Shown: positions 1-64,000 of the stretch, piece after piece
Layout of the letters: every line of letters begins with the position of its first letter
Numbering within the stretch: position 1 is the stretch's first letter
The notes under the pieces: generated by a model
What the model was told of the DNA's origin: nothing
Database searches by the model: none
The model's input: only the letters and a program-made list of their open reading frames with translations
Made by a program: the position numbers and the translations under genes
Origin: Polyangia bacterium
Lineage (GTDB): Bacteria; Myxococcota_A; Polyangia; JAHFDS01; DATFWX01
Length of the DNA stretch: 64,000 nt
Assembly: GCA_035258845.1 (NCBI GenBank)
Contig: DATFWX010000218.1
Coordinates: forward strand, 17,354-81,353
Reading direction: 5' to 3'

Positions 1-64
1 ACGGCACCGGCCCGGGCCAGCCGTCGATTGCTTTCGGTGGCATCCATTCCCGCGTCGTCCTCCC

Positions 65-472
65 CTAGAGCGGCATGGCGGCCACGACCGTGAGCTGGGA
101 CGGCCCCAGCGAGCTCCAGTCGCGACCCTGAAAAATCGGCGCCACCTGGCACAGCACGGTCACTTCCAGCGCCTGACCGCCCGGGTAGGCACCCGGGACC
201 ACCAGCGTGCGCACCTGCAGCGGCGCGCAGCGCGCCTGCTCGGGGCCCAGTCGGTTCAGGATGGTCTGCTGGATGGTGCCCGCATCGGTCTGCCGCGCCA
301 ACGCCGCCGATCGAGTGGCGTAGCTGACCGCGTCGGCCAGCCGGTGCCGTGTGACCAGCACCCGACCCAGCACGACGCCGCCTGCCACCACCAGCAAGAG
401 CACTGGCACGGCCAGCGCAAACTCGATGGCGGCGGCGCCGCGCTGTCGTCGGGATCGCTCGCATCTAACCAT
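65..472 (-). CDS. TadE-like pilus assembly protein
   Basis: Short N-terminal region followed by a hydrophobic segment, AAIEFALAVPVLLLVV, typical of the TadE/TadG family. It lies directly downstream of cpaA and flp on the same strand and overlaps the cpaA stop by 8 nt. Confidence 0.6.
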   Translation of the reverse strand: MVRCERSRRQRGAAAIEFALAVPVLLLVVAGGVVLGRVLVTRHRLADAVSYATRSAALARQTDAGTIQQTILNRLGPEQARCAPLQVRTLVVPGAYPGGQALEVTVLCQVAPIFQGRDWSSLGPSQLTVVAAMPL

Positions 473-974
473 GGATCCCTCCCGCGAAGATCATCACGAG
501 GGCCGCGGCCGCGCTCAGCGCGACCGCAAGCGGGATCGTGTGCTCGCGCGCGCGTCGCGGCACCTCGGGTGCGCTCTGGGTCAGAAGAGCAAAGCGCAGG
601 TTGTGCCCGACCTCGCGGCGCAGCGAGCGGCCGCCCCGCCACAGGATGACGAGCGCCAGCAGGCCTCCGCCCGCGAGCCCGAGCAGCGTGGCCGCGAGCA
701 CGCCGCCCGGTCCCAACCAGGCCCCGATCGCAACGGCGAGCTTGACGTCGCCAGCGCCCATCCAGCCGGCCGCGAACGGGAGCAGGAGCAGCGCGAGCCC
801 GGCCGCTGCGCCCACAAGGCCCGCACCGAGGGCGGGCGGGCCGCCCATCATCACGCGCACGCCCAGCCCGGCCAAAAGGAGGGCCAGGTTGAGCCGGTTG
901 GGCAGCCGCCGCTGGCGCAGGTCGAACGCCGCCGCAACAGCCATCCCGGCGCAGAACAGCGCTTGCACCCACAT
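465..974 (-). CDS. cpaA: prepilin peptidase, A24 family, CpaA-like
   Basis: Polytopic membrane protein with a GAGDVKL motif matching the type IV prepilin peptidase active-site region. Start set at the internal Met (MWVQALF...). Sits next to the flp pilin gene. Confidence 0.6.
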   Translation of the reverse strand: MWVQALFCAGMAVAAAFDLRQRRLPNRLNLALLLAGLGVRVMMGGPPALGAGLVGAAAGLALLLLPFAAGWMGAGDVKLAVAIGAWLGPGGVLAATLLGLAGGGLLALVILWRGGRSLRREVGHNLRFALLTQSAPEVPRRAREHTIPLAVALSAAAALVMIFAGGIHG

Positions 975-1005
975 GAGCTGAGGTCCGCGGCCGCGAAGCG
1001 CCGCC

Positions 1006-1179
1006 CTACTGCGCGTTGATCTGGTTCGACTGGCGATCGAACAGGCCGCGCACCGCGTTGCCGAAAAAGCGGAACGCCACGATGAGCGCGACGGCAATGA
1101 CCGCTGCAATCAGCCCATACTCTACGGCGTTGGCGGCGTCCTCTTCCTGCCATAAGCGCTTGAGCAAGCTCTGGTTCAT
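1006..1179 (-). CDS. flp: Flp/Fap family pilin
   Basis: 57-aa product MNQSLLKRLWQEEDAANAVEYGLIAAVIAVALIVAF... with a Flp-type prepilin motif (G/xxxxEY followed by a hydrophobic helix). Strong GGAG RBS 8 nt upstream of the ATG at 1177-1179. Confidence 0.7.
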   Translation of the reverse strand: MNQSLLKRLWQEEDAANAVEYGLIAAVIAVALIVAFRFFGNAVRGLFDRQSNQINAQ

Positions 1180-1308
1180 GCTGTCTTCTCCTGATGGAGT
1201 GGGACTGAGATGGCGGCGACCATAGCCGCACGGTTCGTGCTGGACAATACATTCCGTCGGTGAGTTGCGTTTCCGGTTTGGAAACGGCGTGCTTTCGGTC
1301 ACAGCTGG

Positions 1309-2241
1309 TCACGCGAGCTTCTCCAGCTCTGCGCGCACGGCGACGGCAATCGCCTTTTGGACGCGCGCGCGCACGCGATCGCCGTCGCACGCAAGATAAA
1401 GCGGCTGCCGCACCACCATATTTTCAACTGGCACGGCTTGCAGGCGGCCGCTGGCCACGTGCTCGCGAGCGGCCAGCGCGGGCGCAAACACGAGCTGGCC
1501 CGTGCGCGCCGCCAGATCGAGCGCGCGCGCGATGGTCTGCGCCTCGTGACCAGGCCTGCGATCGGCGCGTGACAGCGGGCAGCCGTCGTCCACGGCGATG
1601 CGCTGGCCGGCCGACCAGTAGGCCAGCCCGACAAACGGCAGATCACGCAGGTCGGCGATCGTGAGCAGCCCCGGCGGCAGCGACGCGGCCACGGCGGGGG
1701 CCGCGTAGAGCGCGAGCTCCAGCCGGCCCAGCGCGACCTTGACCCATTTTTCGGGCAGCACATCGATGGCGGTCGACAAGATCAGGTCGAACTCGCTGTC
1801 GCCTGCCAGCGCGCGCAGAAGCGGCGCCGGCAGCTCGAGACAGCGCACGCGGTGATCCGGGAGCGCCTCGGCCACCGCGGGAACGAACAGCGCCGACAGG
1901 TACGGGCTGGCGGCGATGGTGAGCTCGGGCTGGGCCTTGCGGTCGGCGTGTCGCATGCGTTCGAGTCGATCCACCACTTCGGCGATCTCGGGGCTCAGCC
2001 GCCGACCGGCCTCGGACAGCGAGACCCCGCGCGCGCCCCGCGTGACGAGCGTGGCTTGCAGCCGCTTTTCCAGGCGCGCGATGGCCTTGGACACGTACGA
2101 CGCGGTCACGGCCAGCTCGCGGGCGGCGGCTGTGAGCGATCCCGATCGTGCAACGGCCAGAAAGATCGAGAGATCGCTCAGCCGCAAGCCATCGAGCGCA
2201 GCGGCCGACTGGGCGGTTGGCTTGTCCCGCATTGTAACCAT
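1309..2241 (-). CDS. LysR-family transcriptional regulator
   Basis: N-terminal HTH (LSDLSIFLAVARSGSLTAAARELAVTASYVSKAIARLE) and C-terminal LysR substrate-binding-like region. Divergent from the small membrane protein gene at 2378. Confidence 0.8.
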   Translation of the reverse strand: MVTMRDKPTAQSAAALDGLRLSDLSIFLAVARSGSLTAAARELAVTASYVSKAIARLEKRLQATLVTRGARGVSLSEAGRRLSPEIAEVVDRLERMRHADRKAQPELTIAASPYLSALFVPAVAEALPDHRVRCLELPAPLLRALAGDSEFDLILSTAIDVLPEKWVKVALGRLELALYAAPAVAASLPPGLLTIADLRDLPFVGLAYWSAGQRIAVDDGCPLSRADRRPGHEAQTIARALDLAARTGQLVFAPALAAREHVASGRLQAVPVENMVVRQPLYLACDGDRVRARVQKAIAVAVRAELEKLA

Positions 2242-2377
2242 GTGTGAGAGCCGTCAATCCAACGACGCGCGCTGGGCCGTCTTGTCGCGCCGTGGCGACC
2301 AACTGTTTCATAAGTGGCCGAAACTGTGTGCGCCTTACCGAGAGTCACGCCGGCGCGGCGCCGCTCGTCTTGTGGTC

Positions 2378-2803
2378 ATGACGCGTTTCGTGATGGCCGT
2401 GGCGGCCGCGCACACGGCGGTCGTGATTGCGCACGGCGCCGCCCACGTGGGGCTGGGGGTGCTGGCGTCACCCGCGGAAAGCGTGTTCATCGCGCTGTGC
2501 ATTTATCTGGCGCCGGCGGCGGCCGGGCTGATCGCCTGGCGCGCCCGGGGACCGGGGTGGGCGCGGGCCGCGGCCGCGCTGCTCTCGGCGTCCCTTGCCG
2601 GCTCGCTGCTGTTTGGTCTGCACCATCACTTCGTGGCCATCTCGAGCGACCACGTAGGCCACCTGCCGCCCGGGGGTTGGCGACTGGTGTTCCAGCTGAC
2701 GGCGGTGCTGGCCGCTCTGGTCGACGCCGTCGGCGTGGTGGGCGGGCTGGTCAGCCTGCGCGCCTCCGCGTTGCAATCGCAAGACGGAGCGCGGAGGGGG
2801 TAG
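2378..2803 (+). CDS. small integral membrane protein (hypothetical)
   Basis: 141 aa with 3-4 hydrophobic helices (MTRFVMAVAAAHTAVVIAHG...). Divergently placed from the LysR gene. The longer ORF call 1916..2803 overlaps lysR antisense, so the start was trimmed to ATG 2378. Confidence 0.4.
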   Translation: MTRFVMAVAAAHTAVVIAHGAAHVGLGVLASPAESVFIALCIYLAPAAAGLIAWRARGPGWARAAAALLSASLAGSLLFGLHHHFVAISSDHVGHLPPGGWRLVFQLTAVLAALVDAVGVVGGLVSLRASALQSQDGARRG

Positions 2804-2805
2804 CG

Positions 2806-4587
2806 TCAAGGCAGCTGGATCTCGCGCACGCGCCGGTTGTAGAAGTCGCCCGCCACGACCCGCCGGCCGCTCACGGCCAGGCCCTCGACGTCAAAGAAAC
2901 GCGCGTCGCAGCCGTTGCCATCCGCGAATCGGATGGTGGTGGCGGTTCGCGCGGCGCCCGCCACCGGATCGGGGAGCGCGCTGCCCGCAGGGAGGAGATT
3001 GAGCGTGAAGCCGTCGTCGCTCATGAACAGCAGGGTGCCGGCGGCATCGACCGCGATGGCGGCCGGATTGCCGCGCGGGCCCAGCACGCTGGCCGCAAGA
3101 CGCGTCGTCACCGTTCCGGTGGTGGTGTCGATCTGCCGAATGCTGTTGCCGCTGAAATCGGTGACGTAGAGCGTGGTTCCATCCAGGGCGAGCCCCGAGG
3201 GCAACATGAAGCGGGCGCCCGTGCCCACGCCGTCGGTCGAGCCGAGCATGCCGTTGCCGGCCAGGGTCGTGGTCACGCCGGCCGGCGTGATGGCGCGAAC
3301 TCGAGCATTGCGCGAGTCGGCCACGTAGACGGTGCCGGCCGCGTCGACCGCAATGCCGAGCAGGCTGAGAAACCGAGCGCCCACTCCGGTGCCGTCCTGG
3401 AAGCCGCACGTGCTCGAGCCCGCGAGCGTCCTTACGGTTGCGTTCGCGTCGAGCGTGATGACGCTGCAGCCGGGGTCGAACAGCGCCACATAGAGCGTGC
3501 CCGCGCCGTTGATCGCGATGCCGGCCGGCGTTGCACCGACCCGGGCGAAGGTGGTGACGTCTCCGCTCGGCGTCACCCGCCGGATCTCCGAGTTGAAGGC
3601 GTCGGCCACGTAGGCGTCGCCGTTTGCCGCCAGTGCCACACCGGCTGGCGATCCGAACGTCGCGGTGGTGGCGTTGCCATCCAGGTTGCCCATGGCGCCG
3701 GTACCGGCCAACGTTCGCACCGAGACCTGCGAGCAGGTCGTGGTCCCGCCGTCAGAATTGGTGCCGCCGTCGGAGTTGGTGCCGCCGTCGGGCGACGGGA
3801 GCGGACACTGATTCTGGCTCGAGCTGAGCGCGGGCGGCGAATCAGCGGCCGGGCCGAACGTCGCTATCGCGAACGGCCGAACTCGGTAGCGGTAGGTCGT
3901 GAGCGCGCACGTCGTCCGGTCGATGAGCTGCATCTCGCCACCGCCGACCGAGGCGAACGGCCGGAAGTCGGTGACGTCACTTGCGCCCGCGAACCCGGGC
4001 ACGCTGGCGCGCTCGATGTCGTAGCGCTCGACGGCCCCGCCGCCACCCGCAAGCTGCCAGGTGACGAGCATGCTGCCGTCGCCTTGTGGGGTGGCGAGGA
4101 CGTGCACGACCGCCGACGGACAACCGAGTGGGCAGAAGATGATGCCATGCTGGCTGAACCCGTCCAGCGACGCCGCCACCGTGTGCGCGGCCGGATCGAC
4201 GGTGGGGACCGAGTCGAGCTGGTAGTGGCCGTCGTCGCGCAGCTTGGCGATCGCGTAGTGCGTATCGTCGAGCGCGGTTCCGTCGGCGCGTACGGTCATC
4301 GTCACCGGTTGCGCGAATGGGAGATGGTCCGGCTCCAGCGCATACCCGACCACGAGCGGCGCCACCGGCGCGACCGGCCGCACCGTGATGGCGGTGTCCG
4401 CGGACAGGGCGCCGGGCGGGAAGTCGAGCACGAGCCGGCCGTCGTCGAGAACGAGCCGGCCGCCGGCGGGGCCGATCACGGGGCCGCCTGCCGGGCTGCT
4501 GCAGGCAACCGGCCCGAGCGCGCACGCGAGCGCGAGCATAAGCGTGAGCGTGAGCGAGCGGGCGACAGTGAGCCAAAGTGATCGCAT
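2806..4587 (-). CDS. NHL-repeat lipoprotein (secreted)
   Basis: Signal peptide with lipobox-like LALACALGPVAC. Repeated NHL-type blades (GIAVDAAGTVYVADSRNARVRAI, LYVTDFSGNSIRQID etc.). GG(TNSD) low-complexity linker. Confidence 0.7.
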   Translation of the reverse strand: MRSLWLTVARSLTLTLMLALACALGPVACSSPAGGPVIGPAGGRLVLDDGRLVLDFPPGALSADTAITVRPVAPVAPLVVGYALEPDHLPFAQPVTMTVRADGTALDDTHYAIAKLRDDGHYQLDSVPTVDPAAHTVAASLDGFSQHGIIFCPLGCPSAVVHVLATPQGDGSMLVTWQLAGGGGAVERYDIERASVPGFAGASDVTDFRPFASVGGGEMQLIDRTTCALTTYRYRVRPFAIATFGPAADSPPALSSSQNQCPLPSPDGGTNSDGGTNSDGGTTTCSQVSVRTLAGTGAMGNLDGNATTATFGSPAGVALAANGDAYVADAFNSEIRRVTPSGDVTTFARVGATPAGIAINGAGTLYVALFDPGCSVITLDANATVRTLAGSSTCGFQDGTGVGARFLSLLGIAVDAAGTVYVADSRNARVRAITPAGVTTTLAGNGMLGSTDGVGTGARFMLPSGLALDGTTLYVTDFSGNSIRQIDTTTGTVTTRLAASVLGPRGNPAAIAVDAAGTLLFMSDDGFTLNLLPAGSALPDPVAGAARTATTIRFADGNGCDARFFDVEGLAVSGRRVVAGDFYNRRVREIQLP

Positions 4588-4930
4588 GCGCGGGGCCCAG
4601 AGCAAGCCGAGGGCCAGCCCGCTGTGCGCTCAGGGCATCGCAAGGGCGCGCTTCCTTTGGCCTGACCCAACCCGGCGCTCTGCCACGTCCCATGAGACGT
4701 CCACGCTCACCCATGAGACAGCTTCGGGGGCGCCAAACCGAACCGCGCGCGCGGGCACAAGTCAACGCGAGCGCGGGCGGGCCGCAGGCCGGCGATCCGG
4801 CTCACTGGACCACGCTGCGCAAGCTGCAGCGCCGGCTACGCGAGTTGCCGGCCTGCCGCAAGGGCCCTCTCTCTAGCGACGAAATCTCGTTACTCCGCCC
4901 TCTTGGCGGTGCTGCAACCGATCGAACCGA

Positions 4931-6247
4931 TTGGCACCCGAGTTGCTTGTCGCTCGCCCGTTGCGAAGCGCTCCCGCATTTGCGCTGGCCATCCTCCTGG
5001 CCATTCCGGCCCCGGCCTGGGCTGGGCCGCCCTCTGGCGCACCGCGCGTGCGCACCCGCAACGGGAGCAGCACACCCCGCGCACGCACGTACTTCGGGTA
5101 TCACGGCAAGGAGGTCCCCCACTACTACCATCCCGAAACCGGCGCGTTTCTCTATCGGCCCCCGCGCCCGCACGTGCTTCCGCTCGACAACGGCGACGAG
5201 CCGCTCCGTTTCGTCCGGCTCAACTTCCCGAGCTCCCAGAATCTGGAGGGGATGTTCCGGGAGGTGCTGACCGATTGGGTCCATGCGTTGACCAAGATCG
5301 GAAGCATGCGGCTCAAAATCCTGGTCAACGAGGGCGATCAGGCTCGGCTCGCCGCGCTGATGCAGGACCTGCCGCCGGGGCTGCGCGCGCGCATCGAACC
5401 GGTCCCGATCGCAGGCGACAACCACGTGCGGCCCTGGCCCCGCGACCCGTCGGTGCTCCTGGCGGGCGGCCGGAAGCTGCTCCTGCCGCGAGCGCGCATG
5501 CTTGGCCACGAGGAGGAGGAGCATGAGCATCCCCAGCGGATCGCGGACTACTTCGGGGTGGTCGAGAAGTACGCGCACGCCGCCGGGTTGCCGCTCGAAC
5601 GCTCGGCCTTCCGGTTCGAAGGCGGGAACATCCTGGTGGGTCGCCGCCACGTCTTCGTCGGCTCGGACATCGTTCAAAATGCCATGGCCGATTACGACAT
5701 CACGGAGGAGGAGGCAGTCGCCGCGCTCTCGCGCGAGTTTGGCAGACCCGTGCTCTCGATTGGCAGGCGTGATGCCCAACACCCGCGCTCCGAGCTACGC
5801 CAGCCCAGACAGCACATCGATCTCGCGATGGCCGTCGTGCGCGATCGCCGGAGCGGCCGGGAGGTTGTCCTGCTGGAATCGCCGAAGCTGGCGCGAGATC
5901 TACTGGGCGATCGCCTAGGGAGCGTTGAACCCGAAGGCGCGCTCTGGCGCGATGATGAGAATTCCGAGGCCGATTTCGATGCGGCCAGGCGGGCCCTGCG
6001 CGGTGAGGGCTACGAAGTCATCGACGTGCCGGGGCTGACCACCGGGTGGGCCAGCTCGCTCAACTATACCAACGCCGTGCTGGCCTCAGGTCACGCAATG
6101 ATTCCACAGCTCGATATCCCCGAGCTCGATGTTTATGCGGCCAACGTCTATCGCCGGCTGGGCTATGAGGTGATCCCGATGCGCTCGGCCCGTCGGTCGC
6201 TCGAGCTCAATGGCGGGCCCCGCTGCCTCGGCGAGCACTGCCGCTAA
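4931..6247 (+). CDS. secreted amidinotransferase-superfamily protein (agmatine/peptidyl-arginine deiminase-like)
   Basis: N-terminal signal peptide. C-terminal ...NYTNAVLASGHAMIPQL... NGGPRCLGEHC resembles the GGGxHC catalytic-Cys end of the Porphyromonas-type deiminase / guanidino-modifying fold. Assignment from motif resemblance only. Confidence 0.45.
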   Translation: MAPELLVARPLRSAPAFALAILLAIPAPAWAGPPSGAPRVRTRNGSSTPRARTYFGYHGKEVPHYYHPETGAFLYRPPRPHVLPLDNGDEPLRFVRLNFPSSQNLEGMFREVLTDWVHALTKIGSMRLKILVNEGDQARLAALMQDLPPGLRARIEPVPIAGDNHVRPWPRDPSVLLAGGRKLLLPRARMLGHEEEEHEHPQRIADYFGVVEKYAHAAGLPLERSAFRFEGGNILVGRRHVFVGSDIVQNAMADYDITEEEAVAALSREFGRPVLSIGRRDAQHPRSELRQPRQHIDLAMAVVRDRRSGREVVLLESPKLARDLLGDRLGSVEPEGALWRDDENSEADFDAARRALRGEGYEVIDVPGLTTGWASSLNYTNAVLASGHAMIPQLDIPELDVYAANVYRRLGYEVIPMRSARRSLELNGGPRCLGEHCR

Positions 6248-6662
6248 CCCTGGGCACTCGGCAACAACTTTCAGGTGGCCGGCGTGGCCAGCGTCTATCT
6301 CGTGATGCTTGGCTGCAGAAGCGATTTGCGGCTCACGAGCGCGGCCACATAGAGGCTGGCCAGAGGGTCCGAGCGCGCGATCACATAGGTTCCGTGCGGC
6401 TCTGCGTCGTGCACGCCCAGCTCAGGTCCACAGCCAGGCGGCACTTGTCGTGCACCGTCGACAACAGGGCGTAACCGGGAGAGAGCGGCCGGCAGTCCCC
6501 AGCCCTGGCTAGTCTAGTCAGGCGCAACCGGGGTGGTCATTGCGAGTCGCCTCGCGGCGACCGCGATCGCGATTAGACGCATAGCGGGGAACCCGGTGGA
6601 GGCGCGGACCGGTGCGGCCGGCGACGCGCGCGGATGTCAAAGTCTGGCCGCGCGGTCGGGTC

Positions 6663-6947
6663 TTACCACAAGCCGTAATAAGCGCAGGCAGGTCCGTTCC
6701 AAGCCGCGTTTGCGGCGTCGTTCGCCACGCTCCACGTGGCGTCGTTCCAATCGCTTACGTTAACACCTGGGGCAAAGTCTTCTCCCGCATTTGCCGCGGC
6801 GCGCCACACCGATTCGGTGCAGGAGTAAGTCGCCAGGTTATCGAACGCCCAGTAGTTCCACACATCTAAACCTTTGCCTCCAACCACGCTCCCGAGCACC
6901 GATGCTTCGATCGAAACCAACCGCGCCTGCTTGTTCTTCTTGTTCAT
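6663..6947 (-). CDS. double-glycine-leader bacteriocin-like peptide precursor (copy 1)
   Basis: MNKKNKQARLVSIEASVLGSVVGG followed by a 70-aa Trp-rich core with 2 Cys. Hydrophobic residues at leader positions -4, -7, -12, -15 and GG at -2/-1 fit the class II / GG-leader consensus. Paralog of 7058..7342. Confidence 0.6.
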   Translation of the reverse strand: MNKKNKQARLVSIEASVLGSVVGGKGLDVWNYWAFDNLATYSCTESVWRAAANAGEDFAPGVNVSDWNDATWSVANDAANAAWNGPACAYYGLW

Positions 6948-6988
6948 AAGATGTCCTCCAGACTCTGCCTCAGCCTGCCAACTGCTTG

Positions 6989-7004
6989 TGCAGCTCGCGT
7001 GCCA
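6989..7004 (-). promoter_or_regulatory. sigma-54-type -24/-12 promoter element (TGGCACGcgagCTGCA) upstream of peptide copy 1
   Basis: In gene orientation, ctcgcctcTGGCACGCGAGCTGCAcaag lies about 50 nt upstream of the ATG. GG and GC are spaced as in the TGGCAC-N5-TTGC consensus. The identical element precedes copy 2. Confidence 0.5.
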
Positions 7005-7057
7005 GAGGCGAGAACGCCCCGTCGGCGAATGTCAACGTCTGGCCGCGCGGTCGGGTC

Positions 7058-7342
7058 TCACCACCAGCCGTAATTGGCGCAGGCAGGTCCGTTCCAAGCC
7101 GCGTATGCGGCGTCGTTCGCCACGCCCCACGTAGCTTCGTTCCAATCGCTTACGTTAACACCTGGGGCAAAGTCTTGTCCTGCATTTGCCCCGGCCTTCC
7201 ACACCGCTTCGTAGCAGGAGTTACTCGCCAGAAAAGCGAACGTCCATTCGTTCCACACATCTAAACCTCGGCCTCCAGCCACGCTCCCGAGCACCGATGC
7301 GTCGATCGAAGCCAACCGCGCCAGCTTGTTCTTCTTTTTCAT
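7058..7342 (-). CDS. double-glycine-leader bacteriocin-like peptide precursor (copy 2)
   Basis: MKKKNKLARLASIDASVLGSVAGG followed by a 70-aa Trp-rich core ending ..NGPACANYGWW. About 75% identical to copy 1. Confidence 0.6.
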   Translation of the reverse strand: MKKKNKLARLASIDASVLGSVAGGRGLDVWNEWTFAFLASNSCYEAVWKAGANAGQDFAPGVNVSDWNEATWGVANDAAYAAWNGPACANYGWW

Positions 7343-7383
7343 GATATGCCCTCAAAGCTCTGCCCTGAGCTGCCAGCCTGAAG

Positions 7384-7399
7384 TGCAGCTCGCGTGCCA
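7384..7399 (-). promoter_or_regulatory. sigma-54-type -24/-12 promoter element upstream of peptide copy 2
   Basis: Same TGGCACGCGAGCTGCA 16-mer as at 6989-7004, in the equivalent position relative to the ATG at 7342. Confidence 0.5.
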
Positions 7400-7452
7400 G
7401 AGGGCGAGAACGCCCGTAGGCGGATGTCAACGTCTGGTCGTGCGGTCGGTTC

Positions 7453-7479
7453 TCACCACCAGCCGTAATTGGCGCAGGC
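7453..7479 (-). pseudogene. 3' remnant (last 8 codons plus stop) of a third GG-leader peptide gene
   Basis: The rc reads ACANYGWW*, identical to the copy 2 C-terminus. The sequence 5' of it (in gene sense) is replaced by unrelated DNA that belongs to the integrase fragment. Confidence 0.5.
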
Positions 7480-8008
7480 ATGGTGTTCGCGATGCGCAGC
7501 AAGGAGCAAAGACGAGGTATCCGGGCGTGCAGCGAATCAACGACACAACGTGCCGAGTGCGGATCAAGTTGCGCGATCCGCGCAGCGGGAAAACGCGGGA
7601 GGTGGACAGGCTCGTCGAGGCGACGAGCGTCAGAGAAGCCGCAAGAAAACGCGCACTGCTCATGTCCGAGAAGCGCGCGGAAAACTCCGAGAGAAATTGG
7701 GGCCTCCGATCAGGGTGGGTATTCCGGTCGGACAACGGAACGCTGCGTGAGCCGAGTTCGCTTCGCAAGGCGTGGCGGGGCAGCCTCAAGGCGGCGAAGA
7801 TCGAGAAGCACTTCACCGTCCACGGGTTGCGGCGCACCTTCAACGACCTCGCAGGGCGTGCAGGCGTCGATGCGGTCGTGACGCGGGCGATCACGGCCAC
7901 GTGACCGAGCAGATGCGCGAGCACGATTCGACGGTCGGTCTGGATGAGAAGCAGGCCGCCGTGGCAAACGTTCTGCGGCTCGTTCCAGCGACGAATGTCG
8001 GGACTTAG
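7469..8008 (+). pseudogene. tyrosine recombinase (phage-type integrase), 5'-truncated and frameshifted
   Basis: Only the C-terminal catalytic half is present (...[50 protein letters not shown] / [15 protein letters not shown]...). The H-x-x-R and GH boxes are split between two frames near 7895. No N-terminal domain or start codon. Ends 63 nt before the tRNA-Gly. Confidence 0.6.
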
Positions 8009-8070
8009 GTGGAGGCGCGAGGGATCGGCCTTGACACACGCCGATGATTCGCCAATGCTCTCCCAAGTTT

Positions 8071-8143
8071 GCGGGCTTAGCTCAGTTGGTAGAGCGTCGG
8101 CTTCCCAAGCCGAAGGTCGCCGGTTCGAGACCGGTAGCCCGCT
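8071..8143 (+). tRNA. tRNA-Gly (anticodon CCC)
   Basis: Hand-folded cloverleaf. Acceptor stem GCGGGCT/AGCCCGC (7 bp). D arm GCTC-AGTTGGTAG-GAGC. Anticodon stem TCGGC/GCCGA with loop TTCCCAA, giving anticodon CCC. T arm GCCGG-TTCGAGA-CCGGT. Discriminator T. No encoded CCA. Confidence 0.85.
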
Positions 8144-8875
8144 CCGCTGCGTGAGGCCCCGGGTTGACGCAACCTGGGCACCGCTCCAGGCGCCGGCCGC
8201 GCCCACGCCACCATCCGCCGTGGTCCTCGCTGTCGCGTGTCGACCCGTCGTCCAGCGGGGGTCCACCGTCCTTCTGATTCCCGGTGATCGACGCCGATTC
8301 GCATCCGGTCCAGCAGCCCGTCGCCATCGCCAGGCCGCAAAGAAGATTCGGCAAGCAGGGCCGAGGCATCTGCTTTCTGCCGTCAAGGCTAGCAGGAACC
8401 ACACCCACAGTCAGCGCCGCGGGCGGAGCGTCCGCTATGGGAAGCTGCGATCGTGTGGGCGGGGATGAGGGCGGCGGCGTACTTCAGCTCGTTGCTGATC
8501 TTCTTGCGTTCCTGCTCGAGCCGCTCGCGCCACTCCCGTTCCCGAGGAAAATCCCTCTGGTGAACGCCGCACCAGCCAGAACGAGGGGAATAGACGGGTC
8601 TTCATGAACGCGCGAGAGCATGATATATGTCACCTCTCGATCAGCTGCAATTGATGGCGTGACGGGGGCGTGGAGTGCGACATTCCTGTCCGATCGGCCT
8701 CGTTGGCCAGACGAAACGAGTGACGAGCTGCCCTGGAGGGTTCGATCAGACGTCCGGAACTCTGCTCGGATCACCCGAGCGTCTTTGTGGACGCCACGAT
8801 GGCCGAGCAGCAAGGGCTTCCCTGCGCAGAACTCTGCCCTCGCGGTCCTAACCATTTAGGGATGATTCCCATCGC

Positions 8876-9355
8876 GTGAAGACAGAAGACGTCGCAAGGG
8901 CATACAGGATGCACGGCTATCTGGTCTTGCGACGAGCGCGACGTGTGCTGGGCAACGAGAACGAGGCCGAGGACGTGCTCCAGGAGGTGTTTCTTTCCCT
9001 GCTCGACAAGCCGGCGCAATTCGAAGGTCGGAGCGCGCTGACCACCTGGCTGTATAGTGCGACGACGCACCTTTGCCTGAATCGACTGCGCAATCAACGC
9101 ACGCGGCGCGCGATCTTGGAGCGCGCCGCGCCCCCGTTAGCGTCCCACCCGGCGCCAGGGGCCGAGACCATGGTGGCGCTTCGATTGCTGCTCGCCCAGC
9201 TGCCCGACGCGGTCGCGCGTGTAGCTGTCTACTACTATTGCGACGAGATGACCCAGGACGAGATCGCACGCGTCATGGGCTGCTCGCGCCGCCACGTCGG
9301 CAACCTTCTCGAGCGGCTCAGCGCTGCTCATCAAGACGCGGGAGGATGCGTATGA
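8876..9355 (+). CDS. ECF (sigma-70 family group 4) RNA polymerase sigma factor
   Basis: Region 2 (DVLQEVFLSLL.. TWLYSATTHLCLNRLR) and region 4 HTH (EMTQDEIARVMGCSRRHVGNLLERL). The stop overlaps the start of the anti-sigma gene. Confidence 0.85.
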   Translation: MKTEDVARAYRMHGYLVLRRARRVLGNENEAEDVLQEVFLSLLDKPAQFEGRSALTTWLYSATTHLCLNRLRNQRTRRAILERAAPPLASHPAPGAETMVALRLLLAQLPDAVARVAVYYYCDEMTQDEIARVMGCSRRHVGNLLERLSAAHQDAGGCV

Positions 9356-10089
9356 GCCAGCCGTACCAGCGATCGCGCCCTCCCTCGTGCCCCTCCGATT
9401 TGCGTCTCGACCACTTCCTCCTCGGCGAGCTGGAGGAGCAGGAGACAGCCAGCCTCCGCGCTCATCTGGATAGCTGTTCACACTGCACCGCCCGCCTGGC
9501 CGCCATGGACTCGGAGCGCGAACAGTTTGGCAGACAGTTTGGCGCATGGGTGCCCAGCAAGCCGCGTGGAAGACGATTTCGATGGCGGTTGTGGCCGGTA
9601 TTGTCGCTCGCGGCGGCTGCTGCCGCGATCTTGCTGGTGGTCGAGCTGCGTCCCGAGCGCGGAGGCTTGCCCACCATCCGTGGAAAAGGGCAGAGTCGAC
9701 TGGAGTTCTATGTCCGCCACCAGGGAGTGGTCCGCAGAGGCTCGACGGGAGAAGCGGTGCTCGCAGGTGACGCACTCCGGTTTGCCTACTCCAGCGGCGC
9801 ACCCGGATACCTTGCCGTCATCAGCCTGGACGGCCGTGGACGCGCCACAGTCTACTATCCGCCCCAATCCACCATGATCCCGATCGCGGCCGGTGACGAC
9901 ATCCTCCTACCGGCGAGCACGATCTTGGACGACGCCCCCGGACCAGAGCAGATCTGGGGCGTGTTCTGCCGAGTACCGCTCGATCTCGAGCCGATCCGCG
10001 CTCGCGTGGAAAAAACACGAAGGGCGCCGACCCTGCCCGATGGCTGTCAAATCGACGCAACGTCGATCGAAAAGCGCACGTCGCGATGA
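9346..10089 (+). CDS. zinc-finger (ZAS-type) transmembrane anti-sigma factor
   Basis: N-terminal HLDSCSHC (HxxxCxxC) motif, then one TM helix (WPVLSLAAAAAAILLVV) and a periplasmic domain. Its start overlaps the sigma gene and its stop overlaps the next gene's ATG (ATGA). Confidence 0.7.
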   Translation: MRMSQPYQRSRPPSCPSDLRLDHFLLGELEEQETASLRAHLDSCSHCTARLAAMDSEREQFGRQFGAWVPSKPRGRRFRWRLWPVLSLAAAAAAILLVVELRPERGGLPTIRGKGQSRLEFYVRHQGVVRRGSTGEAVLAGDALRFAYSSGAPGYLAVISLDGRGRATVYYPPQSTMIPIAAGDDILLPASTILDDAPGPEQIWGVFCRVPLDLEPIRARVEKTRRAPTLPDGCQIDATSIEKRTSR

Positions 10090-11663
10090 GCCCTCACCGT
10101 CTTACGGTCACCCTACTCCCGGTCGCGGCCCTGGCTGTGTTCGAAGTGGCGGCGCAGGCGCGCGTGGAGCGCTACGCCGTACTGGTCGGCAACAATCACG
10201 GCACCGCGCAAGAGACGCCCCTTCGCTATGCCGAGGACGACGCGGTTCGCCTGAAGGATGTGCTCGAGCAGCTGGGGGGTTTTCCCGCAGAGAACCTGGT
10301 CCTTATCCGCAATGGAAGCGCCGACTCGCTCACGCGCGCTTTGATTGCGACCAATGATCGAATTCGCGCAACCACGAGCGGCGGCGGAAGAGCGGTCCTG
10401 TTCGTCTATTATTCGGGACATGCGGACGCTGAGGCGCTTCATCTGGGGGCGAGCCGCCTCGAGCTCAGGGAGCTCGAGCAGCTGGTTCGCGGCTCTGCGG
10501 CCGGCTTTCGCATCCTGGTGCTCGACGCTTGCCGTTCCGGCCGGCTCACCCACGTCAAGGGGGGAAAGCTGGCGCCACCTTTCGACGTCGAGCTCGAACG
10601 CACACTCGCCAGCGAGGGAACCGTTTTCCTGACCGCCAGCGCGGCAGGCGAGGACGCGCAGGAATCCGATGAGCTCGCCGCCTCGTTCTTTACCCACTAC
10701 TTCGTCTCGGGGCTGCTGGGTGCGGCGGATCAGGACGAAAATGGCGCGGTCACGCTCGACGAAGCGTACCGGTACGCCTACGAGAACACGCTCCGATCGA
10801 GCAGTCGAACGGCAGGGAACGTGCAGCACCCGACCTTCGAATACGACCTTCGGGGGCAAGGAACTGTCGTGGTGACCATGCCCGAGCGGGGACGGCCCGA
10901 CCGTGCAACCCTGTCGTTCCCGCCTGGACGGTTCTTTCTGGTCCTACAAGGCGATGCGGACGGGCGCGTGGTAGCTGAGCTGGGGGCGCGCGAGCGCACG
11001 CGGCGGCTCAGCGTTCGACCCGGCCGATACTTTCTTCGCAGCCGAGGTCCGACCAGCCTCCTCGAAGGAACCGTCACCGCGTCGGCAGGGCGGGAAACCC
11101 TCATCGATGAAAGCCGGCTGGTACGGGTCGAATACGGCCGGCTCGTCCGCAAGGGCGAGGGCATCCGCCGAGTGGCGCACGGACTCGAGGTCGGATACCA
11201 GGTAAGGACGCCACTCTACGAGGGAGCTTTTCTCTGCCAGGGCGGTTTCGTGGGCTACGTCCTCGAGCTCGCGGCCTTGAGCATCGAACCAAGGCTCGCG
11301 TTCTGTCGGGATACAATCGACGGCGTGAACATCGCAACCACCGCGTACGACGCTGATCTCGAGCTGCGGCTGACCCATGCTTGGGACATTGGGCGCTGGA
11401 CGCTGTCGCTGGGAGGCGGCGGCGGACTGGGCCTTCTGTATGAAACCTTCGTCATCCGGGGCAAGGCACCCGATCGGGCCAGTGCCGCCGCCCAGCTCGC
11501 GGGCGAAATTGGGGTTGGGCGTGATCTGGCGCGCCACCTTTACTGGCAATGCCGTGCTGAGGGGCTGCTGTTCCTCTTTGATCGCCAGGATGCCGAGGGC
11601 CGCGTCACGTTTGGATCTGCTCTTGCGGTCCGCGGCAGCCTGGGCCTGGGATGGCATTTTTGA
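10086..11663 (+). CDS. secreted caspase-domain (peptidase C14) protein with C-terminal beta-barrel-like domain
   Basis: Signal peptide. Caspase His/Cys dyad context (VLFVYYSGHADAEAL ... FRILVLDACRSGRL). The C-terminal ~270 aa show alternating hydrophobic beta-strand patterns and end ...SLGLGWHF, an aromatic-terminal outer-membrane beta-barrel signature. Confidence 0.65.
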   Translation: MSPHRLTVTLLPVAALAVFEVAAQARVERYAVLVGNNHGTAQETPLRYAEDDAVRLKDVLEQLGGFPAENLVLIRNGSADSLTRALIATNDRIRATTSGGGRAVLFVYYSGHADAEALHLGASRLELRELEQLVRGSAAGFRILVLDACRSGRLTHVKGGKLAPPFDVELERTLASEGTVFLTASAAGEDAQESDELAASFFTHYFVSGLLGAADQDENGAVTLDEAYRYAYENTLRSSSRTAGNVQHPTFEYDLRGQGTVVVTMPERGRPDRATLSFPPGRFFLVLQGDADGRVVAELGARERTRRLSVRPGRYFLRSRGPTSLLEGTVTASAGRETLIDESRLVRVEYGRLVRKGEGIRRVAHGLEVGYQVRTPLYEGAFLCQGGFVGYVLELAALSIEPRLAFCRDTIDGVNIATTAYDADLELRLTHAWDIGRWTLSLGGGGGLGLLYETFVIRGKAPDRASAAAQLAGEIGVGRDLARHLYWQCRAEGLLFLFDRQDAEGRVTFGSALAVRGSLGLGWHF

Positions 11664-11722
11664 TCTCCATGCCCAAAGGGAGGGATGGCGGTCCAAAGAG
11701 AAAAACGTTTCGGGAGGACGCC

Positions 11723-12748
11723 ATGCACGTTCGATGGAAGACGGTCCCGGTCATGCTCCTTTGTGGAGGCATCGCATGCGACGCGCAGACCGATCGGAGC
11801 TACCGGGGAGAAGTGTTGGCCACCATCCACGGCCGGATCACGAAAGCAGACGTGCCGACGCCGCCCGAGGTACGCGTCGCCCTGGCTTGGTATCAGCCTC
11901 AGGCGAGCTCATCGCAATGGCACCTGGTCACGCAAGATCAGGGGGTGCGCGCCCAGTTTCCAGCCAGTTTCACCTTGGACGTGACAGTTCTGCCGCCGGA
12001 GTCTGCATTCACTCATCCGAGCATGCATACCATCCAGACTTTCAATCTCGATCCCAACACCCGCTGGGCTTCTGGATTCCTGGTTGTCTACGAAGATGGG
12101 AACGGCAACCAGAGCCTGGATATCGTCTCGTCTGCCGACCAGACTTCACCCGATCGAATCCTCGCCGTGCCGTTCGATTACAACATCGAATATCTGGAAG
12201 GCACGCCATTCCCCAATACTGGGCTTGGAAAATACTTTCCCCACAGCGTGGGCTTCCAGCTGGTCAGACTGGCGCCCAACCAGGATCAACGCCCCGAGGA
12301 CTGCGAAGACCCGGTCGGTACCCACTATTACACCGCCTGCGATCCTGTGCCGGTTGGACCTCAAGAAGATTTGGCCGCGTCGACCGAGATCCCGATCGAG
12401 CTGACCGGATCGCCTGAACTGCAACATTACGCTTGCGACAGGTACTTCGGTGCAGGGGAGTGGGCGGATTGGTTTGTCTACGAGACCAAGAACAACATTC
12501 GGGATGGGTCCGAGCTCTGCGATCGGCCCGACTGCCCGTTTTGTGACAATCTCTTGGATGACAGTATGAGGTGTCCGATCGATCTTCCCCCGTCTGGCGC
12601 TCCGGTGACGTGCAGCCAGGATCGGCGAGCCTACGTCTACAAAACCTGCCAAATGGATGCTTCGCTGTGTGGAACCACAGTCTGCCATTTTGGTCACTGG
12701 GGCCTTGCTTCTACCGATCCGATTCCGGCGGGATGGCCTTGCCTCTGA
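11723..12748 (+). CDS. Cys-rich secreted lipoprotein (hypothetical)
   Basis: MHVRWKTVPVMLLCGGIAC signal/lipobox. About 14 Cys concentrated in the C-terminal half (CDRPDCPFCDN, CQMDASLCGTTVCHF). Third codon positions are noticeably less G/C-rich than in neighbouring genes. Confidence 0.5.
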   Translation: MHVRWKTVPVMLLCGGIACDAQTDRSYRGEVLATIHGRITKADVPTPPEVRVALAWYQPQASSSQWHLVTQDQGVRAQFPASFTLDVTVLPPESAFTHPSMHTIQTFNLDPNTRWASGFLVVYEDGNGNQSLDIVSSADQTSPDRILAVPFDYNIEYLEGTPFPNTGLGKYFPHSVGFQLVRLAPNQDQRPEDCEDPVGTHYYTACDPVPVGPQEDLAASTEIPIELTGSPELQHYACDRYFGAGEWADWFVYETKNNIRDGSELCDRPDCPFCDNLLDDSMRCPIDLPPSGAPVTCSQDRRAYVYKTCQMDASLCGTTVCHFGHWGLASTDPIPAGWPCL

Positions 12749-13070
12749 GGGGAACCGCCGAGCAGGAGGAGTAGCGCGAGCTGGATGAGGGAAATCTCAC
12801 TCCGCCAGCCCTCGACGAGCGATACGCAGAAATGCCCGGCCCGGGGATACCCACAGCGCGCCCGCGTCGATCCGCCCGGAAGCTCGCGGATCTCTGCCCC
12901 GGGGGCCTGCGCCCGAATCGGAGGCTCATCGCCGCGACTCGCAGCCGGGATCCCCATCAGGAGAGCCCAAGCCGACGAGCGCCGCTCAAGTCACGCGTCA
13001 GAACCTTCCCGAAACCGCGAGGCCGGTCAGCCCCTGGCGGCCATGGCTGCCCGGAAGCGCCCGCCCGGGC

Positions 13071-13310
13071 TCAGCCGATCCCCCAGCCGCCGTTCCCGTT
13101 TTCGTCCGGTACGACGTCAGTCGGGTCGAAATTGAACCACGGCCCATCGATAGGCAAATTCTCAGGCCACCACTCGCCATTTAGGTTTCTGTAGCCCCAG
13201 TCGCCGTCGATTTCGACGCCGCCGCCGTAAGGGTACAGGTCTGCACCCCCGCGTACGTTTTGGAGCTCCGAGACCGAAAGCTCTTGTTGCGTCCACGTCG
13301 TTTCTTTCAT
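13071..13310 (-). CDS. double-glycine-leader, Gly/Trp-rich bacteriocin-like peptide precursor
   Basis: MKETTWTQQELSVSELQNVRGG matches the LSxxELxxVxGG leader consensus, with GG immediately before a 57-aa Gly/Trp/Asp-rich core (GGGVEIDGDWGYRNLNGEWW..GNGGWGIG). Strong RBS GGAGGGAG 7 nt upstream of the ATG. Confidence 0.6.
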   Translation of the reverse strand: MKETTWTQQELSVSELQNVRGGADLYPYGGGVEIDGDWGYRNLNGEWWPENLPIDGPWFNFDPTDVVPDENGNGGWGIG

Positions 13311-13336
13311 GGTTGCTCCCTCCTTCGGCAGACGGG

Positions 13337-13352
13337 AGCAACGCGCGTGCCG
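13337..13352 (-). promoter_or_regulatory. sigma-54-type -24/-12 element (cGGCACGcgcgTTGCt) upstream of the Gly/Trp peptide gene
   Basis: In gene orientation, ccGGCACGCGCGTTGCTccc lies about 25 nt upstream of the ATG. GG-N10-GC spacing fits the sigma-54 consensus. Confidence 0.45.
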
Positions 13353-13633
13353 GCGCGCAATGAGGCCGAGTCGCGTGACTCGCCACGTCTCAGACAGGGA
13401 CCGACCACTCCACCCGCTGCGGTTTCGACACCGCACCTTCACAGGGGGGGTCGCGATGTCGACAGATGTTGACACTTTGCGCGCGCTTGCACGCCCGCCA
13501 AAGCGGATGCCTGCACAAAGAATCCCGAGCCACCATGAGACGCGTTTCTGGCCACCCGAGTAGCCGGCCAGCCCCCCCTGAGCGTAGCATAAGCTATTGA
13601 TTCGTACGGTTACCTCGTGGCCTCGGAATTGCT

Positions 13634-14803
13634 TTGCCTCACGCCGTGGGACGTTGTTACCTCATCCTGGTTGCGATCGCGATTCTCGCGACCGGAGCAC
13701 ACGCACAAACGCGGGGCGCCCGCGCTCGTGCGCCCAAAAAGACTCTCGAGCAGCGCGATTCGGAAGTCCTGCGCCGCGGCCTGCGCCTGCAGTACCGCGA
13801 CCACACGCGCGCCGTGGGAGTGCAGGCACAGCAGGTCAGCGCGCTGGAGCCGCACTATAAGGAGCTCGGCAGCTGGCACGGCCCGGCCGACGAGCAGGCG
13901 GTCATGGACGCGGTGAACCGGGTGCTGGCCAAGCTGCCCGCTTCTGTGACCAACGGCGCGCGTCTCCAGCCGGAGCGCGATCGACGGTCCTTCTTTGACG
14001 ACGGCCCGTCCACGCAAGCACGGACATGGTACACAGTCGTCAAGGGGGTTCTGGAAAACCTGCAGCAGCAACATCCGGACGTCATGCGCTCGCGTAGTGC
14101 GATCGCCGCGGTCGAAACCGAGCTGCACAAGCGCTTGGACAAGAAATTCCTGGAAGGCCGAGCGGCGTGGAAACAGCGGCTCCAGGAGGCGTCGCCCCAG
14201 GAGTTGTACGCGCAAGCGGTGGGGCTGATCCACCTTCTCGATGACTGGACAGCACGCAGCATCCGCAAAGAGCCGGTCGCGAGCGGATCCTTTTCATCTT
14301 CGGCCAGCGCGGGCACGCACGGGCTATTCAGTGGCAGCACCTTTTCGAGCTCCTCGTCCGGCGGCTTCAAGAGCAGTCAGCTCGTGATCGGGGCCGCAAC
14401 GTACGAGGTGGCGATTCGAGCCTTGCCGCCTCATGACATGGAGCGAGGGCCCAGCAACGTCGGGGAGTTCACCCCAATCGAAGCGCGCATGATTGCCGAG
14501 ATCGCACTCGAGGTCAGCGAGATCGGCCATGCGCTCCGGCGTTCTCCGGAGGTCGCTGCGACGCTCAACAATTGGGTGGAGAACTCGACGGTCCGTTTCG
14601 TACACTATGAGCCAGAGAATAGCTGGGACCTGAACAAGGGAGGCCCCAGCGTCCGGCTGAAACCGGTCACCACCGAGCTCCAGGTCATTCAGGCCGCGAG
14701 GGATTTCGAGAAGCTCGTCCCGCTCGGCATCATGTCAAAGGCGGTATCGAATCGGCTCCAGGGCGAGATCAAGCGTCGCGTCCGCGATCGCCTGGCCCAG
14801 TAG
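13634..14803 (+). CDS. secreted hypothetical protein
   Basis: N-terminal signal peptide (LILVAIAILATGAHA). Good GC3 bias in this frame. The antisense ORF 13610..14233 was rejected. No recognisable catalytic motif. Confidence 0.5.
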   Translation: MPHAVGRCYLILVAIAILATGAHAQTRGARARAPKKTLEQRDSEVLRRGLRLQYRDHTRAVGVQAQQVSALEPHYKELGSWHGPADEQAVMDAVNRVLAKLPASVTNGARLQPERDRRSFFDDGPSTQARTWYTVVKGVLENLQQQHPDVMRSRSAIAAVETELHKRLDKKFLEGRAAWKQRLQEASPQELYAQAVGLIHLLDDWTARSIRKEPVASGSFSSSASAGTHGLFSGSTFSSSSSGGFKSSQLVIGAATYEVAIRALPPHDMERGPSNVGEFTPIEARMIAEIALEVSEIGHALRRSPEVAATLNNWVENSTVRFVHYEPENSWDLNKGGPSVRLKPVTTELQVIQAARDFEKLVPLGIMSKAVSNRLQGEIKRRVRDRLAQ

Positions 14804-15087
14804 GCTTCCGCTTCCGCTTCCGGTTTCGGTTTGTCCACGAAATGGCCTGCCCCGCAACCGGTTCCTGCTGCAACACCACGAGTTGCGGTAGGCTCTAGCA
14901 AGCGTGTTCGCGCCACACGAAACCACCAGGGACCCCCAACCTTCCCGTTTCGCGGCCGCGTAGCCAGTCGGCGACATGAAGGCACGCTTCTTGCTGTTCT
15001 GCCCCCCAACATGTCTGGCCCCGCACAGCGGCGCCGCTCATCGACGGTCATGCCGCCGCAAAGTACAGGTGCAATCGGCATTTCCCC

Positions 15088-15756
15088 ATGATGAGCGCCC
15101 CCCTTCGTGAAGCACGGCTGGCCGGCCACTCCGGTCGCCGGCCCGGACGCGCGCGCTTGGCCGTCGCGGCAGGGCTCGTCGCGCTGCTCGCGTCTGCCTC
15201 GGCGTCCGCCGGCCAGGTCCGGGTGGTGCACAGCATTTCCGGGCGTGTACGAGTTCACTCGTCGAGCGTCTACGGCTCCCCCGATGAGGCCAACCGGATC
15301 CAGCGAAGCCTCGAACGTCTCAACGGTGTCGAGTCCGTCGAGACCAATGCGCTGACGGGCAGCGTGCTGGTTCGATACCGGCCTCAGGAGGTCACCGAGA
15401 CGCGCATCGTGCGTGCGCTCCGCGGCAGTCGGGCCCCATCCAAATCGGCCGCGCCACCGCAGGATCAACCCACCCAGCCCGACGGCCTCCCGACCAAGGT
15501 GGCTCACGCTGCCGTTCGAGCGGTCGCTCGCGAGACCGCCGAGCGGATGGCGATGAAAACGGGGGCAAAGGCTTTGGAGCGAATCATCGGTGAGGAAGCA
15601 GCCGAAGCCATCATTCCAGGGGTTGGTGTGGCGCTGACGGCCTTGGATCTCGTCTCGAGCGTGCGCAGCACTTCGCAAGCGAAGGCGGATCCGGTGCCGC
15701 CGTGGCTCAACTTGGGGGTCAAGCTCCTCGCGACCGCGCTCGTAGCGGCGTTCTGA
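15088..15756 (+). CDS. secreted hypothetical protein with HMA-like (ferredoxin-fold) domain lacking CxxC
   Basis: Signal peptide. The segment VHSISGRVRVHSSSVYGSPDEANRIQRSLERLNGVESVETNALTGSVLVRY follows the beta-alpha-beta-beta-alpha-beta pattern of heavy-metal-associated domains but has no metal-binding cysteines. Confidence 0.4.
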   Translation: MMSAPLREARLAGHSGRRPGRARLAVAAGLVALLASASASAGQVRVVHSISGRVRVHSSSVYGSPDEANRIQRSLERLNGVESVETNALTGSVLVRYRPQEVTETRIVRALRGSRAPSKSAAPPQDQPTQPDGLPTKVAHAAVRAVARETAERMAMKTGAKALERIIGEEAAEAIIPGVGVALTALDLVSSVRSTSQAKADPVPPWLNLGVKLLATALVAAF

Positions 15757-15824
15757 GTCGATGATAGGTCAAAGCTTCCCTGCAGCGACGCTCATCGTGA
15801 TGACGGACGCGGTCGTGGCCGCCA

Positions 15825-16079
15825 TCAGCCAACCATGTGAACGAGCCATCGCTTGAATTGAGGCCAGAGATTCAATCGCCCCACAACGCAAATGTCGCCG
15901 ACACGCAGGTCCTTTCCCTGCTCAAGTCGGTCTATCCCGTCTACGAGAGATTCATTCCACATGACCAGTATCGGAAATTCGTCGTTCTCGCGCAGGTTTC
16001 GAACAACTATCACATGGGTTGCGTCTTTCTCCCTGGCCTCTTGAAGCCAGCGCCGGATATCGGCGGCAGTCGCGAGCAT
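15825..16079 (-). CDS. small hypothetical protein in a lower-GC patch
   Basis: 84-aa ORF (..KDATHVIVVRNLRENDEFPILVMWNESLVDGIDRL..) in a ~300-bp stretch clearly lower in GC than its surroundings. The coding call is tentative. Confidence 0.3.
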   Translation of the reverse strand: MLATAADIRRWLQEAREKDATHVIVVRNLRENDEFPILVMWNESLVDGIDRLEQGKDLRVGDICVVGRLNLWPQFKRWLVHMVG

Positions 16080-16104
16080 TTCGGAACGCTATTTGAAATC
16101 AGCC

Positions 16105-17205
16105 CTAGCTCCGGATCCCGATGGGCGGGCAGCCGAAGATGGCGTGCACGTCGGTGATGCTGCCGCTCTGCAGCATGTTGCACCAGGACCCGTAGAACGT
16201 GATGGACATGTTGCCGGCACCAAAGTCCCAGCCATTCATGTGCGTCGTGTCGCGCGGCACAATCGTTCCGTTGGCCGTGACGCGAACCATGTTGGGATCG
16301 GGCGGCTGCATGGTCAGTTGGAACGTGCACGACACGACCTGACCCGTGATCGCGTTGATCGCATTCACGAAGTCGGACTGGTTGTTGACCGAGTAGTAGT
16401 AGGGCGGACCGCCCGCGCGCGCCTCACCGCCGTTTTGCGCCATCTGATTGAGCACGCCGTCGGCCATGCTGCCGGCCGAGATTCCGATGACGAAGGTACG
16501 GATGCCCATGTTGGCGGCATCGGTGACCGCCTGCTCGGCCCCTGCGTTGTCGTTGACCCCGAAGGAGCAGTTGGGCTCTCCGTCGGTCGACAGGACGATG
16601 TATCTGGGATTGCTGTCGGCAAGGCCCAGCAGGTACGAGGTGGCGTCGCGCACCGCGTGCTGCGTAGGCGTGGCCCCTCCAGGCGAAGTGCCCGCAATCG
16701 CCGACTGCACCGCACCCGCGTTGTTCGGGCCCACCGGCACGCTGGGCGTCGACGAGGTCCCGCACAGGATGTCGCTCGGGAAGAACACGAGCCCCCATCG
16801 AATCTGCGCCTGCGACATCACGACCGACATGCTGAGCGCGGTTGTGATCTGCTGCCACTTGGAAGCCCCGCCGCCCGACGGCGGATCATTCATCGATCCC
16901 GATTTGTCCTGCACGATGAGCAGGTCGGGCGGCAGCCGCTGTAGCGTGAAGTCCTGCATGCCGCAGCTCATGGCGTCGGGCGAGTTGTCGATGCCGCCGC
17001 CGCCGCCCGAGCCCCCGCTTCCGCCGAAACCTCCGGAGCCGCCGGCTCCACCGCCGCTGCCTGCGGTGCCGCCGCCGCCACCTCGGCCGCCGCTCCCGCC
17101 GCCGCTCGCGCCCCCGCTCCCGCTCCCGGTTCCGGTCGGTCCGCAGCCCAAACCCAAAAGTGCGATGCTTGCGCTGATCAGAAAGCTCACTGTCGCGCGG
17201 CGCAT
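16105..17205 (-). CDS. VWA-domain lipoprotein with Gly/Ser-rich linker
   Basis: Lipobox LLGLGC. Long GGSGG linker. MIDAS-type motif LLIVQDKSGSM. RBS GGAGGTG upstream of the ATG at 17203-17205. Confidence 0.65.
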   Translation of the reverse strand: MRRATVSFLISASIALLGLGCGPTGTGSGSGGASGGGSGGRGGGGGTAGSGGGAGGSGGFGGSGGSGGGGGIDNSPDAMSCGMQDFTLQRLPPDLLIVQDKSGSMNDPPSGGGASKWQQITTALSMSVVMSQAQIRWGLVFFPSDILCGTSSTPSVPVGPNNAGAVQSAIAGTSPGGATPTQHAVRDATSYLLGLADSNPRYIVLSTDGEPNCSFGVNDNAGAEQAVTDAANMGIRTFVIGISAGSMADGVLNQMAQNGGEARAGGPPYYYSVNNQSDFVNAINAITGQVVSCTFQLTMQPPDPNMVRVTANGTIVPRDTTHMNGWDFGAGNMSITFYGSWCNMLQSGSITDVHAIFGCPPIGIRS

Positions 17206-17314
17206 GGTCACCTCCTGCGCTGCCTGACCCCAGCGCGCATCATACGCGTCGACGCCGGGGTTGCAAAGCATCGTCCGACGGAAATGTGCTGATTCCGCGC
17301 TCGGACGACTCTGA

Positions 17315-20300
17315 TCACGCGGGCAATCGCCGCCCTTTCCAGGCCAAGTAAACCGCCGGATACACCATCAGCTCCAGAATGGCCGACGTCACCACGCCGC
17401 CGACCATGGGCGCGGCGATGCGCTTCATGACATCCGCGCCCGTGCCCTGCGACCACAGAACCGGCAGAAGGCCCGCCAGAATGGTCGCGACCGTCATCAT
17501 CTTGGGGCGGATGCGCTTGACGGCACCATGGAAAATCGCTTCCTTGGCCGCCTCGCGCGTCTGCGGCGCCCACTCGCGCCAGGCCAGGTCGAGGTAGAGC
17601 AGCATCACGATCCCGGTCTCGGCATCGAGCCCGGCCAGAGCGATGATGCCGACCCAGACCGCGACCGACAGGTTGTAACCAAGCAGCGACAACAACCAGA
17701 AGGCGCCCACCAGCGAGAAGGGAACCGCGAGCATGACCAGCAGAGCCTCGGTCACGCTGCGCGAGTTGAAGAAGAGCAGAATGAAGATGATCGCGAGCGT
17801 CACCGGGACCACGACCAGGAGGCGCGCTTTCGCTCGTTCCAGGTAGCGGTACTGCCCCGCCCACTCCAAGCGGCAGCCGGCCGGAAGCGTGAGCCGAGCG
17901 ATCGCCTTGCGGGCATCCCCGACGTAGTCCTCGATCGGCCGCGCGGTGTCGGCGAACACGTAGCCATAGAGCTGGCCGCCCTGGTCGCGCAGCATCGACG
18001 GGCCGTCGCGCGACGAAAGGCGGGCGAGCTGACCCAGCGGCACCTGGGCACCGTCCATCGTCGCCACCAGGACGCGCTCGAGATCGGGCACGCTGGCGCG
18101 GAAGTCGCGCGCGTAGCGCACGGTGACCGGGTAGCGCTCGCGCCCCTCGATGGTCGTGGTCAGGGTCTTGCCGCCGATTGCGCTCTCGATGGCATCCTCG
18201 ACGTCCTCGACATTGAGGCCATAGCGCGCAGCCGCGTCGCGGTCGATGTCGAAGTCCAGGTAGTGCCCCCCACCGAAGCGCTCGGCGAACGCGCTGCGCG
18301 TGCCCGGCACCGTGCGCAGCGCGGCCTCGACCTTGCGCGCGACCTCGTCGATCACGTCGAGGTTGGGGCCCAGGACCTGGATGCCGAGCGGGCTGCGCAC
18401 GCCGGTCGCCAGCATCTCGGTGCGGGTCTGAATCGGCATCCACCAGACATTCGGCATTCCCGGAAATTGCATCGCGTCGTCGAGCTTCTTGAGCAGCGCG
18501 TCCCAGTCCTCGCCCGGGGGCCACTTCTCGCGCGGCTGGAGCTCGACCACGGTCTCGAACATCTCGAGCGGCGCCGGGTCGGTCGCGGTCGAGAAACGGC
18601 CGGCCTTGCCGAACACGCGCCGGACCTCGGGGAACTGGGCCAGCACCCGGTCCATCCGCTGCAAGGTATCGCGCGCGGTCTCGCCGCTCATGCCGGGGAC
18701 CGAGCTCGGCATGTAGAGCAGCGTGCCCTCGTTGAGCGGCGGCATGAACTCGCTGCCCAGGCTCCTCACGATCGGCACCGTCGCCGCCACCAGCAGCGCG
18801 GCCGCGCCGATGACGAGGTACCGCCTGCGCAAGGCAAAGCGGCACACGGGCCCGTACAGGGCCGCCAGCGCGCGCGTGATCGGATTTTGGTCCTCGCTGC
18901 GAATGCGGCCCCGAATGAACAGCGCAGCAATCGCCGGCACCAGCGTGACCGACAAGATGGCGGCGAAGCCCATCGAGAAGGTCTTCGTAAAAGCCAGCGG
19001 CTTGAACAGGCGTCCCTCGGTGCCCTCGAGCGTGAACACCGGCAAGAAGCCGACGGTGATGACCAGAAGCGAGAAGAAGATGGGCCGACCAACTTCGGTC
19101 AGCGCCGACGTCACGACCTCGTGGCGCGGCTGCGGCCGGCCCGCCTGCTCCCAGCGTTCCAACCGCTTGTGGACGTTTTCGACCACGATGATGGCGGCGT
19201 CCACCATCGCGCCGATCGCGATCGCAATTCCGCCCAGGCTCATGATGTTTGCGGTCAGCCCCATGCGCGCCATCGGGATGAACGCCAGCAAGACCGCAAT
19301 CGGCAGCATGGCGACCGGCACCAGCGTCGAGCGCACATGCAGGAGGAAGACCAGGATGACCAGGCTGACCACGATCATCTCTTCGAATAGAGTGAGCCGC
19401 AGCGTGTGGATGCTGGCGCGGATCAGCTCCGAGCGATCGTAGGTCGGGACGACCTGGACGCCCGCCGGCAGAGTGGCTCTGAGCTCGTCGAGCCGGGCCG
19501 TGACCGCGCCGATGACGGCGAGCGCGTTCTCGCCCTGGCGCATGATGACCACCGCGCCCACGACCTCGCCCCTGCCGTCGAGCTCGGCCAGCCCGCGCCG
19601 CTGGGCCGGCCCGATGCGCACCCGTGCCAGGTCGCGCAGCATGATCGGCGTGCCCTTCTCGCTGCCCAGCACGACTTTCTCCAGATCGGCGGGCTGCTTC
19701 ACGTATCCGCGACCCCGGATGAAATGCTCGGTGCCCGAGATCTCCAAGACCCGCCCTCCCACGTCATTGTTGGATTTGCGCACCGCGTTCATGACCTGCA
19801 TCAGCGAGACGCCGAACTGCTGCAGGCGATTGGGATCGAGATCGATCTGGTACTCCTTGCCAAAGCTGCCCACGCTGGCGACCTCGGCCACGCCGGGCAC
19901 CGATTGCAGCGCGTAGCGCAGCGTCCAGTCCTGGAGCGACTGCAACTGCTCGAGCGTGTGCTGGCCGCTGCTGTCGGTCAGCGCGTACTCGAATACCCAG
20001 CCCACGCCGGTCGCGTCCGGGCCCAGAGTCGGCGTCACGCCGGCGGGCAGCTTGGCTCCGATCGCCGACAGGTACTCGAGCACGCGGCTGCGCGCCCAGT
20101 ACAGGTCCGCGCCCTCCTCGAAGATGACGTGGACGAACGACATGCCAAACATCGACTGGCCGCGCACCGCGGTCACGTGCGGGGCGCCGACCAGCGTGGT
20201 CACGATGGGATACGTGACCTGGTCTTCCACGAGGTCGGGCGAACGGCCCATCCACTCGCTGAAAATCGTGACCTGGACATCCGACAGGTCGGGCAGCGCG

Positions 20301-20410
20301 TCGAGCGGCGTCGCGCCCAGCGACTGCACGCCGTAGGCGCCGCCCAGCACGACCAGCGCGACCGTCAAGATGCGATGGCGCGCACAGAGCGCAATCAGGC
20401 GCGCGATCAT
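17315..20410 (-). CDS. czcA: heavy-metal RND efflux pump, CzcA/CusA family (HME-RND)
   Basis: 1031 aa, 12-TM RND architecture. Conserved stretches such as GAVVIMRQGENAL and AIGAMVDAAIIVVEN. Last gene of a three-gene operon whose coding regions overlap. Confidence 0.9.
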   Translation of the reverse strand: MIARLIALCARHRILTVALVVLGGAYGVQSLGATPLDALPDLSDVQVTIFSEWMGRSPDLVEDQVTYPIVTTLVGAPHVTAVRGQSMFGMSFVHVIFEEGADLYWARSRVLEYLSAIGAKLPAGVTPTLGPDATGVGWVFEYALTDSSGQHTLEQLQSLQDWTLRYALQSVPGVAEVASVGSFGKEYQIDLDPNRLQQFGVSLMQVMNAVRKSNNDVGGRVLEISGTEHFIRGRGYVKQPADLEKVVLGSEKGTPIMLRDLARVRIGPAQRRGLAELDGRGEVVGAVVIMRQGENALAVIGAVTARLDELRATLPAGVQVVPTYDRSELIRASIHTLRLTLFEEMIVVSLVILVFLLHVRSTLVPVAMLPIAVLLAFIPMARMGLTANIMSLGGIAIAIGAMVDAAIIVVENVHKRLERWEQAGRPQPRHEVVTSALTEVGRPIFFSLLVITVGFLPVFTLEGTEGRLFKPLAFTKTFSMGFAAILSVTLVPAIAALFIRGRIRSEDQNPITRALAALYGPVCRFALRRRYLVIGAAALLVAATVPIVRSLGSEFMPPLNEGTLLYMPSSVPGMSGETARDTLQRMDRVLAQFPEVRRVFGKAGRFSTATDPAPLEMFETVVELQPREKWPPGEDWDALLKKLDDAMQFPGMPNVWWMPIQTRTEMLATGVRSPLGIQVLGPNLDVIDEVARKVEAALRTVPGTRSAFAERFGGGHYLDFDIDRDAAARYGLNVEDVEDAIESAIGGKTLTTTIEGRERYPVTVRYARDFRASVPDLERVLVATMDGAQVPLGQLARLSSRDGPSMLRDQGGQLYGYVFADTARPIEDYVGDARKAIARLTLPAGCRLEWAGQYRYLERAKARLLVVVPVTLAIIFILLFFNSRSVTEALLVMLAVPFSLVGAFWLLSLLGYNLSVAVWVGIIALAGLDAETGIVMLLYLDLAWREWAPQTREAAKEAIFHGAVKRIRPKMMTVATILAGLLPVLWSQGTGADVMKRIAAPMVGGVVTSAILELMVYPAVYLAWKGRRLPA

Positions 20411-21849
20411 GGCGCAGCTCGCCAGCGCGGAAGCGCATCCCGGAGCTTGGCCTCGCTCGAGAGCAGAAAGGTGGCCGACAGCGCGACCCGGTCTCCGGCT
20501 GCAAGCCCCGCTTTCACCTCGTGGTACTCGCCGGCCTGCACGCCCACCTGCACCTCCACCGGCTGCAGCCGACCCTGGCCCCGATCCACGAACGCGTAGC
20601 GGTGCTCTCCCGACAAGAGCAGCGCGCTGTCGGGCACCGCGAGCGCGACGCCCAGCGGCACTTCGATGACGACATCGGCAAACATGCCCGGGCGCAGGGT
20701 CAGGCGCGGATTGATGAGCTCCAGGCGCGCCTCCAGCGTGCGCGTCTTCTGGTCGACGGTCGGCGCCACGAACGTCACCCGCGCCTCCAGAGCGCTGTCG
20801 GGCTGCGACGGCAGCGTGATGGTGGCGGGCTGGCCGACCGCGACCCGCGCGGCGTCACGTTCGTAGATGGCCGCCTGCACCCACACCCGTCCCAGATTGC
20901 CGATCCGGTACAGCATGGTGCCCGGCATCACGTGGGCGCCCTCGACCACGTTCTTCTCCAGGACCACGCCGCTGGCCGGCGAATAGATGGTGGCCCGGCC
21001 GTCGGCCTTGTCACGCCGTTCAAGGGCCGCGATCTGGTCCTTGGTGATGTCCCAGTGGGTGAGGCGCTGGGTGATTGCGCCCACGATCTCGGGCGCGCCG
21101 CCGGTGCGTCGCGCAGCCAGAAGCTCCTGCTCGGCCGCCAACAGGTCGGGGCTGTAGAGCGTTGCCAGCGCCTGCCCCGTTCGCACCGCCTTGCCGGTCT
21201 CGCCGACCAGGAGCTTCTCGACGAAGGCCTCGTACTTGAGCGTGACCTCGCCCACTTTGCGCTCGTCCACCTCGACCAGGCCGGCGGCGCGCAGGGTCAC
21301 CGCGAGTGGTCGCTGCTCGACGGTCGCGAAGGTGACGCCGATGAGCTGCTGGCGCTCGGGTGAGACTTCGATGACCGCGCCCGTGCCGGTGCCCGTGCCC
21401 GCACCCGCGCCCGCGCCCGCGCCCGCTACGCTGCCGCGGCCGCTCTGCACCCGGAACCCTTTGTGCGGGGGCGATACTTTGAGCCCGACCTCCTGGTGCG
21501 GATGGCCTTGCGCATCGATGCCAAGCGTGAGCGACCAGTCGCCAGCCATGGGCAGCCGGTACGTGATCTGGTAGCGCCCGCGGTCTTGCGGCTTGACCTC
21601 GCCGCCGCCCTTCATTTCGGGCATCGCGCCCATCGCAGGCATGCCATAAACGAACGCGATGTGGGCACCGTCGACCGGGTTGCCGCTCGCGTCCTTGATC
21701 GTGACCAGAAGCCGGTTGTCGCCGCTGGTCGGCGGATCGGGATCGATCGCGAGCGCGAGCTCGAGATCGCCGACGGCGGCCGTCTGCGGCGCGCCTTTGG
21801 CGCAGCTCAAAACCGCAAGCGCGGCCCAAAGGAGGGTTCTTGTCTTCAT
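20407..21849 (-). CDS. czcB: RND membrane-fusion protein (CzcB/CusB-like) with N-terminal FixH/YtkA-like Met-rich domain
   Basis: Signal peptide. N-terminal Ig-like domain with MPAMGAMPEM. (GA)n(GT)n linker. Then MFP lipoyl/beta-barrel regions. Overlaps czcA and czcC. Confidence 0.85.
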   Translation of the reverse strand: MKTRTLLWAALAVLSCAKGAPQTAAVGDLELALAIDPDPPTSGDNRLLVTIKDASGNPVDGAHIAFVYGMPAMGAMPEMKGGGEVKPQDRGRYQITYRLPMAGDWSLTLGIDAQGHPHQEVGLKVSPPHKGFRVQSGRGSVAGAGAGAGAGTGTGTGAVIEVSPERQQLIGVTFATVEQRPLAVTLRAAGLVEVDERKVGEVTLKYEAFVEKLLVGETGKAVRTGQALATLYSPDLLAAEQELLAARRTGGAPEIVGAITQRLTHWDITKDQIAALERRDKADGRATIYSPASGVVLEKNVVEGAHVMPGTMLYRIGNLGRVWVQAAIYERDAARVAVGQPATITLPSQPDSALEARVTFVAPTVDQKTRTLEARLELINPRLTLRPGMFADVVIEVPLGVALAVPDSALLLSGEHRYAFVDRGQGRLQPVEVQVGVQAGEYHEVKAGLAAGDRVALSATFLLSSEAKLRDALPRWRAAP

Positions 21850-23156
21850 GGCTCATGCTCCTCTCGGGTTCCAGATTGGGCAGCCTGGGCCAGGCCCAGA
21901 TCGGCCGCGACGGCCCGCTCCAGCTCGGCCAGGCGCTGCTCGTACATCGCCATGTGCGTCGCGAGATCGAGCTCGTGCATCTGGAGATCGCGGTCGGCAT
22001 CGAGCACCATCAGGAAGCTGCCCCGACCAGCCACGTAGGCGGCGGTTGCGCTGTGCAAGGCCTGCCGCGCCACCGGAATCAGTTGATGGTGCAGCTCGAC
22101 CTGCCGCTTTTCGGCTGCCACTTCGGCCGCGGCATCCGCGACCTCGGCCAGCACCTTGTTCTCGAGCGCCTTAAGGTCGGCGCGCGCGGCCTCGAGCTGC
22201 GCCGACGCGGCGGCTTGCTGGGGCTGATTCTTGCTGGCGCCGAAGATGGGCAGGTTGCCCTGGAGACCGACGAACAGGAAATCCGAGACGCCCGGCCCCG
22301 ACATTCCGAAGGTGTGCATCTCACCCGCGATCAGCCCCAGGTCGGGCACACGCTGCGCCTCGGCGAGAGTGATGTGCGCCTGCGCCTGCGCGATGGCGGC
22401 GCGCGCGGCCCAAAGCTCGGGGCGCCCGGAGAGCGCGCGATCGCGTAGCTCCGCGAAAGCCGGCAACGCGGGCACCAGGCTGGGCTCGGCGGTCGTCCCC
22501 ATCTCCGATCCGGGCGGACGGTCGAGCAGCGCCACCAGCTTGGCGTTGGCCGCCACCCGGCGCGCCTGCGCCGCTTCGCGATCCGACTCGACCTTGAGCA
22601 GCTCGGCCTGCGCACGCAACGCCTCCGACTGCTCGCCGCGCCCGGCCGCAATGCGCGCGGAGGCCGCGCCCAGCAGCGAGCGCAGCGTGCGCTCGATTTC
22701 GCGATCGACCTCGATCGTGCGCTCGGCCAGAAACAGATCGAAATAGGCCTTGGCCAGCCCGGCTTCGACGTCGCGCAGCCTGGCCTCGGCCTGGGCCCGC
22801 GCCATCGCCTCGGCGCCCCGCGCCAGGTCACGCCGGGCCGCGCGCTTGCCGCCCAGCGGAACCGTCTGGGTGAGCTGGAACATCACCGGCACGGTCGAGA
22901 AATCGACCGGCGCGTTCCACAGCTCCACCATCAGCATCGGGTCGTCGAGGGCGCCCGCGGGTGCGACCGAGGACGTGGCGGCGCGCGCTTGCGCCCGCGC
23001 GGCCCGCACCTCGGGATTCTTTTGACGGGCTTCGGCGATGAGCGCGGCCAGCCGGATCACGGGGGGCCGCTCCTGCGCGCGGGCGGGCCCGGCCAGCCCG
23101 ACCACGGCAAGACACAACGCGAGCTTTCTCATCTGACACCTCACGGACAGATCCAT
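21846..23156 (-). CDS. czcC: outer-membrane efflux protein (TolC/CzcC family)
   Basis: Signal peptide followed by two coiled-coil/beta-barrel repeats typical of OEP family proteins. First gene of the czc operon. Confidence 0.8.
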   Translation of the reverse strand: MDLSVRCQMRKLALCLAVVGLAGPARAQERPPVIRLAALIAEARQKNPEVRAARAQARAATSSVAPAGALDDPMLMVELWNAPVDFSTVPVMFQLTQTVPLGGKRAARRDLARGAEAMARAQAEARLRDVEAGLAKAYFDLFLAERTIEVDREIERTLRSLLGAASARIAAGRGEQSEALRAQAELLKVESDREAAQARRVAANAKLVALLDRPPGSEMGTTAEPSLVPALPAFAELRDRALSGRPELWAARAAIAQAQAHITLAEAQRVPDLGLIAGEMHTFGMSGPGVSDFLFVGLQGNLPIFGASKNQPQQAAASAQLEAARADLKALENKVLAEVADAAAEVAAEKRQVELHHQLIPVARQALHSATAAYVAGRGSFLMVLDADRDLQMHELDLATHMAMYEQRLAELERAVAADLGLAQAAQSGTREEHEP

Positions 23157-23207
23157 GCTCAGCGGACCGGCCGAAACCGGCCCGCGCCCAAGATCCGTGC
23201 GCGCGAA

Positions 23208-23630
23208 TCAGATCAGAAGGGCGTGCTTGAGGAGCACGAGCGGGGGCCCGTGCGTACGCCCGAGGTCGAGCTCGCCCGCGGGGCGGGCGGGCCTGGCAAT
23301 GGCCACCGCCAGCGCGGTGACGGCGTCGGAAATCGGGGGCGGCGCGAACGAGGGATTCGCGGTGCCCGACGGTTCGAGCGCGGCGTGAACGGTTTCGACG
23401 TCGCAGCAGCTGCGCGGCCGTACGGTGGCCAGGTCGGTCGCCTCGGACTCGGCCGGGCAGCAACAGGCGCGACGCGCCACGCCATCGGAGCGGCAGCGGA
23501 AAAGCTGTGCGCTCGCGCCCAGGCTCGCCCACCCCACCACGGGTACGAGCACGCCTGCCCAGAGCCGTCGCGCAAGAGCCTGGCGCCGCATATCCTCCAT
23601 CAACGTAAGCTCCCGATCCGACTCTGTCAA
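23208..23630 (-). CDS. small Cys-rich periplasmic protein upstream of czcCBA (hypothetical)
   Basis: TM/signal segment (LWAGVLVPVVGWASLGASA) followed by CRSDGVARRACCCPAESEATD...SCCDVETVH, i.e. CCC and CC clusters. Position suggests a role in metal sensing or binding. Frame choice versus 23213..23575 is uncertain. Confidence 0.3.
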   Translation of the reverse strand: MTESDRELTLMEDMRRQALARRLWAGVLVPVVGWASLGASAQLFRCRSDGVARRACCCPAESEATDLATVRPRSCCDVETVHAALEPSGTANPSFAPPPISDAVTALAVAIARPARPAGELDLGRTHGPPLVLLKHALLI

Positions 23631-23637
23631 ACCCGGG

Positions 23638-25611
23638 TCAGGGCCGAAAGCCCACGCTTTGCCACAGCGGTGCCGGATCGAACATGCGGCCGCGGGCGAT
23701 CACCCGCCGGAGGCGGCGCGTGTCGGCGATGTTCTCGAGCGGGTTCCCGTCGACCACGATGAGATCGGCGCGCTTGCCTGGCTCCACCGTGCCCAGCTCG
23801 CGCTCGCGCTTCATCACGCGCGCCGGGACCAGCGTCGCCGCCTGAATGGCCTCCATCGGCGTGAAGCCGGCCTGCACGTACAGCTCCAGCTCGCGATGCA
23901 GGCTGTGGCCGGGCACGGCCTGGTCGGTGCCGGCCACGATGCGGACGCCCGCGCGGTGGAGCGCGCGCAGAATCGCGAGGTGCTGGTCCCAGGACTTGCG
24001 CCGCTCGGCGGCGGCTGCGGGTGGGAAGGGCGCATCGGCAAAAACGGCCGCCAGCGCGGGCGGCAGCTTGCCCAGGCCGGGCTCTCGCGCAGCGGCCGGC
24101 CCGAGCGTGCCGATCTCGTAGAGCGCCATGGTCGGATCCACGACGGTCCCCCGTTGGGCCAGCACCGCCAGTTTCTGGCGCGCATCGGTCGACTCCGGGT
24201 CGACCCGTGCCACCGCTTGGGCACGCGCCGACCCGCGCAGCCCGCGCGCCTGGGGCGGCAGGAGGAGGCTTACGATGAAGCTGATGTGGTTGATCTGATC
24301 CATGCCGGCCGCCACCGCCTGCAAGGCGTCCATACCGCGCGGCACGTGCCCGGTCACGCTCAGGCCGCGCGCATGCGCCTCCGCCGCAATCACCGGCACC
24401 AGCGCCGGATCGAGCGACTCGTAGATCTTGATTTGTGCGAAACCGGCGGCGGCATAGCGCGCGACCAGCGCGCGCGCCTCGGTCGGGCTTTGGGCTCGAT
24501 CGACGCCGATCGCCATCGGGCCCTTGCCATCGACGATTCCGGCCAGCACGAGGCGCGGGCCCAGGCCGCGCCCGGCCTCGACGGCATCGCGCACGGCCGT
24601 GATGAACTCGAGCTCGTTGCCGCAGTCGCGCGCGCTGGTGACGCCCGCCGCCAGGTAGATGGGGCCCCACTCGACCTGCTCGAAGTGGGCGTGCATGTCC
24701 CAGAGCCCCGGCAGAATGGTCTGTCCATGCGCGTCGACGACCGTGGCACCGGCCGGTATCGTCACGCCGGCGCGCGGACCCGCCGCCACGATGCGGTCGC
24801 CCTCGACCACCACGGCTGCATCTGGGACCGGCGGCCGGCCGGTGCCGTCGACCAGCCGCCCGCCCACGATCGCGAGCCGGCCGCAGTCGGGCGGCGCCAG
24901 GCGGGCCCCGAGCCCGGCCAGAACCGCCATCCCGTCCTCGGCTGCGCGCGCCACGAAGCTGCGCAGGCTGGTCTCGAAGCCCTCGCGCACCGCTTCGAAA
25001 TGATCGAATTCGGCGTCGGTCGTGATCGCCGCCACCAGCGCGCCCGCATCGTCGAGCCACAGCCACTCGCGACCCCAGATCAGGCCGTCGATCGCAAAGC
25101 GGGTCAGGGTCACCTGGCGGCCTGCCGACTCGATCTGGTCGTGGCCGCGCCGCTCGATGGTGACCAGGCCGCGCGGGAACGTCTGCAGCCGCGCCGGCTC
25201 GCCGTGCTGCTGCCAGTAGCGCACGAGCAGCATCTGGACCGCGATGGGCGCATAGCCGTCGATGGTGAACGCAGGCGCGGGCGCGCTGGAGGGGCCCACG
25301 ATTTCGTTGATCGCGGATGAGCGCGACGTGCGGCCGCGGATCTCGAGCGCGATCGGCGTCAGGTCGGATCGCGCGCGCAGCGTGGCCGACAGCGGCACGC
25401 GGGTTCCCCGATCCGAGAACTCGAATTGCGTGCGCAGCGTGAGCGTGTCGCCGGCGCTCGTGATCTCGTAACGCTCCTCGCCGATGGGCTGCAGAAACTT
25501 GTGCAGGATGAAGCGGCCGGCCTCGATGCGCCGGGGCGGCGCCGCCGCGTGCGCGCACGCGACGGCAAGAGCGGCCACGAGCCAGGTCAGCTCCCTGCGA
25601 AAAGCCCGCAT
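23638..25611 (-). CDS. secreted amidohydrolase-family metallohydrolase
   Basis: Signal peptide. Metal-binding HxH (LWDMHAHF), conserved Lys/His (ITGHVP) and Asp (AGTDQ) positions of the amidohydrolase TIM barrel, preceded by an N-terminal beta-sandwich domain. Confidence 0.8.
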   Translation of the reverse strand: MRAFRRELTWLVAALAVACAHAAAPPRRIEAGRFILHKFLQPIGEERYEITSAGDTLTLRTQFEFSDRGTRVPLSATLRARSDLTPIALEIRGRTSRSSAINEIVGPSSAPAPAFTIDGYAPIAVQMLLVRYWQQHGEPARLQTFPRGLVTIERRGHDQIESAGRQVTLTRFAIDGLIWGREWLWLDDAGALVAAITTDAEFDHFEAVREGFETSLRSFVARAAEDGMAVLAGLGARLAPPDCGRLAIVGGRLVDGTGRPPVPDAAVVVEGDRIVAAGPRAGVTIPAGATVVDAHGQTILPGLWDMHAHFEQVEWGPIYLAAGVTSARDCGNELEFITAVRDAVEAGRGLGPRLVLAGIVDGKGPMAIGVDRAQSPTEARALVARYAAAGFAQIKIYESLDPALVPVIAAEAHARGLSVTGHVPRGMDALQAVAAGMDQINHISFIVSLLLPPQARGLRGSARAQAVARVDPESTDARQKLAVLAQRGTVVDPTMALYEIGTLGPAAAREPGLGKLPPALAAVFADAPFPPAAAAERRKSWDQHLAILRALHRAGVRIVAGTDQAVPGHSLHRELELYVQAGFTPMEAIQAATLVPARVMKRERELGTVEPGKRADLIVVDGNPLENIADTRRLRRVIARGRMFDPAPLWQSVGFRP

Positions 25612-25639
25612 GGTTGCCCGAGCCTACACCGAAGCCCGG

Positions 25640-25840
25640 TCAGCGGGTCGCGCTGAAGAACTGGCCCTGTCCGGCGCCGTCGGGAAAGCTGCACCACCCG
25701 TTGCTTTCACAAAAACCGGCGGTGCTATGAAACAGGCAGCTCGCCGACTGCGTGCAGCCATAGCTGCCCAGGTGGGTGCAGCCTCCCGGCGCCAGGACGG
25801 CAACCAGCGCAGCCAGCGGCGACGCGCGCACCCGCGACAT
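25640..25840 (-). CDS. small secreted Cys-rich peptide (hypothetical)
   Basis: MSRVRASPLAALVAVLAPGG signal-like N-terminus, then a 45-aa mature part with 6 Cys (CTHLGSYGCTQSASCLFHSTAGFCESNGWCSF). Lies 29 bp upstream of the amidohydrolase on the same strand. Confidence 0.3.
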   Translation of the reverse strand: MSRVRASPLAALVAVLAPGGCTHLGSYGCTQSASCLFHSTAGFCESNGWCSFPDGAGQGQFFSATR

Positions 25841-26129
25841 CGTACCACTCGTCACTACTGGCCGTTTGAATCCGTGATCAGGCGCGCTTCTCGCGCCCGC
25901 GCGCCGGCTGGCGCAGCTTGCGCCCCCGATTGCGCTCCAAGCGCCAGGATGGCACCTCGTGCGCCACCTGATCGTTTGTTGAATTCTTGATCAGGGCGCA
26001 TAGTTCAGGGTTCGGGCTGACGATTCGTCAAGGGGCTCGAGTTGGCGCGCTTCCTGCCCTCCATATACCTGGCAGGTTGGCGTCCATGGGGGAGGCTCAT
26101 CCGCCACCTACATCAGGAGGGAGCAGAAC

Positions 26130-27554
26130 ATGAAGAGAATGGCTCGGTGGGTCGGTGTTTTGTTACCGGGAGCGCTGCTGGTAGGGTGCAATACCGCACC
26201 CGACCCGAGCACCTCGCAAACCTCGCAAGCTGTCGACGACTGCGACACGGGGACTATGTTCTCCGACAGTGACTTCGCGCTGCTGCATACGCTCTCCCCG
26301 CTACCGGATCTCCCGGTCGACACCACGAACAAGTACATCGACTCGGCGGCGGCAGCGACTCTAGGCCAGAAGCTGTTCTTCGAGCCGCGGCTGTCGGGTC
26401 CCATCCAGACCGGCACGCCCGCGAACGGCCAGCTGGGCGCGATCGGCGAGAAGTTCAAGATCGCATGCCGCAACTGCCACATGCCGGAGTCGCGCTGGAT
26501 GTACGACATCCGCTCCAACAACCTCGGACCGATTCCGAATGCGACCGCGCTCGGCTCGCTGTGGATGACGCGCAATGTGTCGAGCGTCGTCAACACGGTC
26601 TTCTACACCGCGGGCGGCTTCGGCCGCAGCAACGCGCATTGGCGCGAGAACGACGGCTTCTCGGACTCGGAGTGGTTCGATGCGCAGAGCGAGCCGGAAG
26701 GGCCTCCGGTGCAGAACGGCAGCCGCCTCCAGCTCGCGCACGTGATCTTCGACCACTACCACAGCGACTACGAGGCCGCCTTCCCGGAGTGGCCACTGAA
26801 CCCCGCTCTGGGCAACCTGCAGCGCTTTCCGGCGACCGGCTCGCCCTACACCGACACCGCGAACTGGAACAGCCTGAGCCCGAGCGACAAAGAGACCGTG
26901 AACCGGATCCTGGTCAACTATGGCAAGGCGATCGAGGCTTATCTGCGCAAGCTGATCAGCCGCAACGCGCCCTTCGATCGTTTCGTGGCCGGTGATCGCA
27001 ACGCCATCAGCTGCGACGCCAAGCGGGGCCTGCAGCTGTTCATCGGCAAGGCGCACTGCGTGCAGTGCCACAATCAACCGCTGCTGTCCGACGACCTGTT
27101 CCACGTCATCGGCCTGCGCATCGATACCACCCTGTCGCCGCACGCCGATCCCACTGAAATCGGCCGCGCCTTCAATCAGGCTCTGATCTGCGATCCCACG
27201 GTCGCGGACGGCGACTTCAACGTCAACGGCCACTTCAGCGACGATCGAAACACGGGCCGCGACGGCAATTTCTGCAGCCAGACCATACCAATCGGGATGT
27301 GGCGCACCAAGGGGCTGCGGCAGGTTGCCGAGACGGAACCGTATTTCCGGGATGGCCAGGCGGCGACGCTCGCCGACGTGATCGAGTTCTACGACCGCGG
27401 CGGCGATCCCGAGGGCACGTTCCTGGGTGGACCGAAGGAGATCGTTCCGCTGCACCTGGGCAGGGGGGAGCACCGCCAGCTCATCGAGTTCCTGAAGACC
27501 CTGACCGGCGACCCGGTGCCCGCCCAGTTCATGGTCGACATGCACAATCCATAA
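26130..27554 (+). CDS. di-heme cytochrome c peroxidase (CCP/MauG family)
   Basis: Lipoprotein signal (LLVGC). Two CxxCH heme c motifs (CRNCHM, CVQCHN) in CCP-like spacing. C-terminal conserved Met/Trp region. Confidence 0.85.
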   Translation: MKRMARWVGVLLPGALLVGCNTAPDPSTSQTSQAVDDCDTGTMFSDSDFALLHTLSPLPDLPVDTTNKYIDSAAAATLGQKLFFEPRLSGPIQTGTPANGQLGAIGEKFKIACRNCHMPESRWMYDIRSNNLGPIPNATALGSLWMTRNVSSVVNTVFYTAGGFGRSNAHWRENDGFSDSEWFDAQSEPEGPPVQNGSRLQLAHVIFDHYHSDYEAAFPEWPLNPALGNLQRFPATGSPYTDTANWNSLSPSDKETVNRILVNYGKAIEAYLRKLISRNAPFDRFVAGDRNAISCDAKRGLQLFIGKAHCVQCHNQPLLSDDLFHVIGLRIDTTLSPHADPTEIGRAFNQALICDPTVADGDFNVNGHFSDDRNTGRDGNFCSQTIPIGMWRTKGLRQVAETEPYFRDGQAATLADVIEFYDRGGDPEGTFLGGPKEIVPLHLGRGEHRQLIEFLKTLTGDPVPAQFMVDMHNP

Positions 27555-27747
27555 GCGACCTAGCGACCCGCGATTGACCAGCCTGAACCTGTAAACCCGA
27601 CGAGACATCTTCTCGCGACCGCCGTCACCGGGTGGCAACAACAGAAGCCGCCGACCGCTGGCGCCGCCTGCTGGACAACTCCCTGATCTGCCGAGGTCGG
27701 GCGCTGGCACACCAGCTGCAGTTCGTCCCTCTCGAGGTGACGACGCC

Positions 27748-29127
27748 ATGGCCCACGCGCCGAGCGAAGCACGGATGTCGAAGCGGACGTGCTCCGCTGC
27801 GCAGCCGAGCCAGCGCACGCGGGCGACGGCTTCCTCCTCAGTCCTGCGTGCCCTGCGGCTGCTCGCCACCCTGTGGGCCGGCGTCGCCTGCCAGGCCCAG
27901 CCCGACCTGCCGGCCGCAGATCGGCTGACCGTCGAGGTGCGCGTGGATCGAGCCGCCATCGGCGTGGTGGCGGTGGCTCGTGCCGGCACGACCGGCGCAG
28001 CGCGCCCGAGCGAGGTCGGGCTGGGCCGTGGCGTCCTGGTCGGACGGCCGCTGTTCTTCGAGCTGCGCGGCGACAGGGGCCTTTTGATCGCTTCTGGAAG
28101 CACGGTCGATCCACGCGCGGTCCACGCCGAGCTGCCGACCCGGAATGGCTTGCGCCGCGTCGAGGCCCAGTCGGGCGTGGGCATGGTGGCACTCGACCTG
28201 CCCGCGCTCGCCGGCGACCTTTCCATGGCCGAGGATCTGAAGGCCGATGGCTCGCTGGGCAGCCTGGTCGGCCAGACCCATTTCGACCCCAGCCTGGGAA
28301 CCAGCTCGCCGAGCTTGCTCACGCCCGGCGACGTGCTCGGCGCGTCCGTCAAATTCGTGGATCACGGTGATGCGCGCAACAATCTCAATCTGCTCTTCCT
28401 GCCCGAGGGCTATCAGGAGGCCGAGCTGAGCGCGTTTCACCGCGACGCCACGCAGATGATGAACGGTCTGCTCGCACATCCGAGCTACCAGCGCTACGCA
28501 CAGCGTTTCAACGCCTCCTATCTGGATGTGCGCTCGCACGATTCCGGCATCGACGACCCGGATCAGGGCGTCAGCGTCGACACCGCTTTCGACGCCACCT
28601 TCGGGCACGGCGACCTGCATCGTTTGACCACGGTGGGCGACGCCGCCATCCCGCAGCTGTACGAGCTGGCCCGCTCCGCGGGCGCGGACGTGGTGGTCGT
28701 GATCGCCAACTCGGACCAGTGGGGTGGCTCGGGCGGACAGTGGACGGTCGTCACGCGCGCAACCGGGATCGCAAATGGTCTGAGCCACGAGCTGGGCCAT
28801 CGGTTGTTCGGGCTGGGCGACGAATACGAGTATCCCGGTGACGATTGTGACGGGTCGCGCCATTGGAGCCAGATGCCCGCCAACCTGTCGCCAGTCGGCA
28901 TGGGCGACGGGATCCCGTGGCAAGATCTGATTGCGCCGGGCACGCCGCTGCCGACGCCAAGCCAGGACGCCTATGCGGCCACCGTGGGTGCCTTCGCGGG
29001 AGCCGGTTACTGCTCGAGCTTCTATCGGCCGCAGCTGAGCTGCCTGATGCGGAGTGTCGACGCCCAGATGTGCGCGGTGTGCCGGCGCGAAATGGCTCGC
29101 TTCTTCGAGCGGCTCGTAGACCGCTAG
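27748..29127 (+). CDS. secreted zinc metallopeptidase (HExxH, M64-like)
   Basis: Signal peptide. HELGHRLFGLGDEY motif: HExxH followed by a GxxDEY-type third ligand. Family assignment is by motif only. Confidence 0.55.
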   Translation: MAHAPSEARMSKRTCSAAQPSQRTRATASSSVLRALRLLATLWAGVACQAQPDLPAADRLTVEVRVDRAAIGVVAVARAGTTGAARPSEVGLGRGVLVGRPLFFELRGDRGLLIASGSTVDPRAVHAELPTRNGLRRVEAQSGVGMVALDLPALAGDLSMAEDLKADGSLGSLVGQTHFDPSLGTSSPSLLTPGDVLGASVKFVDHGDARNNLNLLFLPEGYQEAELSAFHRDATQMMNGLLAHPSYQRYAQRFNASYLDVRSHDSGIDDPDQGVSVDTAFDATFGHGDLHRLTTVGDAAIPQLYELARSAGADVVVVIANSDQWGGSGGQWTVVTRATGIANGLSHELGHRLFGLGDEYEYPGDDCDGSRHWSQMPANLSPVGMGDGIPWQDLIAPGTPLPTPSQDAYAATVGAFAGAGYCSSFYRPQLSCLMRSVDAQMCAVCRREMARFFERLVDR

Positions 29128-29141
29128 ACCGCTAGCCTAGT

Positions 29142-32100
29142 CTAGCGCTCCGCGAGCGGGTGTTTGCGCAACCAAGTGGCCATCTCCTGCAGATGGCGCT
29201 GATTCGATGACTGCGGGTAGCTGTCGCGGGCCTGCCCGGCCAGCGCGAAGGCCCGCCTCTGATCGCCGCCGCTCTCCCACAGCGCGCGCGCCAGCGCGAA
29301 CCGGGTGTCGCTGAGCCGTTCGGGCGCGCACGCGCCGGCATGCTCGAGCAGCGCGAGCGCCCGCTCGAGCGGGGCCACAGCTGCGGTCGGGGCTCGTTGG
29401 GCCAGCTGCGCCTGCCCCAGGCCGAGCAGGGCCTCGGCCAGGCCCGGGTTGTCGCGACCGAGGTAATGCTCGCGCAGCGCGAGCGCCTGCCCGAGCTCGG
29501 CCAGCGCGGCCTCGGGATGACCACCCTCGAGGTGCCAGCGGCCCAGCGCTTCGCGCGCAGCCGCCTGCATGGCCAGCGACTCACGGCGGTCGCGGCGGGA
29601 AGAGGCAAGGGCCCGTTGCAGGAACCCCAGTGCCTCCGCATGCCGGCCCAGCGCCTCCAGCGAGCGGGCGACCTCGATGAGCAGGATGGCGCCGTGGTCA
29701 TCCTGGGGCGTGACCTGCTCGATCACGGCCAGCGCGCGCTGCTCGAGCTTGAGCCCCTCTACGGGCTTGCCGACGCGCACAAGCGCCATGCCGGTGTGGC
29801 CGTTCACCCACGCCGACAACACTGCAGACGAGCGCGGCCCGTGGCTTAACACAGCATCGGCGCGGCCAAATGCGGCCAGCGCCTCCTGGTAGCGCCCGAG
29901 CTCCATCTGGAGCACGCCCAGCTCGTCCCAGCTGCGGCCGGTCGATGGATGCTGGGGACCGAGCGCGGCTTCTCGCGCGGCCAGCGCGCGACGCTGATAG
30001 TCCAGCGCTTCCGACACCCGGCCCAGCTCGGCGAACAGCACGCCCATGTTGAACAGGGCCCGCGCGGTCTCGGGATGTCGGGCCCCCAGCGAGCGCTCTC
30101 GAATGGCCAGCGCGCGTCGGGCATGGGGAACCGCCATGTCGTACTGCTCGGCAATGCGGTACGCGGAAGCGAGCATGCTCTCGGTGGCGCCGACGTCGGG
30201 ATGGTCCAGTCCCAGGTACTTCTCGCGCAGGGCCAGCGCGCGCCGCAGGGGCTCGATGGCCTCCAGCGGCTTGGCCTCCGAGATGAGCAGCCCGCCGATC
30301 GCCATGTGAACCGTCGCCTCGGTCGACGGGTCGTGCTTGAGCCCCGCGAGCGCGGCCACCGCGGGCTCGCTCCACTGGCGCGCCAGCTCGCCCTTGGCCT
30401 GCGAGTACAGCACGCTCACGAGCGTCGACGAGGCGCGAGCGACCACGACCTGCTGCGAGCTGGCCTCGCCCGCCCAGACCGCGCGCATCAGAGTTTTTTC
30501 GGCCGCCGGCAGGTCGCCGAGCTTGTTCTGGAGCGATCCTTTGAGCTCGAGCGCCTCCGCCTCCAGGGATCGGTCCCCGAGCGGGCCGGCTTCGCGCGCC
30601 ACCGGCTCGACCAGCTTGAGGCCGTCCGCGTACTTGCCGGCATCGAGCAGCGACTTGGAACGCACCAGGGCGTAGCCGAACTGCTCGCTGCGTTTGCGCG
30701 CCACCGGGTCCAGCGGCAGCGGCGCTGGCGCGTGCATGGCATCGACCTCCAGGCACTGCTCGACCGGCGTCAGCGCATGCGCGGCCGAGATGGACTGCTC
30801 CAGAATCTGGTCGTCTGGCTGCGCAAGCAGATCGGTGAGCGCGCCCAGCTCCTGGCGACGCCGCTCGAGGCACACCATGCGCAGCGAAAGCGGGCTGTTC
30901 GAGCGCCCGCCCACTCCGAGGCCGGCTGCGCAGGCCTCGGCCCGGACAGATGCCCAGCGGCTTGCGAAGTCGTCGAGCACGCGGGCCGTGCGCGTCCAGG
31001 CTTCGGCCGCGTAGGATCTGCCGGTGGCCAAAAAAGCGCGCTCGAGCGCGAGCTTGCGGCTGGGGCTCCACACGCTGGCGAGCTGGTCGGCAGCGCTGGC
31101 ACCCCCGCAGATCCCAAGTTGCTCCGCCCGCCGCCCGCGGAGCGCGGCCGCGGCCTCGAATCCTGCGATGAGCAGCAGGGCGACCGCGAGCACGAGCTTG
31201 CCCCAGCGTGCACGCCCAACTTGCAAAAGCTCCGCCAGCAGCGCATCCATCGACGGATGGCGCGCCTCTGGCGACTCGCTCAAGCCGCGCACGAGGGCGC
31301 GCTGCACCCGTGCCGGGGCGCGCCGCTCACGCGGGGGGTGTAGGGTCCATCGATCCGCCTCGCCCGCAGGATGGCGCTCGAATGGGTGTTGACCGTTGAG
31401 CGCCTCGTAGAGCGCAACGCAGAAGCTGAACTGGTCGGCGCGGGCGTCGACCGCATGGCCGCGAAACTGCTCGGGCGACATGTAGGGCGGTGAGCCGACC
31501 ACAGCCCCCGCCTGGGTCAATGGCGTCACCAGAGCATCCCGATAGGGGATCGGCGAGGCGTCCTCGTCCTCCGAGGCCGGGGCAAGGTCAGGCTCGGCGG
31601 CGAGATCGCGCTCGTCGGTGGCCGCGCGCTCGATGGCGCGCACGACGCCGAAATCCATGATGCACACGCGGCCGTCGCGACGAATGATCACGTTGTCGGG
31701 CTTGAAGTCGCGATGGACCAGCCCGGCGGCGTGAACCGCAGCCAGGCCCCGCCCCGCCGCCACGAACACCTTGAGGACCTCGCTCGGAGGCGGGCGCGTC
31801 TCCAGCCATTTGCGCAGGGTCTCGCCCTCGACCAGCTCCATGGCCAGAAAAACCTGCCCGCCCACGCTCCCGACATCGTGGATCGCGACCACGTTCGGAT
31901 GGGAGACCTGCGCCAGCGCTTGCGCCTCGCGCAAAAGGCGCGTCTGCTGGGCGGGTTGGGGCTGGGCGCGGGTCCGGCGCGGCTGCACCATTTTGAGCGC
32001 GACCTTTCGATCGAGCTCCGGATCGTAGGCCGCGTAGACGGCGCCCATGCCGCCCCGGCCGATTCGATCGAGCACCACGTATCGGCCCAGGGTGGCGCCG

Positions 32101-32240
32101 CGCGCGAGCAGCTCGGGGGGCTGTGGCCAGGGCTCGGCGCGCACCGGGGCCAGGTCGACGACCGTTCCAGCCTCACTGCTCGCGGTCGAGCCGCTGCTCT
32201 CGCTGGAGCGACCCTCACCGTGTTCCCCAGAGCCCATCAC
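29142..32240 (-). CDS. Ser/Thr protein kinase with C-terminal TPR-repeat region
   Basis: Canonical Hanks motifs: GRGGMGAVY, VALK, HRDFKPDN, DFG, SPEQ. One TM segment. Roughly 600 aa of TPR-like repeats follow. Confidence 0.85.
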   Translation of the reverse strand: MMGSGEHGEGRSSESSGSTASSEAGTVVDLAPVRAEPWPQPPELLARGATLGRYVVLDRIGRGGMGAVYAAYDPELDRKVALKMVQPRRTRAQPQPAQQTRLLREAQALAQVSHPNVVAIHDVGSVGGQVFLAMELVEGETLRKWLETRPPPSEVLKVFVAAGRGLAAVHAAGLVHRDFKPDNVIIRRDGRVCIMDFGVVRAIERAATDERDLAAEPDLAPASEDEDASPIPYRDALVTPLTQAGAVVGSPPYMSPEQFRGHAVDARADQFSFCVALYEALNGQHPFERHPAGEADRWTLHPPRERRAPARVQRALVRGLSESPEARHPSMDALLAELLQVGRARWGKLVLAVALLLIAGFEAAAALRGRRAEQLGICGGASAADQLASVWSPSRKLALERAFLATGRSYAAEAWTRTARVLDDFASRWASVRAEACAAGLGVGGRSNSPLSLRMVCLERRRQELGALTDLLAQPDDQILEQSISAAHALTPVEQCLEVDAMHAPAPLPLDPVARKRSEQFGYALVRSKSLLDAGKYADGLKLVEPVAREAGPLGDRSLEAEALELKGSLQNKLGDLPAAEKTLMRAVWAGEASSQQVVVARASSTLVSVLYSQAKGELARQWSEPAVAALAGLKHDPSTEATVHMAIGGLLISEAKPLEAIEPLRRALALREKYLGLDHPDVGATESMLASAYRIAEQYDMAVPHARRALAIRERSLGARHPETARALFNMGVLFAELGRVSEALDYQRRALAAREAALGPQHPSTGRSWDELGVLQMELGRYQEALAAFGRADAVLSHGPRSSAVLSAWVNGHTGMALVRVGKPVEGLKLEQRALAVIEQVTPQDDHGAILLIEVARSLEALGRHAEALGFLQRALASSRRDRRESLAMQAAAREALGRWHLEGGHPEAALAELGQALALREHYLGRDNPGLAEALLGLGQAQLAQRAPTAAVAPLERALALLEHAGACAPERLSDTRFALARALWESGGDQRRAFALAGQARDSYPQSSNQRHLQEMATWLRKHPLAER

Positions 32241-32288
32241 CTGGGACGAGTATACTGGGGCCGGCCCCGCGCTGCCCAGAGCCCGCGT

Positions 32289-34310
32289 CTACTTCTTCGG
32301 CGGCTCGTCGAGATAGTGCTCGATGCGCCGGACGCCGTCGTAGTCCGAGTCGCGACCCTTCTGGAATCCGATGATGCCGCCGTGCCTCTCGAAGATCTGG
32401 TGCGCGATCTCGCTGCCCGGTGTGAGCGACAGGAGCGCGTCCTGGATGGATCGGACCAGGTCCCGCGCCACCCCCGGGTGCGTGCAGTAGGCGTCGTAGG
32501 GGATGCGCTCGGTGGTGGCAAGGATGCGAAACGTGTCGGGAGCGATGCCGTGCGCCTTGGCGTCGAACAAGATGGACGAATAGACAGCCGCGCCGTCGCA
32601 CGCACCGGTCGAGAGCGCCCGCAGCGCGGTCAGGTGGTCGCCCGCAAAGCGGGTGGCCGCAAACGCGCGATCGGGATCGATGCCGACCCGTTTGAACAGG
32701 GCGCGCGGATACAGGTAGCCCGAGGTGGAGCTGGGATTGGTGTAGCAGAAGATCTTGCCTTTCAAGTCGTCCAGATGCGCGATGCCGCTTTCGGCGCGCG
32801 CCAGGATGACCCCCTCGTAGGAAGCGCCCCCGCTCGTGACCGGCGTCGCCAGCAGCACGAGCTTGGGCAGCTTGCGCTTGACCCGAACGTACGAGTACGG
32901 CGAGAGCGCAACCAGGTCCAGCTCGCCGCGGCCGAGCCGCGTGTCCAGATCGAGGTAGTCTTCCGGGATCACGAGGCGAGCCGGCCGGCCCAGCCGCTGC
33001 GACAGATACTCCGTCAGGGGCGCGTAGCTGTCCCGGATCTGGTCGGTCGGTAGATATTGCGCGACGCCGAATCGAAGCTCCCGCGTTGGCGTGAGCGCGC
33101 CGATCCCGGCCCCGGCCGCCGCGCTGGCCGGCTGCCGGCTGTGGCGCCAAAACCAGAAACCTGCCGACGCCAGCGCCGCCAAGACCAGTCCGCCTGCCAA
33201 AAGCGCGCGCCGACTGGCCGCACGGCGGGCTGTGCGGTCGGCGGTGCGCCGGGCCTGCAGCGCCTGCGGGCTGGCCGCGACCGTTCTCTCGGCCGGATGC
33301 GGGGTCGCGGTTCCGACGGGAACCGGGATGTCGGTCACCCCTTCGGACGGGTCGCCTGCTACCGCCTCGGGCGCCGCGCCCGCGACCGAGAGCCGGTAGT
33401 GTCCGGCCACGACCGGGACGGCGCGCCCGAGGTCGGCCAGAAAAGCCGTCGCGTCGGGATAGCGATCCTCGCGGCGGGTGGCCATCGCGCGCAGGATCAC
33501 CTGCTCGAGCGCCTCCGGCAGCTCCGGGCGCAGCTCGCGCGGCTTCTGGAAGATGCCCTCGCGGATCAGCCGCGACACGTCGTCGGCGGTGTCCCCGGCG
33601 AACGGCAGCCGCCCGGTGGTGAGCGTGTACAGCGTGACCCCGACCGCGTACAGGTCGACGCGTTGATCCACCGACGGATTGTTGCCCAGCTGCTCGGGCG
33701 CCATGTAGCGCAGAGTGCCCACCATTGCGCCCGCCAGCGTGACCGTGATGTCGTGCAGGCCGTCCTCGAGCACCTTGGCGATGCCGAAGTCCAGGATCTT
33801 GACGCGCAGGGCTCCACCCGGCATCTGCGCGATCAGCATGTTGGCTGGCTTGAGGTCGCGGTGCACGATCTTGGCGGCATGCGCGACCGCGAGCCCGTGC
33901 AGAACCTCGGCCACGATCGCGGCCGCCAGCGTCGGGGGCAGCCGGCCCTGTCGTCCCAGCAGCGCCTGCACGCTCTCGCCCCGCAAAAGCTCCATGACCA
34001 TGAACGGCCGGCCGTCCTCGTCGGCATCGATGTCGGTCACGGCCACGATGTTCTCGTGGCGGACGGCGGCGGCCGCGCGCGCCTCGCGACGAAAGCGCGC
34101 GATCACCTCGGGATTCGCGCCCCACATAGAGCTCAGGATCTTGATCGCGACCTGCGTGCCCAGACCGATGTGCTCGGCCGCGTAGACGGCGCCCATGCCG
34201 CCCTCACCCAGTAGCTCATGCAGGCGGTACTTGCCCGCCAGCAAGCGCGTCGGAGCAATTCGATCGGTGCGCTCGAGCCTCTCTTCGGGCGGATTCGCCA
34301 TACCCCTCAA
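32289..34310 (-). CDS. Ser/Thr protein kinase fused to PhnD/SsuA-like periplasmic binding domain
   Basis: Canonical kinase motifs (GEGGMGAVY, VAIK, HRDLKPAN, DFGIAK), a TM helix, then a C-terminal domain resembling phosphonate/sulfonate ABC substrate-binding proteins (LRFGVAQYLPTDQIRDSYAPLTEYL...). Confidence 0.8.
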   Translation of the reverse strand: MRGMANPPEERLERTDRIAPTRLLAGKYRLHELLGEGGMGAVYAAEHIGLGTQVAIKILSSMWGANPEVIARFRREARAAAAVRHENIVAVTDIDADEDGRPFMVMELLRGESVQALLGRQGRLPPTLAAAIVAEVLHGLAVAHAAKIVHRDLKPANMLIAQMPGGALRVKILDFGIAKVLEDGLHDITVTLAGAMVGTLRYMAPEQLGNNPSVDQRVDLYAVGVTLYTLTTGRLPFAGDTADDVSRLIREGIFQKPRELRPELPEALEQVILRAMATRREDRYPDATAFLADLGRAVPVVAGHYRLSVAGAAPEAVAGDPSEGVTDIPVPVGTATPHPAERTVAASPQALQARRTADRTARRAASRRALLAGGLVLAALASAGFWFWRHSRQPASAAAGAGIGALTPTRELRFGVAQYLPTDQIRDSYAPLTEYLSQRLGRPARLVIPEDYLDLDTRLGRGELDLVALSPYSYVRVKRKLPKLVLLATPVTSGGASYEGVILARAESGIAHLDDLKGKIFCYTNPSSTSGYLYPRALFKRVGIDPDRAFAATRFAGDHLTALRALSTGACDGAAVYSSILFDAKAHGIAPDTFRILATTERIPYDAYCTHPGVARDLVRSIQDALLSLTPGSEIAHQIFERHGGIIGFQKGRDSDYDGVRRIEHYLDEPPKK

Positions 34311-34395
34311 CCGACCCCTAAGACAACCACTGTTTTTCGGCCACGGTCAAGGGGTCCAGTGCCGACGGCGGCCGAGGCAGGCTATCATCGCGCCC

Positions 34396-35580
34396 ATGCT
34401 GGGTGAAGCGAGCCAGATCTACGAGCAAACACTCTGTGAGCTGCGTGACGCCGGCCTGGAGAAGATCGAGCGTGAGCTCGAATCCGCGCAAGGAGTGGAG
34501 ATCCGGATTGGCGGGCGCACGGTCCTGAACTTTTGCAACAACAACTACCTGGGCCTGGCGGCGCATCCAGAGGTGCGGGCGGCGGCCCATGCCGCGCTCG
34601 ATCGGTGGGGCTTCGGCCTGGCGGCCGGTCGCCTGCTGAGCGGCACGCAAACGCAACACCGCGAGCTGGAGCGGCGGCTGGCCGGCTTCGTGGGCAGCGA
34701 AGACGCAATCCTGTTCTCGAGCTGCTTCGACGCCAACGGCGGCCTGTTCGAGGCGCTTCTGGGCCCGGACGATGCCGTGCTTTCGGACGCGCTCAATCAC
34801 GCTTCCATCATCGACGGCATCCGGCTGTGCAAGGCCGCGCGCTACCGCTATGCCAACTGCGACCTCACGGAGCTCGAGCGCCTGCTCGTCGAGACCCAAT
34901 CCCGGAGACTGCGCCTGATTGCAACCGACGGCGTGTTCTCGATGGATGGTGCGCTGGCGCCGCTCGACCGCATCTGCGCTCTGGCGCAAAAGTACCGCGC
35001 GCTCGTCATGGTCGACGACTCGCACGCGACCGGGATCGTGGGCCCGCGCGGCCGCGGGACGCCCGAGCACTTCGGCGTGACCGGAGAGGTCGATCTTTTG
35101 ACCTCGACGCTGGGCAAGGCGCTGGGCGGGGCGGCCGGCGGATTCGCCGCCGGGCGCGGCCCGCTCGTGGCCATGCTCAGGCAGCGTGCACGCCCGTATA
35201 TTTTTTCGAACTCGCTGCCGCCGGTCATCGTGGGCGCATCGCTGCGCGTGCTCGATCTGCTGGAGGCATCGAGCGAGCTTCGCGAGCGGTTGCAGGCGCA
35301 CACGCGCCGGTTTCGCCAGGCCCTGCAGTCGGCCGGCTTCCGCATTCTGGGTCAGGAGCACCCGCTGGTGCCGGTGCTGCTCGGCGACGCGCACCTGGCC
35401 AATGCGATGGCGGCCGCGCTGTTCGACCAGGGCATCAACGTGGTCGGCTTTGCCTACCCGATCGTGCCGCCGGGACAGGCGCGCATCCGGGTCCAGCTCT
35501 CGGCCGCCCACAGCCGCGAGCACATCGAGCGGGCGATTGAGGCGTTTGTGCAGGTGGGCCGCCAGCTGGCGGTCCTCTGA
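34396..35580 (+). CDS. kbl: glycine C-acetyltransferase / 2-amino-3-ketobutyrate CoA ligase (alpha-oxoamine synthase family)
   Basis: PLP-dependent AOS family signatures: NNYLGL, DALNHASIIDG, DDSHATG and the Lys motif TLGKALGG. The start was chosen at MLGEASQ, so the 5' extension of the ORF call is not used. Confidence 0.8.
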   Translation: MLGEASQIYEQTLCELRDAGLEKIERELESAQGVEIRIGGRTVLNFCNNNYLGLAAHPEVRAAAHAALDRWGFGLAAGRLLSGTQTQHRELERRLAGFVGSEDAILFSSCFDANGGLFEALLGPDDAVLSDALNHASIIDGIRLCKAARYRYANCDLTELERLLVETQSRRLRLIATDGVFSMDGALAPLDRICALAQKYRALVMVDDSHATGIVGPRGRGTPEHFGVTGEVDLLTSTLGKALGGAAGGFAAGRGPLVAMLRQRARPYIFSNSLPPVIVGASLRVLDLLEASSELRERLQAHTRRFRQALQSAGFRILGQEHPLVPVLLGDAHLANAMAAALFDQGINVVGFAYPIVPPGQARIRVQLSAAHSREHIERAIEAFVQVGRQLAVL

Positions 35581-35661
35581 GGGTGGCCGGGGGGTCGGCT
35601 CAACCTGTGATCTGCCGCACCCTTAGCAAGCCGAGCCTCCCGGGCGCGTAATAACAAGCCG

Positions 35662-37062
35662 ATGAGTCCAGCGTCGGTTACAATAGGCCTGCCGATGTCC
35701 GCGGAAACTTTAGGCCAGGCCGTGCGCATCGTGGTGGGGGCAGCGAAGCAGCCCGAAACCCACGAGTTCATCTACGATCACCTGCCGATCCGAATCGGAC
35801 GTAACCCGCTCAACGAGCTGCAGCTCGATGACCGACATGTCTCACAATGGCATGCAGTGGTGCTCTACCTCGACGGTGCGATCCGGGTCGCAGATGTAGG
35901 CAGCCGCAACGGCACCTATGTCGACGGCCGTTCACTGACCGTGGGCGAGGCGGTTCCGCTGCTCGGATCGAGCCGCGTCGAGATCCGCCCGTTCACGCTC
36001 GAGGTCGATCCGCTCGATGAGCCCGCGGCCGCCAAGCCGCAGATGCTGCGCGCGCAGGGCCGGCAATGGGTCGATCACACGCGCACCTATGAAGCCGAGC
36101 AGGCGGAGTCCGACTCGGCCTCGACCTCGCTGGTGACGGCATGGAAGGCCGACCTGCTCTCGCAGCTGCGGCCGCTCTACCTGGCCTACGAGGGCGACTG
36201 GGCTTTCCTGTGCGATCGGCTGCGCGAGTACCTCGATCAGGTGGGGCCGCAGATGCGCCTGGCGCTGCTGCGCGAGCTGCAGGCCGAGCTGCCCGCGTAT
36301 CGTTGGGACAGTGCCTTTCCGGAGCTGCGCGCCGACGAGAAAACGCCCGCCCCCTCTTTCGACCCCGAGCATCCCGCGATGCCCGCATTGCGCGATCTGG
36401 CGGAGCATCTGATGGGACGCAAGCACGCGCTGGCAAGCCCCGCGGAGGTGATCGCGTTTTTGGCCCGCGTCCGCGACATCACCGACGTGTTTTTGCATTT
36501 TACGCACAGCCTGCTCAAGGGCTCGCGCCAGATCGAGTCGAGCCTCGCGATGCCGCTGTTCGAGCGCGAGAGCAACCCACTGCATCGCGTGCGGGACGTC
36601 GGCGATCTGGGTGCGCGCCTGTTGGATTTCGAGGCCGATCGAGAGGGTCGCGCGCCGCCCTGGCTCGAAGCCGCTTTCAAAAGTGTGCTCATGCAGCAGA
36701 TCGTGATGCTGAGTGGGATGATGAACGGTGTGCGCACGCTGCTCGACGAGCTGGCGCCCGAGCGGGTGGCCGAGGAGCTGAAGCTGGGCAAAAAGCGCGT
36801 GGGGCCATTCCGCGCCCAAAGACTGTGGCAGGCCTATCAGGCGCGCCACCGCCAGCTCAGCCAGGAGGATAAGGCCACCTTCGAGCGCATCTTTGGTCCC
36901 CATCTCGCGCGCGCGTACGACGAGATCATGGGTGAATGCTACGACTCGCGAGGAGCCGGCAGGCCCGGGACGGCGAGCCAGCCCGGGGGGGCCACGGGCC
37001 CGACCCGCGTCGTGGTGGGGCCGAAGGCGCGTGCCAGCCGCGGCGGCCGCAAGCCGCGCTAG
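35662..37062 (+). CDS. FHA-domain protein (T6SS Fha/TagH-like)
   Basis: N-terminal FHA domain (IRIGRNPLNELQLDDRHVSQWHAVVLYLDGAIRVADVGSRNGTYVDG) plus a ~350-aa C-terminal region. Lies immediately upstream of the PAAR gene and near tssM/tssL and a PpkA-like kinase. Confidence 0.75.
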   Translation: MSPASVTIGLPMSAETLGQAVRIVVGAAKQPETHEFIYDHLPIRIGRNPLNELQLDDRHVSQWHAVVLYLDGAIRVADVGSRNGTYVDGRSLTVGEAVPLLGSSRVEIRPFTLEVDPLDEPAAAKPQMLRAQGRQWVDHTRTYEAEQAESDSASTSLVTAWKADLLSQLRPLYLAYEGDWAFLCDRLREYLDQVGPQMRLALLRELQAELPAYRWDSAFPELRADEKTPAPSFDPEHPAMPALRDLAEHLMGRKHALASPAEVIAFLARVRDITDVFLHFTHSLLKGSRQIESSLAMPLFERESNPLHRVRDVGDLGARLLDFEADREGRAPPWLEAAFKSVLMQQIVMLSGMMNGVRTLLDELAPERVAEELKLGKKRVGPFRAQRLWQAYQARHRQLSQEDKATFERIFGPHLARAYDEIMGECYDSRGAGRPGTASQPGGATGPTRVVVGPKARASRGGRKPR

Positions 37063-37189
37063 TGTCCTTTTCCGAGGACGTAGGCCCCAGTTTGCCGTCA
37101 ACGACCTTTCAACTCGCCACACTAAGCGGCGCAACGGCAGGGGATTCGCCCCTTTGACAGCCTCTGGGGGCCAAGTATCCTTAAGGGTT

Positions 37190-37810
37190 ATGAGCCGGGG
37201 AGGCCGGCCCGCGGCCCACGTCGGGAGCAAGACCAATCACGGGATCACCAGCGCGGACAAGCAGACCGTCCACGTAGGGGGCCGGCCGGTCTCGTACGTC
37301 AACGCCCCGCATAGCTGCAAAATGCACAAGGGGAAAGGCCGCAAGGTCGCCTCGGGCGCCCCCACCGTGCTGGTTTACGGTGTGCCCGTGACCCGGGTCG
37401 ACGAGAAGATGACCTGCAGCTGCAAGGTTGTGGACGGCGTCCAGAACGTGCTGGTCGGCGACGCCAAGCCCGAGCTGGGCCCGCTCGAGCCGGTCGATCT
37501 CTGGATCCGCCTCGATCTGGACCCCCAGGCGGCGTCGGTGTGCTCGGATCGCTACATCCTGACCGCGTCGGACGGCTCGTATCGACGCCAGAAGATTGTG
37601 CTGTCCAACCACATTCCCAACCAAGAGACGGTCGACCTGCATTACCTGGGCTTGCATCGCAGCAAGAGCTACAGCCTGGAGGTGATCGAAGAAGGCGGAG
37701 CCTCCACGTTCGTGTTCCAGAACGTGCCGTACCCACAGCTGGCGGGGCTCAAGGGACCCGCGCGCACGCCCCCGCCCGCAGGCGGCGGCTCGTGCTCCTG
37801 CCATTCCTAG
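37190..37810 (+). CDS. PAAR-domain protein (T6SS spike tip) with C-terminal extension
   Basis: N-terminal PAAR-like repeats (HGITSADKQTVHVGGRPVSYVNAPHSC ... VLVYGVPVTRVDEKMTCSCKVVDG). Start trimmed to ATG 37190. A vgrG is nearby. Confidence 0.65.
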   Translation: MSRGGRPAAHVGSKTNHGITSADKQTVHVGGRPVSYVNAPHSCKMHKGKGRKVASGAPTVLVYGVPVTRVDEKMTCSCKVVDGVQNVLVGDAKPELGPLEPVDLWIRLDLDPQAASVCSDRYILTASDGSYRRQKIVLSNHIPNQETVDLHYLGLHRSKSYSLEVIEEGGASTFVFQNVPYPQLAGLKGPARTPPPAGGGSCSCHS

Positions 37811-37811
37811 C

Positions 37812-38591
37812 ATGGCGGTTGCGCTGACCAGCGATCTGCAGGGGCCCGACCATCCCGGTCCGACCGTCCACGTTCAGAAGAAGATCAAGCTGGTCATGTA
37901 CCCGGGCGAGTCCACCAACGCCAGCGGTACGACGCTCGGGCATATCTACGTGGTGGGCGGCAACGGCGAGTCGTACGAGATTGCGGCCGGGCCGCCGGCC
38001 GGATTCGCCGACCGGGGCGGCCACTCGGCCATCCCGACCCCGGCTGGCAAGTACGTGCTCGGTCCCAAGCACCATCACGTGACGCCGGGCTGGCCGGCTT
38101 CGACGGTGCCGTGGGGCGCCGATCTGCGCACCGACACAAACGGCGAGGTCGAGTTCTCGCCCGATGGCGGCAAGAGCTGGCGCAAGGCGACCGGGATGAA
38201 TGGCGCCACCACGCAGGCGTCGATTCGGTTCCTCGAGAAGGATTGGAAGCGGCCGCTGACCGAGGACGAGAAGCAGCAGGTGAACGCCCAGGCGCGCGGC
38301 TTGTTCTACGACGACACGGGCAAGCTGCAGACCCCTTATCGCGGCAACGACTTTGGCAACTGGGCCTGGAACCTGACCCGAGGCGGGGCGGTCACACCGT
38401 ATTACCTGCACACCACCCCACCCGACGAGGCCGCGAGCGCGGCCGGGCAGCCGGTCAGCCTGGTCAACTCGCACGGCTGCGTGCACATCCGCCCGGCCGA
38501 CCGCGACGAGATGATGCAGAAGGGCTATCTGCGGAAGGGCGTCGAGATCGAGGTCAAGCCGTACGGGCAGAAGGGTCCTCCCAAACCGTGA
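37812..38591 (+). CDS. putative T6SS effector with L,D-transpeptidase (YkuD) fold, Tlde1-like
   Basis: C-terminal ...YYLHTTPP...SLVNSHGCVHIRP matches the YkuD catalytic SHGC(V/I)R motif, with a His about 20 residues upstream. The gene starts 1 nt after the PAAR stop. No signal peptide. Confidence 0.5.
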   Translation: MAVALTSDLQGPDHPGPTVHVQKKIKLVMYPGESTNASGTTLGHIYVVGGNGESYEIAAGPPAGFADRGGHSAIPTPAGKYVLGPKHHHVTPGWPASTVPWGADLRTDTNGEVEFSPDGGKSWRKATGMNGATTQASIRFLEKDWKRPLTEDEKQQVNAQARGLFYDDTGKLQTPYRGNDFGNWAWNLTRGGAVTPYYLHTTPPDEAASAAGQPVSLVNSHGCVHIRPADRDEMMQKGYLRKGVEIEVKPYGQKGPPKP

Positions 38592-39484
38592 CGTCCCTGC
38601 GCGGGGTTCTGCTGCTCGTCATGCTGGGCGGGACTGGCCCGGCGGCGGCCGCCGATTCGACCTGTGGGGCGCGCAGCCGTGAGGTGGCGGCCTCGCTCGG
38701 GCGGGCCCGGCTGGCCATGTCGCCCGAGGCAGCGGTGCGGGCGAGCTTCGAGGGAGCCGTGCGCGCGCTCGCCGAGTGCGTGGGCGACGAGGAGCTGTGG
38801 TACCTGCTGGTGCGGTCGGCCGAGCTCGGCGGCGGCGTGTTCCCGACGCAGGTTGCGAATAGCACGGTCGCCGACCTCAAGGCCGCGGTCGAGCTGGCGG
38901 CGCGTCGGAATCCCAGGTCGGCGCGCATCGCGACCATTCGCGCGCGCGTGATCGGGGGTCTGCAGGCGGCGCGCCAGGCGGTCGCGCTCGATCCGGCCTA
39001 CGCACCCGCCCAAGTGACGCTGGCGGCCGCGCTGTTCGCGGCCCGCGACGCCAAGGCGGCCCGCAGCGTGCTGGCGGCGCGTACCGACCTCGCGCGCGTC
39101 CCGGGCGCGTGCGCGCTGCTGGCGCGGGCCTGTCTGGCCGAGGGCGACGCGAGCGAGGCCATCGCGGTCGCCGAGCGGGAGCCGGCCCCGAGCGCGCTCG
39201 ATCTCTACGAGCCCGGCGCCCGCGACGAGCGGCCCCGGCGCGATGCGGTCGAGGTGGCCGGGCTGGCGTACCTGCACAGCGGACAGTTCGACCCGGCGGC
39301 CCAGCGGCTGCTTCAGGCGGCGGCCGAGGGCTCAGCGGCTGCGCGCACCGCACTGGAGACCGGAAGCCCCGAGCTCCGGCGGGCGCTGGACCGGCTGGCC
39401 CGACGCAAGGGGCTGGCGCCGCGCGAACGGGCCCTGCTGCGCGAGCTCAAAACCCCACCGGCCCGCCGCACTCACCCCCAGTAA
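38588..39484 (+). CDS. putative periplasmic immunity protein (helical/TPR-like)
   Basis: GTG start overlapping the effector stop (GTGA). Signal peptide LLLVMLGGTGPAAAA. Ala/Leu-rich helical repeats. Immunity function is inferred from position only. Confidence 0.4.
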   Translation: MTSLRGVLLLVMLGGTGPAAAADSTCGARSREVAASLGRARLAMSPEAAVRASFEGAVRALAECVGDEELWYLLVRSAELGGGVFPTQVANSTVADLKAAVELAARRNPRSARIATIRARVIGGLQAARQAVALDPAYAPAQVTLAAALFAARDAKAARSVLAARTDLARVPGACALLARACLAEGDASEAIAVAEREPAPSALDLYEPGARDERPRRDAVEVAGLAYLHSGQFDPAAQRLLQAAAEGSAAARTALETGSPELRRALDRLARRKGLAPRERALLRELKTPPARRTHPQ

Positions 39485-39512
39485 CGCCTTTCGATAGTGG
39501 TAAGAAGGCCGT

Positions 39513-40418
39513 TCAGGCGGCGGGCTCGCCGCCGCCCACGACGCCCTGATAGCTCGGGAAGTGATCGAGAAACACCTTCACCGAGGGAGCGCGCGCCATC
39601 GCGACCGCGTATCGGGGCGCCGGGTAGCCCTCGGCGAGCGCATCCGCGACGTCGGACATCCAGCCCAGCGTGGCGCGATAGTCCTCGAGCGGCCGGTGCT
39701 GATGCACGTACTCGTAGGCGACCTCTCCGTCGCGGGTGTCGATCGCGCACAGGATGGTCGCGCGCAGCCCGCCCTCGTGGCCCACCAGCGGATGCGTGGG
39801 CACGGCCAGCGCGGGCGCCGGTCGGATTTTCTCACGCAGCGGCCAGGGCAGAAGGCGCCAGGCTTTGCGCACCGCGTGGCTCAGCTCGCCCACCGCTGCC
39901 GCTGCCAGCACTGCCGCCTGCTGCGCCCCCGGCTGGCCGCGTACCGCTTGCTCGAGGTGCGCCAGAAAGCCCTCGAGCAGCTCGTCGCAGCCCGACAGCA
40001 CCCGGAACGGACGCTCGACGCCGCTCAAGATGAGCTCGAACAGGCCCTCGCATAGAATGGTCCGCACGTCTCCGGTGAAGCCGGGCGACAGCACGAACCG
40101 GCGCTCGTACAGGGTCGCCACCGGAAGGGTCGTGACCTGCAGGACGTAGGGCTCGGCGGCCCCGTCCGGATGCAGCACGAACTCGATCCAGCCTCGGATC
40201 CACTGCTGAGGCGCGTCCAGGTACAACTGATCCCGCACCTCGAGACGCCCGCCAAAGCTCTTGCGCAGGCGGCTCTCGAGCGTGCGGATCTCGTCGCCAC
40301 CGTCCGAGAGCCGGCCCAGGCACAGTCGGCCTACACCGACGTCGAAGAAGTCTCCATCCTTGCGCACGATCACGCCCACCACCTCGCGGTCGAGGATCTC
40401 ACTGAGGCGATCGTGCAT
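39513..40418 (-). CDS. hypothetical protein (T6SS-associated by position)
   Basis: 301 aa from MHDRLSEILD... Last gene of the minus-strand tssL-tssM operon. No recognisable motif. Confidence 0.4.
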   Translation of the reverse strand: MHDRLSEILDREVVGVIVRKDGDFFDVGVGRLCLGRLSDGGDEIRTLESRLRKSFGGRLEVRDQLYLDAPQQWIRGWIEFVLHPDGAAEPYVLQVTTLPVATLYERRFVLSPGFTGDVRTILCEGLFELILSGVERPFRVLSGCDELLEGFLAHLEQAVRGQPGAQQAAVLAAAAVGELSHAVRKAWRLLPWPLREKIRPAPALAVPTHPLVGHEGGLRATILCAIDTRDGEVAYEYVHQHRPLEDYRATLGWMSDVADALAEGYPAPRYAVAMARAPSVKVFLDHFPSYQGVVGGGEPAA

Positions 40419-41922
40419 CGGGCTCGTCGGGGCCTGGGGGGGCGGGCGCCGCCGCGGCGCGCATCCGGGGCGGCTTGGCCTTGCCGGACACCCAGACGCC
40501 GTGCAGCGCCAGCTCGGGCACACCGGTTTCGATGCGCCAGCCGCCCTCGCTTCGGGTCAGGATCACACTGTAGCCACTGCGCTTGCCCAGGGCCATAACG
40601 GTGCTTCCGCCACCGGCCGAAACCACTTCGTCGACCGGCAGCGTCTCCTGGGTCCAGCCGGCTGGACCCAGCACGAGCGCGGCGCCGCTCGACGAGACCA
40701 GCCCTTCTTCCCACTCCCAGCCGCTCCAGCCGCCCAGGATGGCGCCCACCGGGGGCACGCGGCCGTCGCGCGACCAGCGCCCACGCGAAAACAGCATGAC
40801 CTCGGCGCCCGCCTCCGACCCGCCGGCCGCGATCACGGTGCCGCCGACCGCGCTGATGCGATGGACGGTGGCCGCCACCGGCAGCTCCAATCGCTTCCAG
40901 CCGTAGCCGTCGAAGTGCACCACGTAGCCGCCCTCCTCGCCGATGTACACGTCGCCGGGGCGGCTCGAAAAGATGCAGCGCAACGAGCCCCGGCTCGGCA
41001 CCTCGACCCGCCGCCACCCGGCGTGGTCGAGCACCAGCACGGTGCCCTGGTCGCCCACCGCGCACAGCGAATTTTCATCGAGCGGCCAGAGCGCATGAAG
41101 GTCGGCCGTGGTCGGCGCCTGCAGGCGCCGCCAGCGACCGTCGCGCAGCTCGGTCACGGCGCCGCCCGCGCCCACCGCCAGCGCCCGGTCCTGAAAGCCG
41201 CACACCGCGCGCAGCTCGGCGTCGCAATCCGAGCTCATCAGCTTCCACACGCCATCGAAGCGGCCGAGCGCGGTCCCGTAGGCGCCCACCGCGAGTGCGT
41301 CCGCGCGCCGGTCCTCGGCCGCCTGACCCTCCGCCACCAGCAGAAATTCCTCGAGATAGCTCTGGCACCCGGTGAGCCGGCCCAGCAGCGGCTCGGGCGC
41401 CGAGGCCGCCGACGCGGTGGCCAGATCGACGCCCAGCTTGGCAAACAGCGGGCCCGCGTCCGTCCACGGCAGCCCTTCGCGGACCGACTTCCAGGCATCG
41501 CACAGATCGGTCAGCCGCTGCAGAAGCGCGCGCGCCTGGCCGACCTCGAGCCCCCGAAACAGCGCGACCGGAAACAGGGCCACCCGGCCCCGTTCGCTGC
41601 GCTCGAGCGCCCGCACCAGAAGCGCGCACGCGCTGCGCAGCCCATCGGCCTGCGCCGGGATCTTGGCCGCCAGCGCCTGCAGGCGCTCGCTCGCCACCCC
41701 AACCGGGCTGCATGCGAAGAAACACGCCACTCCGCCGGCGTCGGCCACCTCGGTCTCGTCGTAGTCGAAAAGAGCAGTCCAGAGCGGCGGTACATCGCCC
41801 TGGGTCAAGGCCACCGCCGCCTGCGAATGCGTGGCCACGGCCAGCGCCTCCGACTTGGAGGCAACCGCCAGAAGTCGCAGCTCGGGAGCCAGCGGGGGCG
41901 CCTTCTCGGCGGATCGAATCAT
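40399..41922 (-). CDS. hypothetical protein with beta-propeller-like repeats (T6SS-associated by position)
   Basis: 507 aa. C-terminal repeated G-x-x-G-x-V-x-x-DG-x-W-x-R blocks. Start codon 1 nt after the tssM stop. Confidence 0.45.
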   Translation of the reverse strand: MIRSAEKAPPLAPELRLLAVASKSEALAVATHSQAAVALTQGDVPPLWTALFDYDETEVADAGGVACFFACSPVGVASERLQALAAKIPAQADGLRSACALLVRALERSERGRVALFPVALFRGLEVGQARALLQRLTDLCDAWKSVREGLPWTDAGPLFAKLGVDLATASAASAPEPLLGRLTGCQSYLEEFLLVAEGQAAEDRRADALAVGAYGTALGRFDGVWKLMSSDCDAELRAVCGFQDRALAVGAGGAVTELRDGRWRRLQAPTTADLHALWPLDENSLCAVGDQGTVLVLDHAGWRRVEVPSRGSLRCIFSSRPGDVYIGEEGGYVVHFDGYGWKRLELPVAATVHRISAVGGTVIAAGGSEAGAEVMLFSRGRWSRDGRVPPVGAILGGWSGWEWEEGLVSSSGAALVLGPAGWTQETLPVDEVVSAGGGSTVMALGKRSGYSVILTRSEGGWRIETGVPELALHGVWVSGKAKPPRMRAAAAPAPPGPDEPDARSPQ

Positions 41923-41923
41923 G

Positions 41924-44900
41924 TCATCGCACCTGCGCGGGACAGGTCAGCGGGGGCGGACGCTGCAGCGGATTGGCGGTCCGCTCGGGCCGGATGTCGA
42001 GCCGCACCTGGGCTCCGGTCTTGAGCGTCCACGTGAGCTGGTAAATTCCACCGCTCGCCTTGACCATGTGGGCCGCATCAAACAGGTGAAACGGTGCCCA
42101 TTCGCCCTGGAACTGCAAGGCATCGATGACGCCGTTCGCTCCGGCCACGCTCAGGCGCGCGCCGTGCTTCTTGGTCGCCGACGGCCACTCGTAGTGCCAG
42201 CGCTCCTCGGGCGTGTTGCGGAACGTGTTCTTCTTGCCCTCGATCTCGAGGGTCAGCGCGCCCACGTTGCTGCCCACCGGCTGCGGCCGCACCTCGAACG
42301 CGAACTGCGGGGTGGCGGCGCCGGTAGGAAACAGCGCGTTCTGCCACATGGCGGCACTGTGCAGACAGGAAAGGAGCGAGCCCGAGAACATCTTGCCGTA
42401 GCGCGGCTCGGGACGAAAGATGACGCCGTCGCGCGGCAGATAGCGCGCCAGATGTTGGTCGTAATGCTTCCACAAAAGGCCGTTCTCGCGCAGAAACTCG
42501 CTGGAATCGGCGATCGTCGCATCCGGTCCATGATGCGCGAACGGATAGCGCCCGGCGATGCTGTTCGAGTAGGCCGAAAAGACCCCTTGACCCCACGACC
42601 CCGACAGCCGGTCGCTCGAGGTCCTGATGGTGGTCTGGGTCGACAGCGAGACCGGCTGCTCGAATAGCTGCCCGACCATCGAGCGCGTCTGCTCGTCCAT
42701 GGCCTCGTTGAGCAGGCGCTGCGTGAACTCCTGGGCGGCCCGGGTCTCGTCGCTGGCCTTGGTCGATTCGCCGGCGCCCATCTCCTGCTCCGAGCGCATG
42801 GCCGTGCCCAGCCGGGACAGGACGGCCAGATACTGCCCGAGCGGCGCGTCGGCCTTGCCGGGCGGCTGACCGGTCAGGCTGCGGATGCGCGCGAAATCCG
42901 ACTCCAGAGGAGCCACGATCTTGGGCAGGTCGGGCGGACGCATGCCCAGCCCGGCGTCGGGCAGGCCCAGGCGGCCCTCGATGCGGCCCTCCACCTTGGA
43001 GGTCAGCCGCCGCAGCGCAGCGTCCTCGGGCTCCTCGTCGGGCGGAATCGAGGTTTCGTCGATCACGTGCTTGAACAGGCGCACGTAGGGCGGATTGTCC
43101 CCGGTCAGGACCTGGATGTCGCGCAGCATGTCGTGCGGATTTCCGGTCGGGCGCACGGACAGGCCCCGCAGAAAGCTCTTCCAGGCGGCCGCGTAGCTGC
43201 GGAAATAGGCGGCGTAAAGGGCCTCGCGCGCCACGTCATGGCCGCTCGCGCAGTCGGTGGCCAAAACCCACGAGTCCTCGGACATGCGCGAGCGCACCTC
43301 GCGCAGGCGCCGTCTCACGAACTGCTCCCAGCCTCGGCGCGTGTAGCAGCCCGGCACCGAGCCGGCGGAGCGCACCACGGTCTGCACCAGGCCGTCGAGC
43401 GCATCGTTGAGCTCGAACGGCCGCACGCGGCTCTTCGCCTCCGCAATCGCCTCCTCGACCATGGATTCGTCGGCGCGAGCGCGCAGAAGCGAGGAGCGCG
43501 CGCCTGCGACCAGCGCCTCGTCGGGCGCCTGCGGCAGCTTTCCGTGCGCGATGGCGCCGCTCAGCATGCGCAGGTGCGGGCTCAGCTGCATGTCGGACGG
43601 CAGGCTGCGCCGCCGACGCAGAAAATCCTTCCACAAGGGCAAGAGCTGGCGCTCCAGGAACCCGCGATCGATGTGCTTCTTGCATTGCCCGTCGGCCAGC
43701 ATCAGATAGGTCTTGAGCGTGTCGAAATCCTCGCGGTACGACTCGGGTGTGCGGCGACCGCCGCCTCCAATCCAGGACAACCGCTCCTCGAGCATGGCGG
43801 TGACCGGACGGGTCAGGATGGTCGCCAGCTCGGTGAAGTAGAATCGTTCCACCGGCGGTTGGAGAATGCGCCCGCGAAACATCCCAAAGCCCAGCGACAG
43901 CGGCGGCCCGTCGGCGTTCCAACCCTCGATTTCCTCGAGCTGCGCGCGCAGCTTGTCGAGCCGCTCGAAGTCTTCGGCCGTCCGGTCGGCCTCGCCCCAG
44001 GGCACCTTGGCCACCTGACGGCTGTTCTCCTTGACGTCGGCGGAAAGACGCAGGTTGCTGTAGCCGGACACGATGCCGCCCAGCAGGATGAGGCCGCCCA
44101 GCGTGCCCGCGACCGCCGAAGCCACCATCTGCACGCGTGAGCGCGCGCGCCTTTGACCCAGCGACAGCCCGGCCAGATCGCCGTCGGGGAAGATGACCCG
44201 CGTGAACAGATCGTGCAAGAAGTAGCTCTTGCGCTCACGCTGGCCCTTGAACAGGTTTTCGACCGCGCGATCGGGCAGCCCGAACACTCGCCCCACCTCG
44301 CTCATCACGCGGTCGATGGGGCGGCCTTCCTGGGTGCCGCTGGTAAAATAGACGCCGCGCAGGATGGGCACCTGCTGGTACGGGTTGGGCCGGAACAGCT
44401 GTTGCAGGAAGTAGAGCAGATCTTCGCGTTGGCGCGCGAACTGGCGCGGGAACTGGAACACGGCCTCGCGCACCTCCAGCTCCGTCTCCTGCGACACCCG
44501 GTACAGCATGCGCTCGTACAGCTTGTCGCTCAAAAGGTCGAACTCGCGCGCGCACGCTTCCTCGGGATGCGCGGGCGTGTCGAGCGGCAGCGTGAAGCCC
44601 AGGATCTGCCCGGCGTCGCGGCCCATGTCGCCGAAGTACTCGACGAAACCGCGCAGAAGGTCGCTCTTGGTCACGAGCACGTAAGCGGGCAGGGTCAGCT
44701 CCAGCTTCTCCATGATCTCGCTCATGCGAGCGCGCACCTTGGCCGCCATGTCGCCGAGCTCGTTGCGGGGCGCGCCTAGCGACGGCACCGGCACCGCAAC
44801 CATGATGCCGTTGAGCGGCCTTTTGCGCCGATGCTTCTTGAGCATCTGCAGAAAGGCGACCCACTCCTCGGCGTCCTCGTCCTCGATCATGTAGCGGCCC

Positions 44901-45403
44901 GCGGTGTCGAGCAGGATGGCCTCGTCCGCGAACCACCAGGTGCAGTTGCGCGTCCCGCCCATGCCGCGGATGCCACGCGCGCCTGTGGGCAGGTAGGGGA
45001 ACGACAAGCCCGAGGCCAAAAGAGCGGTCGATTTGCCGGCCGAGGGCGGGCCCACGATCATGTACCAGGGCAGCGCATACAGCGCGGCCTGGCCTCGTCC
45101 GCGGCCCAGCGAGGAGCGCTTGAGCGCGCTCAGGGCGCGCTTCATCTCGCTTGCCAGCGCAGCGATCTCCTCGCGCCGGTCCGGGTGCGCCGCGCCCGGC
45201 TCCTCGATCCCCTTCTCGATCGCGCGCGCGCGCCGCACCCGCACGATGCGGCGCCAGATGAGAAGCACGATGAACGGGACCCAGATCAGCGCCAAGATCA
45301 GCAGGCGCAGAAGCACGCTCGAGAGCCCCAGGGGCGGCCCGAACAGCCAGATTAACAGCGACACGAAGACGAGAGCGACCAGGAGGAGGATGATCTTGAG
45401 CAT
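41924..45403 (-). CDS. tssM: type VI secretion membrane protein TssM (IcmF family)
   Basis: Three N-terminal TM helices, Walker A (GPPSAGKST), and a long periplasmic IcmF-like C-terminal region. Start taken at MLKIILLL (45401-45403). The longer ORF call adds an N-terminal extension that would overlap tssL. Confidence 0.8.
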   Translation of the reverse strand: MLKIILLLVALVFVSLLIWLFGPPLGLSSVLLRLLILALIWVPFIVLLIWRRIVRVRRARAIEKGIEEPGAAHPDRREEIAALASEMKRALSALKRSSLGRGRGQAALYALPWYMIVGPPSAGKSTALLASGLSFPYLPTGARGIRGMGGTRNCTWWFADEAILLDTAGRYMIEDEDAEEWVAFLQMLKKHRRKRPLNGIMVAVPVPSLGAPRNELGDMAAKVRARMSEIMEKLELTLPAYVLVTKSDLLRGFVEYFGDMGRDAGQILGFTLPLDTPAHPEEACAREFDLLSDKLYERMLYRVSQETELEVREAVFQFPRQFARQREDLLYFLQQLFRPNPYQQVPILRGVYFTSGTQEGRPIDRVMSEVGRVFGLPDRAVENLFKGQRERKSYFLHDLFTRVIFPDGDLAGLSLGQRRARSRVQMVASAVAGTLGGLILLGGIVSGYSNLRLSADVKENSRQVAKVPWGEADRTAEDFERLDKLRAQLEEIEGWNADGPPLSLGFGMFRGRILQPPVERFYFTELATILTRPVTAMLEERLSWIGGGGRRTPESYREDFDTLKTYLMLADGQCKKHIDRGFLERQLLPLWKDFLRRRRSLPSDMQLSPHLRMLSGAIAHGKLPQAPDEALVAGARSSLLRARADESMVEEAIAEAKSRVRPFELNDALDGLVQTVVRSAGSVPGCYTRRGWEQFVRRRLREVRSRMSEDSWVLATDCASGHDVAREALYAAYFRSYAAAWKSFLRGLSVRPTGNPHDMLRDIQVLTGDNPPYVRLFKHVIDETSIPPDEEPEDAALRRLTSKVEGRIEGRLGLPDAGLGMRPPDLPKIVAPLESDFARIRSLTGQPPGKADAPLGQYLAVLSRLGTAMRSEQEMGAGESTKASDETRAAQEFTQRLLNEAMDEQTRSMVGQLFEQPVSLSTQTTIRTSSDRLSGSWGQGVFSAYSNSIAGRYPFAHHGPDATIADSSEFLRENGLLWKHYDQHLARYLPRDGVIFRPEPRYGKMFSGSLLSCLHSAAMWQNALFPTGAATPQFAFEVRPQPVGSNVGALTLEIEGKKNTFRNTPEERWHYEWPSATKKHGARLSVAGANGVIDALQFQGEWAPFHLFDAAHMVKASGGIYQLTWTLKTGAQVRLDIRPERTANPLQRPPPLTCPAQVR

Positions 45404-45404
45404 G

Positions 45405-46304
45405 TCAGCGACCCTGTGCTTCGCCGTACTCCTTGAGCTGCGTTGCCGTGTCGGTGGCGCTCTTGTCCGAGAGCTGGGCCAGGCCAAACAAGAGCACCAG
45501 CACCCCGACCACGGCCAGGGCCACGGTGGCGAAGCCGGGCAGCCGCCGCTTCTGCGCGGGCGCCGTGTCGGGGCGCTCGCCATGGGGCGACAGCGACGGG
45601 CTGGTGCGCCGTCCGCGCTGCGGCAACACCTCGCGCCGAACTTCCTCGAGCAGCACGGCCAGCTCGGGCGTCGAGCCCAGCCGATAGCGGCCCTCGAATC
45701 CCAGGGCCAGGCACAGGTAGTACACCTCCAGCGCCTGGGCGGCGTCGCGTGCCTTCCGGATCTGGTCCAGATGCTGGAAAAACACCTCGCCGGCGATGTT
45801 TTCCGCAAAATACTGGATCTGCAGGGGCTGCTTGACCCAGTCGTCGCGGACCGGGGACTTGGTGTGCAGGATGGTCTCGTCGATCAGAGCGACCAGCCCA
45901 TACCGAGCGTGCTCGACCTCGGTGGGCGAGATCTGGTACTCGACCGCATCGGTGTCGAGCTGATCGAACAGCTCCTTGAGCTTGCGTGCCAGCAGGGAAG
46001 CCGCCGGTACCTCACCGGTCGTGCGGATACGCAGGACCAGCGAGAAAAAGTCCATGCAGAGCTGCGCCAGCCGCGGGGTCGAGCTCTCCTCCTCGTCCGC
46101 CGGCTGGGGCCGATCCATGCCGAGCGCGGACGCCCACCAGCGCGCATTCCGCGGGGGCTCGCTCATGGGCGGCGGACGCCGCGGCTCGTCCTCGGCACGC
46201 CCGCCCGCGCCCGCACCGTCGAACGACGCGGGTCGGGTCGAGCGGGCTCGGCCGCCTTGAGCTCCGGCAGGGCCGCGATCAGAGCGCCGATAGCCCGACA
46301 TCAC
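45405..46304 (-). CDS. tssL: type VI secretion protein TssL (DotU family)
   Basis: Cytoplasmic DotU-like domain (..LVALIDETILH.. YYLCLALGFEGRY) followed by a single C-terminal TM helix (VALAVVGVLVLLFGLA). Immediately upstream of tssM. Confidence 0.7.
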   Translation of the reverse strand: MMSGYRRSDRGPAGAQGGRARSTRPASFDGAGAGGRAEDEPRRPPPMSEPPRNARWWASALGMDRPQPADEEESSTPRLAQLCMDFFSLVLRIRTTGEVPAASLLARKLKELFDQLDTDAVEYQISPTEVEHARYGLVALIDETILHTKSPVRDDWVKQPLQIQYFAENIAGEVFFQHLDQIRKARDAAQALEVYYLCLALGFEGRYRLGSTPELAVLLEEVRREVLPQRGRRTSPSLSPHGERPDTAPAQKRRLPGFATVALAVVGVLVLLFGLAQLSDKSATDTATQLKEYGEAQGR

Positions 46305-47887
46305 TCCCTCGTGGGCTCGAGCGTGACGTCAATCGCGATCTGCTGACCTGGCTGCAAGGTCACCTCCCGCTCCACCGTGCGATAACCAGGGGCTGCCACC
46401 ACCAACCCGTGGGCGCCCGGCTCCTTGGTTTCGATACGCGCCCGCCGGACCGATCGCGCTACCATTTGGTGGTCGAGCCAGATCCGCGCCTCCACATTGA
46501 CCTTTAGTGTAATCACGCTGGGCTCGTGCCCTGGGGTGGGCGGCGTGTTGAGCTGCATCGGCGGCATGGATGGTCGCGCGCTCGACCCATCCCTGCCGTC
46601 CCAACGCTGATACAGCGCCCAGCCGGCCAGGATGACGCCCACACCCACCGTCAACGCGAGCAGGAACAAGAACACCGGCGAGATCCGCTCGTGCTCGGGC
46701 GCGGCCGTCACCTCGCGGCGCGGCTCCGGGGTGAGGCTCAGCTCGGGCTCGAGCTCGGGCTCGAGCTCGGGCTCAGGCTCGAGCTCGGGCTCAGGCTGGA
46801 ACTCGAGCTCGGGCTCGCGCTTGGGACCGGGACTGAGCACCCGCGCACCCGGCGACGAACCGCTCGGCGGCGACGGGCGCATGAGCGCGGGAGCCGGGTT
46901 GCGAACGATGGGGCCGGCCGGCCGCCGCACGGTTCGCGACCGCCGGGGCTCGGGCAGCTGCTGGTCGGGCGGAAGAACTTTGGTCTCGCCCACGCCCGCG
47001 AACGGGTTGAGCGCGCGCCGCGAAGGCGACGAGCCCGGCTCCTCGGGCAGGGAGGCGCTCTGATCGAGCAGCTGATCGCGCACATCCTGCACGGTCGGGC
47101 GCTTTTGCGGATCCTTGTCGAGCATGCGTAGGAGCAGGCGCTCGAGCTGCTGCGGGATGTCGGGCCACAGCTCGCGCGGCTCTGGCTCCACCACCGAGTG
47201 GGCCTTCACGGGACGGCGCCCCAGCAGCATCTCGAACGCCATCACACCGAGCGAGTAGACGTCGGATTCGGGGCTGATCGCGAGCGCGTGCGTCTGCTCC
47301 GGGGACGCGTAGGCAGCCGCGCTGAGCACCACGGTGGGCGCATTGTACGCGCGGTCACCGGACAGCAACTTGGCGATGCCCACATCCGCCACCTTCACCA
47401 GATCGAACCGGGTGGGCAAGAGAATCAGGAAAACATTGCTGGGATGGAGCCCTCCGTGCGCCACGCCCTGGCCATGGCAGAACTCGAGGCCATCGCACAC
47501 CTGCACCAGGATGTCGATCGCATCCAGGTGGCGCAGTCTGCGGTCACGCATCCGCGCGGCCAGCGTCTCCCCCTCGATCCAGTCGCGGATGACGTAGAAG
47601 CAGCCATCGGGCAGAGTCCCGAAGGCCAAAACATCCGCGAGGTTCGGGTGCCGGATGCGGTTCAGGATCCGGACTTCATCGAGAAAGCAGTGCACCGCGC
47701 CAGGGGGCAGACCGGCCGAGATGATGCGGAGTGCCACTTCTTTGCCCACGGAGGGCTGTCGCGCGCGGTAGACAGCGCTAAGCGCGTCCTCCGCGATCTT
47801 GTCATGCACCTGGTAGTCGACCGCAAACTCTCGAGGAACCCCAGGGCTCGGTAGGTCCCCAGCAGCCGGCCGCTCCCTCATCGCCAT
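46301..47887 (-). CDS. PpkA-like Ser/Thr pseudokinase with periplasmic C-terminal domain
   Basis: Kinase fold present but catalytic signatures are degenerate. Gly-loop IAEDALSAVY (no GxGxxG). VALR instead of VAIK. HGGLHPSN instead of HRDLKPxN. DVG instead of DFG. APE retained as SPE. A PEPELE tandem repeat is followed by a TM helix (VFLFLLALTVGVGVILAGWAL) and a ~100-aa C-terminal domain. Confidence 0.7.
   Translation of the reverse strand: MAMRERPAAGDLPSPGVPREFAVDYQVHDKIAEDALSAVYRARQPSVGKEVALRIISAGLPPGAVHCFLDEVRILNRIRHPNLADVLAFGTLPDGCFYVIRDWIEGETLAARMRDRRLRHLDAIDILVQVCDGLEFCHGQGVAHGGLHPSNVFLILLPTRFDLVKVADVGIAKLLSGDRAYNAPTVVLSAAAYASPEQTHALAISPESDVYSLGVMAFEMLLGRRPVKAHSVVEPEPRELWPDIPQQLERLLLRMLDKDPQKRPTVQDVRDQLLDQSASLPEEPGSSPSRRALNPFAGVGETKVLPPDQQLPEPRRSRTVRRPAGPIVRNPAPALMRPSPPSGSSPGARVLSPGPKREPELEFQPEPELEPEPELEPELEPELSLTPEPRREVTAAPEHERISPVFLFLLALTVGVGVILAGWALYQRWDGRDGSSARPSMPPMQLNTPPTPGHEPSVITLKVNVEARIWLDHQMVARSVRRARIETKEPGAHGLVVAAPGYRTVEREVTLQPGQQIAIDVTLEPTRE
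46738..46815. repeat. 12-bp tandem repeat (ctcgggctcgag / ctcaggctcgag, ~6 units) encoding (PELE/PEPE)n linker
   Basis: Read directly at 46741-46815. Lies within the pseudokinase gene, just upstream of its TM segment in protein coordinates. Confidence 0.7.
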
Positions 47888-47979
47888 ATCCAGAAGGAGA
47901 ATCTACTTCGGCCAAGGCTTCGGGTCAATTCGGGAAATAGGCGATCGACAGATGTGGGCCCGACACCTATAATCTCCCC

Positions 47980-48768
47980 ATGGCACAGAATCTGTCGCAG
48001 CCGAGCGGATGGAAAGGCTCGACGGTCACGGACCCCACGCGGCCGCGCGTGTACACGGGCTTTTTCGATGGCAGCAACGAAGCGGAGCGCCAGTTTCTGG
48101 CCGCCCTGCCCAAGGTGACCAAGTTCATCAACGATCGCTTGAAAGCGGGCGGCTATGCCTTCGACGTCCACCAGGCCGAGATCGCAACCAACTTCATCGG
48201 GGAAGGCGGCTACTATCCGCTGCACTGGAACTACTGGCAGCACATCGACGGCTTTGGCGCGCTGGGAATCGACACCTTCGTGCAGCGGCGCCAGGCGCTC
48301 AAGCGTTGGGTCCCCGATTCGGTCATGAAGCTGGCCGACGACCCCCACCACGTCGGCAAGACTCTGAATGAAAAGCGCGAGACGGTGACGTTCCTCACCG
48401 ATCTCGACATGGAGCAGGGCCTGTACGCGAACGCGGGCATGTTCGCGCTGTGCATCGCCACGGCTGCCAACGACATCCCCGGATTTGCGCAGCTCCCGCG
48501 CAAAGTCCGCTTCTTCTGGGCAACCGTCTACTACAATTCGGGCGAGGGCAAGGGACGCTCGCTGCTCAAGCAGCACGGCGTCGACTACTACAAGACTCCG
48601 TGGAAGGGCCCCGAGAACATGATGTCGCCGCTCTTCAACGCGCTCTGGCGCATGCGCACCATGGAGACGCTGCTGCAGGCGCTGTGGCCGGGAACCGATC
48701 GTCCCCCGCCGGCGGCGCCGTCCAGCAACCCCGACCCGGCGTCGAGCGAAAAGGACCCGAATTCGTAG
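47980..48768 (+). CDS. hypothetical protein
   Basis: 262 aa with good GC3 bias. No signal peptide or recognisable motif. Convergent with vgrG. Confidence 0.45.
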   Translation: MAQNLSQPSGWKGSTVTDPTRPRVYTGFFDGSNEAERQFLAALPKVTKFINDRLKAGGYAFDVHQAEIATNFIGEGGYYPLHWNYWQHIDGFGALGIDTFVQRRQALKRWVPDSVMKLADDPHHVGKTLNEKRETVTFLTDLDMEQGLYANAGMFALCIATAANDIPGFAQLPRKVRFFWATVYYNSGEGKGRSLLKQHGVDYYKTPWKGPENMMSPLFNALWRMRTMETLLQALWPGTDRPPPAAPSSNPDPASSEKDPNS

Positions 48769-48778
48769 CTTCGTTCGC

Positions 48779-50524
48779 TCAGCAGTTCAGCTTGACCATA
48801 CCGCCCTTGATGTCGTTGACGTTCTGCGCAACCGCATCGATGTCGGGCGCCGTGATGCTGATCCGGTCGGGCGTGAGAACGACTTTCGAGTTGCCGACCT
48901 GGATCTCGATCCGATCGGTCGCGGTGAGCGAGATGGTCTTGGCGGAGTGCTTGGCGTCGTTGACGACTTCGGTTTCCCAGTCGTGTCCGACCTGCATCCG
49001 GCTGTCTTTCTGCGCGCGGATGTAGACCTCCTCCGAGCCCGCCGCGTCTTCGAACCGCAGCTCGTTGTGCCCGTTGTTGCCCGGCGACGAGCTGGTCATG
49101 ATGGTCGAGATGGTCTTGGACTTGGGCAGATCGTAGGGCACCGGGTGGGAGCCGTTGTAGGTCTGGCCGACGATGACGGGCCGATCGGGATCGCCTTCCA
49201 GAAACTGGACCAGCACCTCCTGACCCACGCGAGGGATGAAGATGGCGCCCCAGCGTGCGCCTGCCCACGCCTGCGCCACCCGGATCCAGCAGGAGCTGTC
49301 GGGGTTGTCTCCGCCGCCGCGGTCCCACCGGAAGCGCACCTTGACGCGGCCGAACGAATCGACGTCGATCTCCTCGCCCGCCTTGCCCACGACTTCGGCC
49401 GAGTGGAGCCCGAGGACGATTGGACGCGGCGTGACGCGTGAAGGCCGGTACAGAACAGCCGCGCCGTCGTTGCCCTTGTCCTTGGTCGGCACCGCCAAGA
49501 AGTCGTTGGAATACCCGAGCGCGCCGCCGGCGTGGTTGACCGACTCGACCAGATACTCCTGGTTCAAGTCTTCGCGCGGGTAGCGCAGGCCCTCGTGAAC
49601 TGCGTCCCCCAGATCGAAGGTCAGGCCCGGCACCAGGCGGTTGCAATTGCTGTGACCGTGACCCGTGAACTTGGTGGCCTGGAGCTCTTCGAGGCGCACC
49701 TTGGCCAGGCGGGACGCCAGATCGGTGTCGACGCACTCGGCCGGATAGTCGTAGATCTGCCCGGCCGCCTCCTGCGCCGCGGCGGTGGCACCCACATCCA
49801 GACGCGGGCTCTTGAAGCTGTAGTCGCGCAGCGTGACCTGGTGCGGCCGCAGATCCTTGCGGAACGTCAGATCCCAGATCGAATCGAGGTCCTGCGACAT
49901 CCCGTGCTCGGGCGTATAGGCGATGGCGGCGTCGGTCTTGCTTTCGGAGATGGAACGGAAACCTGATACGTCGTCGGTGCAGACCATCTTCAGGTGGTCT
50001 TGGCTGTGCTCGAAGTAATAGGTGATGCCCTCTTCCTCGAGCAGGCGTGAGATGAACTCGAGATCCTGCTCGCGATACTGCACGCAGTAATCGCGCGGCG
50101 TGTAATTGGCCTTGAGCTTCCACTCCACCTCGGTCTGGATGCCGCCCTTCTGCAGCACGTCGGTGACGACCTGGCGGGTCGTCTTGTGCTGGTAGATGCG
50201 CAGGTTTCGGTTGAGCGACAGCCTGAGCAGCGGCGGCGTCAGCACGACCCGGTTGACCACATAGTTTTCGAGCGGTGTGCGCTCGTTGGCGATGGTTTGT
50301 ACGCGGAAGATGACACCGTGCACGTTCCGGGTGGCCTGGCGCCCGGGAACGATCAGGCAGCCCTTCTTTCCCAGCATGGATTCGAACGGATAAGACAATG
50401 GGAGCAAGAGGTCGATGTGAAACTGGTAGGGTGTCGAAAGCGCCTCGGTCCCCGAAAAGCTCTGGACACGAATCTGCTCGTCGGACCCTTCGACCGTGAA
50501 ACGAAAAGGGAATTGCAGTTGCAT
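48779..50524 (-). CDS. vgrG: type VI secretion spike protein VgrG (TssI)
   Basis: gp27-like N-terminal and gp5-like OB-fold regions (..VLTPPLLRLSLNRNLRIYQ.., ..GRVKVRFRWDRGG.., ..RVAQAWAGARWGAIFIPRVGQEVLVQFLEGDPDRPVIVG..). No long C-terminal effector extension. Confidence 0.85.
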   Translation of the reverse strand: MQLQFPFRFTVEGSDEQIRVQSFSGTEALSTPYQFHIDLLLPLSYPFESMLGKKGCLIVPGRQATRNVHGVIFRVQTIANERTPLENYVVNRVVLTPPLLRLSLNRNLRIYQHKTTRQVVTDVLQKGGIQTEVEWKLKANYTPRDYCVQYREQDLEFISRLLEEEGITYYFEHSQDHLKMVCTDDVSGFRSISESKTDAAIAYTPEHGMSQDLDSIWDLTFRKDLRPHQVTLRDYSFKSPRLDVGATAAAQEAAGQIYDYPAECVDTDLASRLAKVRLEELQATKFTGHGHSNCNRLVPGLTFDLGDAVHEGLRYPREDLNQEYLVESVNHAGGALGYSNDFLAVPTKDKGNDGAAVLYRPSRVTPRPIVLGLHSAEVVGKAGEEIDVDSFGRVKVRFRWDRGGGDNPDSSCWIRVAQAWAGARWGAIFIPRVGQEVLVQFLEGDPDRPVIVGQTYNGSHPVPYDLPKSKTISTIMTSSSPGNNGHNELRFEDAAGSEEVYIRAQKDSRMQVGHDWETEVVNDAKHSAKTISLTATDRIEIQVGNSKVVLTPDRISITAPDIDAVAQNVNDIKGGMVKLNC

Positions 50525-50739
50525 GACGTCTCCTCCCGGGCTTGTCCGCTGGTCCTACGGGCAGTGTAGCACCCCCCATCGGGCGGGGTGGCAGGGAACA
50601 CTTTTCGGGGTTCCGGGAAACGTGCGCTCGCTCACCGTTGGAGCTTTCAGCCGCCGTGGCTAGCGCGTGCGTTTATATCAAGGTAGCATGTCCGCCGCAC
50701 CAACCGCGACATCACCAAACCATCAACCAGGAGCGCACC

Positions 50740-51150
50740 ATGGGTCTTGCCGAGCGTCGTGCCGCTAAGGAGTACGAGACCAAGCATCTGCCCAGGCTCA
50801 AGCAGGAGATCGTGCAGGCAGCCGGGTTCGAGGTCCCCATCGAGATCAACTGGGAGTCTTTGAGCGCGCCCGACCAGGCTCATCTGTACGAGGAGTGTTG
50901 GACCAAGGTCTACTTCACGCCCCTTATCGGTGCCTTCAAGGCCATCTGTGTCGACGACCTAGGTAAGGATGCGCTCAAGGGCAGCCTGAAGAAAATCGTG
51001 ATCACCAACACCGCCGGGATCTACTACGGCGACCGCATGGCGAGCTTCATGGACGGCGTGCTCACGCTCAATCACGAGCCGACCACCAATGTCGACTCGA
51101 TCGAGGAGAGGCAGAAGGGCATCCAGAAGACCCTCGAAGCCGCCCTGTAG
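50740..51150 (+). CDS. hypothetical protein
   Basis: 137 aa. RBS caGGAGcgcacc upstream of the ATG. Divergent from vgrG. Confidence 0.45.
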   Translation: MGLAERRAAKEYETKHLPRLKQEIVQAAGFEVPIEINWESLSAPDQAHLYEECWTKVYFTPLIGAFKAICVDDLGKDALKGSLKKIVITNTAGIYYGDRMASFMDGVLTLNHEPTTNVDSIEERQKGIQKTLEAAL

Positions 51151-51164
51151 CCTCGCGTTCCCGA

Positions 51165-51884
51165 ATGGACCCGAAGCTGGACGTCCTTCAACGCCTGCCC
51201 CCGCGGCCCCTGAGTCGGCTGCTCGGCGACCTGGCGGCCCTCCGGCAGCGCGCTGCGGCCGGGGAGTCGGTTTCAGTGCCCCTGACTACCCTGCACCTGC
51301 GCACGGGACGCGATGTGGTGGGCTGGGTGGTCGCACTCGACCAGGCCGGATGGTTGCTCGTCCACGGCGCCGGCCCCGACCCGCGCCAACCCGGCTACGA
51401 CGCGGTGTATCTGCCGCTGGCGGCGGTCGAGGCGCTGACCGTGCACGATGCGCCCGCGGCGGCGCCGTTCCTGTCCGAGGGCCGACTGGCCGCGCCCGAG
51501 CAGCCCGCGCCCGGGCTGGGACCACCGCCCTCGCGTCTCGAGCTCAAGCGCAAGCTGGCCGAGCACACGAACGCGCTGCGCGCTGCGGTTGGCTCTTCCC
51601 TATCGGTCGAGGTGGAGTGGTCGGGCGTGGCGGCCGAGGGCGAGGCGTTGCGCACGCTCGACCGGCTGATCGAGGACACCGTCAAGGTCGCCATGGAGTT
51701 GGCGAAAGACGAGATGGGGCGGTCCGCGCTCGGTCGGCTCACCCGGCTGTGCTTTGGCGAGGGGTCGTCGCCCGACGTGCGGCTTGATGGGACGGCAGTG
51801 CTGGTGGTGGCGCGGCTCGCGCTCGGAGTCGCCGGCCGCCTCGGTCGCAGCCAGCTCAAGGAGGCGCTCGAGCGGGTGCTGTAG
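51165..51884 (+). CDS. hypothetical protein
   Basis: 239 aa, Ala/Leu-rich. No motif recognised. 14 bp downstream of the previous gene. Confidence 0.4.
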   Translation: MDPKLDVLQRLPPRPLSRLLGDLAALRQRAAAGESVSVPLTTLHLRTGRDVVGWVVALDQAGWLLVHGAGPDPRQPGYDAVYLPLAAVEALTVHDAPAAAPFLSEGRLAAPEQPAPGLGPPPSRLELKRKLAEHTNALRAAVGSSLSVEVEWSGVAAEGEALRTLDRLIEDTVKVAMELAKDEMGRSALGRLTRLCFGEGSSPDVRLDGTAVLVVARLALGVAGRLGRSQLKEALERVL

Positions 51885-51948
51885 GCGCGCCGGCCGCTGG
51901 CGGCGGGTTGCGAGGAGCGCGCGCCCGTCCTACTCTTCCAGGGCTGGC

Positions 51949-53178
51949 ATGAGCCCCTGGCAGCTTTTTCGGGTCGCCCTGCGCGCGCTCGCGCGCAACA
52001 AGGGCCGCTCGTTCCTGACCGTCCTTGGCATCATCATCGGGGTGGCGGCGGTGATCGCGATGGTTGCCATCGGCGAGGGGGCGCGCGTTCGGGTCAAAGA
52101 GGCTTTTTCCGCGATGGGCACCAACCTTCTCATCGTCCGATCGGGCAGCTCGCACTGGGGCGGCGTGCGCGGCGGCTTCGGCTCGCAGCCCACCATCACC
52201 TGGGACGATTTTCGGGCCATCCAGCAACTTCCGAGCGTGCGCCACGCGACCGTGCGGCCCGAGGTGAGGGCGCAGGTGCAGAGCGAAGAGTCGAACTGGT
52301 CGACCGATCTGGGCGGCGTGACGCCGGACTTTTTTCAGATCCGGATCTGGCCCATTCTGTCGGGCCGCCACATCAGTCAGAGTGACGTCGACAACGGCAA
52401 CAAGGTCATGGTGCTGGGCCAGACCGTGGCCGCCCGCCTGTTCGGCCCCGGCACCGATCCGCTCGGGCAGCAGGTGCGGGTCGGCAATGTTCCCTTCACG
52501 GTCATCGGGATCCTCACGCACAAGGGCCAGACGCCGCACGGCTCCGATCTGGACGACAACGCCTACATCCCGGCCTCGACCTTTCGCGCCAAGATCCTGG
52601 GCAGCCTGAAGAACTACATCGACGGCGCGCTGTTCGTGAGCGCGATCTCGGAAGCGGCGGCTGCGCGCACCGAGCAGCAGATCGTCGAGCTCCTGCGCGA
52701 CCGCCATCATCTGCAGGCCGGGCTCGACGATGATTTTCAGGTGCGCAACATGGTCGAGCTGGCGTCGGCCCAGGACGACGGCGTGCGCGCCATGCGAACT
52801 CTCTTGGCCGGCGTGGCGGCGGTGTCACTGGTCATCGCGGGCATCGGGATCATGAACATCATGCTGGTCAGCGTCACCGAGCGAACGCGCGAGATCGGGG
52901 TGCGGCTGGCGGTGGGCGCCCATGCACGCGACATTCTCTGGCAGTTTCTCGCGGAGGCGCTGATGCTGTCGCTGGTCGGGGGCGTGCTCGGCGTCGGCCT
53001 GGGCATCCTGGCCTCCGAGCGCATGAGCACGTGGTTCGACTGGCCGCTGCTCCTGCGGACCGACAGCATCGTGGCGGCGGTCTTGGTGAGCGCGACGGTG
53101 GGCGTCGTGTTCGGCCTCTATCCGGCCTGGCGGGCGGCCGCGCTCGATCCCATCGAGGCGCTGCGCTTCGAGTCCTAG
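51949..53178 (+). CDS. ABC transporter permease, MacB/FtsX family
   Basis: N-terminal TM helix, a large periplasmic domain, then 3 C-terminal TM helices with the FtsX-type conserved region (LVSVTERTREIGVRLAVGA). Confidence 0.75.
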   Translation: MSPWQLFRVALRALARNKGRSFLTVLGIIIGVAAVIAMVAIGEGARVRVKEAFSAMGTNLLIVRSGSSHWGGVRGGFGSQPTITWDDFRAIQQLPSVRHATVRPEVRAQVQSEESNWSTDLGGVTPDFFQIRIWPILSGRHISQSDVDNGNKVMVLGQTVAARLFGPGTDPLGQQVRVGNVPFTVIGILTHKGQTPHGSDLDDNAYIPASTFRAKILGSLKNYIDGALFVSAISEAAAARTEQQIVELLRDRHHLQAGLDDDFQVRNMVELASAQDDGVRAMRTLLAGVAAVSLVIAGIGIMNIMLVSVTERTREIGVRLAVGAHARDILWQFLAEALMLSLVGGVLGVGLGILASERMSTWFDWPLLLRTDSIVAAVLVSATVGVVFGLYPAWRAAALDPIEALRFES

Positions 53179-53189
53179 GCGGCGGGTGA

Positions 53190-54734
53190 TTGACCGTCCG
53201 GGCCGCCACGGCTACGCTCAGAAGCGCAGTGTTGCGACCACCACTGTCGCTGCTTGTTGGCAGTGCGTTGGCGCTCGCCTGTTCGGGTGATCCGCCCGCG
53301 CCGGCGACGTCGACGCATGTGCGCGCTCTGAACGGCGCGCTCAGCAACTGGACGCAAACGGGCGCGCTCAACGAGGGCAAGGTCGGGCACGGGGTCGCCA
53401 CCGCCAACGGCTACCTGTACGCGATCGGGAGCGCGAACGGCTCTGGCGACGTCGAGTACGCGCATCCCGATCCGAGCACCGGGGTGATCGCGAACTGGTC
53501 GCGCGGGAGCCCACTGCCGGCTGGAAAGCAGGCCCTGGGCGCCGCCGCCACAAATGGTTTTCTCTACGCGCTCAGCGGATCCAATACCAGCGGTGCGCCC
53601 GCCACCCCCGACGTGGTCGTGGCCCCGATCGACCCGGCCACGGGCGCGGTCGGGACGTGGACCTACACGACCGCGCTTCCCGACGCGCGCTCGGGCGCCG
53701 CCGCTGCCACCTCGGGCGGCTATCTGTACGTGATCGGGGGTGGAGCCAGAACCACCTGCTGCTTCAACACCGTCTTCTACGCGCAGATAAACCCGAGCAA
53801 CGGAACGCCGGGAAGCTGGAGCATGGCGACCATGCCTGTGCTCGTGCTGGGTGCGGCCGCCGTCGCCCACAATGGTTTCTTGTACGTCGCGGGCGGGCTC
53901 GGCGGCCCAGCGCTGCCACCGCACAACCTGAACACCGTGATGTACGCGCAGCTGCAAGCCAACGGAGCGCCCGGCGCCTGGACCACGGTGAGCGCGCCCT
54001 GGACCGCGCGCCGTGATCTGGCTGTGGCCGCCCTCGGCGACTACCTGTACGTGGTGGGGGGGACCGCCGACAACAACCATCCCGCCACCAGCGACCTGCC
54101 GGACGTGTGGGTGGCCCCGCTCAACTCCAATGGCTCCATCGGCACCTGGACCACCACCAGCGCGCTGCCGTCACCGCGGCGACGCGTCGGGCTGGCGGGG
54201 CTGGGCACCTTTCTGTACGCGACCGGCGGCACGGCAGGAAACGCATCCAACAAGACCTCGCAGGTGCTTTATGCCTCGGCCAGCCCGTGCATTGGCGCGC
54301 CCAACGGCACGCCCTGCTCGGACGGCGACCCGTGCAACGGGATGGAGACCTGCCAGGGTGGCGTCTGCATGCGCGGCACGCCGCTCACCTGCGATGACCA
54401 GAATCCGTGCACGGACGATTCGTGCGCGGCTCCGGGCGGCTGCCAGTATACGCCCCGACCCGACGGCACGCCGTGCCCGAGCGGGAGCTGCTCGGGCGGG
54501 CTCTGCCGGACCGGAGGCGGGGGCGCGGGCGGATTCGGGGGTGGAGTCGGCGGAGGCGGCGGCCACGCGGGATCGGGCGGGACGGCCGGGACGGCGGGCA
54601 ACCGCAACCAGCTCGGGGTCGAGGGCTGCGCATGCCGCGCGGCGGCAGCGCAGGCAGGCGAGACCGGCGGCGGTGGCTGGGCCCTTTTTGCCCTGGCGGT
54701 CGGCCTGATGGGGCGGCGGCGCCGTAGCTCGTGA
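53190..54734 (+). CDS. Kelch-repeat protein with Cys-rich stalk and MYXO-CTERM-like anchor
   Basis: Signal peptide. About 6 Kelch-like blades (GYLYAIGG, GFLYALSG, GYLYVIGG, GFLYVAGG, DYLYVVGG, TFLYATGG). Cys-rich EGF-like stretch. C-terminus GCACRAAAAQAGETGGGGWALFALAVGLMGRRRRSS*. Confidence 0.75.
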   Translation: MTVRAATATLRSAVLRPPLSLLVGSALALACSGDPPAPATSTHVRALNGALSNWTQTGALNEGKVGHGVATANGYLYAIGSANGSGDVEYAHPDPSTGVIANWSRGSPLPAGKQALGAAATNGFLYALSGSNTSGAPATPDVVVAPIDPATGAVGTWTYTTALPDARSGAAAATSGGYLYVIGGGARTTCCFNTVFYAQINPSNGTPGSWSMATMPVLVLGAAAVAHNGFLYVAGGLGGPALPPHNLNTVMYAQLQANGAPGAWTTVSAPWTARRDLAVAALGDYLYVVGGTADNNHPATSDLPDVWVAPLNSNGSIGTWTTTSALPSPRRRVGLAGLGTFLYATGGTAGNASNKTSQVLYASASPCIGAPNGTPCSDGDPCNGMETCQGGVCMRGTPLTCDDQNPCTDDSCAAPGGCQYTPRPDGTPCPSGSCSGGLCRTGGGGAGGFGGGVGGGGGHAGSGGTAGTAGNRNQLGVEGCACRAAAAQAGETGGGGWALFALAVGLMGRRRRSS

Positions 54735-54784
54735 TCGCACGCGCATTGACCTGAGCCACTGGCCGAGGTAGTATTTTTTTGTCG

Positions 54785-54850
54785 CCTGGGCGCTCGCGCC
54801 CGGGTTTTTTTTTGCCGTCTGGAGCCGACCTCCAGGCGGCGTTTTTCATT
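54785..54850 (+). terminator. two tandem rho-independent terminator hairpins after the Kelch gene
   Basis: Hairpin 1 is CCTGGGCG-ctcg-CGCCCGGG followed by T9 (54785-54813). Hairpin 2 is CTGGAG-ccgac-CTCCAG followed by gcggcgTTTTT (54819-54846). Confidence 0.6.
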
Positions 54851-54863
54851 TTGGAGGTTCGCG

Positions 54864-55139
54864 ATGGCGCAGGATGTCAGCAAGTACGAGCCCATCATCA
54901 CGCTGTTTCTGGCGGGCCGCCTGCCGCGCATGAACCACGCCCGTCATGTTGCAGTGGCCAACATCCTGCGCCACCTGCCCCATGGTCGCGCGCTCATGCA
55001 CCTGGGGATTCAGGTCACCGCGGTGCGCGCGGGCGTGCCCGAAAAATACAGCCGGGAAGTGACCGATTCCTACTGGGACCTACTGGACGGCGCGTTGCCC
55101 AGCCTCGACGAGTTCGCCGACGTGCTGCCCAAAGAGTGA
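54864..55139 (+). CDS. small hypothetical protein
   Basis: 91 aa. RBS GGAGGttcgcgATG. Good GC3 bias. Its 3' end overlaps the 3' tail of the convergent beta-helix gene by about 125 nt. Confidence 0.45.
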   Translation: MAQDVSKYEPIITLFLAGRLPRMNHARHVAVANILRHLPHGRALMHLGIQVTAVRAGVPEKYSREVTDSYWDLLDGALPSLDEFADVLPKE

Positions 55140-57105
55140 GCGCGCCCAGCACGACCAGGAGCGCGCGCGCGTCCCCCCCGGAGCCGGCCCGGCCGAGCGT
55201 GCAGCCGCAGCCGCCCGCAGCCTCGCCGCCCGCGCGATTGCCCCCGCTGCCCCCGCCGCCGCTGCCCGCGTTGCCCCCGCTGCCGCCACTTCCGCCCGCA
55301 CCCGCCGCGCCGCCGCCGCCTCCGCTGCCGCCGCTTCCTCCGCTGCCGCCGCCGCCAGGCGTGCAGCCGACCGGCTCGTTCGATTCGTCCGTGCCCTCGG
55401 GGCGGGGTCCATAGATCGGAAGCGGGCAGCCGACCTCGAATGCGCCCAGGTCGGGAGCGGCGCCGGTGAAGCCGTCATTGATGTTGGGCAGCACGGTGCC
55501 GTGATCGATCGCGTCGGACCCGGGCGCCAGCGTCACATCCTGCGGGGTCAGCATGATTTGATAGGTAGCCGGTGGCCCCAGGCCATTTGCAAACGCCTGC
55601 GCGCCCACGACCCGGCCGTGCATCTCCAGCCCCGCCGCCTGCACGGCCGCAAAATTTGCAAAGGTCTGATAAGTCCCGCCGATTGCGTACGAGAAGCGGG
55701 CGTCGGGGAAGTAGCCGTTCCAGTCGAACCGGCCGTCGTCGATGCCGCCGGTCCAGTCGACCGTGCGCATGGCGTCGGGTGCGGCGGGGCCGTAAAAGAG
55801 GTTGTTCCCGAGTGCAAAATGGTGGCTGGTTGCGGAGGTCTGCAGGCTCAGCGCATGCGCGGGGCTCACGAAGGTGTTGTGGTAAACCAGCATTCCGCTC
55901 GGCTCTTCCGGCGGCGTGCCGCCGAGCGCGTGGAACTTGAGCTGCTCGTTGGCCACGTTGACCACCACGTTGCGAATCGCATAGGCCGGGCCGCCGAAGA
56001 TGGGCTGAAAGCTGAGGGTGGCGTAGGTGTTCGTGAACCGATTTCGAAACGCGCGGGTGTTGCCTTCCGAGCCGTCGAGCTCGAGGCCGTTGTCATAGCT
56101 CCACAGCACCTCGTTGCCGTAAAAATCGACCGCGCGTGCGCCGTCCTGCTCGGTTTTCATGGCGTCGCCGAAGCCGGACAGGCGGTTGTGGCACACCACG
56201 TGGCCAAATCCTTCGACATGAATGCCGTCGTCGTTGGCGTGGGCTCCGCCGTCGCTCGTATACACGAGCGGCCACCCCAGAGTGGGCCCGACCAGGCGGC
56301 CCTCGAGCACGTTGTCACACAGATAGAAGTCGAGCTGGTTCGGCTGCGAGCCCACGCCCAGCGTCACGTCGTGGACGTGCACGCGCCGGACCACGTTGCC
56401 CTGCGTGCCCGGGCCCTGGAAGCGCAGCGCGCGCGACGCGTTGCGGATGCTCAGGCGCTCGAGATGCACGAAGCTGCCGTAGATCTCGACCACGTTGCAG
56501 CCCGTGCAGCCCATGCCGTCGAGGATGGTGCCGTCCATGCTGGCACCGCGGATCACGATCGGGTTTTGTGCGGTTCCGCTGGCGCTCGCGTCGAGCGTGA
56601 AGGGGCCGGCGTAGGTGCCGTCGGCGAGCGCGATCACGTCGCCCGGCTGGGCGGCTGCGAGCGCGGTGCGCAGCGCGGCCGCATCGCCGACCGGGACCAT
56701 GCGAGGCGTGGCCGGGTCGCCGGGCACGGCGCGCGTGGAGCCGCTCAGCAGCAGGCGCTGATCGACCGCGCCGTCGGGATCGACCGCGCGCAGCTCGATC
56801 TCGTAGCTTTGTGCCGGCTTGAGATCGAAGATCGAGCCGGCGAACTGGGCGGGCGGGATGTGGCCGACCACCGTGGAGCGAACGCGCAGAAGCGGCAGCG
56901 CGTCGTGCCAGGCGTTCTCGCCCACGCGGCGATAGCGCGCGGTCACGGTCGCATTGAAGTTGTCGTCGCCCGCGATGAAAAGTTGCACGCCCAGCGTCAC
57001 CACCGTCGGGCGATCGAGCTGCGCCATCTGCACGTGCAGCACATCATCGGCGCGCGCGAGGCCCACGCCGCTAAGCAGCAGCGAGAGAGCCCAGACAGCC
57101 CGCAT
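55015..57105 (-). CDS. secreted right-handed beta-helix (pectate-lyase-like fold) protein with Gly-rich linker and MYXO-CTERM-like tail
   Basis: Signal peptide. Parallel beta-helix repeat signatures (NVVRRVHVHDV.., IHVEGFGHVVCHNRL..). (GGSGGSGG)n linker. C-terminal GGCGCTLG..ALLVVLGALTLWAARRRTRRG followed by about 28 extra residues. Confidence 0.7.
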   Translation of the reverse strand: MRAVWALSLLLSGVGLARADDVLHVQMAQLDRPTVVTLGVQLFIAGDDNFNATVTARYRRVGENAWHDALPLLRVRSTVVGHIPPAQFAGSIFDLKPAQSYEIELRAVDPDGAVDQRLLLSGSTRAVPGDPATPRMVPVGDAAALRTALAAAQPGDVIALADGTYAGPFTLDASASGTAQNPIVIRGASMDGTILDGMGCTGCNVVEIYGSFVHLERLSIRNASRALRFQGPGTQGNVVRRVHVHDVTLGVGSQPNQLDFYLCDNVLEGRLVGPTLGWPLVYTSDGGAHANDDGIHVEGFGHVVCHNRLSGFGDAMKTEQDGARAVDFYGNEVLWSYDNGLELDGSEGNTRAFRNRFTNTYATLSFQPIFGGPAYAIRNVVVNVANEQLKFHALGGTPPEEPSGMLVYHNTFVSPAHALSLQTSATSHHFALGNNLFYGPAAPDAMRTVDWTGGIDDGRFDWNGYFPDARFSYAIGGTYQTFANFAAVQAAGLEMHGRVVGAQAFANGLGPPATYQIMLTPQDVTLAPGSDAIDHGTVLPNINDGFTGAAPDLGAFEVGCPLPIYGPRPEGTDESNEPVGCTPGGGGSGGSGGSGGGGGAAGAGGSGGSGGNAGSGGGGSGGNRAGGEAAGGCGCTLGRAGSGGDARALLVVLGALTLWAARRRTRRGWATRRPVGPSRNRSLPGCIFRARPRAPR

Positions 57106-57368
57106 GGCGCCATCATAGAGCGTCAGGGCGTTTCCTGGAACCTGCGCACTGCCTCCAGCGCGTTCGGCCGCACGTTGCCGAACACGGCCAGCTGGTTGCC
57201 GCTCGGGTCGGCAACCGTGAAGCAGGGACCATCCTCGACGAAGCGACTGCTGCCCATATAAAGGTACTTGAGCATGCCGAGCGGATGCATCCGGTTAGGC
57301 GGTCTGACCCGGCCCTGGGCGGCAAGCTCGAGGTAGCGCGCGCCGCGCCGAGGTGTTATGGGCTAGAC

Positions 57369-59117
57369 ATGCGCATCGCGCTTCACCTGCGGCTCGCCGC
57401 CACCTACGTGGCCGTGTCGGCGCTTGCGCTGGGCATCGGCGGGGGGCTGGTCGAGCATCGGGTGGCCGACCAGGTGCGGGACCAGATCGCTCAGCGGCTG
57501 CGCCAGCAGGCACGCTTTTTGGCGAGCGAGCTCGAGCACAGCGCTCCCGACGCCGCCGACGCCGACGCGTGGGCGGATGCGCGCGGGGCCCTGGCGGGCG
57601 CGCGGGTCACCTTGATTGCCGAAGACGGCCGCGTGCTCGGCGACTCCAGCCTGAGCCCCCAAGAAGTGCGGGCGATCGAGAATCACGGCACGCGGCCCGA
57701 GGTCGTGCAGGCGCGCGCCAGCGGGTTCGGCGAGTCCATGCGTTTTTCGTCCACGCTCGGGCAGGACCTCTTGTACGTGGCGGCGCGCTACCCGGGCGGG
57801 GTGGTGCGCGTCTCCATGCCGCTCGATCGGGTCACGCGCGCGGTGACGGCCGTGCGGGGCACGCTGGCGGCGGCGCTGGTGCTGGCGCTCGCGGCCTCGC
57901 TCGTCATCGCGTACCTGACCGCGCGACTGGTCACGCGGCCGGTCGAGGAGCTGACCGCGACCGCCCGCCAGATGGCCCAGGGCCGCTTCGAGCGCAAGCT
58001 CAGCCGGCACGCCAACGACGAGCTGCGCGACCTGGCCGAGGCCATGAATCAGCTGGCGACCGACCTGGATGCGCACATGACCAGCCTGCGCGACGAGGGG
58101 GCACGGCTGCGCGCGGTCCTGGACGGCATGGCCGAGGGCGTGATGGTGACCGATCACGACGGCCGCATCGCGCTCTGGAACGACGCCTTCGGGCGCCTGT
58201 TCCAGGGCATCTCGCCGGCCGGCCGGCTGCCCATCGAGGTGGTGCGCTCGGCGGCCCTGCAGGATGCGCTGGCCGAGGCTGCGCGCGAGCCGGCGCCGGT
58301 CGCGCGCGAGGTCACGCTCGGCGAGCGCACGTTCATCGTGCGGCTGGCGCGCATCCAGCGCGAGGTGGGACCGAGCGAGCGCATCGTGGCCGTGTTCAAC
58401 GAGGTGACCGAGCTGCGGCGTGCCGAGCGCATGCGCCGGGACTTCGTGGCCAACGCCTCGCACGAGCTGCGCACGCCCATCGCGACGGTGCGAGCGGCCG
58501 CCGAGACGCTCCTGGGCGCCGGTGACGCGCTGCCACCCGAGCTGCGCCGCTTCGCCGACATGATCCACCGGCAGTCCGAGCGCATGGGCCGGCTGGTCGA
58601 CGACATGCTGCGATTGTCGGAGCTGGAGTCGTCGTATCGACCCAGCCCGCAGTCGGTCGACCTGGCCCAGCTGGCGGATCAGGTGGTGGCGGCAGCGCGG
58701 GCTCGTCTGGGCGAGCGCGCGCCGCGGCTCGAGCTGGCCATCGAAAACGGTGTGCGGGCGTGGGCCGACCCGGCGGCGGTCGAGCAGATCCTGACCAACC
58801 TGGTCGACAACGCGTGCAAGCACACGCCGGAGGGCGGGCAGGTGTCCGTGCGGGCGCGCGGCGATGCCACCCGGGTGGTGCTGGAGGTGGCCGACACCGG
58901 ACCCGGCATTGCGCGCGAGCACCTGCCGCGCGTGTTCGAGCGCTTCTACCGGATTGATCCGGGTCGGGCGCGCGAGCAGGGCGGCGCCGGCCTCGGGCTG
59001 GCCATCGTCAAGCACCTGACGGTGGCCAATCGGGGCGAGGTGGCGGTCGACAGTCAGATTGGAAAGGGATCCGTGTTTTTGGTGCGACTGCCGGCGGCAA
59101 AGGCGGCGCGCCGCTAG
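57369..59117 (+). CDS. sensor histidine kinase (TM-HAMP-PAS-HisKA-HATPase)
   Basis: Two TM helices flanking a periplasmic loop. HAMP. PAS-like segment. H-box ASHELRTPI. N, G1 and G2 boxes (DNACKHTP, DTGPGI, GGAGLGLAI). Start trimmed to MRIALHLRL. Confidence 0.85.
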   Translation: MRIALHLRLAATYVAVSALALGIGGGLVEHRVADQVRDQIAQRLRQQARFLASELEHSAPDAADADAWADARGALAGARVTLIAEDGRVLGDSSLSPQEVRAIENHGTRPEVVQARASGFGESMRFSSTLGQDLLYVAARYPGGVVRVSMPLDRVTRAVTAVRGTLAAALVLALAASLVIAYLTARLVTRPVEELTATARQMAQGRFERKLSRHANDELRDLAEAMNQLATDLDAHMTSLRDEGARLRAVLDGMAEGVMVTDHDGRIALWNDAFGRLFQGISPAGRLPIEVVRSAALQDALAEAAREPAPVAREVTLGERTFIVRLARIQREVGPSERIVAVFNEVTELRRAERMRRDFVANASHELRTPIATVRAAAETLLGAGDALPPELRRFADMIHRQSERMGRLVDDMLRLSELESSYRPSPQSVDLAQLADQVVAAARARLGERAPRLELAIENGVRAWADPAAVEQILTNLVDNACKHTPEGGQVSVRARGDATRVVLEVADTGPGIAREHLPRVFERFYRIDPGRAREQGGAGLGLAIVKHLTVANRGEVAVDSQIGKGSVFLVRLPAAKAARR

Positions 59118-59118
59118 G

Positions 59119-59487
59119 CTACGCGCGTCCGGCCGGGTCCAGATCGGCCAGCCCCACCGGCTCCGGCGGCGGCTCCCGGTCCAGCTCGTCGCCATCCGCG
59201 TCGTCACGTGCAACGAATTGGTCGGCAATCAGGGCCACCCGCTCGCGGATGTCGGGATGGATGTCGCGGGCCCGGAACTCGCCGGGCTCGACCGCCGTCC
59301 ACTCGATCCAGATGGCGACCTTGGCGGCCAACCGCTCGAGCGAGCGCACGTTCGCGGGCGCGTCGTCGCGGCCCGGCGGGCCGCCGTGCGACTCCAACAG
59401 GTTGCCCAGCCGGTCGAGCTTCAGCACCGGGCATCCGAGCGAATCGGTGATCAGCACGTTCCGGCCGCGCCATGGCTTGAGCCTCAT
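59119..59487 (-). CDS. hypothetical protein
   Basis: 122-aa ORF convergent with the histidine kinase. No motif. The coding call is tentative. Confidence 0.3.
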   Translation of the reverse strand: MRLKPWRGRNVLITDSLGCPVLKLDRLGNLLESHGGPPGRDDAPANVRSLERLAAKVAIWIEWTAVEPGEFRARDIHPDIRERVALIADQFVARDDADGDELDREPPPEPVGLADLDPAGRA

Positions 59488-59570
59488 CGTGACCTCCCAC
59501 CTTCACAGATAAGCCAGTCACGCGCCCGCGCGGGCAACGATCTGCCGAATTCTTGGTAACAGTTCACCCC

Positions 59571-60287
59571 TCACCCACCCGCGGGCTGAAAGCGATACCC
59601 GAGGCCGCGCACGGTCTGGATGTAGGCCCCGGCCGGTCCCAGCTTTCGCCGCAGCCGCTTGATGCGCGAGTCAATCGCACGGCCGGACAGTGGCACTGCC
59701 CGTTTGGCCTGCACCTTGAGCGCGAGCACCTTGCGCGATAGCACCTCACCGGGCTGATTGAGCAGGAGCAGCAAGAGCCGGAACTCGAGCGCGGACAGGC
59801 GCACCGGCTGGCCCGCCACCAGCACCCGAAAGCCTTCCGGGTCGACCTGCAGCTCGCCCACGCGGCGCGCGCCCGGGGCCTTGGCGGTGGGCTCGGGTCG
59901 CACCTCGCTCAAACGGGCCCGCACGCGCAAGAGCAGCTCGCGCACGCTGAACGGCTTGGTGATGTAATCATCGGCCCCGCTCTCGAAGCCGCGCACCCGG
60001 TCCGACTCCTCGCACAGCGCGCTCTCGATGATGATGGGCGTGCGGACGAAGCGGCGATCACCACGCAGCTCACGGCACAGATCCAGGCCCGAGACCCCCG
60101 GCAGCGCCGCCTCGGTCAGGACCAGCGAAGGCAGCCACTCGTTCGCAATCGCCAGCGCGCGCGCGACCGTGTCGGCTTCCAAGACTCGATAGCCCTCGTT
60201 GCGCAGCGAGGCCCCGAGCAGGCGCAGGATCTCCGGGTCCTGGTCGACCAGCAGGATGCGATGATCGGACGGGCGAAACAAACGCAT
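59571..60287 (-). CDS. OmpR/PhoB-family response regulator with Glu at the phospho-acceptor position
   Basis: Receiver plus winged-helix. LVDQD acidic pocket and ITKPF Lys are conserved, but the usual LxxDxxMP is LVLTEAALPG (Asp replaced by Glu). Confidence 0.8.
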   Translation of the reverse strand: MRLFRPSDHRILLVDQDPEILRLLGASLRNEGYRVLEADTVARALAIANEWLPSLVLTEAALPGVSGLDLCRELRGDRRFVRTPIIIESALCEESDRVRGFESGADDYITKPFSVRELLLRVRARLSEVRPEPTAKAPGARRVGELQVDPEGFRVLVAGQPVRLSALEFRLLLLLLNQPGEVLSRKVLALKVQAKRAVPLSGRAIDSRIKRLRRKLGPAGAYIQTVRGLGYRFQPAGG

Positions 60288-60518
60288 CTTGGGCACCGAC
60301 GCCCACACACCCTATCTCCGAGCGATGGGAGTTCGGTTACGAGCGGGTGACAGTTTCGCGAACTTGCAACCGATTGATGCTGTACACAGGAATCACCAGT
60401 TCCCTTTCAGGCGATTCACAAGCCATGAACAGAGCGCCCGGTGTCAAAAATTTGCGAAGTGTTCACGGTCATGTTGCCATGATGCAGCGAGGCTTGGGCA
60501 TACTGGGAGACCGAAGCG

Positions 60519-60956
60519 ATGGCAGCAGCTCCCCGTTTATTTGCGATCGCGCCGGCCGGAAAGTGGATCTCCGCGGGTGGAGTGGTGTTCGATCAAAAGG
60601 GGCGGATCGCTCTGGTGCGGCAGTGGGACCGTTCCAGCCGGCTGCGCTGGACCCTGCCCAAAGGCCGGCTCGATCCCGGCGAGACGCTCACGGCGGCGGC
60701 GCTGCGCGAGGTGTACGAAGAGGCCGGGGTGCGCGTGCGCATCACGTCCTATCTGGGCCGCTACAAGGGCAAACGCCACTTCACGCACTACTTCCGAATG
60801 CTTTTGGTGCGCGACGATGGCTGTCACGACACCAGCGAGACCGCGGAGGTGCGCTTCGTCAAGCCGGCCAAGGCACGCCGGCTGATGCGCTCGCGCCGCG
60901 ACCGGACCGTGCTCGAGTGGGCGCAGGCGGTCAGTGCGCAAGCGCGCGCAGCCTGA
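60519..60956 (+). CDS. NUDIX hydrolase
   Basis: Nudix box GRLDPGETLTAAALREVYEEAGV. Confidence 0.75.
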   Translation: MAAAPRLFAIAPAGKWISAGGVVFDQKGRIALVRQWDRSSRLRWTLPKGRLDPGETLTAAALREVYEEAGVRVRITSYLGRYKGKRHFTHYFRMLLVRDDGCHDTSETAEVRFVKPAKARRLMRSRRDRTVLEWAQAVSAQARAA

Positions 60957-62379
60957 GCTCGGGCTCCTCGGTCACCTCGCGCACCAGGTACGGGGCCAGC
61001 CAGTCGGGCACCTCCAGAGCGGCTGCATCCACGAGCGGCCGCGCAACCGCCAGGCATAGCTCGCGATCGCGCAGCTTGCGGATGTCCCAGCTGGCGGCGT
61101 CCTGGCCGATCGCATAGCTTTGGAAGCGCACTCGCCGGCCCGCGGTCAGCGGCCACAGCGCACGAAAAACCGGGCTTTCAATGGGCTCGACAACCGCACC
61201 GTCGCGCGCGCGCACGATGCGCTGACAGCGCTCGCCGGCCGGCTCGCTCACGCGGCGCACCTGCTCCTCGATGGTCTGTCCGGGCAAGAAGCCCACTTCG
61301 ATCTCGACCGGCTCGGCGGCGGCTGCACGCTCGGGCAGGGCGCGCAGAAGGTAGATGCGCGCGCCCGTTTCGTCGTCGCCGCCGGAAGCGGCCAGGCGAT
61401 ACGCGATCTGGCGCAGCTCGGCAAAAAGCGCGTCGCCACGCCCGGCCAAAAAGTGCGCCTCCAGATCGCCAAACCGCTTGTCGCGGCGCTGTTTGACCAA
61501 CCGCGCCAGCGCGAGCAGCCCCGGGCGGGCGTCGCTCCCTGTGCGCGCGTCCGTGGGCGAGTCCGCAACCGCGAGGTCGTGCACCTGACGGGCGCGCTCG
61601 GCGGCCGCCTCCTCCACGGCCGGTCGGATCTGGTCGGCCAGCACCACCGCGTCGTGCAGGTCGCCCAGCACCTCCTGGAGCTGCTTCATGTGGGCGATGG
61701 CGGCCGCGCACGCGGGCACCTGGGCGCGCAGGGGCTCGAGCAGGTAACGCAGCCGTTTGGCGCTGATGCGGGCTTGATGGGCTTCGGTCTCGTCGGCCGG
61801 CGAGCGGACGTGTTGCAGGTGATCCTCGAGATCGGCCACGTGAGTGTGCACAAGCTCGGCGGTGACCTGTGCAAAGCTGCGCAGGGCGGTCGCGTGATCG
61901 CGGCGCACCGGCGCCTGATAGACCGACAGGCGTCGCGTGAGGCGCCGGCGCAGGTGGGCAAACTCGGCCGCCACCTGGCCGCGGATGTGCCGGTATGCGT
62001 CCTGGCGGCGCTGCTCCAGCCGGTCCACCAGCCAGCGCAGGCCGGGCCGCTGGCGCGGATTGAGCTTTTTCTTGTGGGCGGTCTTGGCCAGCCACTCGAG
62101 CTGCACCTCGGTGTCGCGCCCCACGGTGGTGGCGGCCGCGAGCTCGCGCAGCTGGCGCCGCAGCTTCTTGGGCAGGCTGCGCCGGAGGTAGGGCCGGTAG
62201 GCGCGCAGCGAGCTGCGCAGGCGCCGCAGGGCGACCCGAAAGTCGTGCAGGGCCTCGGCGTCGTCGGGATCGGCCAATCGGCGCAGCCCCTCGGCGGCCG
62301 CGTCGAGATGGTCGAGCGCGATCAGGCGCGCCGCCTCTTCGGCGGGTCGGCCCAAAAGGTCATGCGTTGCGGTCGTCAT
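60931..62379 (-). CDS. CHAD-domain protein
   Basis: CHAD signature helices with conserved His (ALHDFRVALRRLRSSLRAY, ..TEAHQARISAKRLRYLLEPL). Start at MTTATHDLL overlaps the sixA-like stop (TGATG). Confidence 0.65.
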   Translation of the reverse strand: MTTATHDLLGRPAEEAARLIALDHLDAAAEGLRRLADPDDAEALHDFRVALRRLRSSLRAYRPYLRRSLPKKLRRQLRELAAATTVGRDTEVQLEWLAKTAHKKKLNPRQRPGLRWLVDRLEQRRQDAYRHIRGQVAAEFAHLRRRLTRRLSVYQAPVRRDHATALRSFAQVTAELVHTHVADLEDHLQHVRSPADETEAHQARISAKRLRYLLEPLRAQVPACAAAIAHMKQLQEVLGDLHDAVVLADQIRPAVEEAAAERARQVHDLAVADSPTDARTGSDARPGLLALARLVKQRRDKRFGDLEAHFLAGRGDALFAELRQIAYRLAASGGDDETGARIYLLRALPERAAAAEPVEIEVGFLPGQTIEEQVRRVSEPAGERCQRIVRARDGAVVEPIESPVFRALWPLTAGRRVRFQSYAIGQDAASWDIRKLRDRELCLAVARPLVDAAALEVPDWLAPYLVREVTEEPELRLRALAH

Positions 62380-62885
62380 CAGCCGCCCAGCTTGCGCAGC
62401 TGCGCCGGCGTGAGCGCGCAGCGCAGCCGGGCCGCGCCCGCGCGTCCGCCCTCGGGCAGGTCCAAAAGGCAGGCGCCTCCTTTTTTCAAAATCAGAAAGC
62501 CGCTCGCGCCACCGGTCAGGAGCAGCCCGATCAGGCGCGACAGATGCGGCTCGTGGCCGACGACCGCCAGATTGGCGCTCGCCTTCTGTTTGCCCAGCCA
62601 CTCCAGCAGCTGGGCCGGATCGCGCTCGGGCTCCAGGGCCTCCAGCTCGACCGGCGTCCCCGTGCCGAGCACGTCCGCGACGACGTCGGCGGTCTGACGG
62701 GCGCGGACCAGCGGGCTCGACGCGAGCAGGTCGAGCGCAGGTGCGATCTCGCGCAGGCCGCGGGCCGCGCGCGCCATCTTTTTCTTGCCGGCCCGGGTCA
62801 ACGGACGGAGCCCGTCGTCCTGACCGGTGGTTGCAAACACCTCGCGGTCCTCCGCAATCGCGTGGCGAATCACCAGCAGCTTCAT
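62379..62885 (-). CDS. sixA: histidine phosphatase family protein (SixA-like phosphohistidine phosphatase)
   Basis: N-terminal LVIRHAIAE (RHG-like catalytic His), a downstream RAG motif and GHEP segment, consistent with the SixA branch of the PGM/histidine phosphatase superfamily. Confidence 0.65.
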   Translation of the reverse strand: MKLLVIRHAIAEDREVFATTGQDDGLRPLTRAGKKKMARAARGLREIAPALDLLASSPLVRARQTADVVADVLGTGTPVELEALEPERDPAQLLEWLGKQKASANLAVVGHEPHLSRLIGLLLTGGASGFLILKKGGACLLDLPEGGRAGAARLRCALTPAQLRKLGG

Positions 62886-62927
62886 GGGATGCTCCGGGGA
62901 CAGATCTACCGCAACCGGAGCGGGTTT

Positions 62928-63143
62928 TCACGCCCCGCGCAAGCGCGCCGGGTCGCCATGGAAACGGCTGGCGATCTGCTCGAGGGCAGCCTTGGCCTCC
63001 GCGAGAGTATCGAAGGGGCCCAGCGACAGCTCACCCAGCGCCTGCGAGGTGTAGGCGCGCCAGCGCCGGTCACGCGTCGCCAGGATGACGCCGATCTCGT
63101 CCAGCACATGGGCGCCGTCGGGCAACACGACCCACTTCGGCAT
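62928..63143 (-). CDS. small hypothetical protein
   Basis: 71 aa from MPKWVVLPDG.... The longer ORF was trimmed. Weak support. Confidence 0.25.
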   Translation of the reverse strand: MPKWVVLPDGAHVLDEIGVILATRDRRWRAYTSQALGELSLGPFDTLAEAKAALEQIASRFHGDPARLRGA

Positions 63144-63205
63144 GCCCTTTTGGGATAGCCGGCGGCTCGGGTCCAGGCCGCAACAAATCTGTGACAATTG
63201 TGCGA

Positions 63206-63430
63206 CTATCGCGTGCCGGATGGAGCTTGTGGGGCCGCGCGCCGACCGCGCTGCTTCTCGGCGCGCAGATAGAGCCAGCCGCAGTGCGCGCAACTGCGCG
63301 CGCGCACGGTGACCGTGAAGACCATCCCGGTTACGCCCTCCACCGCTGGGAGATCGCGACCGCATCTGCCGCATTTCATGCCGACCACCATCCCCGATCG
63401 TACGCGCGTAGCCAAGCGAACTTCCTGCAA
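63206..63430 (-). CDS. small zinc-ribbon-like protein (hypothetical)
   Basis: CGRCG ... CAHCG pair of CxxC motifs within about 50 aa. Weak support. Confidence 0.25.
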   Translation of the reverse strand: MQEVRLATRVRSGMVVGMKCGRCGRDLPAVEGVTGMVFTVTVRARSCAHCGWLYLRAEKQRGRRAAPQAPSGTR

Positions 63431-63533
63431 ATTCGCAGTGACGTCCCTGTCGATTGATCATTTGCCAACAACTTTCGAAGAGTTTTCTGGTTTGCGGCCA
63501 TGCTGTCACTGTGGCCGTTCACAATTGTCAGCA

Positions 63534-64000
63534 ATGATGAGCACAATCAGTTTGGCTCTGCTTGTCCTGGCAGCGGGCGGCTTTGCCCTTTTGGCCGTGC
63601 AGCTGGCGGCGCTGGTGGAGCACATGCGGCAGCCGGTTCCCAAGCTCGCGCACTCAGCGCCCATCTCGATCCTCAAGCCGCTCTGCGGCCTCGACGACAA
63701 TCTGGCCGCCAACCTGGAGAGCTTCGCGAGCCTGGCCTACCCCACCTACGAGGTGCTGCTCGGGGTCAAAGATACGCGCGACCTGGCCTATCCGCTCGCG
63801 CGCTCGATGGCCACCCGCTACCCGGGCCTGATGCGCCTGGTTCTGCAGCAGGGCGAGCCCGGCCTCAATCCGAAGGTGAATCAACTGATGACGCTGGCCG
63901 CGGCCGCGCGCTACGACACTCTGGTCGTCAGCGACTCCAACGTTCGGGTCGCGCCCAGCTACCTGGCCGAGATCGCCGCGCACCTGGCCGACCCCGAAGT
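63534..64000 (+). CDS. family-2 glycosyltransferase (ceramide glucosyltransferase / HpnI-like), 3'-truncated by window end
   Basis: Hand translation: MMSTISLALLVLAAGGFALLAVQ...PISILKPLCGLDDNLAANLESFASLAYPTYEVLLGV..GEPGLNPKVNQLM... This gives an N-terminal TM helix followed by the GT2 SILKPLxG..D motif. The frame runs past position 64000. Confidence 0.55.
   Translation, partial: MMSTISLALLVLAAGGFALLAVQLAALVEHMRQPVPKLAHSAPISILKPLCGLDDNLAANLESFASLAYPTYEVLLGVKDTRDLAYPLARSMATRYPGLMRLVLQQGEPGLNPKVNQLMTLAAAARYDTLVVSDSNVRVAPSYLAEIAAHLADPE

Follow-up and report, generated by a model that had tools for sequence, protein, structure and literature searches.

A candidate double-glycine-leader peptide gene behind a sigma-54-type element in a Polyangia bacterium

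Can a small gene with no exporter beside it be recognised as the precursor of an exported peptide, and what would control it? A 79-codon open reading frame in a 64,000-nucleotide stretch of DNA (the window, analysed over its full 64 kb) from a soil Polyangia bacterium, annotated as a MAG, raises both questions. Myxobacteria are known for their social behaviour and antibiotic production, and use sigma-54 and enhancer-binding-protein signalling for development. To our knowledge, double-glycine-leader peptides are essentially uncharacterised in these organisms. In Gram-negative bacteria as a whole, such peptides are widespread (PMC12219008). Most likely, the window peptide stands for a new sequence family, a very rare one, among the already known double-glycine-leader exported peptides, with export predicted; what appears unusual about it is the putative sigma-54 control, the orphan location and the predicted core.

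The precursor gene and its homolog

The precursor gene occupies positions 13071–13310 on the minus strand and comprises 79 codons plus a stop (ATG at 13310, stop at 13073–13071). Its product, MKETTW...GWGIG*, reads in full MKETTWTQQELSVSELQNVRGGADLYPYGGGVEIDGDWGYRNLNGEWWPENLPIDGPWFNFDPTDVVPDENGNGGWGIG. An earlier sequence-only reading of this DNA had given the same translation, which we reproduced exactly, and the ribosome binding site it placed before the ATG is present at 13323–13316: direct reading of the sequence finds the Shine-Dalgarno motif GGAGGGAG (13316–13323, minus strand) 5 nt 5' of the start codon. The GC content by codon position is 0.60/0.45/0.71, a coding-type pattern that was seen neither in the overlapping or neighbouring small ORFs nor in the in-frame upstream extension to a GTG at 13475. 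The same 79-aa product was called by gene finders on 10 independent soil-metagenome contigs. These contigs add no evolutionary information because their DNA is at least 99.7% identical to the window and, across the gene, identical.

Among about 15 billion proteins covered, including an exhaustive HMMER search over 1.84 billion representatives, only one other family member (P0002) was found. P0002 is likewise 79 aa long, is 61% identical in an end-to-end alignment, and has its start and end in common with the window peptide. Word-indexed protein searches, first with the peptide and then with both sequences aligned, recovered nothing beyond the peptide and P0002. A further HMMER match, P0003, is a repeat-rich 464-aa protein and was rejected as spurious; a weak tblastn match of P0002 on the sequence L012 was dismissed as low-complexity noise. 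Back-translated patterns and a degenerate DGDWGYxNxxxEW DNA pattern gave zero matches in genome_contigs and metagenome_contigs, collections that evidently do not contain the source organism either. Relatives of the peptide were likewise absent from Pfam, NCBIfam, PADLOC, PDB sequences and a plasmid tblastn search. The peptide family is real and extremely rare in current data.

Spurious ORFs are abundant in high-GC genomes, and a peptide that carries no family annotation could in principle reflect a random ORF that the cell does not translate. The existence of P0002, with its shared start and stop, effectively refutes this reading, to which we assign next to no probability; the coding GC pattern, a strong Shine-Dalgarno motif at ideal distance and a leader motif with a chance probability of ~0.005 (see below) speak against it as well. 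The 79-codon precursor peptide gene is genuine.

Leader and predicted core

PCAT substrates share the consensus L(-12)xxxE(-8)L(-7)xxxxG(-2)G(-1), in which position -4 is hydrophobic; according to the PCAT1-CtA structure, binding requires Leu-7 and Leu-12, which pack as a hydrophobic knot onto the C39 peptidase domain, while position -4 tunes specificity (PMC6959990). In the window peptide, codons 1–22 (13245–13310, minus strand; MKETTWTQQELSVSELQNVRGG) supply L11, E15, L16, V19, G21 and G22 as L(-12), E(-8), L(-7), V(-4), G(-2) and G(-1), respectively. The LSxxELxxVxGG leader described in the sequence-only reading thus fits, with all consensus positions present and all identical in P0002. The leader is 22 residues long, within the range of about 15–30 residues ending in G-[GAS] that marks PCAT cargo, and ends at G21-G22, as the P0002 leader does, with cleavage predicted after Gly22. 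It also satisfies the [KEQI]x[IL]x9G[GAS] part of a published microcin-screening regular expression (PMC12219008).

A six-frame translation of the 64 kb window has a single match to the strict motif L...EL..[IV].GG, where residue shuffles lead one to expect 0.005. A relaxed version, [LIVM]...E[LIVM]..[LIVM].G[GAS], also occurs once within the first 35 residues among 2884 candidate starts. By inspection no Sec or Tat signal was found, the N-terminus MKETTWTQQELSVSELQNVRGG being hydrophilic and devoid of a hydrophobic h-region, and none of the leader models in Pfam, NCBIfam and PADLOC matched the peptide. Read from its sequence, this N-terminus is a canonical double-glycine leader on a small gene product.

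Conservation between the window peptide and P0002 is uneven. The leader (residues 1–22) is identical at 16/22 positions and the core (23–79) at 32/57. Directly after the double glycine, only 1/8 residues (23–30) are shared; identity rises to 22/31 over residues 31–61, drops to 1/10 over residues 62–71 and is complete (8/8) in the C-terminal GNGGWGIG (72–79). This distribution of conserved leader, variable junction and partly conserved core is the pattern expected of a processed peptide, and would be indicative rather than statistical with two sequences, a family of this size making any conservation statistics thin. Loss of the leader in orthologs had been named as evidence that would count against the assignment; in P0002, the single known homolog, the leader is kept.

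The predicted mature peptide (codons 23–79; 13074–13244, minus strand) would be an acidic 57-mer rich in Gly, Trp, Asp and Asn, with a mass of 6312 Da (6.3 kDa, compared to 8.8 kDa for the full precursor), a pI of 4.05 and a GRAVY of -0.75. It is strongly anionic and hydrophilic, with 11 acidic residues to 1 basic, and contains 12 Gly (21%), 5 Trp and one Thr; Cys, Lys, His, Met and Ser are lacking, and no amphiphilic or hydrophobic helix segment was found in the core. Four [DN]-G-x-W motifs, starting at residues 35, 44, 55 and 73 (IDGDWGY, LNGEWWP, IDGPWFN and GNGGWGIG), punctuate the core, a number that was reached in 0/20000 shuffles. This repetition is a hint that the core may form a small repeat made up of turns centred on Trp. 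An AlphaFold2 model of the peptide had a pLDDT of 36.7 and was unusable.

The sigma-54-type element and the surrounding locus

Upstream of the gene, on the same strand, lies the sigma-54-type element CGGCACGcgcgTTGCT (13337–13352), with 1 mismatch to TGGCAC-N5-TTGCW. The -24 GG is at 13351–13350 and the -12 GC at 13339–13338, and 26 nt separate the element, CGGCACG-N4-TTGCT, from the ATG. The sequence-only reading had noted GGCACG-N5-TTGCT here; both element and place are borne out, and only the spacer requires correction to N4, GGCACG-N4-TTGCT corresponding to the canonical TGGCAC-N5-TTGC spacing. Allowing up to 1 mismatch, TGGCAC-N5-TTGCW is found 8 times in the window against 1.95 expected, a count reached in 0/100 shuffles, and 3/8 matches lie 26–41 nt 5' of three small peptide ORFs in the correct orientation. 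Canonical spacing would place the transcription start near 13326, giving a 16-nt mRNA leader, GAAGGAGGGAGCAACC. No sigma-70-like promoter or intrinsic terminator was detected around the gene. Two further sigma-54-like elements are found on the plus strand: AGGCACGCTTCTTGCT (14980–14995) is located 93 nt 5' of an HMA_2 heavy-metal-associated gene (15088–15756), and a perfect TGGCACCCGAGTTGCT (4932–4947) overlaps the start of a PAD_porph-like ORF (4931–6247), which it cannot serve.

A perfect 9-nt inverted repeat, GTTGCTCCC / GGGAGCAAC (13312–13342, minus strand), places the -12 element in its 5' arm and the Shine-Dalgarno region in its 3' arm. As RNA, it folds with -29.2 kcal/mol (z = -3.1). 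On this model, transcription driven by sigma-54 would begin within the loop, giving a message that lacks the 5' arm and has a free Shine-Dalgarno motif, while in read-through transcripts from upstream the motif would be buried and the message translationally silent. As the -12 element doubles as the 5' arm of a hairpin that sequesters the Shine-Dalgarno motif, the CGGCACG-N4-TTGCT element might alternatively belong to an RNA structure and have no promoter role. A scan of 12.4–13.9 kb against Rfam gave no match.

Independent support for sigma-54 control comes from P0002, whose gene is found 230 nt downstream, on the same strand, of a gene for a 636-aa enhancer-binding protein with FHA-GAF-Sigma54_activat-HTH_8 architecture. 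Pfam scans found no enhancer-binding protein (Sigma54_activat) within the 64 kb window. A candidate activator-binding site can be proposed from the sequence upstream of the element: the palindrome TGCGGT-N6-ACCGCA (13418–13435) is located ~92–109 nt upstream of the predicted start, a position that would fit a bEBP upstream activating sequence, together with TGTCAACA and TGTCGACA at 13457–13474. The heptamer TGTCAAC/GTTGACA occurs just 3 times in the window on both strands (7034–7040, 7429–7435 and 13468–13474). The three copies are distributed one per peptide gene, in each case 5' of the sigma-54-like element, and no heptamer other than GTTGACA is shared by all three upstream regions. As a shared motif it was rejected: the observation is post hoc, some heptamer is shared in 499/500 shuffles, and the sharing is not significant, given that one of the three regions duplicates another.

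The other two peptide genes are tandem paralogs (6663–6947 and 7058–7342, minus strand) encoding 94-aa products with the N-terminus M.KKNK..RL.SI..SVLGSV.GG, a Trp-rich composition and a conserved C-terminal WNGPAC..YG.W. Each copy is preceded by TGGCACGCGAGCTGCA (TGGCAC-N5-CTGCA). Homologs that are 53–54% identical were found in other samples (L011, 638–966; L012, 947–1281), and these keep TGGCACATCGC[CG]TGCA 28–40 nt before the ATG, while the surrounding DNA differs, a second line of support for sigma-54 control. Together, the elements at the window peptides and at these homologs suggest an arrangement in which putative sigma-54 promoters precede small GG-type peptide genes, and which seems recurrent in the lineage. 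The pair resembles the 79-aa peptide in its N-terminal ...L..V.GG, Trp-rich core, conserved aromatic/Gly C-terminus and sigma-54-like element, but differs in having Val instead of Glu at -8 and in containing Cys residues. The two kinds have no detectable sequence similarity, and the 79-aa peptide had rightly been called unrelated to the pair. A putative shared regulon of the three peptides, with a distant transporter, would fit the data, the link being the promoter type they have in common.

When all long coding ORFs of the 64 kb window were scanned against Pfam, neither a C39-peptidase ABC exporter nor a dedicated membrane-fusion protein emerged; the matches did include CusCBA, kinases, a MacB-type permease and genes for type VI secretion. 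The 4.4 kb contig of P0002, from JGI 3300047160, similarly holds no C39-peptidase ABC transporter, membrane-fusion protein or sigma-54 activator beyond the FHA-GAF one. No tailoring enzyme (radical SAM, LanM, P450, YcaO etc.) is present among the neighbours of the window gene. A search for a small immunity ORF downstream had been suggested, and no credible candidate was found in 12749–13070: no ORF with a coding signature is present there or in 13311–13633. Two minus-strand ORFs of 87 and 72 aa in 12694–12957 were rejected, as they have no coding signature and were called by gene finders only on truncated contigs. The hallmarks of a double-glycine-leader peptide that reside in the leader are present, while those that reside in the locus, an adjacent exporter and an immunity gene, are absent. 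A window that has no exporter is consistent with a transporter encoded elsewhere, of which it is no proof; and since exporter, activator, modifying enzyme and immunity ORF are all missing from the window, export and cleavage are predictions here.

Downstream of the peptide gene, and convergent with it, is the gene for a 341-aa Cys-rich lipoprotein, the last of a four-gene operon (8876–12748, plus strand) that also encodes an ECF sigma factor, a zf-HC2 anti-sigma factor and a caspase-like peptidase. The latter is a secreted 525-aa protein with a Peptidase_C14 domain and a large C-terminal extension, and has a sub-threshold match to the NCBIfam model 'caspase, EACC1-associated type'. Upstream and divergent lie the gene for a 389-aa secreted protein of no known family and then the HMA_2 gene. 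PDB sequence and family searches yielded nothing for either the 341-aa lipoprotein or the 389-aa secreted protein. Further along, an 84-aa ORF (15825–16079, minus strand; GC 54.5%, GC3 0.61) is supported by a gene call on metagenome contig L001 and has no family match. A CusCBA-type heavy-metal RND efflux operon, in which CusB carries an N-terminal YtkA domain, spans 17315–23156 (minus strand), and type VI secretion genes (FHA, PAAR, TssM/IcmF and VgrG) are located among Ser/Thr kinase genes at 35662–50524.

The peptide gene has a GC content of 58.8%, compared to 68.2% for the window. A low-GC patch had been proposed around it, and this holds for the gene and for 11.8–12.8 kb (57–59%), but not for the spacer at 12.8–13.07 kb (68%). 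A GC3 comparison had also been proposed, which we ran against window genes, taking as reference 24 genes with Pfam support from the rest of the window (mean 0.853, sd 0.032). The seven genes located at 6.6–13.3 kb were all found to be low, with GC3 values of 0.65–0.76 that lie 3–6 SD below the rest of the window, compatible with horizontal acquisition. The low-GC3 stretch contains a tRNA-Gly(CCC) gene (8071–8145, plus strand) and a weak C-terminal phage-integrase fragment (7326–7904, plus strand). This suggests that 6600–13350 is an acquired island or the remnant of one.

Proposed mechanism, alternatives and known systems

The reading we favour, at a probability of roughly 55%, is that of a double-glycine-leader precursor gated by sigma-54 and its activator, which a PCAT encoded elsewhere cuts after Gly22 to export an acidic, Trp/Gly-rich 57-mer. 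Sigma-54 RNA polymerase would bind the -24/-12 element at 13352–13337 and fire only with an enhancer-binding ATPase, of the FHA-GAF type next door to P0002 and presumably encoded elsewhere for the window gene. The resulting short-leadered mRNA would expose its Shine-Dalgarno motif and give a precursor that has no Sec-type signal. The PCAT would then cut after Gly21-Gly22 and export the 57-residue peptide, the route in a diderm cell probably running via a membrane-fusion protein and an outer-membrane channel. Outside the cell, the acidic peptide with its four putative Trp-centred turns may act antagonistically, in a microcin-like fashion, or as a signal or matrix peptide. The anionic, hydrophilic core is unlike that of most characterised bacteriocins, and we count this against a PCAT cargo.

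The same property is among the arguments for a small acidic intracellular protein, in which the N-terminal helix and GG would serve partner binding or activator feedback, uncleaved and non-exported. Small genes downstream of regulators sometimes encode regulatory partners, no exporter, membrane-fusion protein or immunity gene is near either family member, and a strongly acidic, hydrophilic core is atypical of membrane-active bacteriocins. Yet all six defining PCAT leader positions are matched at the right N-terminal distance, in a motif that is unique in the window and conserved, and the segment after the GG is hypervariable, as expected of a cleavage junction and not of a folded domain. We consider an intracellular role a doubtful, minority explanation. 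Lower still, and unlikely in our estimate, ranks a RiPP precursor, whose leader would be read by distant tailoring enzymes, for instance ones that cross-link or otherwise alter Trp, Tyr, Asp or Asn, and would afterwards be removed by a GG-specific protease or transporter. Leaders of the LSxxELxxVxGG type are common to class II lanthipeptides and NHLP/Nif11-type precursors, which counts in favour of such a peptide, and the repeated [DN]-G-x-W motif or the strictly conserved C-terminus could be a modification site. Set against this, there is no modifying enzyme among the neighbours, the flanking genes encoding secreted proteins or lipoproteins of no known family; the core lacks Cys, Ser and Lys and has a single Thr; and NCBIfam RiPP-leader models gave zero matches.

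The sequence-only reading had likened the core to class IIb or Gly-rich bacteriocins, a likeness that does not survive closer inspection. The GG leader and the 21% glycine of the core do recall a class IIb two-peptide or Gly-rich pore-forming bacteriocin. A single gene with neither a partner peptide nor an immunity ORF, a core of the pI and GRAVY given above with no amphiphilic or hydrophobic helix segment, a diderm Polyangia bacterium as producer and zero matches to bacteriocin family models make this highly improbable. The PCAT cargo reading is the one we retain.

A bolder version of the PCAT cargo reading is offered tentatively, as we think it rather improbable. It would make the peptide the representative of a new functional class of Myxococcota PCAT cargo, an orphan, sigma-54/FHA-GAF-gated, acidic peptide of Trp-centred turns that acts as an intercellular signal, matrix or metal/calcium-binding peptide and not as a toxin. 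It would belong to a sigma-54-controlled exported set together with the unrelated pair at 6.6–7.4 kb, in a compositionally foreign island beside tRNA-Gly. On the PCAT cargo reading as such, the peptide would add a cargo type that has no sequence relatives, is acidic and is built from Trp-centred turns, and would link peptide export to sigma-54/enhancer-binding-protein signalling. Should it prove to be no more than a narrow-spectrum microcin of the ordinary sort, the gain would be modest. Double-glycine-leader genes can sit far from any exporter, and exporter-anchored genome mining would therefore miss them.

Most described PCAT cargos are encoded beside their transporter. Compared to known PCAT cargos (CtA/PCAT1, ComC/ComA and LahA/LahT), the window peptide shares the 22-aa leader consensus, the lack of a Sec signal, the small cargo and a leader that is better conserved than the cargo, but has no PCAT gene within 64 kb and no sequence relative among known cargos. 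Class II microcins (MccV/ColV and the set in PMC12219008) are similar in their diderm producers, precursors of <10 kDa, double-glycine signal and Gly-rich, unmodified-looking core, which in some microcins is anionic as here. Their export needs a PCAT, a membrane-fusion protein and an outer-membrane channel, as proposed for the window peptide. They differ in that the window peptide has no adjacent immunity gene or cvaAB-like genes, a leader of 22 aa as opposed to 15–18 aa, apparent control by sigma-54 and an enhancer-binding protein, and a core of four [DN]GxW turns with no hydrophobic segment. A further comparison is offered by EbfG1-4 of the cyanobacterium Synechococcus elongatus, which are reported to be small secreted GG-motif proteins with a role in the biofilm matrix and not as antibiotics (PMC4997328). 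EbfG1-4 come from another phylum and have no sequence similarity to the window peptide, yet they provide a precedent for a Gram-negative GG cargo that need not be a toxin.

Follow-up and report, generated by a model that had tools for sequence, protein, structure and literature searches.

A putative accessory, incomplete type VI secretion locus with its own TssL and TssM, a predicted membrane pseudokinase and a rare protein pair in a soil Polyangia bacterium

Partial second loci for type VI secretion systems (T6SS) are already known from Klebsiella, where T6SSkleb1 is without tssB, tssC, tssD and tssH and presumably relies on another locus (PMC12469244). T6SSkleb1 and the 'incomplete' K. pneumoniae loci (PMC12469244, PMC13367176) share several features with the island described here: they have their own tssM and tssL and a vgrG-effector region, they are without sheath, tube and ClpV genes and they are presumed to depend on another locus. 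However, the Klebsiella locus keeps at least eight core genes, whereas the island has only tssL, tssM and vgrG, plus PAAR and tagH; it is a case from the Myxococcota lineage and adds a predicted pseudokinase and two genes named unk1 and unk2. Auxiliary vgrG/PAAR-effector-immunity islands are represented by the aux clusters of V. cholerae and the vgrG islands of P. aeruginosa. Like these, the present island carries VgrG, PAAR, an effector candidate and an adjacent immunity-like gene away from a core cluster, but auxiliary islands are normally without membrane-complex genes, whereas this one adds tssL, tssM and tagH. Canonical T6SS-i clusters of Polyangia (loci L007 and L008 and the contig of a TssM homologue, P0006) resemble it in TagH (35–39% identity), TssL (36–37%), TssM (35–50%) and the tssL-tssM order. 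In the canonical clusters these two genes are preceded by tssJ-tssK and followed by tagF (then tssA-tssB), positions that the island fills with the pseudokinase gene and unk1-unk2, and a PP2C-FHA phosphatase is present that the island lacks.

The window, a 64-kb stretch of DNA, lies in a contig of 101.7 kb that belongs to a Polyangia metagenome-assembled genome at NCBI (MAG; locus tag VKN99), in which the T6SS genes of the island have already been annotated. The island proteins were found again in several soil assemblies; the host is an uncultured soil Polyangia (Myxococcota) bacterium. Gene calls were backed by GC3 frame analysis and by Pfam and NCBIfam scans. These bore out the genes listed in the initial annotation (FHA, PAAR, an effector/immunity pair, two unknowns, tssM, tssL, a kinase-like gene and vgrG) as well as its unrelated flanks, an aminotransferase on the left and a MacB_PCD/FtsX permease on the right. 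The gene list itself was corrected in two places: a further gene sits between the kinase-like gene and vgrG, and the true vgrG ORF is the 581-aa frame at 48779–50524 instead of the 663-aa ORF at 48588–50579 (Table 1). From TagH to VgrG the island covers ~15 kb (35662–50524), and its proteins are numbered HJZ87526–87537 (VKN99_20280–20325). There are three transcription blocks: a + strand unit with tagH, PAAR, the effector gene and the gene of a putatively secreted TPR-like protein; a − strand operon in the order pseudokinase, tssL, tssM, unk1, unk2; and a solitary vgrG between two + strand genes. None of the island ORFs is interrupted and their GC3 is 0.81–0.87. Junctions within the − strand operon are tight: a TGATG overlap, two 1-nt spacers (one of them between the tssM stop and unk1) and a 20-nt overlap of unk1 with unk2.

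Table 1. Features of the island and its flanks (positions in the window)
Feature	Position	Strand	Remarks
Class I/II aminotransferase	34195–35580		Left flank
tagH, FHA-domain T6SS scaffold, 466 aa	35662–37062	+	Pfam FHA 9.2e-12, T6SS_FHA_C 1.2e-15
PAAR spike-tip protein, 206 aa	37190–37810	+	Pfam PAAR_motif 3.7e-12; HJZ87526.1
YkuD/L,D-transpeptidase-fold candidate effector, 259 aa	37812–38591	+	Pfam YkuD 7e-6; HJZ87527.1
Candidate periplasmic immunity protein, 298 aa	38588–39484	+	Weak TPR matches; VKN99_20280
unk2, 301 aa, cytoplasmic	39513–40418	−	Rare family; last gene of − strand operon
unk1, 507 aa, cytoplasmic	40399–41922	−	Helical N-terminal half, C-terminal beta-propeller
tssM, inner-membrane T6SS subunit, 1159 aa	41924–45403	−	Pfam IcmF domains; HJZ87531.1
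tssL (DotU), 298 aa	45405–46301	−	Pfam DotU 1.5e-47
Predicted membrane pseudokinase	46301–47887	−	Pfam Pkinase 4.5e-32, PEGA 1.5e-6
Divergent intergenic region	47888–47979		One sigma-70-like consensus match per strand
Hypothetical, 262 aa	47980–48768	+	Convergent with vgrG; VKN99_20310
vgrG spike, 581 aa	48779–50524	−	Pfam Phage_GPD 7.5e-71, Phage_base_V, Gp5_trimer_C; HJZ87535.1
Hypothetical, 136 aa	50740–51150	+	Between vgrG and MacB-type permease; VKN99_20320
Hypothetical, 239 aa	51165–51884	+	Between vgrG and MacB-type permease; VKN99_20325
MacB_PCD/FtsX permease	from ~51.9 kb		Right flank

The + strand unit begins with tagH. Its product retains the pThr-binding residues GR, SxxH and NG, as read from the translation, and is 35–37% identical to TagH of L007 and L008; the NCBIfam TagH match (3e-23) is under the cut-off. 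The PAAR protein, called as the same product in other assemblies and by NCBI, bears a ~110-aa C-terminal extension, and over residues 100–184 it shares homology with the C-terminal extension that a VgrG of the related locus L012 carries (2.6e-14). VgrG of the island is without a C-terminal effector extension and shares 36–43% identity with VgrGs of related islands. The candidate effector gene starts 1 nt past the PAAR stop; its product, named 'L,D-transpeptidase family protein' by NCBI, matches YkuD with 27.1 bits (cut-off 23.4), contains an SHGC motif, 20 residues upstream of which stands a His (read from the translation), and is without a signal peptide. YkuD fold, SHGC motif and missing signal peptide are shared with Tlde1 of the Tlde1/Tldi1 pair of Salmonella, as is the arrangement of an effector after a spike gene and then a secreted protein (PMC9638812); in contrast to Tlde1, the island effector has only a weak Pfam match and its activity is predicted. 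The start of the candidate immunity gene overlaps the effector stop by 4 nt. This protein was called identically in Logan and NCBI and has an N-terminal signal-like segment, as judged by eye; its TPR matches (3e-4 to 5e-4) stay under the cut-off, and it has no detectable similarity to any known immunity family.

The 262-aa protein missing from the earlier gene list gave no match in Pfam, NCBIfam or PDB sequences and has no homologue in any related locus, and its membership in the T6SS is uncertain. In the divergent region in front of its gene the sigma-70-like matches are TCGACA-17-TATAAT on the + strand (11/12) and TTGACC-17-TAGATT on the − strand (9/12); counting a third at 37154–37181 before the PAAR gene, the whole island has three such sites, which are consensus matches only, compared with 1.1 expected. 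The 136-aa and 239-aa hypothetical proteins probably lie outside the system: they have no family match in Pfam or NCBIfam and no counterpart in related loci.

TssM is complete, with its start at ATG 45403, which corrects the first reading. It matches IcmF-related_N (3.7e-79), IcmF-related (5.2e-52), IcmF_helical and IcmF_C, and has two N-terminal transmembrane (TM) segments, a Walker A motif (GPPSAGKST), a third TM segment and a periplasmic domain with IcmF_C. TssL has one C-terminal TM segment and is without a peptidoglycan-binding extension. It has 298 aa if it starts at ATG 46301, which overlaps the stop of the kinase-like gene behind GGGAG, whereas NCBI starts it at Met46 of this product (253 aa, HJZ87532.1). 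The longer form has a disordered N-terminal extension of ~78 aa that is absent from relatives: alignments with TssL of L007 and L008 begin only at residue 79/84. As stated in the initial annotation, sheath and baseplate genes are missing: Pfam scans of selected long ORFs (≥110–150 aa) fitting the GC3 frame, which covered the 64 kb except for shorter ORFs and ~12.7–13.6 kb, detected no tssA/B/C/E/F/G/J/K, hcp or clpV. Elsewhere the scan returned RND efflux, amidohydrolase, peptidases, two canonical Ser/Thr kinases, MacB/FtsX, Kelch and a two-component system. In the ~2 kb past the right end of the window no T6SS genes were seen either, nor was there any disruption of tssM or tssL, which the initial annotation had envisaged.

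Such a gene set could be what is left of a once complete second cluster that through rearrangement lost tssJ/K upstream and tagF/tssA/tssB and others downstream, its tssL/tssM being defunct and only the vgrG-PAAR-effector part being used by the core system. In canonical relatives tssL is preceded by tssJ-tssK and tssM is followed by tagF-tssA-tssB; the corresponding positions are taken here by the pseudokinase gene and by the unrelated unk1-unk2, and no lipoprotein-like ORF in the island qualifies as TssJ. However, we consider decay improbable: the ORFs are free of frameshifts and stops, GC3 (0.85–0.87) is the same as in housekeeping neighbours, TssM keeps Walker A and all four domains, and stop/start coupling over five genes argues for continued co-expression. 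The missing tssJ and tssK, taken by themselves, would suit a remnant equally well.

Among 5.8 billion proteins, the best homologue of the island TssM was HJZ87861.1 (49% identity), a full-length TssM encoded on a contig of 69.6 kb and labelled 'MAG TPA Polyangia bacterium', 330 accessions after the island TssM. It is probably the second TssM of the same MAG because the accessions are close, the organism label is common and the contig order is plausible, these three points being the sole basis of the assignment. P0006 is 57% identical to HJZ87861.1 and 50% to the island TssM, and its gene stands in a canonical row, tssM-tagF-tssA-tssB; matches outside this clade are all ≤38% identical. The island TssM is an outgroup (49–50%) to a clade with 57–62% mutual identity and canonical context. 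More distant Polyangia relatives have FHA, PP2C-FHA, tssJ, tssK, tssL, tssM and tagF. Since a second TssM is probable in the MAG and its relative stands in a canonical row, we lean towards the island being an accessory, incomplete T6SS locus, a second partial membrane-complex set that is unable to build a machine alone. This was one of two readings in the initial annotation and is favoured here, not proven. In the other, a single split T6SS, the island would hold the only tssL/tssM and tagH and the remaining core would lie in loci without membrane-complex genes. Intact, translationally coupled genes and the lack of core genes in the scanned parts of the window agree with a split, and the placement of HJZ87861.1 in the same MAG is not proven; yet a full-length TssM with the same organism name lies 330 accessions away and the island TssM, as an outgroup to the canonical clade, looks like a diverged extra copy and not like the standard of its lineage, which leaves the split rather unlikely.

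We give very little credence to HJZ87861.1 belonging to a different organism, either by misbinning or as part of the next MAG in the submission; the genome might then lack a core T6SS, the island being a horizontally acquired orphan. The sequence has been seen once only, in NCBI (it is alone in its 90% cluster), and GC varies locally from 63–65% around vgrG to 72–73% around unk1/unk2; however, organism labels are identical, accessions are close, a 101.7-kb contig followed by a 69.6-kb one fits one length-sorted assembly, and a membrane complex plus spike without sheath has no known activity. It counts against the accessory reading that bins of MAGs are sometimes chimeric, that no core cluster of this organism came to light, that HJZ87861.1 is a single sequence whereas the island proteins recur in several soil assemblies, and that one baseplate and sheath would have to serve two TssM paralogues only 49% identical. 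If the island is accessory, a core cluster at another place in the genome would provide the TssEFGK baseplate, TssBC sheath, Hcp tube, TssA and ClpV, and probably TssJ; HJZ87861.1 would most likely be the TssM of that cluster. To this the island would add a second, diverged anchor made of TssL and TssM and, as a dedicated tip, VgrG-PAAR carrying the candidate effector, which would target the cell wall.

The kinase-like protein had been taken for a PpkA-like kinase providing a threonine-phosphorylation input, which does not agree with its degenerate catalytic motifs and with the lack of a PP2C phosphatase in the island. Encoded by the first gene of the − strand operon, it comprises an N-terminal Hanks-type kinase fold, a Pro/Glu-rich linker, one TM segment and a C-terminal (periplasmic) PEGA domain. 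Its motifs in an alignment with PknB and two window kinases are AEDALSA, VALR, HGGLHPSN and DVG: the Gly-rich loop is lost, the VAIK Lys is replaced by Arg, the HRD Asp by Gly and the catalytic-loop Lys by His, whereas the two neighbouring window kinases are canonical. With these residues lost, the protein is predicted to be a membrane pseudokinase and not an active PpkA-like kinase. It also has no VWA domain, which is present in PpkA of P. aeruginosa. In Agrobacterium tumefaciens, PpkA, TssL phosphorylated at Thr14 and Fha form a pathway (PMC3953482). Like this system and PpkA/PppA/Fha1 of the P. aeruginosa H1-T6SS, the island has a kinase-fold membrane protein beside tssL-tssM, and its FHA protein retains the pThr-binding residues; the extra N-terminal tail of its TssL contains Thr, which by analogy with Thr14 might be phosphorylated. 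It differs from the PpkA pathway in the degenerate kinase fold, the lack of PppA and PEGA as the periplasmic domain. An FHA-bearing component, EssC, is also found in another secretion system, the type VIIb system (T7SSb). Its membrane pseudokinase YukC (EssB) is reported to be central to the T7SSb (bioRxiv 10.1101/2020.05.09.085852) and resembles the island protein as a single-pass membrane protein with a cytoplasmic degenerate kinase fold in a secretion-system locus; however, secretion system and phylum are different and orthology is not detectable, so that the likeness is an analogy only. The pseudokinase may act as a scaffold, not as an enzyme, and TagH would bind phospho-threonine made by another, active kinase, with the N-terminal tail of TssL as a possible site on the Agrobacterium example.

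Neither unk1 nor unk2 has a family match in Pfam or NCBIfam. The initial annotation had offered them as TssJ/TagF-like or novel accessory factors; a remote-homology check found no relation to TssJ, TagF or TssA, and the second option is the one that fits them. Hhalign probabilities against TagF and TssJ of the nearest Polyangia clusters were <0.3%, no ImpA_N/TssA match was obtained and a lipoprotein signal as in TssJ is missing. An AF2 model of unk1 shows a confident propeller (~205–480) behind an N-terminal half (~200 aa, helical) of low confidence, with generic WD40, Ycf48 and tectonin propellers as Foldseek matches; a word search gave one real homologue only, and further ones were found through their loci. 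The best structural matches of the unk2 model are RelA/SpoT-homologue small synthetases and toxSAS, a set including RelP/RelQ, FaRel, CapRel and the T6SS effector Tas1; with all scores below significance, the fold may be a degenerate RelA/SpoT-synthetase-like nucleotidyltransferase. A profile chain from unk2 leads to a family with DxxxGR, YRGRxH, ExQ and HxxYK-like motifs. Because Leu/Val replaces the ExQ glutamate and the H..YK motif is missing, unk2 is probably not a synthetase; compared with RelA/SpoT homologues it carries an extra C-terminal domain.

The partners of unk1-unk2 elsewhere are VgrG/PAAR cassettes, not tssM. The pair stands beside such cassettes in L002 and L018, with no tssL/tssM within 10 kb on either side, and in L012, with none as far as the contig reaches; it also occurs on two short contigs (L013, L014) with no vgrG in view. 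We infer the roles of the pseudokinase, unk1 and unk2 from their context: the two cytoplasmic proteins, a rare pair of putative novel accessory factors, may help to prepare or dock the VgrG spike, because the pair travels with vgrG genes elsewhere. In L012, L020 and L022 unk2 lies immediately upstream of a vgrG, and one further sequence (P0167), in which the C-terminal part of unk2 is followed by a VgrG domain, suggests the same adjacency.

With a G+C content of ~69%, the window yields a sharp reading frame from third-position GC. Combining this frame with Pfam and NCBIfam scans, we resolved the region into three blocks (see table). The gene list of the initial annotation held up in this analysis, except for the exact ORF limits of vgrG and tssM, and the same products were obtained for the partial T6SS locus (the island) from independent gene callers and from the NCBI annotation. 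Junctions in the minus-strand unit consist of a TGATG overlap, two 1-nt spacers and a 20-nt overlap. For tssL, the NCBI protein has 253 aa and begins internally, at Met46 of the longer 298-aa form, whereas other gene callers predict 298 aa (45405-46304); we favour the longer form on account of the TGATG stop/start overlap with its GGGAG Shine-Dalgarno sequence and of these other gene callers. A minus-strand ORF at 38525-39277 was dropped in favour of the plus-strand gene for a 298-aa protein, which is also called by NCBI and in other assemblies. The vgrG region (47000-51000, including the 262-aa and a 136-aa hypothetical gene) has 63-65% G+C and the region of unk1, unk2 (the two genes of unassigned function next to tssM) and the immunity gene 72-73%, a contrast that hints at assembly of the island from pieces of different origin.

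Features of the island, with positions in the window
Feature	Position	Strand	Evidence or context
tagH	35662-37062	+	FHA and T6SS_FHA_C (Pfam/NCBIfam)
Gap tagH-PAAR, 127 nt		+	Plus-strand unit; promoter-like site inside
PAAR	37190-37810	+	Pfam/NCBIfam scans
YkuD/L,D-transpeptidase-fold protein	37812-38591	+	Start 1 nt past PAAR
298-aa protein	38588-39484	+	Start overlaps stop of YkuD-fold gene; signal-like N-terminus, weak TPR matches
unk2	40418-39513	-	Minus-strand unit
unk1	41922-40399	-	Minus-strand unit
tssM	45403-41924	-	Minus-strand unit
tssL	46301-45405	-	Minus-strand unit
Kinase-fold protein	47887-46301	-	Head of minus-strand unit
262-aa hypothetical gene	47980-48768	+	Convergent with vgrG
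vgrG	50524-48779	-	Solitary third block; divergent from two more hypothetical genes

TssM carries IcmF N-terminal, IcmF-related and C-terminal domains (3.7e-79, 5.2e-52 and 1.4e-17, Pfam), TM segments and a Walker A motif, and TssL a DotU domain (1.5e-47, Pfam) together with a C-terminal TM anchor read from the translation. The reported lack of tssB/C, hcp, tssE/F/G/K, tssA and clpV was borne out by Pfam scans of long ORFs that we picked over most of the 64 kb; in these scans the locus does not hold the complete T6SS-i set of 13 core genes (tssA-M). Families found among these ORFs in the rest of the window were all non-T6SS: RND efflux, amidohydrolase, peptidases, two canonical Ser/Thr kinases, a MacB-type permease, a Kelch protein, a two-component system and a LysR regulator. 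No T6SS genes are present in ~2 kb past the right end of the window. TssJ (T6SS-SciN) is not encoded alongside, as judged by the absence of a SciN match in the scanned ORFs, and no ORF with a lipobox was found in 35-52.5 kb. Since no island ORF has a lipoprotein signal, there is no TssJ candidate.

Two readings had been considered initially: a split T6SS with its core elsewhere, or a second, partial membrane set dedicated to a particular spike or effector. At the protein level the island matches HJZ87526-HJZ87537 (VKN99_20280 to VKN99_20325) exactly; these lie on a 101,746-nt contig labelled 'MAG TPA: Polyangia bacterium', and several assemblies of soil metagenomes contain identical fragments. 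Scanning of 185,579 species genomes (one per GTDB species) with TssM peptides and then with the unk2 family profile gave no relative of either protein; because both scans were empty, the lineage has no sequenced close relative in this collection. Among 5.8 billion proteins the closest TssM is P0005, with 49% identity to that of the window, followed by P0006 and P0007 (49-50%), and all others reach at most 38%. These three are mutually 57-62% identical, which makes the window TssM an outlier of their small clade. The P0006 gene is followed by tagF, tssA and tssB, and in more remote relatives from Polyangia the genes run FHA, PP2C-FHA, tssJ, tssK, tssL, tssM, tagF. P0005 is HJZ87861.1, a protein encoded on a contig of 69,562 nt under an identical organism label, and it follows the island TssM by 330 accession numbers; accession numbers and locus tags rise together within the island. 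HJZ87861.1 and the island probably belong to one assembly, in which case the organism has a second TssM, most likely within a canonical cluster. No HJZ accession occurred among the further NCBI TssM matches checked. This likely second TssM favours, rather than proves, the reading of a second, partial set.

The products of unk1 and unk2 had been proposed as TssJ/TagF-like or novel accessory factors. Neither gave a Pfam, NCBIfam or PDB-sequence match, and PDB sequence searches with the 262-aa protein and with A6, a family of remote unk2 relatives, likewise returned nothing significant. The TagF and TssJ assignments did not survive comparison with profiles from two canonical Polyangia T6SS clusters (L007 and L008): hhalign probabilities were at most 0.3% against TagF for both proteins and 0.1% against TssJ for unk2, and unk1 has neither a SciN match nor a lipobox. 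No similarity to TagF_N, ImpA_N/VasJ or SciN was detected; for TssA, the Pfam ImpA_N model was the sole test and gave no match to either protein. In the structure model of unk1 a beta-propeller is confident and a helical half poorly modelled. The unk2 model is confident (pLDDT 87.7), and by two methods its nearest structures are RelA/SpoT-type small synthetases and toxSAS (RelP, FaRel, CapRel, Tas1), all with weak scores. Searching 1.84 billion representatives with the unk2 profile gave no more than 36 clusters, and remote matches of this search formed family A6, with the motifs DDLARGR, YRGRxHV, YELQxG and HDxVYKG. One A6 member falls just short of the Pfam RelA_SpoT threshold, and unk2 aligns with the family at an hhalign probability of 98.5%. 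Consensus catalytic motifs of RSH synthetases include the ExQ glutamate and H..YK. In unk2 the glutamate is replaced by Leu/Val (family consensus YLLQIT) and H..YK is missing; the A6 family, by contrast, has YELQIG and HDxVYKG. We describe unk2 as a putative degenerate RSH-like fold. RelA/SpoT-synthetase-like motifs are found in the A6 members P0169, P0170, P0171 and P0174 of this uncharacterised family: in members of 522-848 aa they lie C-terminally after long N-terminal regions, and P0170 (216 aa) consists of nothing but this domain. The A6 proteins look like polymorphic toxSAS-type toxins.

Six further lineages (L002, L018, L012, L014, L013 and L022) carry unk1 paired with unk2, and two more (L020 and L007) carry unk2 without unk1. 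In L012, L020 and L022, vgrG begins directly after unk2, and P0167 points to such an arrangement as well, since the C-terminal part of unk2 precedes a VgrG domain in it. The pairs of L002 and L018 each face a VgrG-PAAR-toxin-SUKH-3 cassette. Apart from the window, no unk1-unk2 locus has tssL/tssM in the available sequence, which spans 10 kb to either side in L002 and L018 and is shorter in the others; the sole further unk2 locus with these genes nearby is the canonical cluster L007, in which unk2 is the first gene of an operon containing a tssF paralogue. Four of the lineages (L002, L018, L014 and L012) have a kinase-fold gene upstream, and the HRD aspartate is also lost in the proteins of L002 and L012. 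As the kinases of the related loci are only 25-28% identical to that of the window, this is a recurring association without orthology. An HExxH effector precedes unk2 in L020 and L012, but such an effector is absent from most unk2 loci, and for this reason we rejected unk2 as its immunity protein. The L007 cluster carries two tssF paralogues (1-1464 and 17587-19296), one of them that preceded by the unk2 homologue, and gave no tssG match in the 23 kb read. Members of a polymorphic effector family of Polyangia VgrG islands, which share a conserved ~230-aa N-terminal region starting with MADIRS, occur at 6879-8162 in L012 and at 6333-7610, 14377-15546 and 16138-17271 in L020; among their variable C-termini are a metallopeptidase-like domain with HExxH and an ADP-ribosyltransferase resembling Scabin. 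Directly downstream of the pair in L022, an 'evolved' 946-aa VgrG with a C-terminal calpain-like Peptidase_C2 domain is encoded (1507-4347).

We aligned the kinase-fold protein of the island with PknB, using the window's two other kinases as internal controls. It reads AEDALSA for the canonical GxGxxG of the Gly-rich loop, VALR for VAIK, HGGLHPSN for the catalytic loop HRDLKPxN and DVG for DFG, whereas PknB and the two other kinases keep the canonical motifs in the same alignment. Compared with a competent Hanks kinase, the protein has lost its glycine loop and three catalytic residues, and we call it a putative membrane pseudokinase, whose PEGA domain is periplasmic. The initial view of a PpkA-like kinase as the source of phosphorylation therefore fails, and any phospho-signal must come from another kinase. 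TagH keeps the pThr-binding residues GR, SxxH and NG. A PP2C phosphatase (PppA) was found neither in the island nor among the ORFs scanned across the window. Directly left of the island, separated only by an aminotransferase gene, lie two large catalytically canonical Ser/Thr kinases (29142-34310), one fused to TPR repeats and the other to a periplasmic phosphonate-binding domain; these are candidate sources of the phospho-threonine needed by TagH. When read from the coupled ATG at 46301, TssL has an N-terminal tail of ~78 residues that contains Thr residues and is missing in relatives. If this start is used, the tail is a possible phosphorylation target, by analogy with Agrobacterium TssL, which is phosphorylated at Thr14 (PMC3953482).

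The YkuD-fold protein scores 27.1 bits against a Pfam cut-off of 23.4, contains an SHGC motif and follows PAAR, and its 298-aa partner has a signal-like N-terminus; it is a candidate Tlde1-like L,D-transpeptidase T6SS effector. The C-terminal extension of PAAR is homologous to that of VgrG in L012, which fits a putative adaptor role. Spike-assembly accessory proteins of the Tvp type comprise the DUF2169-containing TvpA with a DUF4150/PAAR partner (PMC13373197); this identity was discarded, with no DUF2169 or DUF4150 match in any island protein.

Taken as a whole, the island is a mosaic of a lineage-typical spike cassette (VgrG, PAAR, the effector/immunity pair, unk1-unk2 and the kinase-like protein), a diverged tssL-tssM pair and tagH, and would need a core cluster elsewhere. 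Partial second T6SS loci without sheath, tube and ClpV are documented in Klebsiella (PMC12469244, PMC13367176). We give a small chance to a more specific idea: the pseudokinase, unk1 and unk2 could form an undescribed Polyangia T6SS accessory module that prepares or gates a specific VgrG spike, possibly sensing a nucleotide or envelope signal, and that is here wired to a private TssL/TssM, so that one sheath/baseplate set could fire via two differently regulated membrane complexes. The main interest lies in the uncharacterised accessory trio and the possible alternative membrane complexes. Should the island indeed add another TssL/TssM anchor to one common sheath and baseplate, modularity in T6SS would cover membrane complexes that can be exchanged, and not just exchangeable spikes and effectors. 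The phylum concerned consists of predatory, social bacteria of soil, and its T6SS biology is little explored. The trio recurring beside vgrG (degenerate kinase, propeller protein and RSH-like pseudoenzyme) is a testable lead for new spike-loading or regulatory factors, within the practical limits of an uncultured organism and a tiny protein family. It may also offer a T6SS parallel to type VIIb secretion, where structural membrane pseudokinases are documented (bioRxiv 10.1101/2020.05.09.085852).

Elsewhere in the window, a ~12-kb block at 5000-17000 has a lower G+C content (62-66% versus ~70%). It contains tRNA-Gly(CCC) (8071-8145), a zf-HC2 anti-sigma-like gene (9073-10089), a caspase-like Peptidase_C14 gene (10086-11663) and several ORFs giving no match, and may be an integrated element beside the tRNA.

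Follow-up and report, generated by a model that had tools for sequence, protein, structure and literature searches.

To our knowledge, the only T6SS effectors that rewire peptidoglycan by means of an L,D-transpeptidase fold are those of the Tlde1/DUF2778 group which, with Tldi1 (Tae5-7; DUF2778 = PF10908), occurs in Salmonella and other alpha-, beta- and gamma-proteobacteria. The features of the Tlde1/Tldi1 pair, orphan immunity genes included, have been described (10.1101/2020.02.18.954545; PMC9638812), and a short His-Cys spacing is a stated hallmark of DUF2778 versus YkuD (10.1101/2020.02.18.954545). Zhang et al. 2012 (PMC3482391) predicted the Tox-LD-peptidase toxins, described as C-terminal domains of RHS/ZU5 proteins, linked to T6SS or T2SS, with Imm16 or Imm57 as immunity proteins and with delta-proteobacteria among the hosts. 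Separately encoded toxins are recruited either by a small C-terminal domain of VgrG or PAAR or by an upstream stand-alone protein (PMC6684961; PMC8728615; PMC10673891). C-terminal TTR sandwiches of VgrG load cognate effectors (PMC6684961), and LysM and PG_binding_1 proteins were found experimentally to bridge VgrG and the downstream effector (PMC10673891).

The locus described here belongs to a soil bacterium and is located in a window of 64,000 nt, the whole stretch of DNA that was analyzed; coordinates throughout are positions in the window. Three genes encode a PAAR protein (37190-37810), a 259-aa protein (37812-38591) and a 298-aa protein (38588-39484), and lie within a partial T6SS cluster comprised of TagH/FHA, TssM, TssL, a kinase and VgrG. 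We judge it probable that the three genes are a T6SS cargo cassette in which the PAAR domain is the cap, the C-terminal domain of the same protein (here termed ADP) holds the YkuD-fold enzyme, the enzyme attacks in the periplasm and the exported partner acts as inhibitor. The features are listed below.

35662..37062, plus strand: T6SS FHA protein (TagH-like), directly 5' of the cassette (PF20232 T6SS_FHA_C E 1.2e-15, FHA E 9e-12, TIGR03354 E 3e-23)
37190..37474, plus strand: PAAR domain, spanning residues 1-95 of the spike-tip protein (206 aa; PF05488; NCBIfam T6SS_PAAR_dom E 8.7e-7)
37499..37744, plus strand: ADP domain, C-terminal beta-sandwich, residues ~104-185, conserved, proposed to dock cargo
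37745..37810, plus strand: tail rich in Pro, Gly and Cys at the C-terminus of the PAAR-ADP protein, with the stop codon, read from the sequence
37812..38591, plus strand: 259-aa YkuD-fold protein (PF03734), putative peptidoglycan-targeting T6SS effector without signal peptide
37812..37886, plus strand: leader at the effector N-terminus (residues 1-25), with GPDHPGPTVHV, predicted to be disordered on its own
38409..38480, plus strand: catalytic segment, His200 ... Ser220-His221-Gly222-Cys223, invariant in 47 members
38588..39484, plus strand: 298-aa exported TPR-like helical partner, putative periplasmic immunity protein, with its GTG start in the effector stop
41924..45808, minus strand: TssM/IcmF, maximal ORF (IcmF-related_N E 3.7e-79, IcmF-related E 5e-52, IcmF_C E 1.4e-17)
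45405..46304, minus strand: TssL/DotU (PF09850 E 1.6e-47)
46301..47902, minus strand: Ser/Thr kinase with PEGA domain, at a cluster position like that of PpkA (Pkinase E 4.6e-32, PEGA E 1.6e-6)
48779..50554, minus strand: VgrG spike, candidate partner of the PAAR protein (Phage_GPD E 7.9e-71, Phage_base_V, Gp5_trimer_C)

The PAAR gene begins with ATG at 37190, preceded 5-9 nt upstream by AAGGG, and ends with TAG at 37808-37810, from which a single C separates the effector ATG at 37812, the earliest start codon possible in that frame. The effector TGA at 38589-38591 overlaps the GTG of the partner gene at 38588 (GTGA), and the partner stop is at 39482-39484. The junctions read from the sequence are a 1-nt gap followed by a 4-nt overlap, and the three genes are translationally coupled. 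The earlier note had claimed both junctions, the first as a 259-aa protein without signal peptide placed 1 nt after a PAAR stop; both were found as described, and the PAAR assignment agrees with PF05488. The PAAR, YkuD and partner features all far exceed chance. The T6SS context is borne out by TagH/FHA, TssM, TssL and VgrG in the window and by relatives of the effector in complete T6SS clusters. The true start of TssM is probably near MLKIILLL, ~150 codons into the maximal ORF. The remaining T6SS core genes (sheath, tube, baseplate) were not found among the window ORFs scanned, and a functional T6SS in the MAG is therefore an assumption.

The PAAR protein is 206 aa in length, not ~95, and its conserved C-terminal domain recurs 5' of the effector family in other genomes. 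The PF05488 match (47.4 bits vs a cut-off of 27, E 2.3e-12) spans residues 24-81, and from established PAAR biology this domain would cap the VgrG spike. ADP is an undescribed domain without a Pfam family. A word-indexed homolog search with the C-terminal extension returned zero relatives and an exhaustive HMMER search 159; further ADP loci were located with a hand-made degenerate DNA pattern. The architectures of 104 ADP proteins included 7 with PAAR, 1 Tox-PAAR-like, 2 with VgrG, 10 with LysM and 5 with PG_binding_1, and OmpA was also among the co-occurring domains. ADP is ~85 residues long, always C-terminal and devoid of a catalytic-looking constellation, and fold comparison returned a generic sandwich. 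Tandem arrays of ADP, with 3-5 copies each, also occur and fit a binding module and not an enzyme. CarboxypepD_reg gave a weak match in only 5 of the 104 proteins, the ADP sequence did not match TTR, MIX, FIX or DUF2345, and the N-termini of ADP carriers matched none of the known T6SS adaptor families (Pfam, E<=1). The tail that follows ADP (37745..37810) showed no conservation in other ADP carriers.

In its placement ADP resembles the T6SS spike-borne cargo adaptors, which are found at the C-terminus of PAAR or VgrG and also on stand-alone proteins encoded just 5' of a toxin gene. ADP is encoded directly 5' of the effector in five independent loci and probably also on the P0025 contig. The effector leader (pLDDT 48-61 for residues 1-20) carries the motif GPxRxG..V.[VI], which was present in all six ADP-linked effectors and in none of five short-form effectors without an ADP carrier, a correlation that represents 2-3 deep lineages and not six independent events. 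Judging from the order of the genes, from the domain architectures and from the leader occurring together with ADP, we suggest that the ADP beta-sandwich would hold the separate 259-aa enzyme, probably via the disordered leader (GPxRxG..V.V), with the enzyme riding on the spike tip. The effector occurs without ADP in most loci, and outside the window four of the five ADP-linked loci had no T6SS genes within 6-10 kb. Specificity of ADP for the YkuD effector was considered and rejected, eight other ADP loci having different downstream genes, with neither effector nor T6SS markers in these short DNA stretches; in the unrelated loci L045-L049, other enzyme-like genes lie 3' of the ADP carriers. 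We propose tentatively, as a possibility, that ADP is a widespread unrecognized cargo-docking domain with a role like that of MIX, FIX, RIX and TTR, borne on PAAR, VgrG and LysM/PG_binding_1 bridges and catching separately encoded cell-wall toxins via a short N-terminal cargo leader. It would define a class of two-gene carrier and cargo modules among soil phyla such as Myxococcota, Acidobacteriota and Planctomycetota, and the first cargo/immunity pair of this class would be the YkuD effector with the TPR protein as its immunity partner.

Since ADP is a generic sandwich with domain partners that bind or cleave peptidoglycan, it could bind the cell wall and not cargo. The enzyme would remain a T6SS toxin, with ADP tethering its carriers to peptidoglycan beside the enzyme in the target periplasm and with the spike reached otherwise, by direct binding to VgrG or Hcp. 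Consistent with wall or envelope binding are the co-occurrence with LysM, PG_binding_1 and OmpA, fusions to NlpC/P60-like proteins (P0122, P0124) and a DUF5675-like protein (P0108), several Asp residues conserved across ADP domains that could form a Ca2+ or ligand site, and the tandem arrays, as in many binding modules. This explanation does not account, however, for ADP always being the final domain of the gene just 5' of the enzyme or for the special leader common to ADP-linked effectors. Furthermore, LysM/PG_binding_1 proteins in vgrG loci are VgrG-effector bridges and not wall anchors (PMC10673891), and several of the conserved Asp residues are lost from the window ADP, where KTVKDDQVPGD is replaced by QKIVLSNHIPNQE. 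We regard wall binding by ADP as unlikely.

The proposed cargo of the cassette, the 259-aa protein, matched PF03734 (Pfam YkuD) with 27.1 bits vs a gathering threshold of 23.4 (E 7e-6), residues 49-237 aligning with model positions 20-137 around a long insertion; relatives scored 29-32 bits. It is annotated by NCBI as an L,D-transpeptidase family protein. Neither the effector or the partner (phmmer) nor the family profile matched PDB sequences at E<=10, and a fold comparison was therefore needed; it revealed the YkuD beta-sandwich fold for the effector. The L,D-transpeptidase fold, on which the earlier note had staked its proposal, is confirmed, and the YkuD signature H...SHGC that it had read at the C-terminus corresponds to the PF03734 match and an intact site. 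The catalytic stretch reads YYLH(200)TTPPDEAASAAGQPVSLVNS(220)HGC(223)VHIRP, and H200, S220, H221, G222, C223 and H225 are invariant in the 47 family members. His200 and Ser220 are spaced by 19 residues, one over the range of the published motif H-x(15-18)-[S/T]-H-G-C-h. No hydrophobic segment was found (maximum Kyte-Doolittle 19-residue mean 0.56). By analogy with characterized enzymes, the effector is likely a cell-wall-attacking enzyme of the L,D-transpeptidase (YkuD) fold.

On firing, the enzyme would be delivered to the periplasm of a Gram-negative neighbour, where the nucleophile Cys223 and His200 would attack the L,D bond of peptidoglycan stem peptides. Judged from Tlde1a, Csd6, Pgp2 and the Ldts, it likely acts as an L,D-carboxypeptidase that converts tetra- to tripeptides and/or exchanges D-amino acids, or else cleaves 3-3 cross-links, by which cross-linking would be starved or weakened. 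A delivered toxin with a substrate other than the stem-peptide D-Ala4, either the Lpp- or OMP-to-peptidoglycan tether (as a DpaA/LdtF-like amidase) or 1-3 cross-links, would be in accord with the unusual motif after the Cys, C-V-H(225)-I-R-P with its invariant His, and with the conserved ~70-residue insertion (W94, S97, G128, G131 and F181 invariant), which could reshape substrate choice. We consider such a substrate distinctly unlikely.

The third protein of the proposed cargo cassette has the N-terminus MTSLRGVLLLVMLGGTGPAAAA followed by D, with an 11-residue hydropathy of 2.18 over residues 4-14, and contains 24% Ala; TPR matches in Pfam were sub-threshold only. No match was obtained in Pfam (above cut-off), NCBIfam or PDB sequences. 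Assignment to Imm16, Imm57 or DUF2195 was rejected, there being no Pfam match (E<=0.1 for Imm16/Imm57). A signal-peptide-bearing helical protein unlike any known Tldi had been claimed, in agreement with the signal-like N-terminus, the helical TPR-like character and these searches. A word-indexed search returned 3 relatives only, and the partner family was gathered from DNA flanking effector homologs. A homologous partner is encoded directly 3' of the effector in 21 of 34 loci (21 independent loci), with the 4-nt overlap of stop and start in 16 of 20 loci and a signal-like N-terminus in 19 of 20 partners. Pairwise identity is 30-50%, with nine invariant residues and with conservation of C26 and C64. 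Five of the 21 loci have a 5'-truncated effector remnant beside a partner gene that is intact in four and frameshifted in the fifth (L041), and three of the five are located just after a VgrG. Such retention of the partner beside a decayed effector is the pattern classically shown by orphan immunity genes. Together with the signal peptide and the conserved overlap, it suggests an immunity role, and the partner is likely an exported antidote that, exported by Sec and with a probable C26-C64 disulfide, would bind and block the enzyme in the periplasm of the producer. No partner homolog was found within 10 kb of the effector in 13 of the 34 loci, including five acidobacterial clusters with ~130 nt between effector and VgrG, a result awkward for a self-toxic periplasmic enzyme.

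The effector family is distributed patchily across Myxococcota, Acidobacteriota, Planctomycetota and Proteobacteria. T6SS genes were found within 10 kb of the effector in 11 of 34 loci, and this linkage was seen in three separate clades of the family. Complete T6SS clusters contain effector relatives in Acidobacteriota (the acidobacterial clusters being L015-17, L022 and L027) and in Rhodanobacter sp. L36 (L024), where the pair lies between TssM/TssL and TssF/TssG/ClpV. The gene order in L005/6 is ClpV-effector-partner-VgrG-PAAR, and L033, L034 and L041 adjoin a VgrG. The N-terminal module of the effector varies: some members lack one, and in others it is a domain of ~105 aa ('MANFGKYANLS..GW'), a leader rich in His ('QQYRSARPAGH'), a domain preceded by a Sec signal peptide, or an eCIS_core/DUF4157-like region. 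The effector thus behaves as a polymorphic-toxin module with differing delivery parts, fused or encoded 5', across phyla. Since four relatives carry Sec signal peptides, some family members are not T6SS cargo; L052, one of the four, lacks a partner gene. Synteny of L052 with the window was rejected, the resemblance being merely a weak FHA match.

The YkuD protein could instead be the producer's own peptidoglycan remodeller, for example opening or re-stitching the wall at the insertion site of the T6SS membrane complex, as TagX and MltE do, with the TPR protein as a periplasmic regulator. The conserved slot between ClpV and VgrG in acidobacterial T6SS clusters without a partner gene would suit such a role, as would the signal peptides of some relatives and the plain NCBI family label. 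However, neither a signal peptide nor a membrane anchor is present in the window protein or in most of its relatives, and the producer's own periplasm is therefore reachable only via a secretion system; housekeeping Ldts, moreover, normally have a peptidoglycan-binding domain of their own. The variable N-terminal delivery modules (the eCIS-type region included), decay of the enzyme with the partner kept in five loci, the patchy distribution and the 1-nt gap directly after the PAAR gene also argue against a remodeller, which we hold to be very improbable. PAAR proteins often bear C-terminal toxin domains followed by immunity genes, and ADP is always C-terminal, but ADP as the toxin, with the two downstream genes as immunity or accessory genes, is extremely improbable given its small sandwich without catalytic look, its arrays and its presence on LysM/OmpA proteins, the invariant enzyme site of a downstream protein that mostly occurs without ADP, and the export of the third protein, which is not usual for the partner of a cytoplasmic toxin.

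As a probable T6SS cargo cassette, the locus points to the recruitment of a second clade, of classical YkuD type, as a weapon in soil phyla that have been little studied. The cassette would provide a second independent system for how the L,D-transpeptidase fold turns toxic and how it is inhibited, with its own large conserved insertion beside the active site and an unrelated TPR-like putative immunity protein. If ADP docks cargo on PAAR, VgrG or LysM carriers, it would constitute a new effector-loading route and a searchable toxin marker for genomes without MIX, FIX or DUF4123. Two carriers of the family are available in culture, Rhodanobacter sp. L36 and Bradyrhizobium sp. STM 3557, and render the effector-immunity pair directly testable.

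The match to Tlde1 claimed in the earlier note holds for the L,D-transpeptidase fold and H...SHGC but not for membership in the Tlde1 family. The effector did not match Tlde1_dom (PF10908) at E<=10, whereas controls scored 98-115 bits (Tlde1b/c) and 24 bits (Tlde1a). Alignment of the effector family with the published Tlde1 alignment (hhalign) gave a probability of 41% over 34 columns, around the catalytic motif only. PDB 7UMA was not among the matches of the effector family profile (E<=10), and the closest structural neighbour of the effector was not Tlde1a. The His-Cys distance is 23 in the effector (H200 to C223) and 10 in Tlde1a (H121 to C131). As judged from sequence, the effector family is a separate YkuD clade, distinct from Tlde1/DUF2778, so that the effector probably acts in the manner of Tlde1 without being a member of its clade. 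Like Tlde1, it is a small T6SS-linked enzyme without signal peptide that has an L,D-transpeptidase-type fold and H...[S/T]HGC; it shares a bicistron with the gene of an immunity protein exported by Sec (putative here) and is accompanied elsewhere by orphan immunity genes. Unlike the 173-aa Tlde1, it has 259 aa including the insertion and, with the catalytic Cys as its single Cys, no disulfides; it occurs in Myxococcota, Acidobacteriota and Planctomycetota, and delivery is apparently via a PAAR-borne domain, the Hcp route having been proposed for Tlde1. The partner, a TPR-like protein of ~300 aa, differs from Tldi1 in being neither DUF2195 nor of the small Tai6/7 type.

Identity of the effector with housekeeping YkuD enzymes, namely the L,D-transpeptidases LdtMt2, Ldtfm and YcbB and the L,D-carboxypeptidases Csd6, Pgp2 and Bd1075, is 14-22%. 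It differs from these in lacking a signal peptide and fused LysM, PG_binding or NTF2 domains, in the H-x19-SHGC spacing, in His225 in place of the usual residue after Cys-x, and in its T6SS/polymorphic-toxin context. With Tox-LD-peptidase it shares an L,D-peptidase domain (H, S, C), a toxin-type architecture and a linked partner gene. Unlike Tox-LD-peptidase, the effector is free-standing or carries small N-terminal modules, and RHS was not seen in any effector locus. The enzyme family has not been described before, and is set apart from the set of Zhang et al. by description only. ADP differs from TTR and MIX adaptors in having no Pfam family and in being fused also to peptidoglycan hydrolase-like domains; like the TTR domains of VgrG and PAAR, the MIX co-effector of the 'binary effector module' and the LysM/PG_binding_1 bridges, it is a small domain encoded in the vicinity of a separate enzyme gene, and it occurs in all three forms of encoding, namely at the C-terminus of VgrG, at the C-terminus of PAAR and on stand-alone proteins.

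The three cassette genes are tightly packed end to end on the plus strand, and the observation in the earlier note is upheld in every detail: a PAAR protein, an effector gene starting 1 base past its stop codon, a start of the third gene overlapping the stop of the second (GTGA), and a second product carrying an H...SHGC signature and no signal peptide. Gene 2 begins at the earliest possible start codon of its frame, and its product is devoid of a hydrophobic segment. The window has a G+C content of about 70%; real genes were chosen by third-position G+C, most listed ORFs being shadows. NCBI already has proteins identical to the effector ('L,D-transpeptidase family protein') and its partner ('hypothetical protein VKN99_20280'), both from a Polyangia MAG.

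Features of the window
9073-10089, zf-HC2 (anti-sigma-like) protein, in the low-G+C stretch
10086-11663, caspase-like Peptidase_C14 protein, in the low-G+C stretch
35662-37062, plus strand, TagH-like FHA protein, directly upstream of the cassette
37190-37810, plus strand, gene 1, PAAR protein of 206 aa, ends TAG
37812-38591, plus strand, gene 2, putative YkuD effector of 259 aa, ends TGA
38588-39484, plus strand, gene 3, partner of 298 aa, GTG start
41924-45808, minus strand, TssM
45405-46304, minus strand, TssL
46301-47902, minus strand, Ser/Thr kinase with PEGA domain, inside the T6SS cluster
48779-50554, minus strand, VgrG

Sheath, tube, baseplate and ClpV genes were not found among the ORFs scanned within the window. 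The PEGA-bearing kinase is one of three Ser/Thr kinases around the T6SS cluster, the others being a TPR-rich protein of 1032 aa and a protein of 673 aa (together spanning 29142-34310, minus strand), and these kinases with the TagH-like FHA protein suggest that the T6SS is under threonine-phosphorylation control. Right downstream of TssM and facing the cassette are minus-strand genes encoding proteins of 302 aa (39513-40421) and 507 aa (40399-41922), neither with a Pfam or NCBIfam match. In the second, the C-terminal half is repetitive and rich in Gly and Trp. The pair may have accessory functions in the T6SS particular to this lineage. A 275-aa gene between kinase and VgrG (47941-48768, plus strand) has high third-position G+C and no family match. 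Elsewhere, the stretch from ~6200 to 16100, with G+C of 0.60-0.66 against ~0.70 and several further ORFs without family match, may be a foreign island.

The effector scored above the Pfam YkuD threshold (27.1 versus 23.4 bits) with a long insertion. The AlphaFold2 model built from 47 relatives is confident (pLDDT 93.7, pTM 0.86), and its Foldseek matches are all L,D-transpeptidases apart from Pgp2, an L,D-carboxypeptidase, confirming the L,D-transpeptidase fold proposed from sequence. Of the 259 residues, no more than about 110 superpose on the core, the remainder forming a conserved elaboration of helices 132-145 and 151-165 plus hairpins in which W94, S97, G128, G131 and F181 are invariant. 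His200, Ser220-His-Gly-Cys223 and His225 are invariant in 47 of 47 family sequences, and the sole cysteine is the catalytic one.

Relatives of the effector number 51, are 40-54% identical and nearly all metagenomic. A scan of GTDB species genomes yielded 36 loci, 28 of the close family and 8 of a more distant clade, spanning Myxococcota, Acidobacteriota, Planctomycetota, Bradyrhizobium sp. STM 3557, Rhodanobacter sp. L36 and others. T6SS genes lie within 10 kb at 11 of 34 distinct close-family loci: the window, L005/6 (ClpV-effector-partner-VgrG-PAAR(M91)), five acidobacterial clusters, Rhodanobacter locus L024, where the effector-partner pair is flanked by TssM/TssL and TssF/TssG/ClpV, and three loci following VgrG. 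A rough tree places the copies linked to T6SS in three distinct clades. Across the family the catalytic core stays constant and the N-terminus varies in the manner of a polymorphic toxin: an extension is absent, or it is a ~105-aa 'MANFGKYANLS..GW' domain, a leader rich in His ('QQYRSARPAGH'), a domain together with a Sec signal peptide, or an eCIS_core/DUF4157-like region. The ~105-aa domain (consensus MANFGKYANLS.HGW...HFLITAL..G, no Pfam match) is fused to the core in loci L009, L012, L013, L014, L024, L026, L029 and L030 and in homologs P0007, P0015, P0027 and P0044; the copy located within the Rhodanobacter T6SS cluster carries it, and it may be another delivery domain. The distant clade is 25-32% identical (L035, L036 and L038 versus L037, L039, L040 and L043), and some members carry the normally domain-opening 'HFYPG' strand at the extreme C-terminus (e.g. 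...FEVHFYPGLNQIKIVGVR before the stop), which suggests circular permutation of the first beta-strand.

The product of gene 3 is, as anticipated, helical with a signal-peptide-like N-terminus: residues 4-14 have a hydropathy of 2.18 and precede AAAA|D, and the protein is Ala-rich with TPR matches that are sub-threshold only. No relative was found among sequences of solved structures. At 21 of 34 loci, HMM searches of flanking DNA placed a gene 3 homolog as the next gene after the effector. Pairwise identity among partners is 30-50%, the overlap of partner start with effector stop is exactly 4 nt in 16 of 20 and 13 nt in two more, and a hydrophobic signal-like start is present in 19 of 20. Nine residues are invariant in the partner family, and C26 and C64 are conserved, which would fit a periplasmic disulfide. 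In five loci (L031, L033, L034, L041, L042) the effector, around position 10000 of each, is a 5'-truncated remnant keeping only the catalytic C-terminal part, and the partner gene is kept in all five, intact in four and frameshifted in L041; the remnant loci L033, L034 and L041 are immediately downstream of VgrG. Displaced toxin ends beside retained immunity genes are a hallmark of toxin/immunity loci, and the arrangement is orphan-immunity-like. This retention is the strongest comparative argument for the putative immunity role of gene 3. Against that role, a partner homolog is absent within 10 kb at 13 of 34 loci, including the five acidobacterial clusters (L015, L016, L017, L022, L027), which share the order TssE-TssF-TssG-ClpV-effector-VgrG-PAAR(M91) with an effector-VgrG gap of only ~130 nt and have intact effectors (QSHGCVHLLP; at ~10000-10790 in L015); the syntenic L005/6 does carry the partner. 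At partner-less loci the immunity gene may be elsewhere, non-homologous, or unnecessary in those organisms.

Unforeseen, and potentially of greater interest, is the C-terminal part of gene 1. The PAAR domain occupies residues 1-95 (PF05488, 47.4 bits) and is followed by about 110 more residues. Residues ~100-194 match the C-terminal end of the protein encoded just before the effector homolog in L001 (E 1.5e-27) and in L002 (E 1.2e-12), where the N-termini are not PAAR. This conserved beta-sandwich domain, with the working name ADP, was found in 159 cluster representatives by exhaustive HMMER search, nearly always as the last domain of the protein and sometimes in 3-5 tandem copies. Among 104 ADP proteins scanned, the other domains included PAAR (7), Tox-PAAR-like (1), VgrG (2), LysM (10), PG_binding_1 (5) and OmpA (3), the remaining proteins having NlpC/P60-like, DUF5675-like or unknown N-termini. 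ADP seems generally to associate with cell-wall-active enzymes, since it is fused to a DUF5675-like region at the N-terminus of P0108 (255 aa, E 0.005) and to domains resembling NlpC/P60-type Cys peptidases in P0122 and P0124; DUF5675 is also weakly matched by a Tlde1b/c sequence. Conversely, eight metagenomic ADP loci have genes other than this effector downstream, in several followed by a signal-peptide or helical-repeat gene: an HExxH metalloprotease-like protein then a HEAT-like protein in L045, a LysM/PG_binding/VanY-like protein then a signal-peptide protein in L046, and a large unknown protein then a membrane/signal-peptide protein in L047-L049.

A dedicated HMM detected ADP at exactly five effector loci (window, L001, L002/3, L008, L020), in each as the gene just before a short-form effector. 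A 525-aa PG_binding_1 gene upstream of effector P0025 matches ADP carrier P0077 and is probably a sixth case. The carrier in L008, from a Myxococcales MAG, is a 1358-aa protein (L008:2617-6693) whose large N-terminal part is of unknown type and which also has OmpA-like and PG-binding-like regions. The six effectors linked to ADP have a leader at the N-terminus in common, GPxRxG..V.[VI] (GPDHPGPTVHV in the window), and it is missing from five ADP-less short-form effectors. Because the six represent only 2-3 deep lineages, this correlation is suggestive but not conclusive; the leader is of low confidence in the monomer model. Upstream of the called start of the L002 effector (P0040, 233 aa), the in-frame sequence VTYKLSNASIAGPNRSGHVVHVKPP (L002:7944-8000) matches the leader of P0025 and P0026, and the called start is probably too far downstream.

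The main live alternative is that ADP binds the cell wall instead of docking cargo, to be weighed with the LysM, PG_binding_1 and OmpA carriers on one side and the leader correlation on the other. A docking role would fit, by analogy, known recruitment modules: TTR sandwiches at VgrG C-termini load cognate effectors (PMC6684961), a MIX co-effector is secreted along with its toxin (PMC8728615), and free-standing LysM proteins of vgrG loci have been shown to link VgrG to the effector encoded downstream, PG_binding_1 being listed in the same recruitment-domain families (PMC10673891). With docking, PAAR would cap VgrG while ADP holds the YkuD enzyme via its leader, and firing would carry the complex into the periplasm of a neighbour. 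There, Cys223 and His200 would attack the L,D bond in the stem peptides of peptidoglycan, with toxicity, substrate and reaction type all inferred, and in kin cells the Sec-exported TPR-like partner would bind and block the enzyme.

The earlier assignment to the Tlde1 class was right in kind, as to YkuD fold and T6SS context, and wrong as to family. Tlde1 (Tae5-7) effectors are defined as a DUF2778 clade distinct from four YkuD clades, reported from alpha-, beta- and gamma-proteobacteria, where the immunity proteins are either of the DUF2195 type or small and unannotated (10.1101/2020.02.18.954545; PMC9638812). The comparison set comprised Tlde1a and eight Tlde1b/c-type sequences from a published alignment. 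The Pfam Tlde1_dom model scored 98-115 bits with the scanned b/c-type sequences and 24 bits with Tlde1a, and gave no match to the window effector at E<=10. Alignment of the 47-sequence effector family with the Tlde1 set by hhalign covered 34 columns around the catalytic motif only (probability 41%), and the effector-family profile had no match among PDB sequences at E<=10. The His-Cys distance is 23 residues compared to 10 in Tlde1. On these results the effector is a YkuD superfamily member and Tlde1 analogue outside the Tlde1 family. No description of a YkuD-type T6SS effector in Myxococcota was found among the papers in the library searched. L,D-peptidase toxins of polymorphic toxin systems were predicted in 2012, including delta-proteobacteria and T6SS, as RHS-fused proteins with Imm16 or Imm57 immunity (PMC3482391). 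Neither the RHS fusion nor Imm16/Imm57 applies to the cassette, which pairs a YkuD effector from outside DUF2778 with a putative immunity family that is new.
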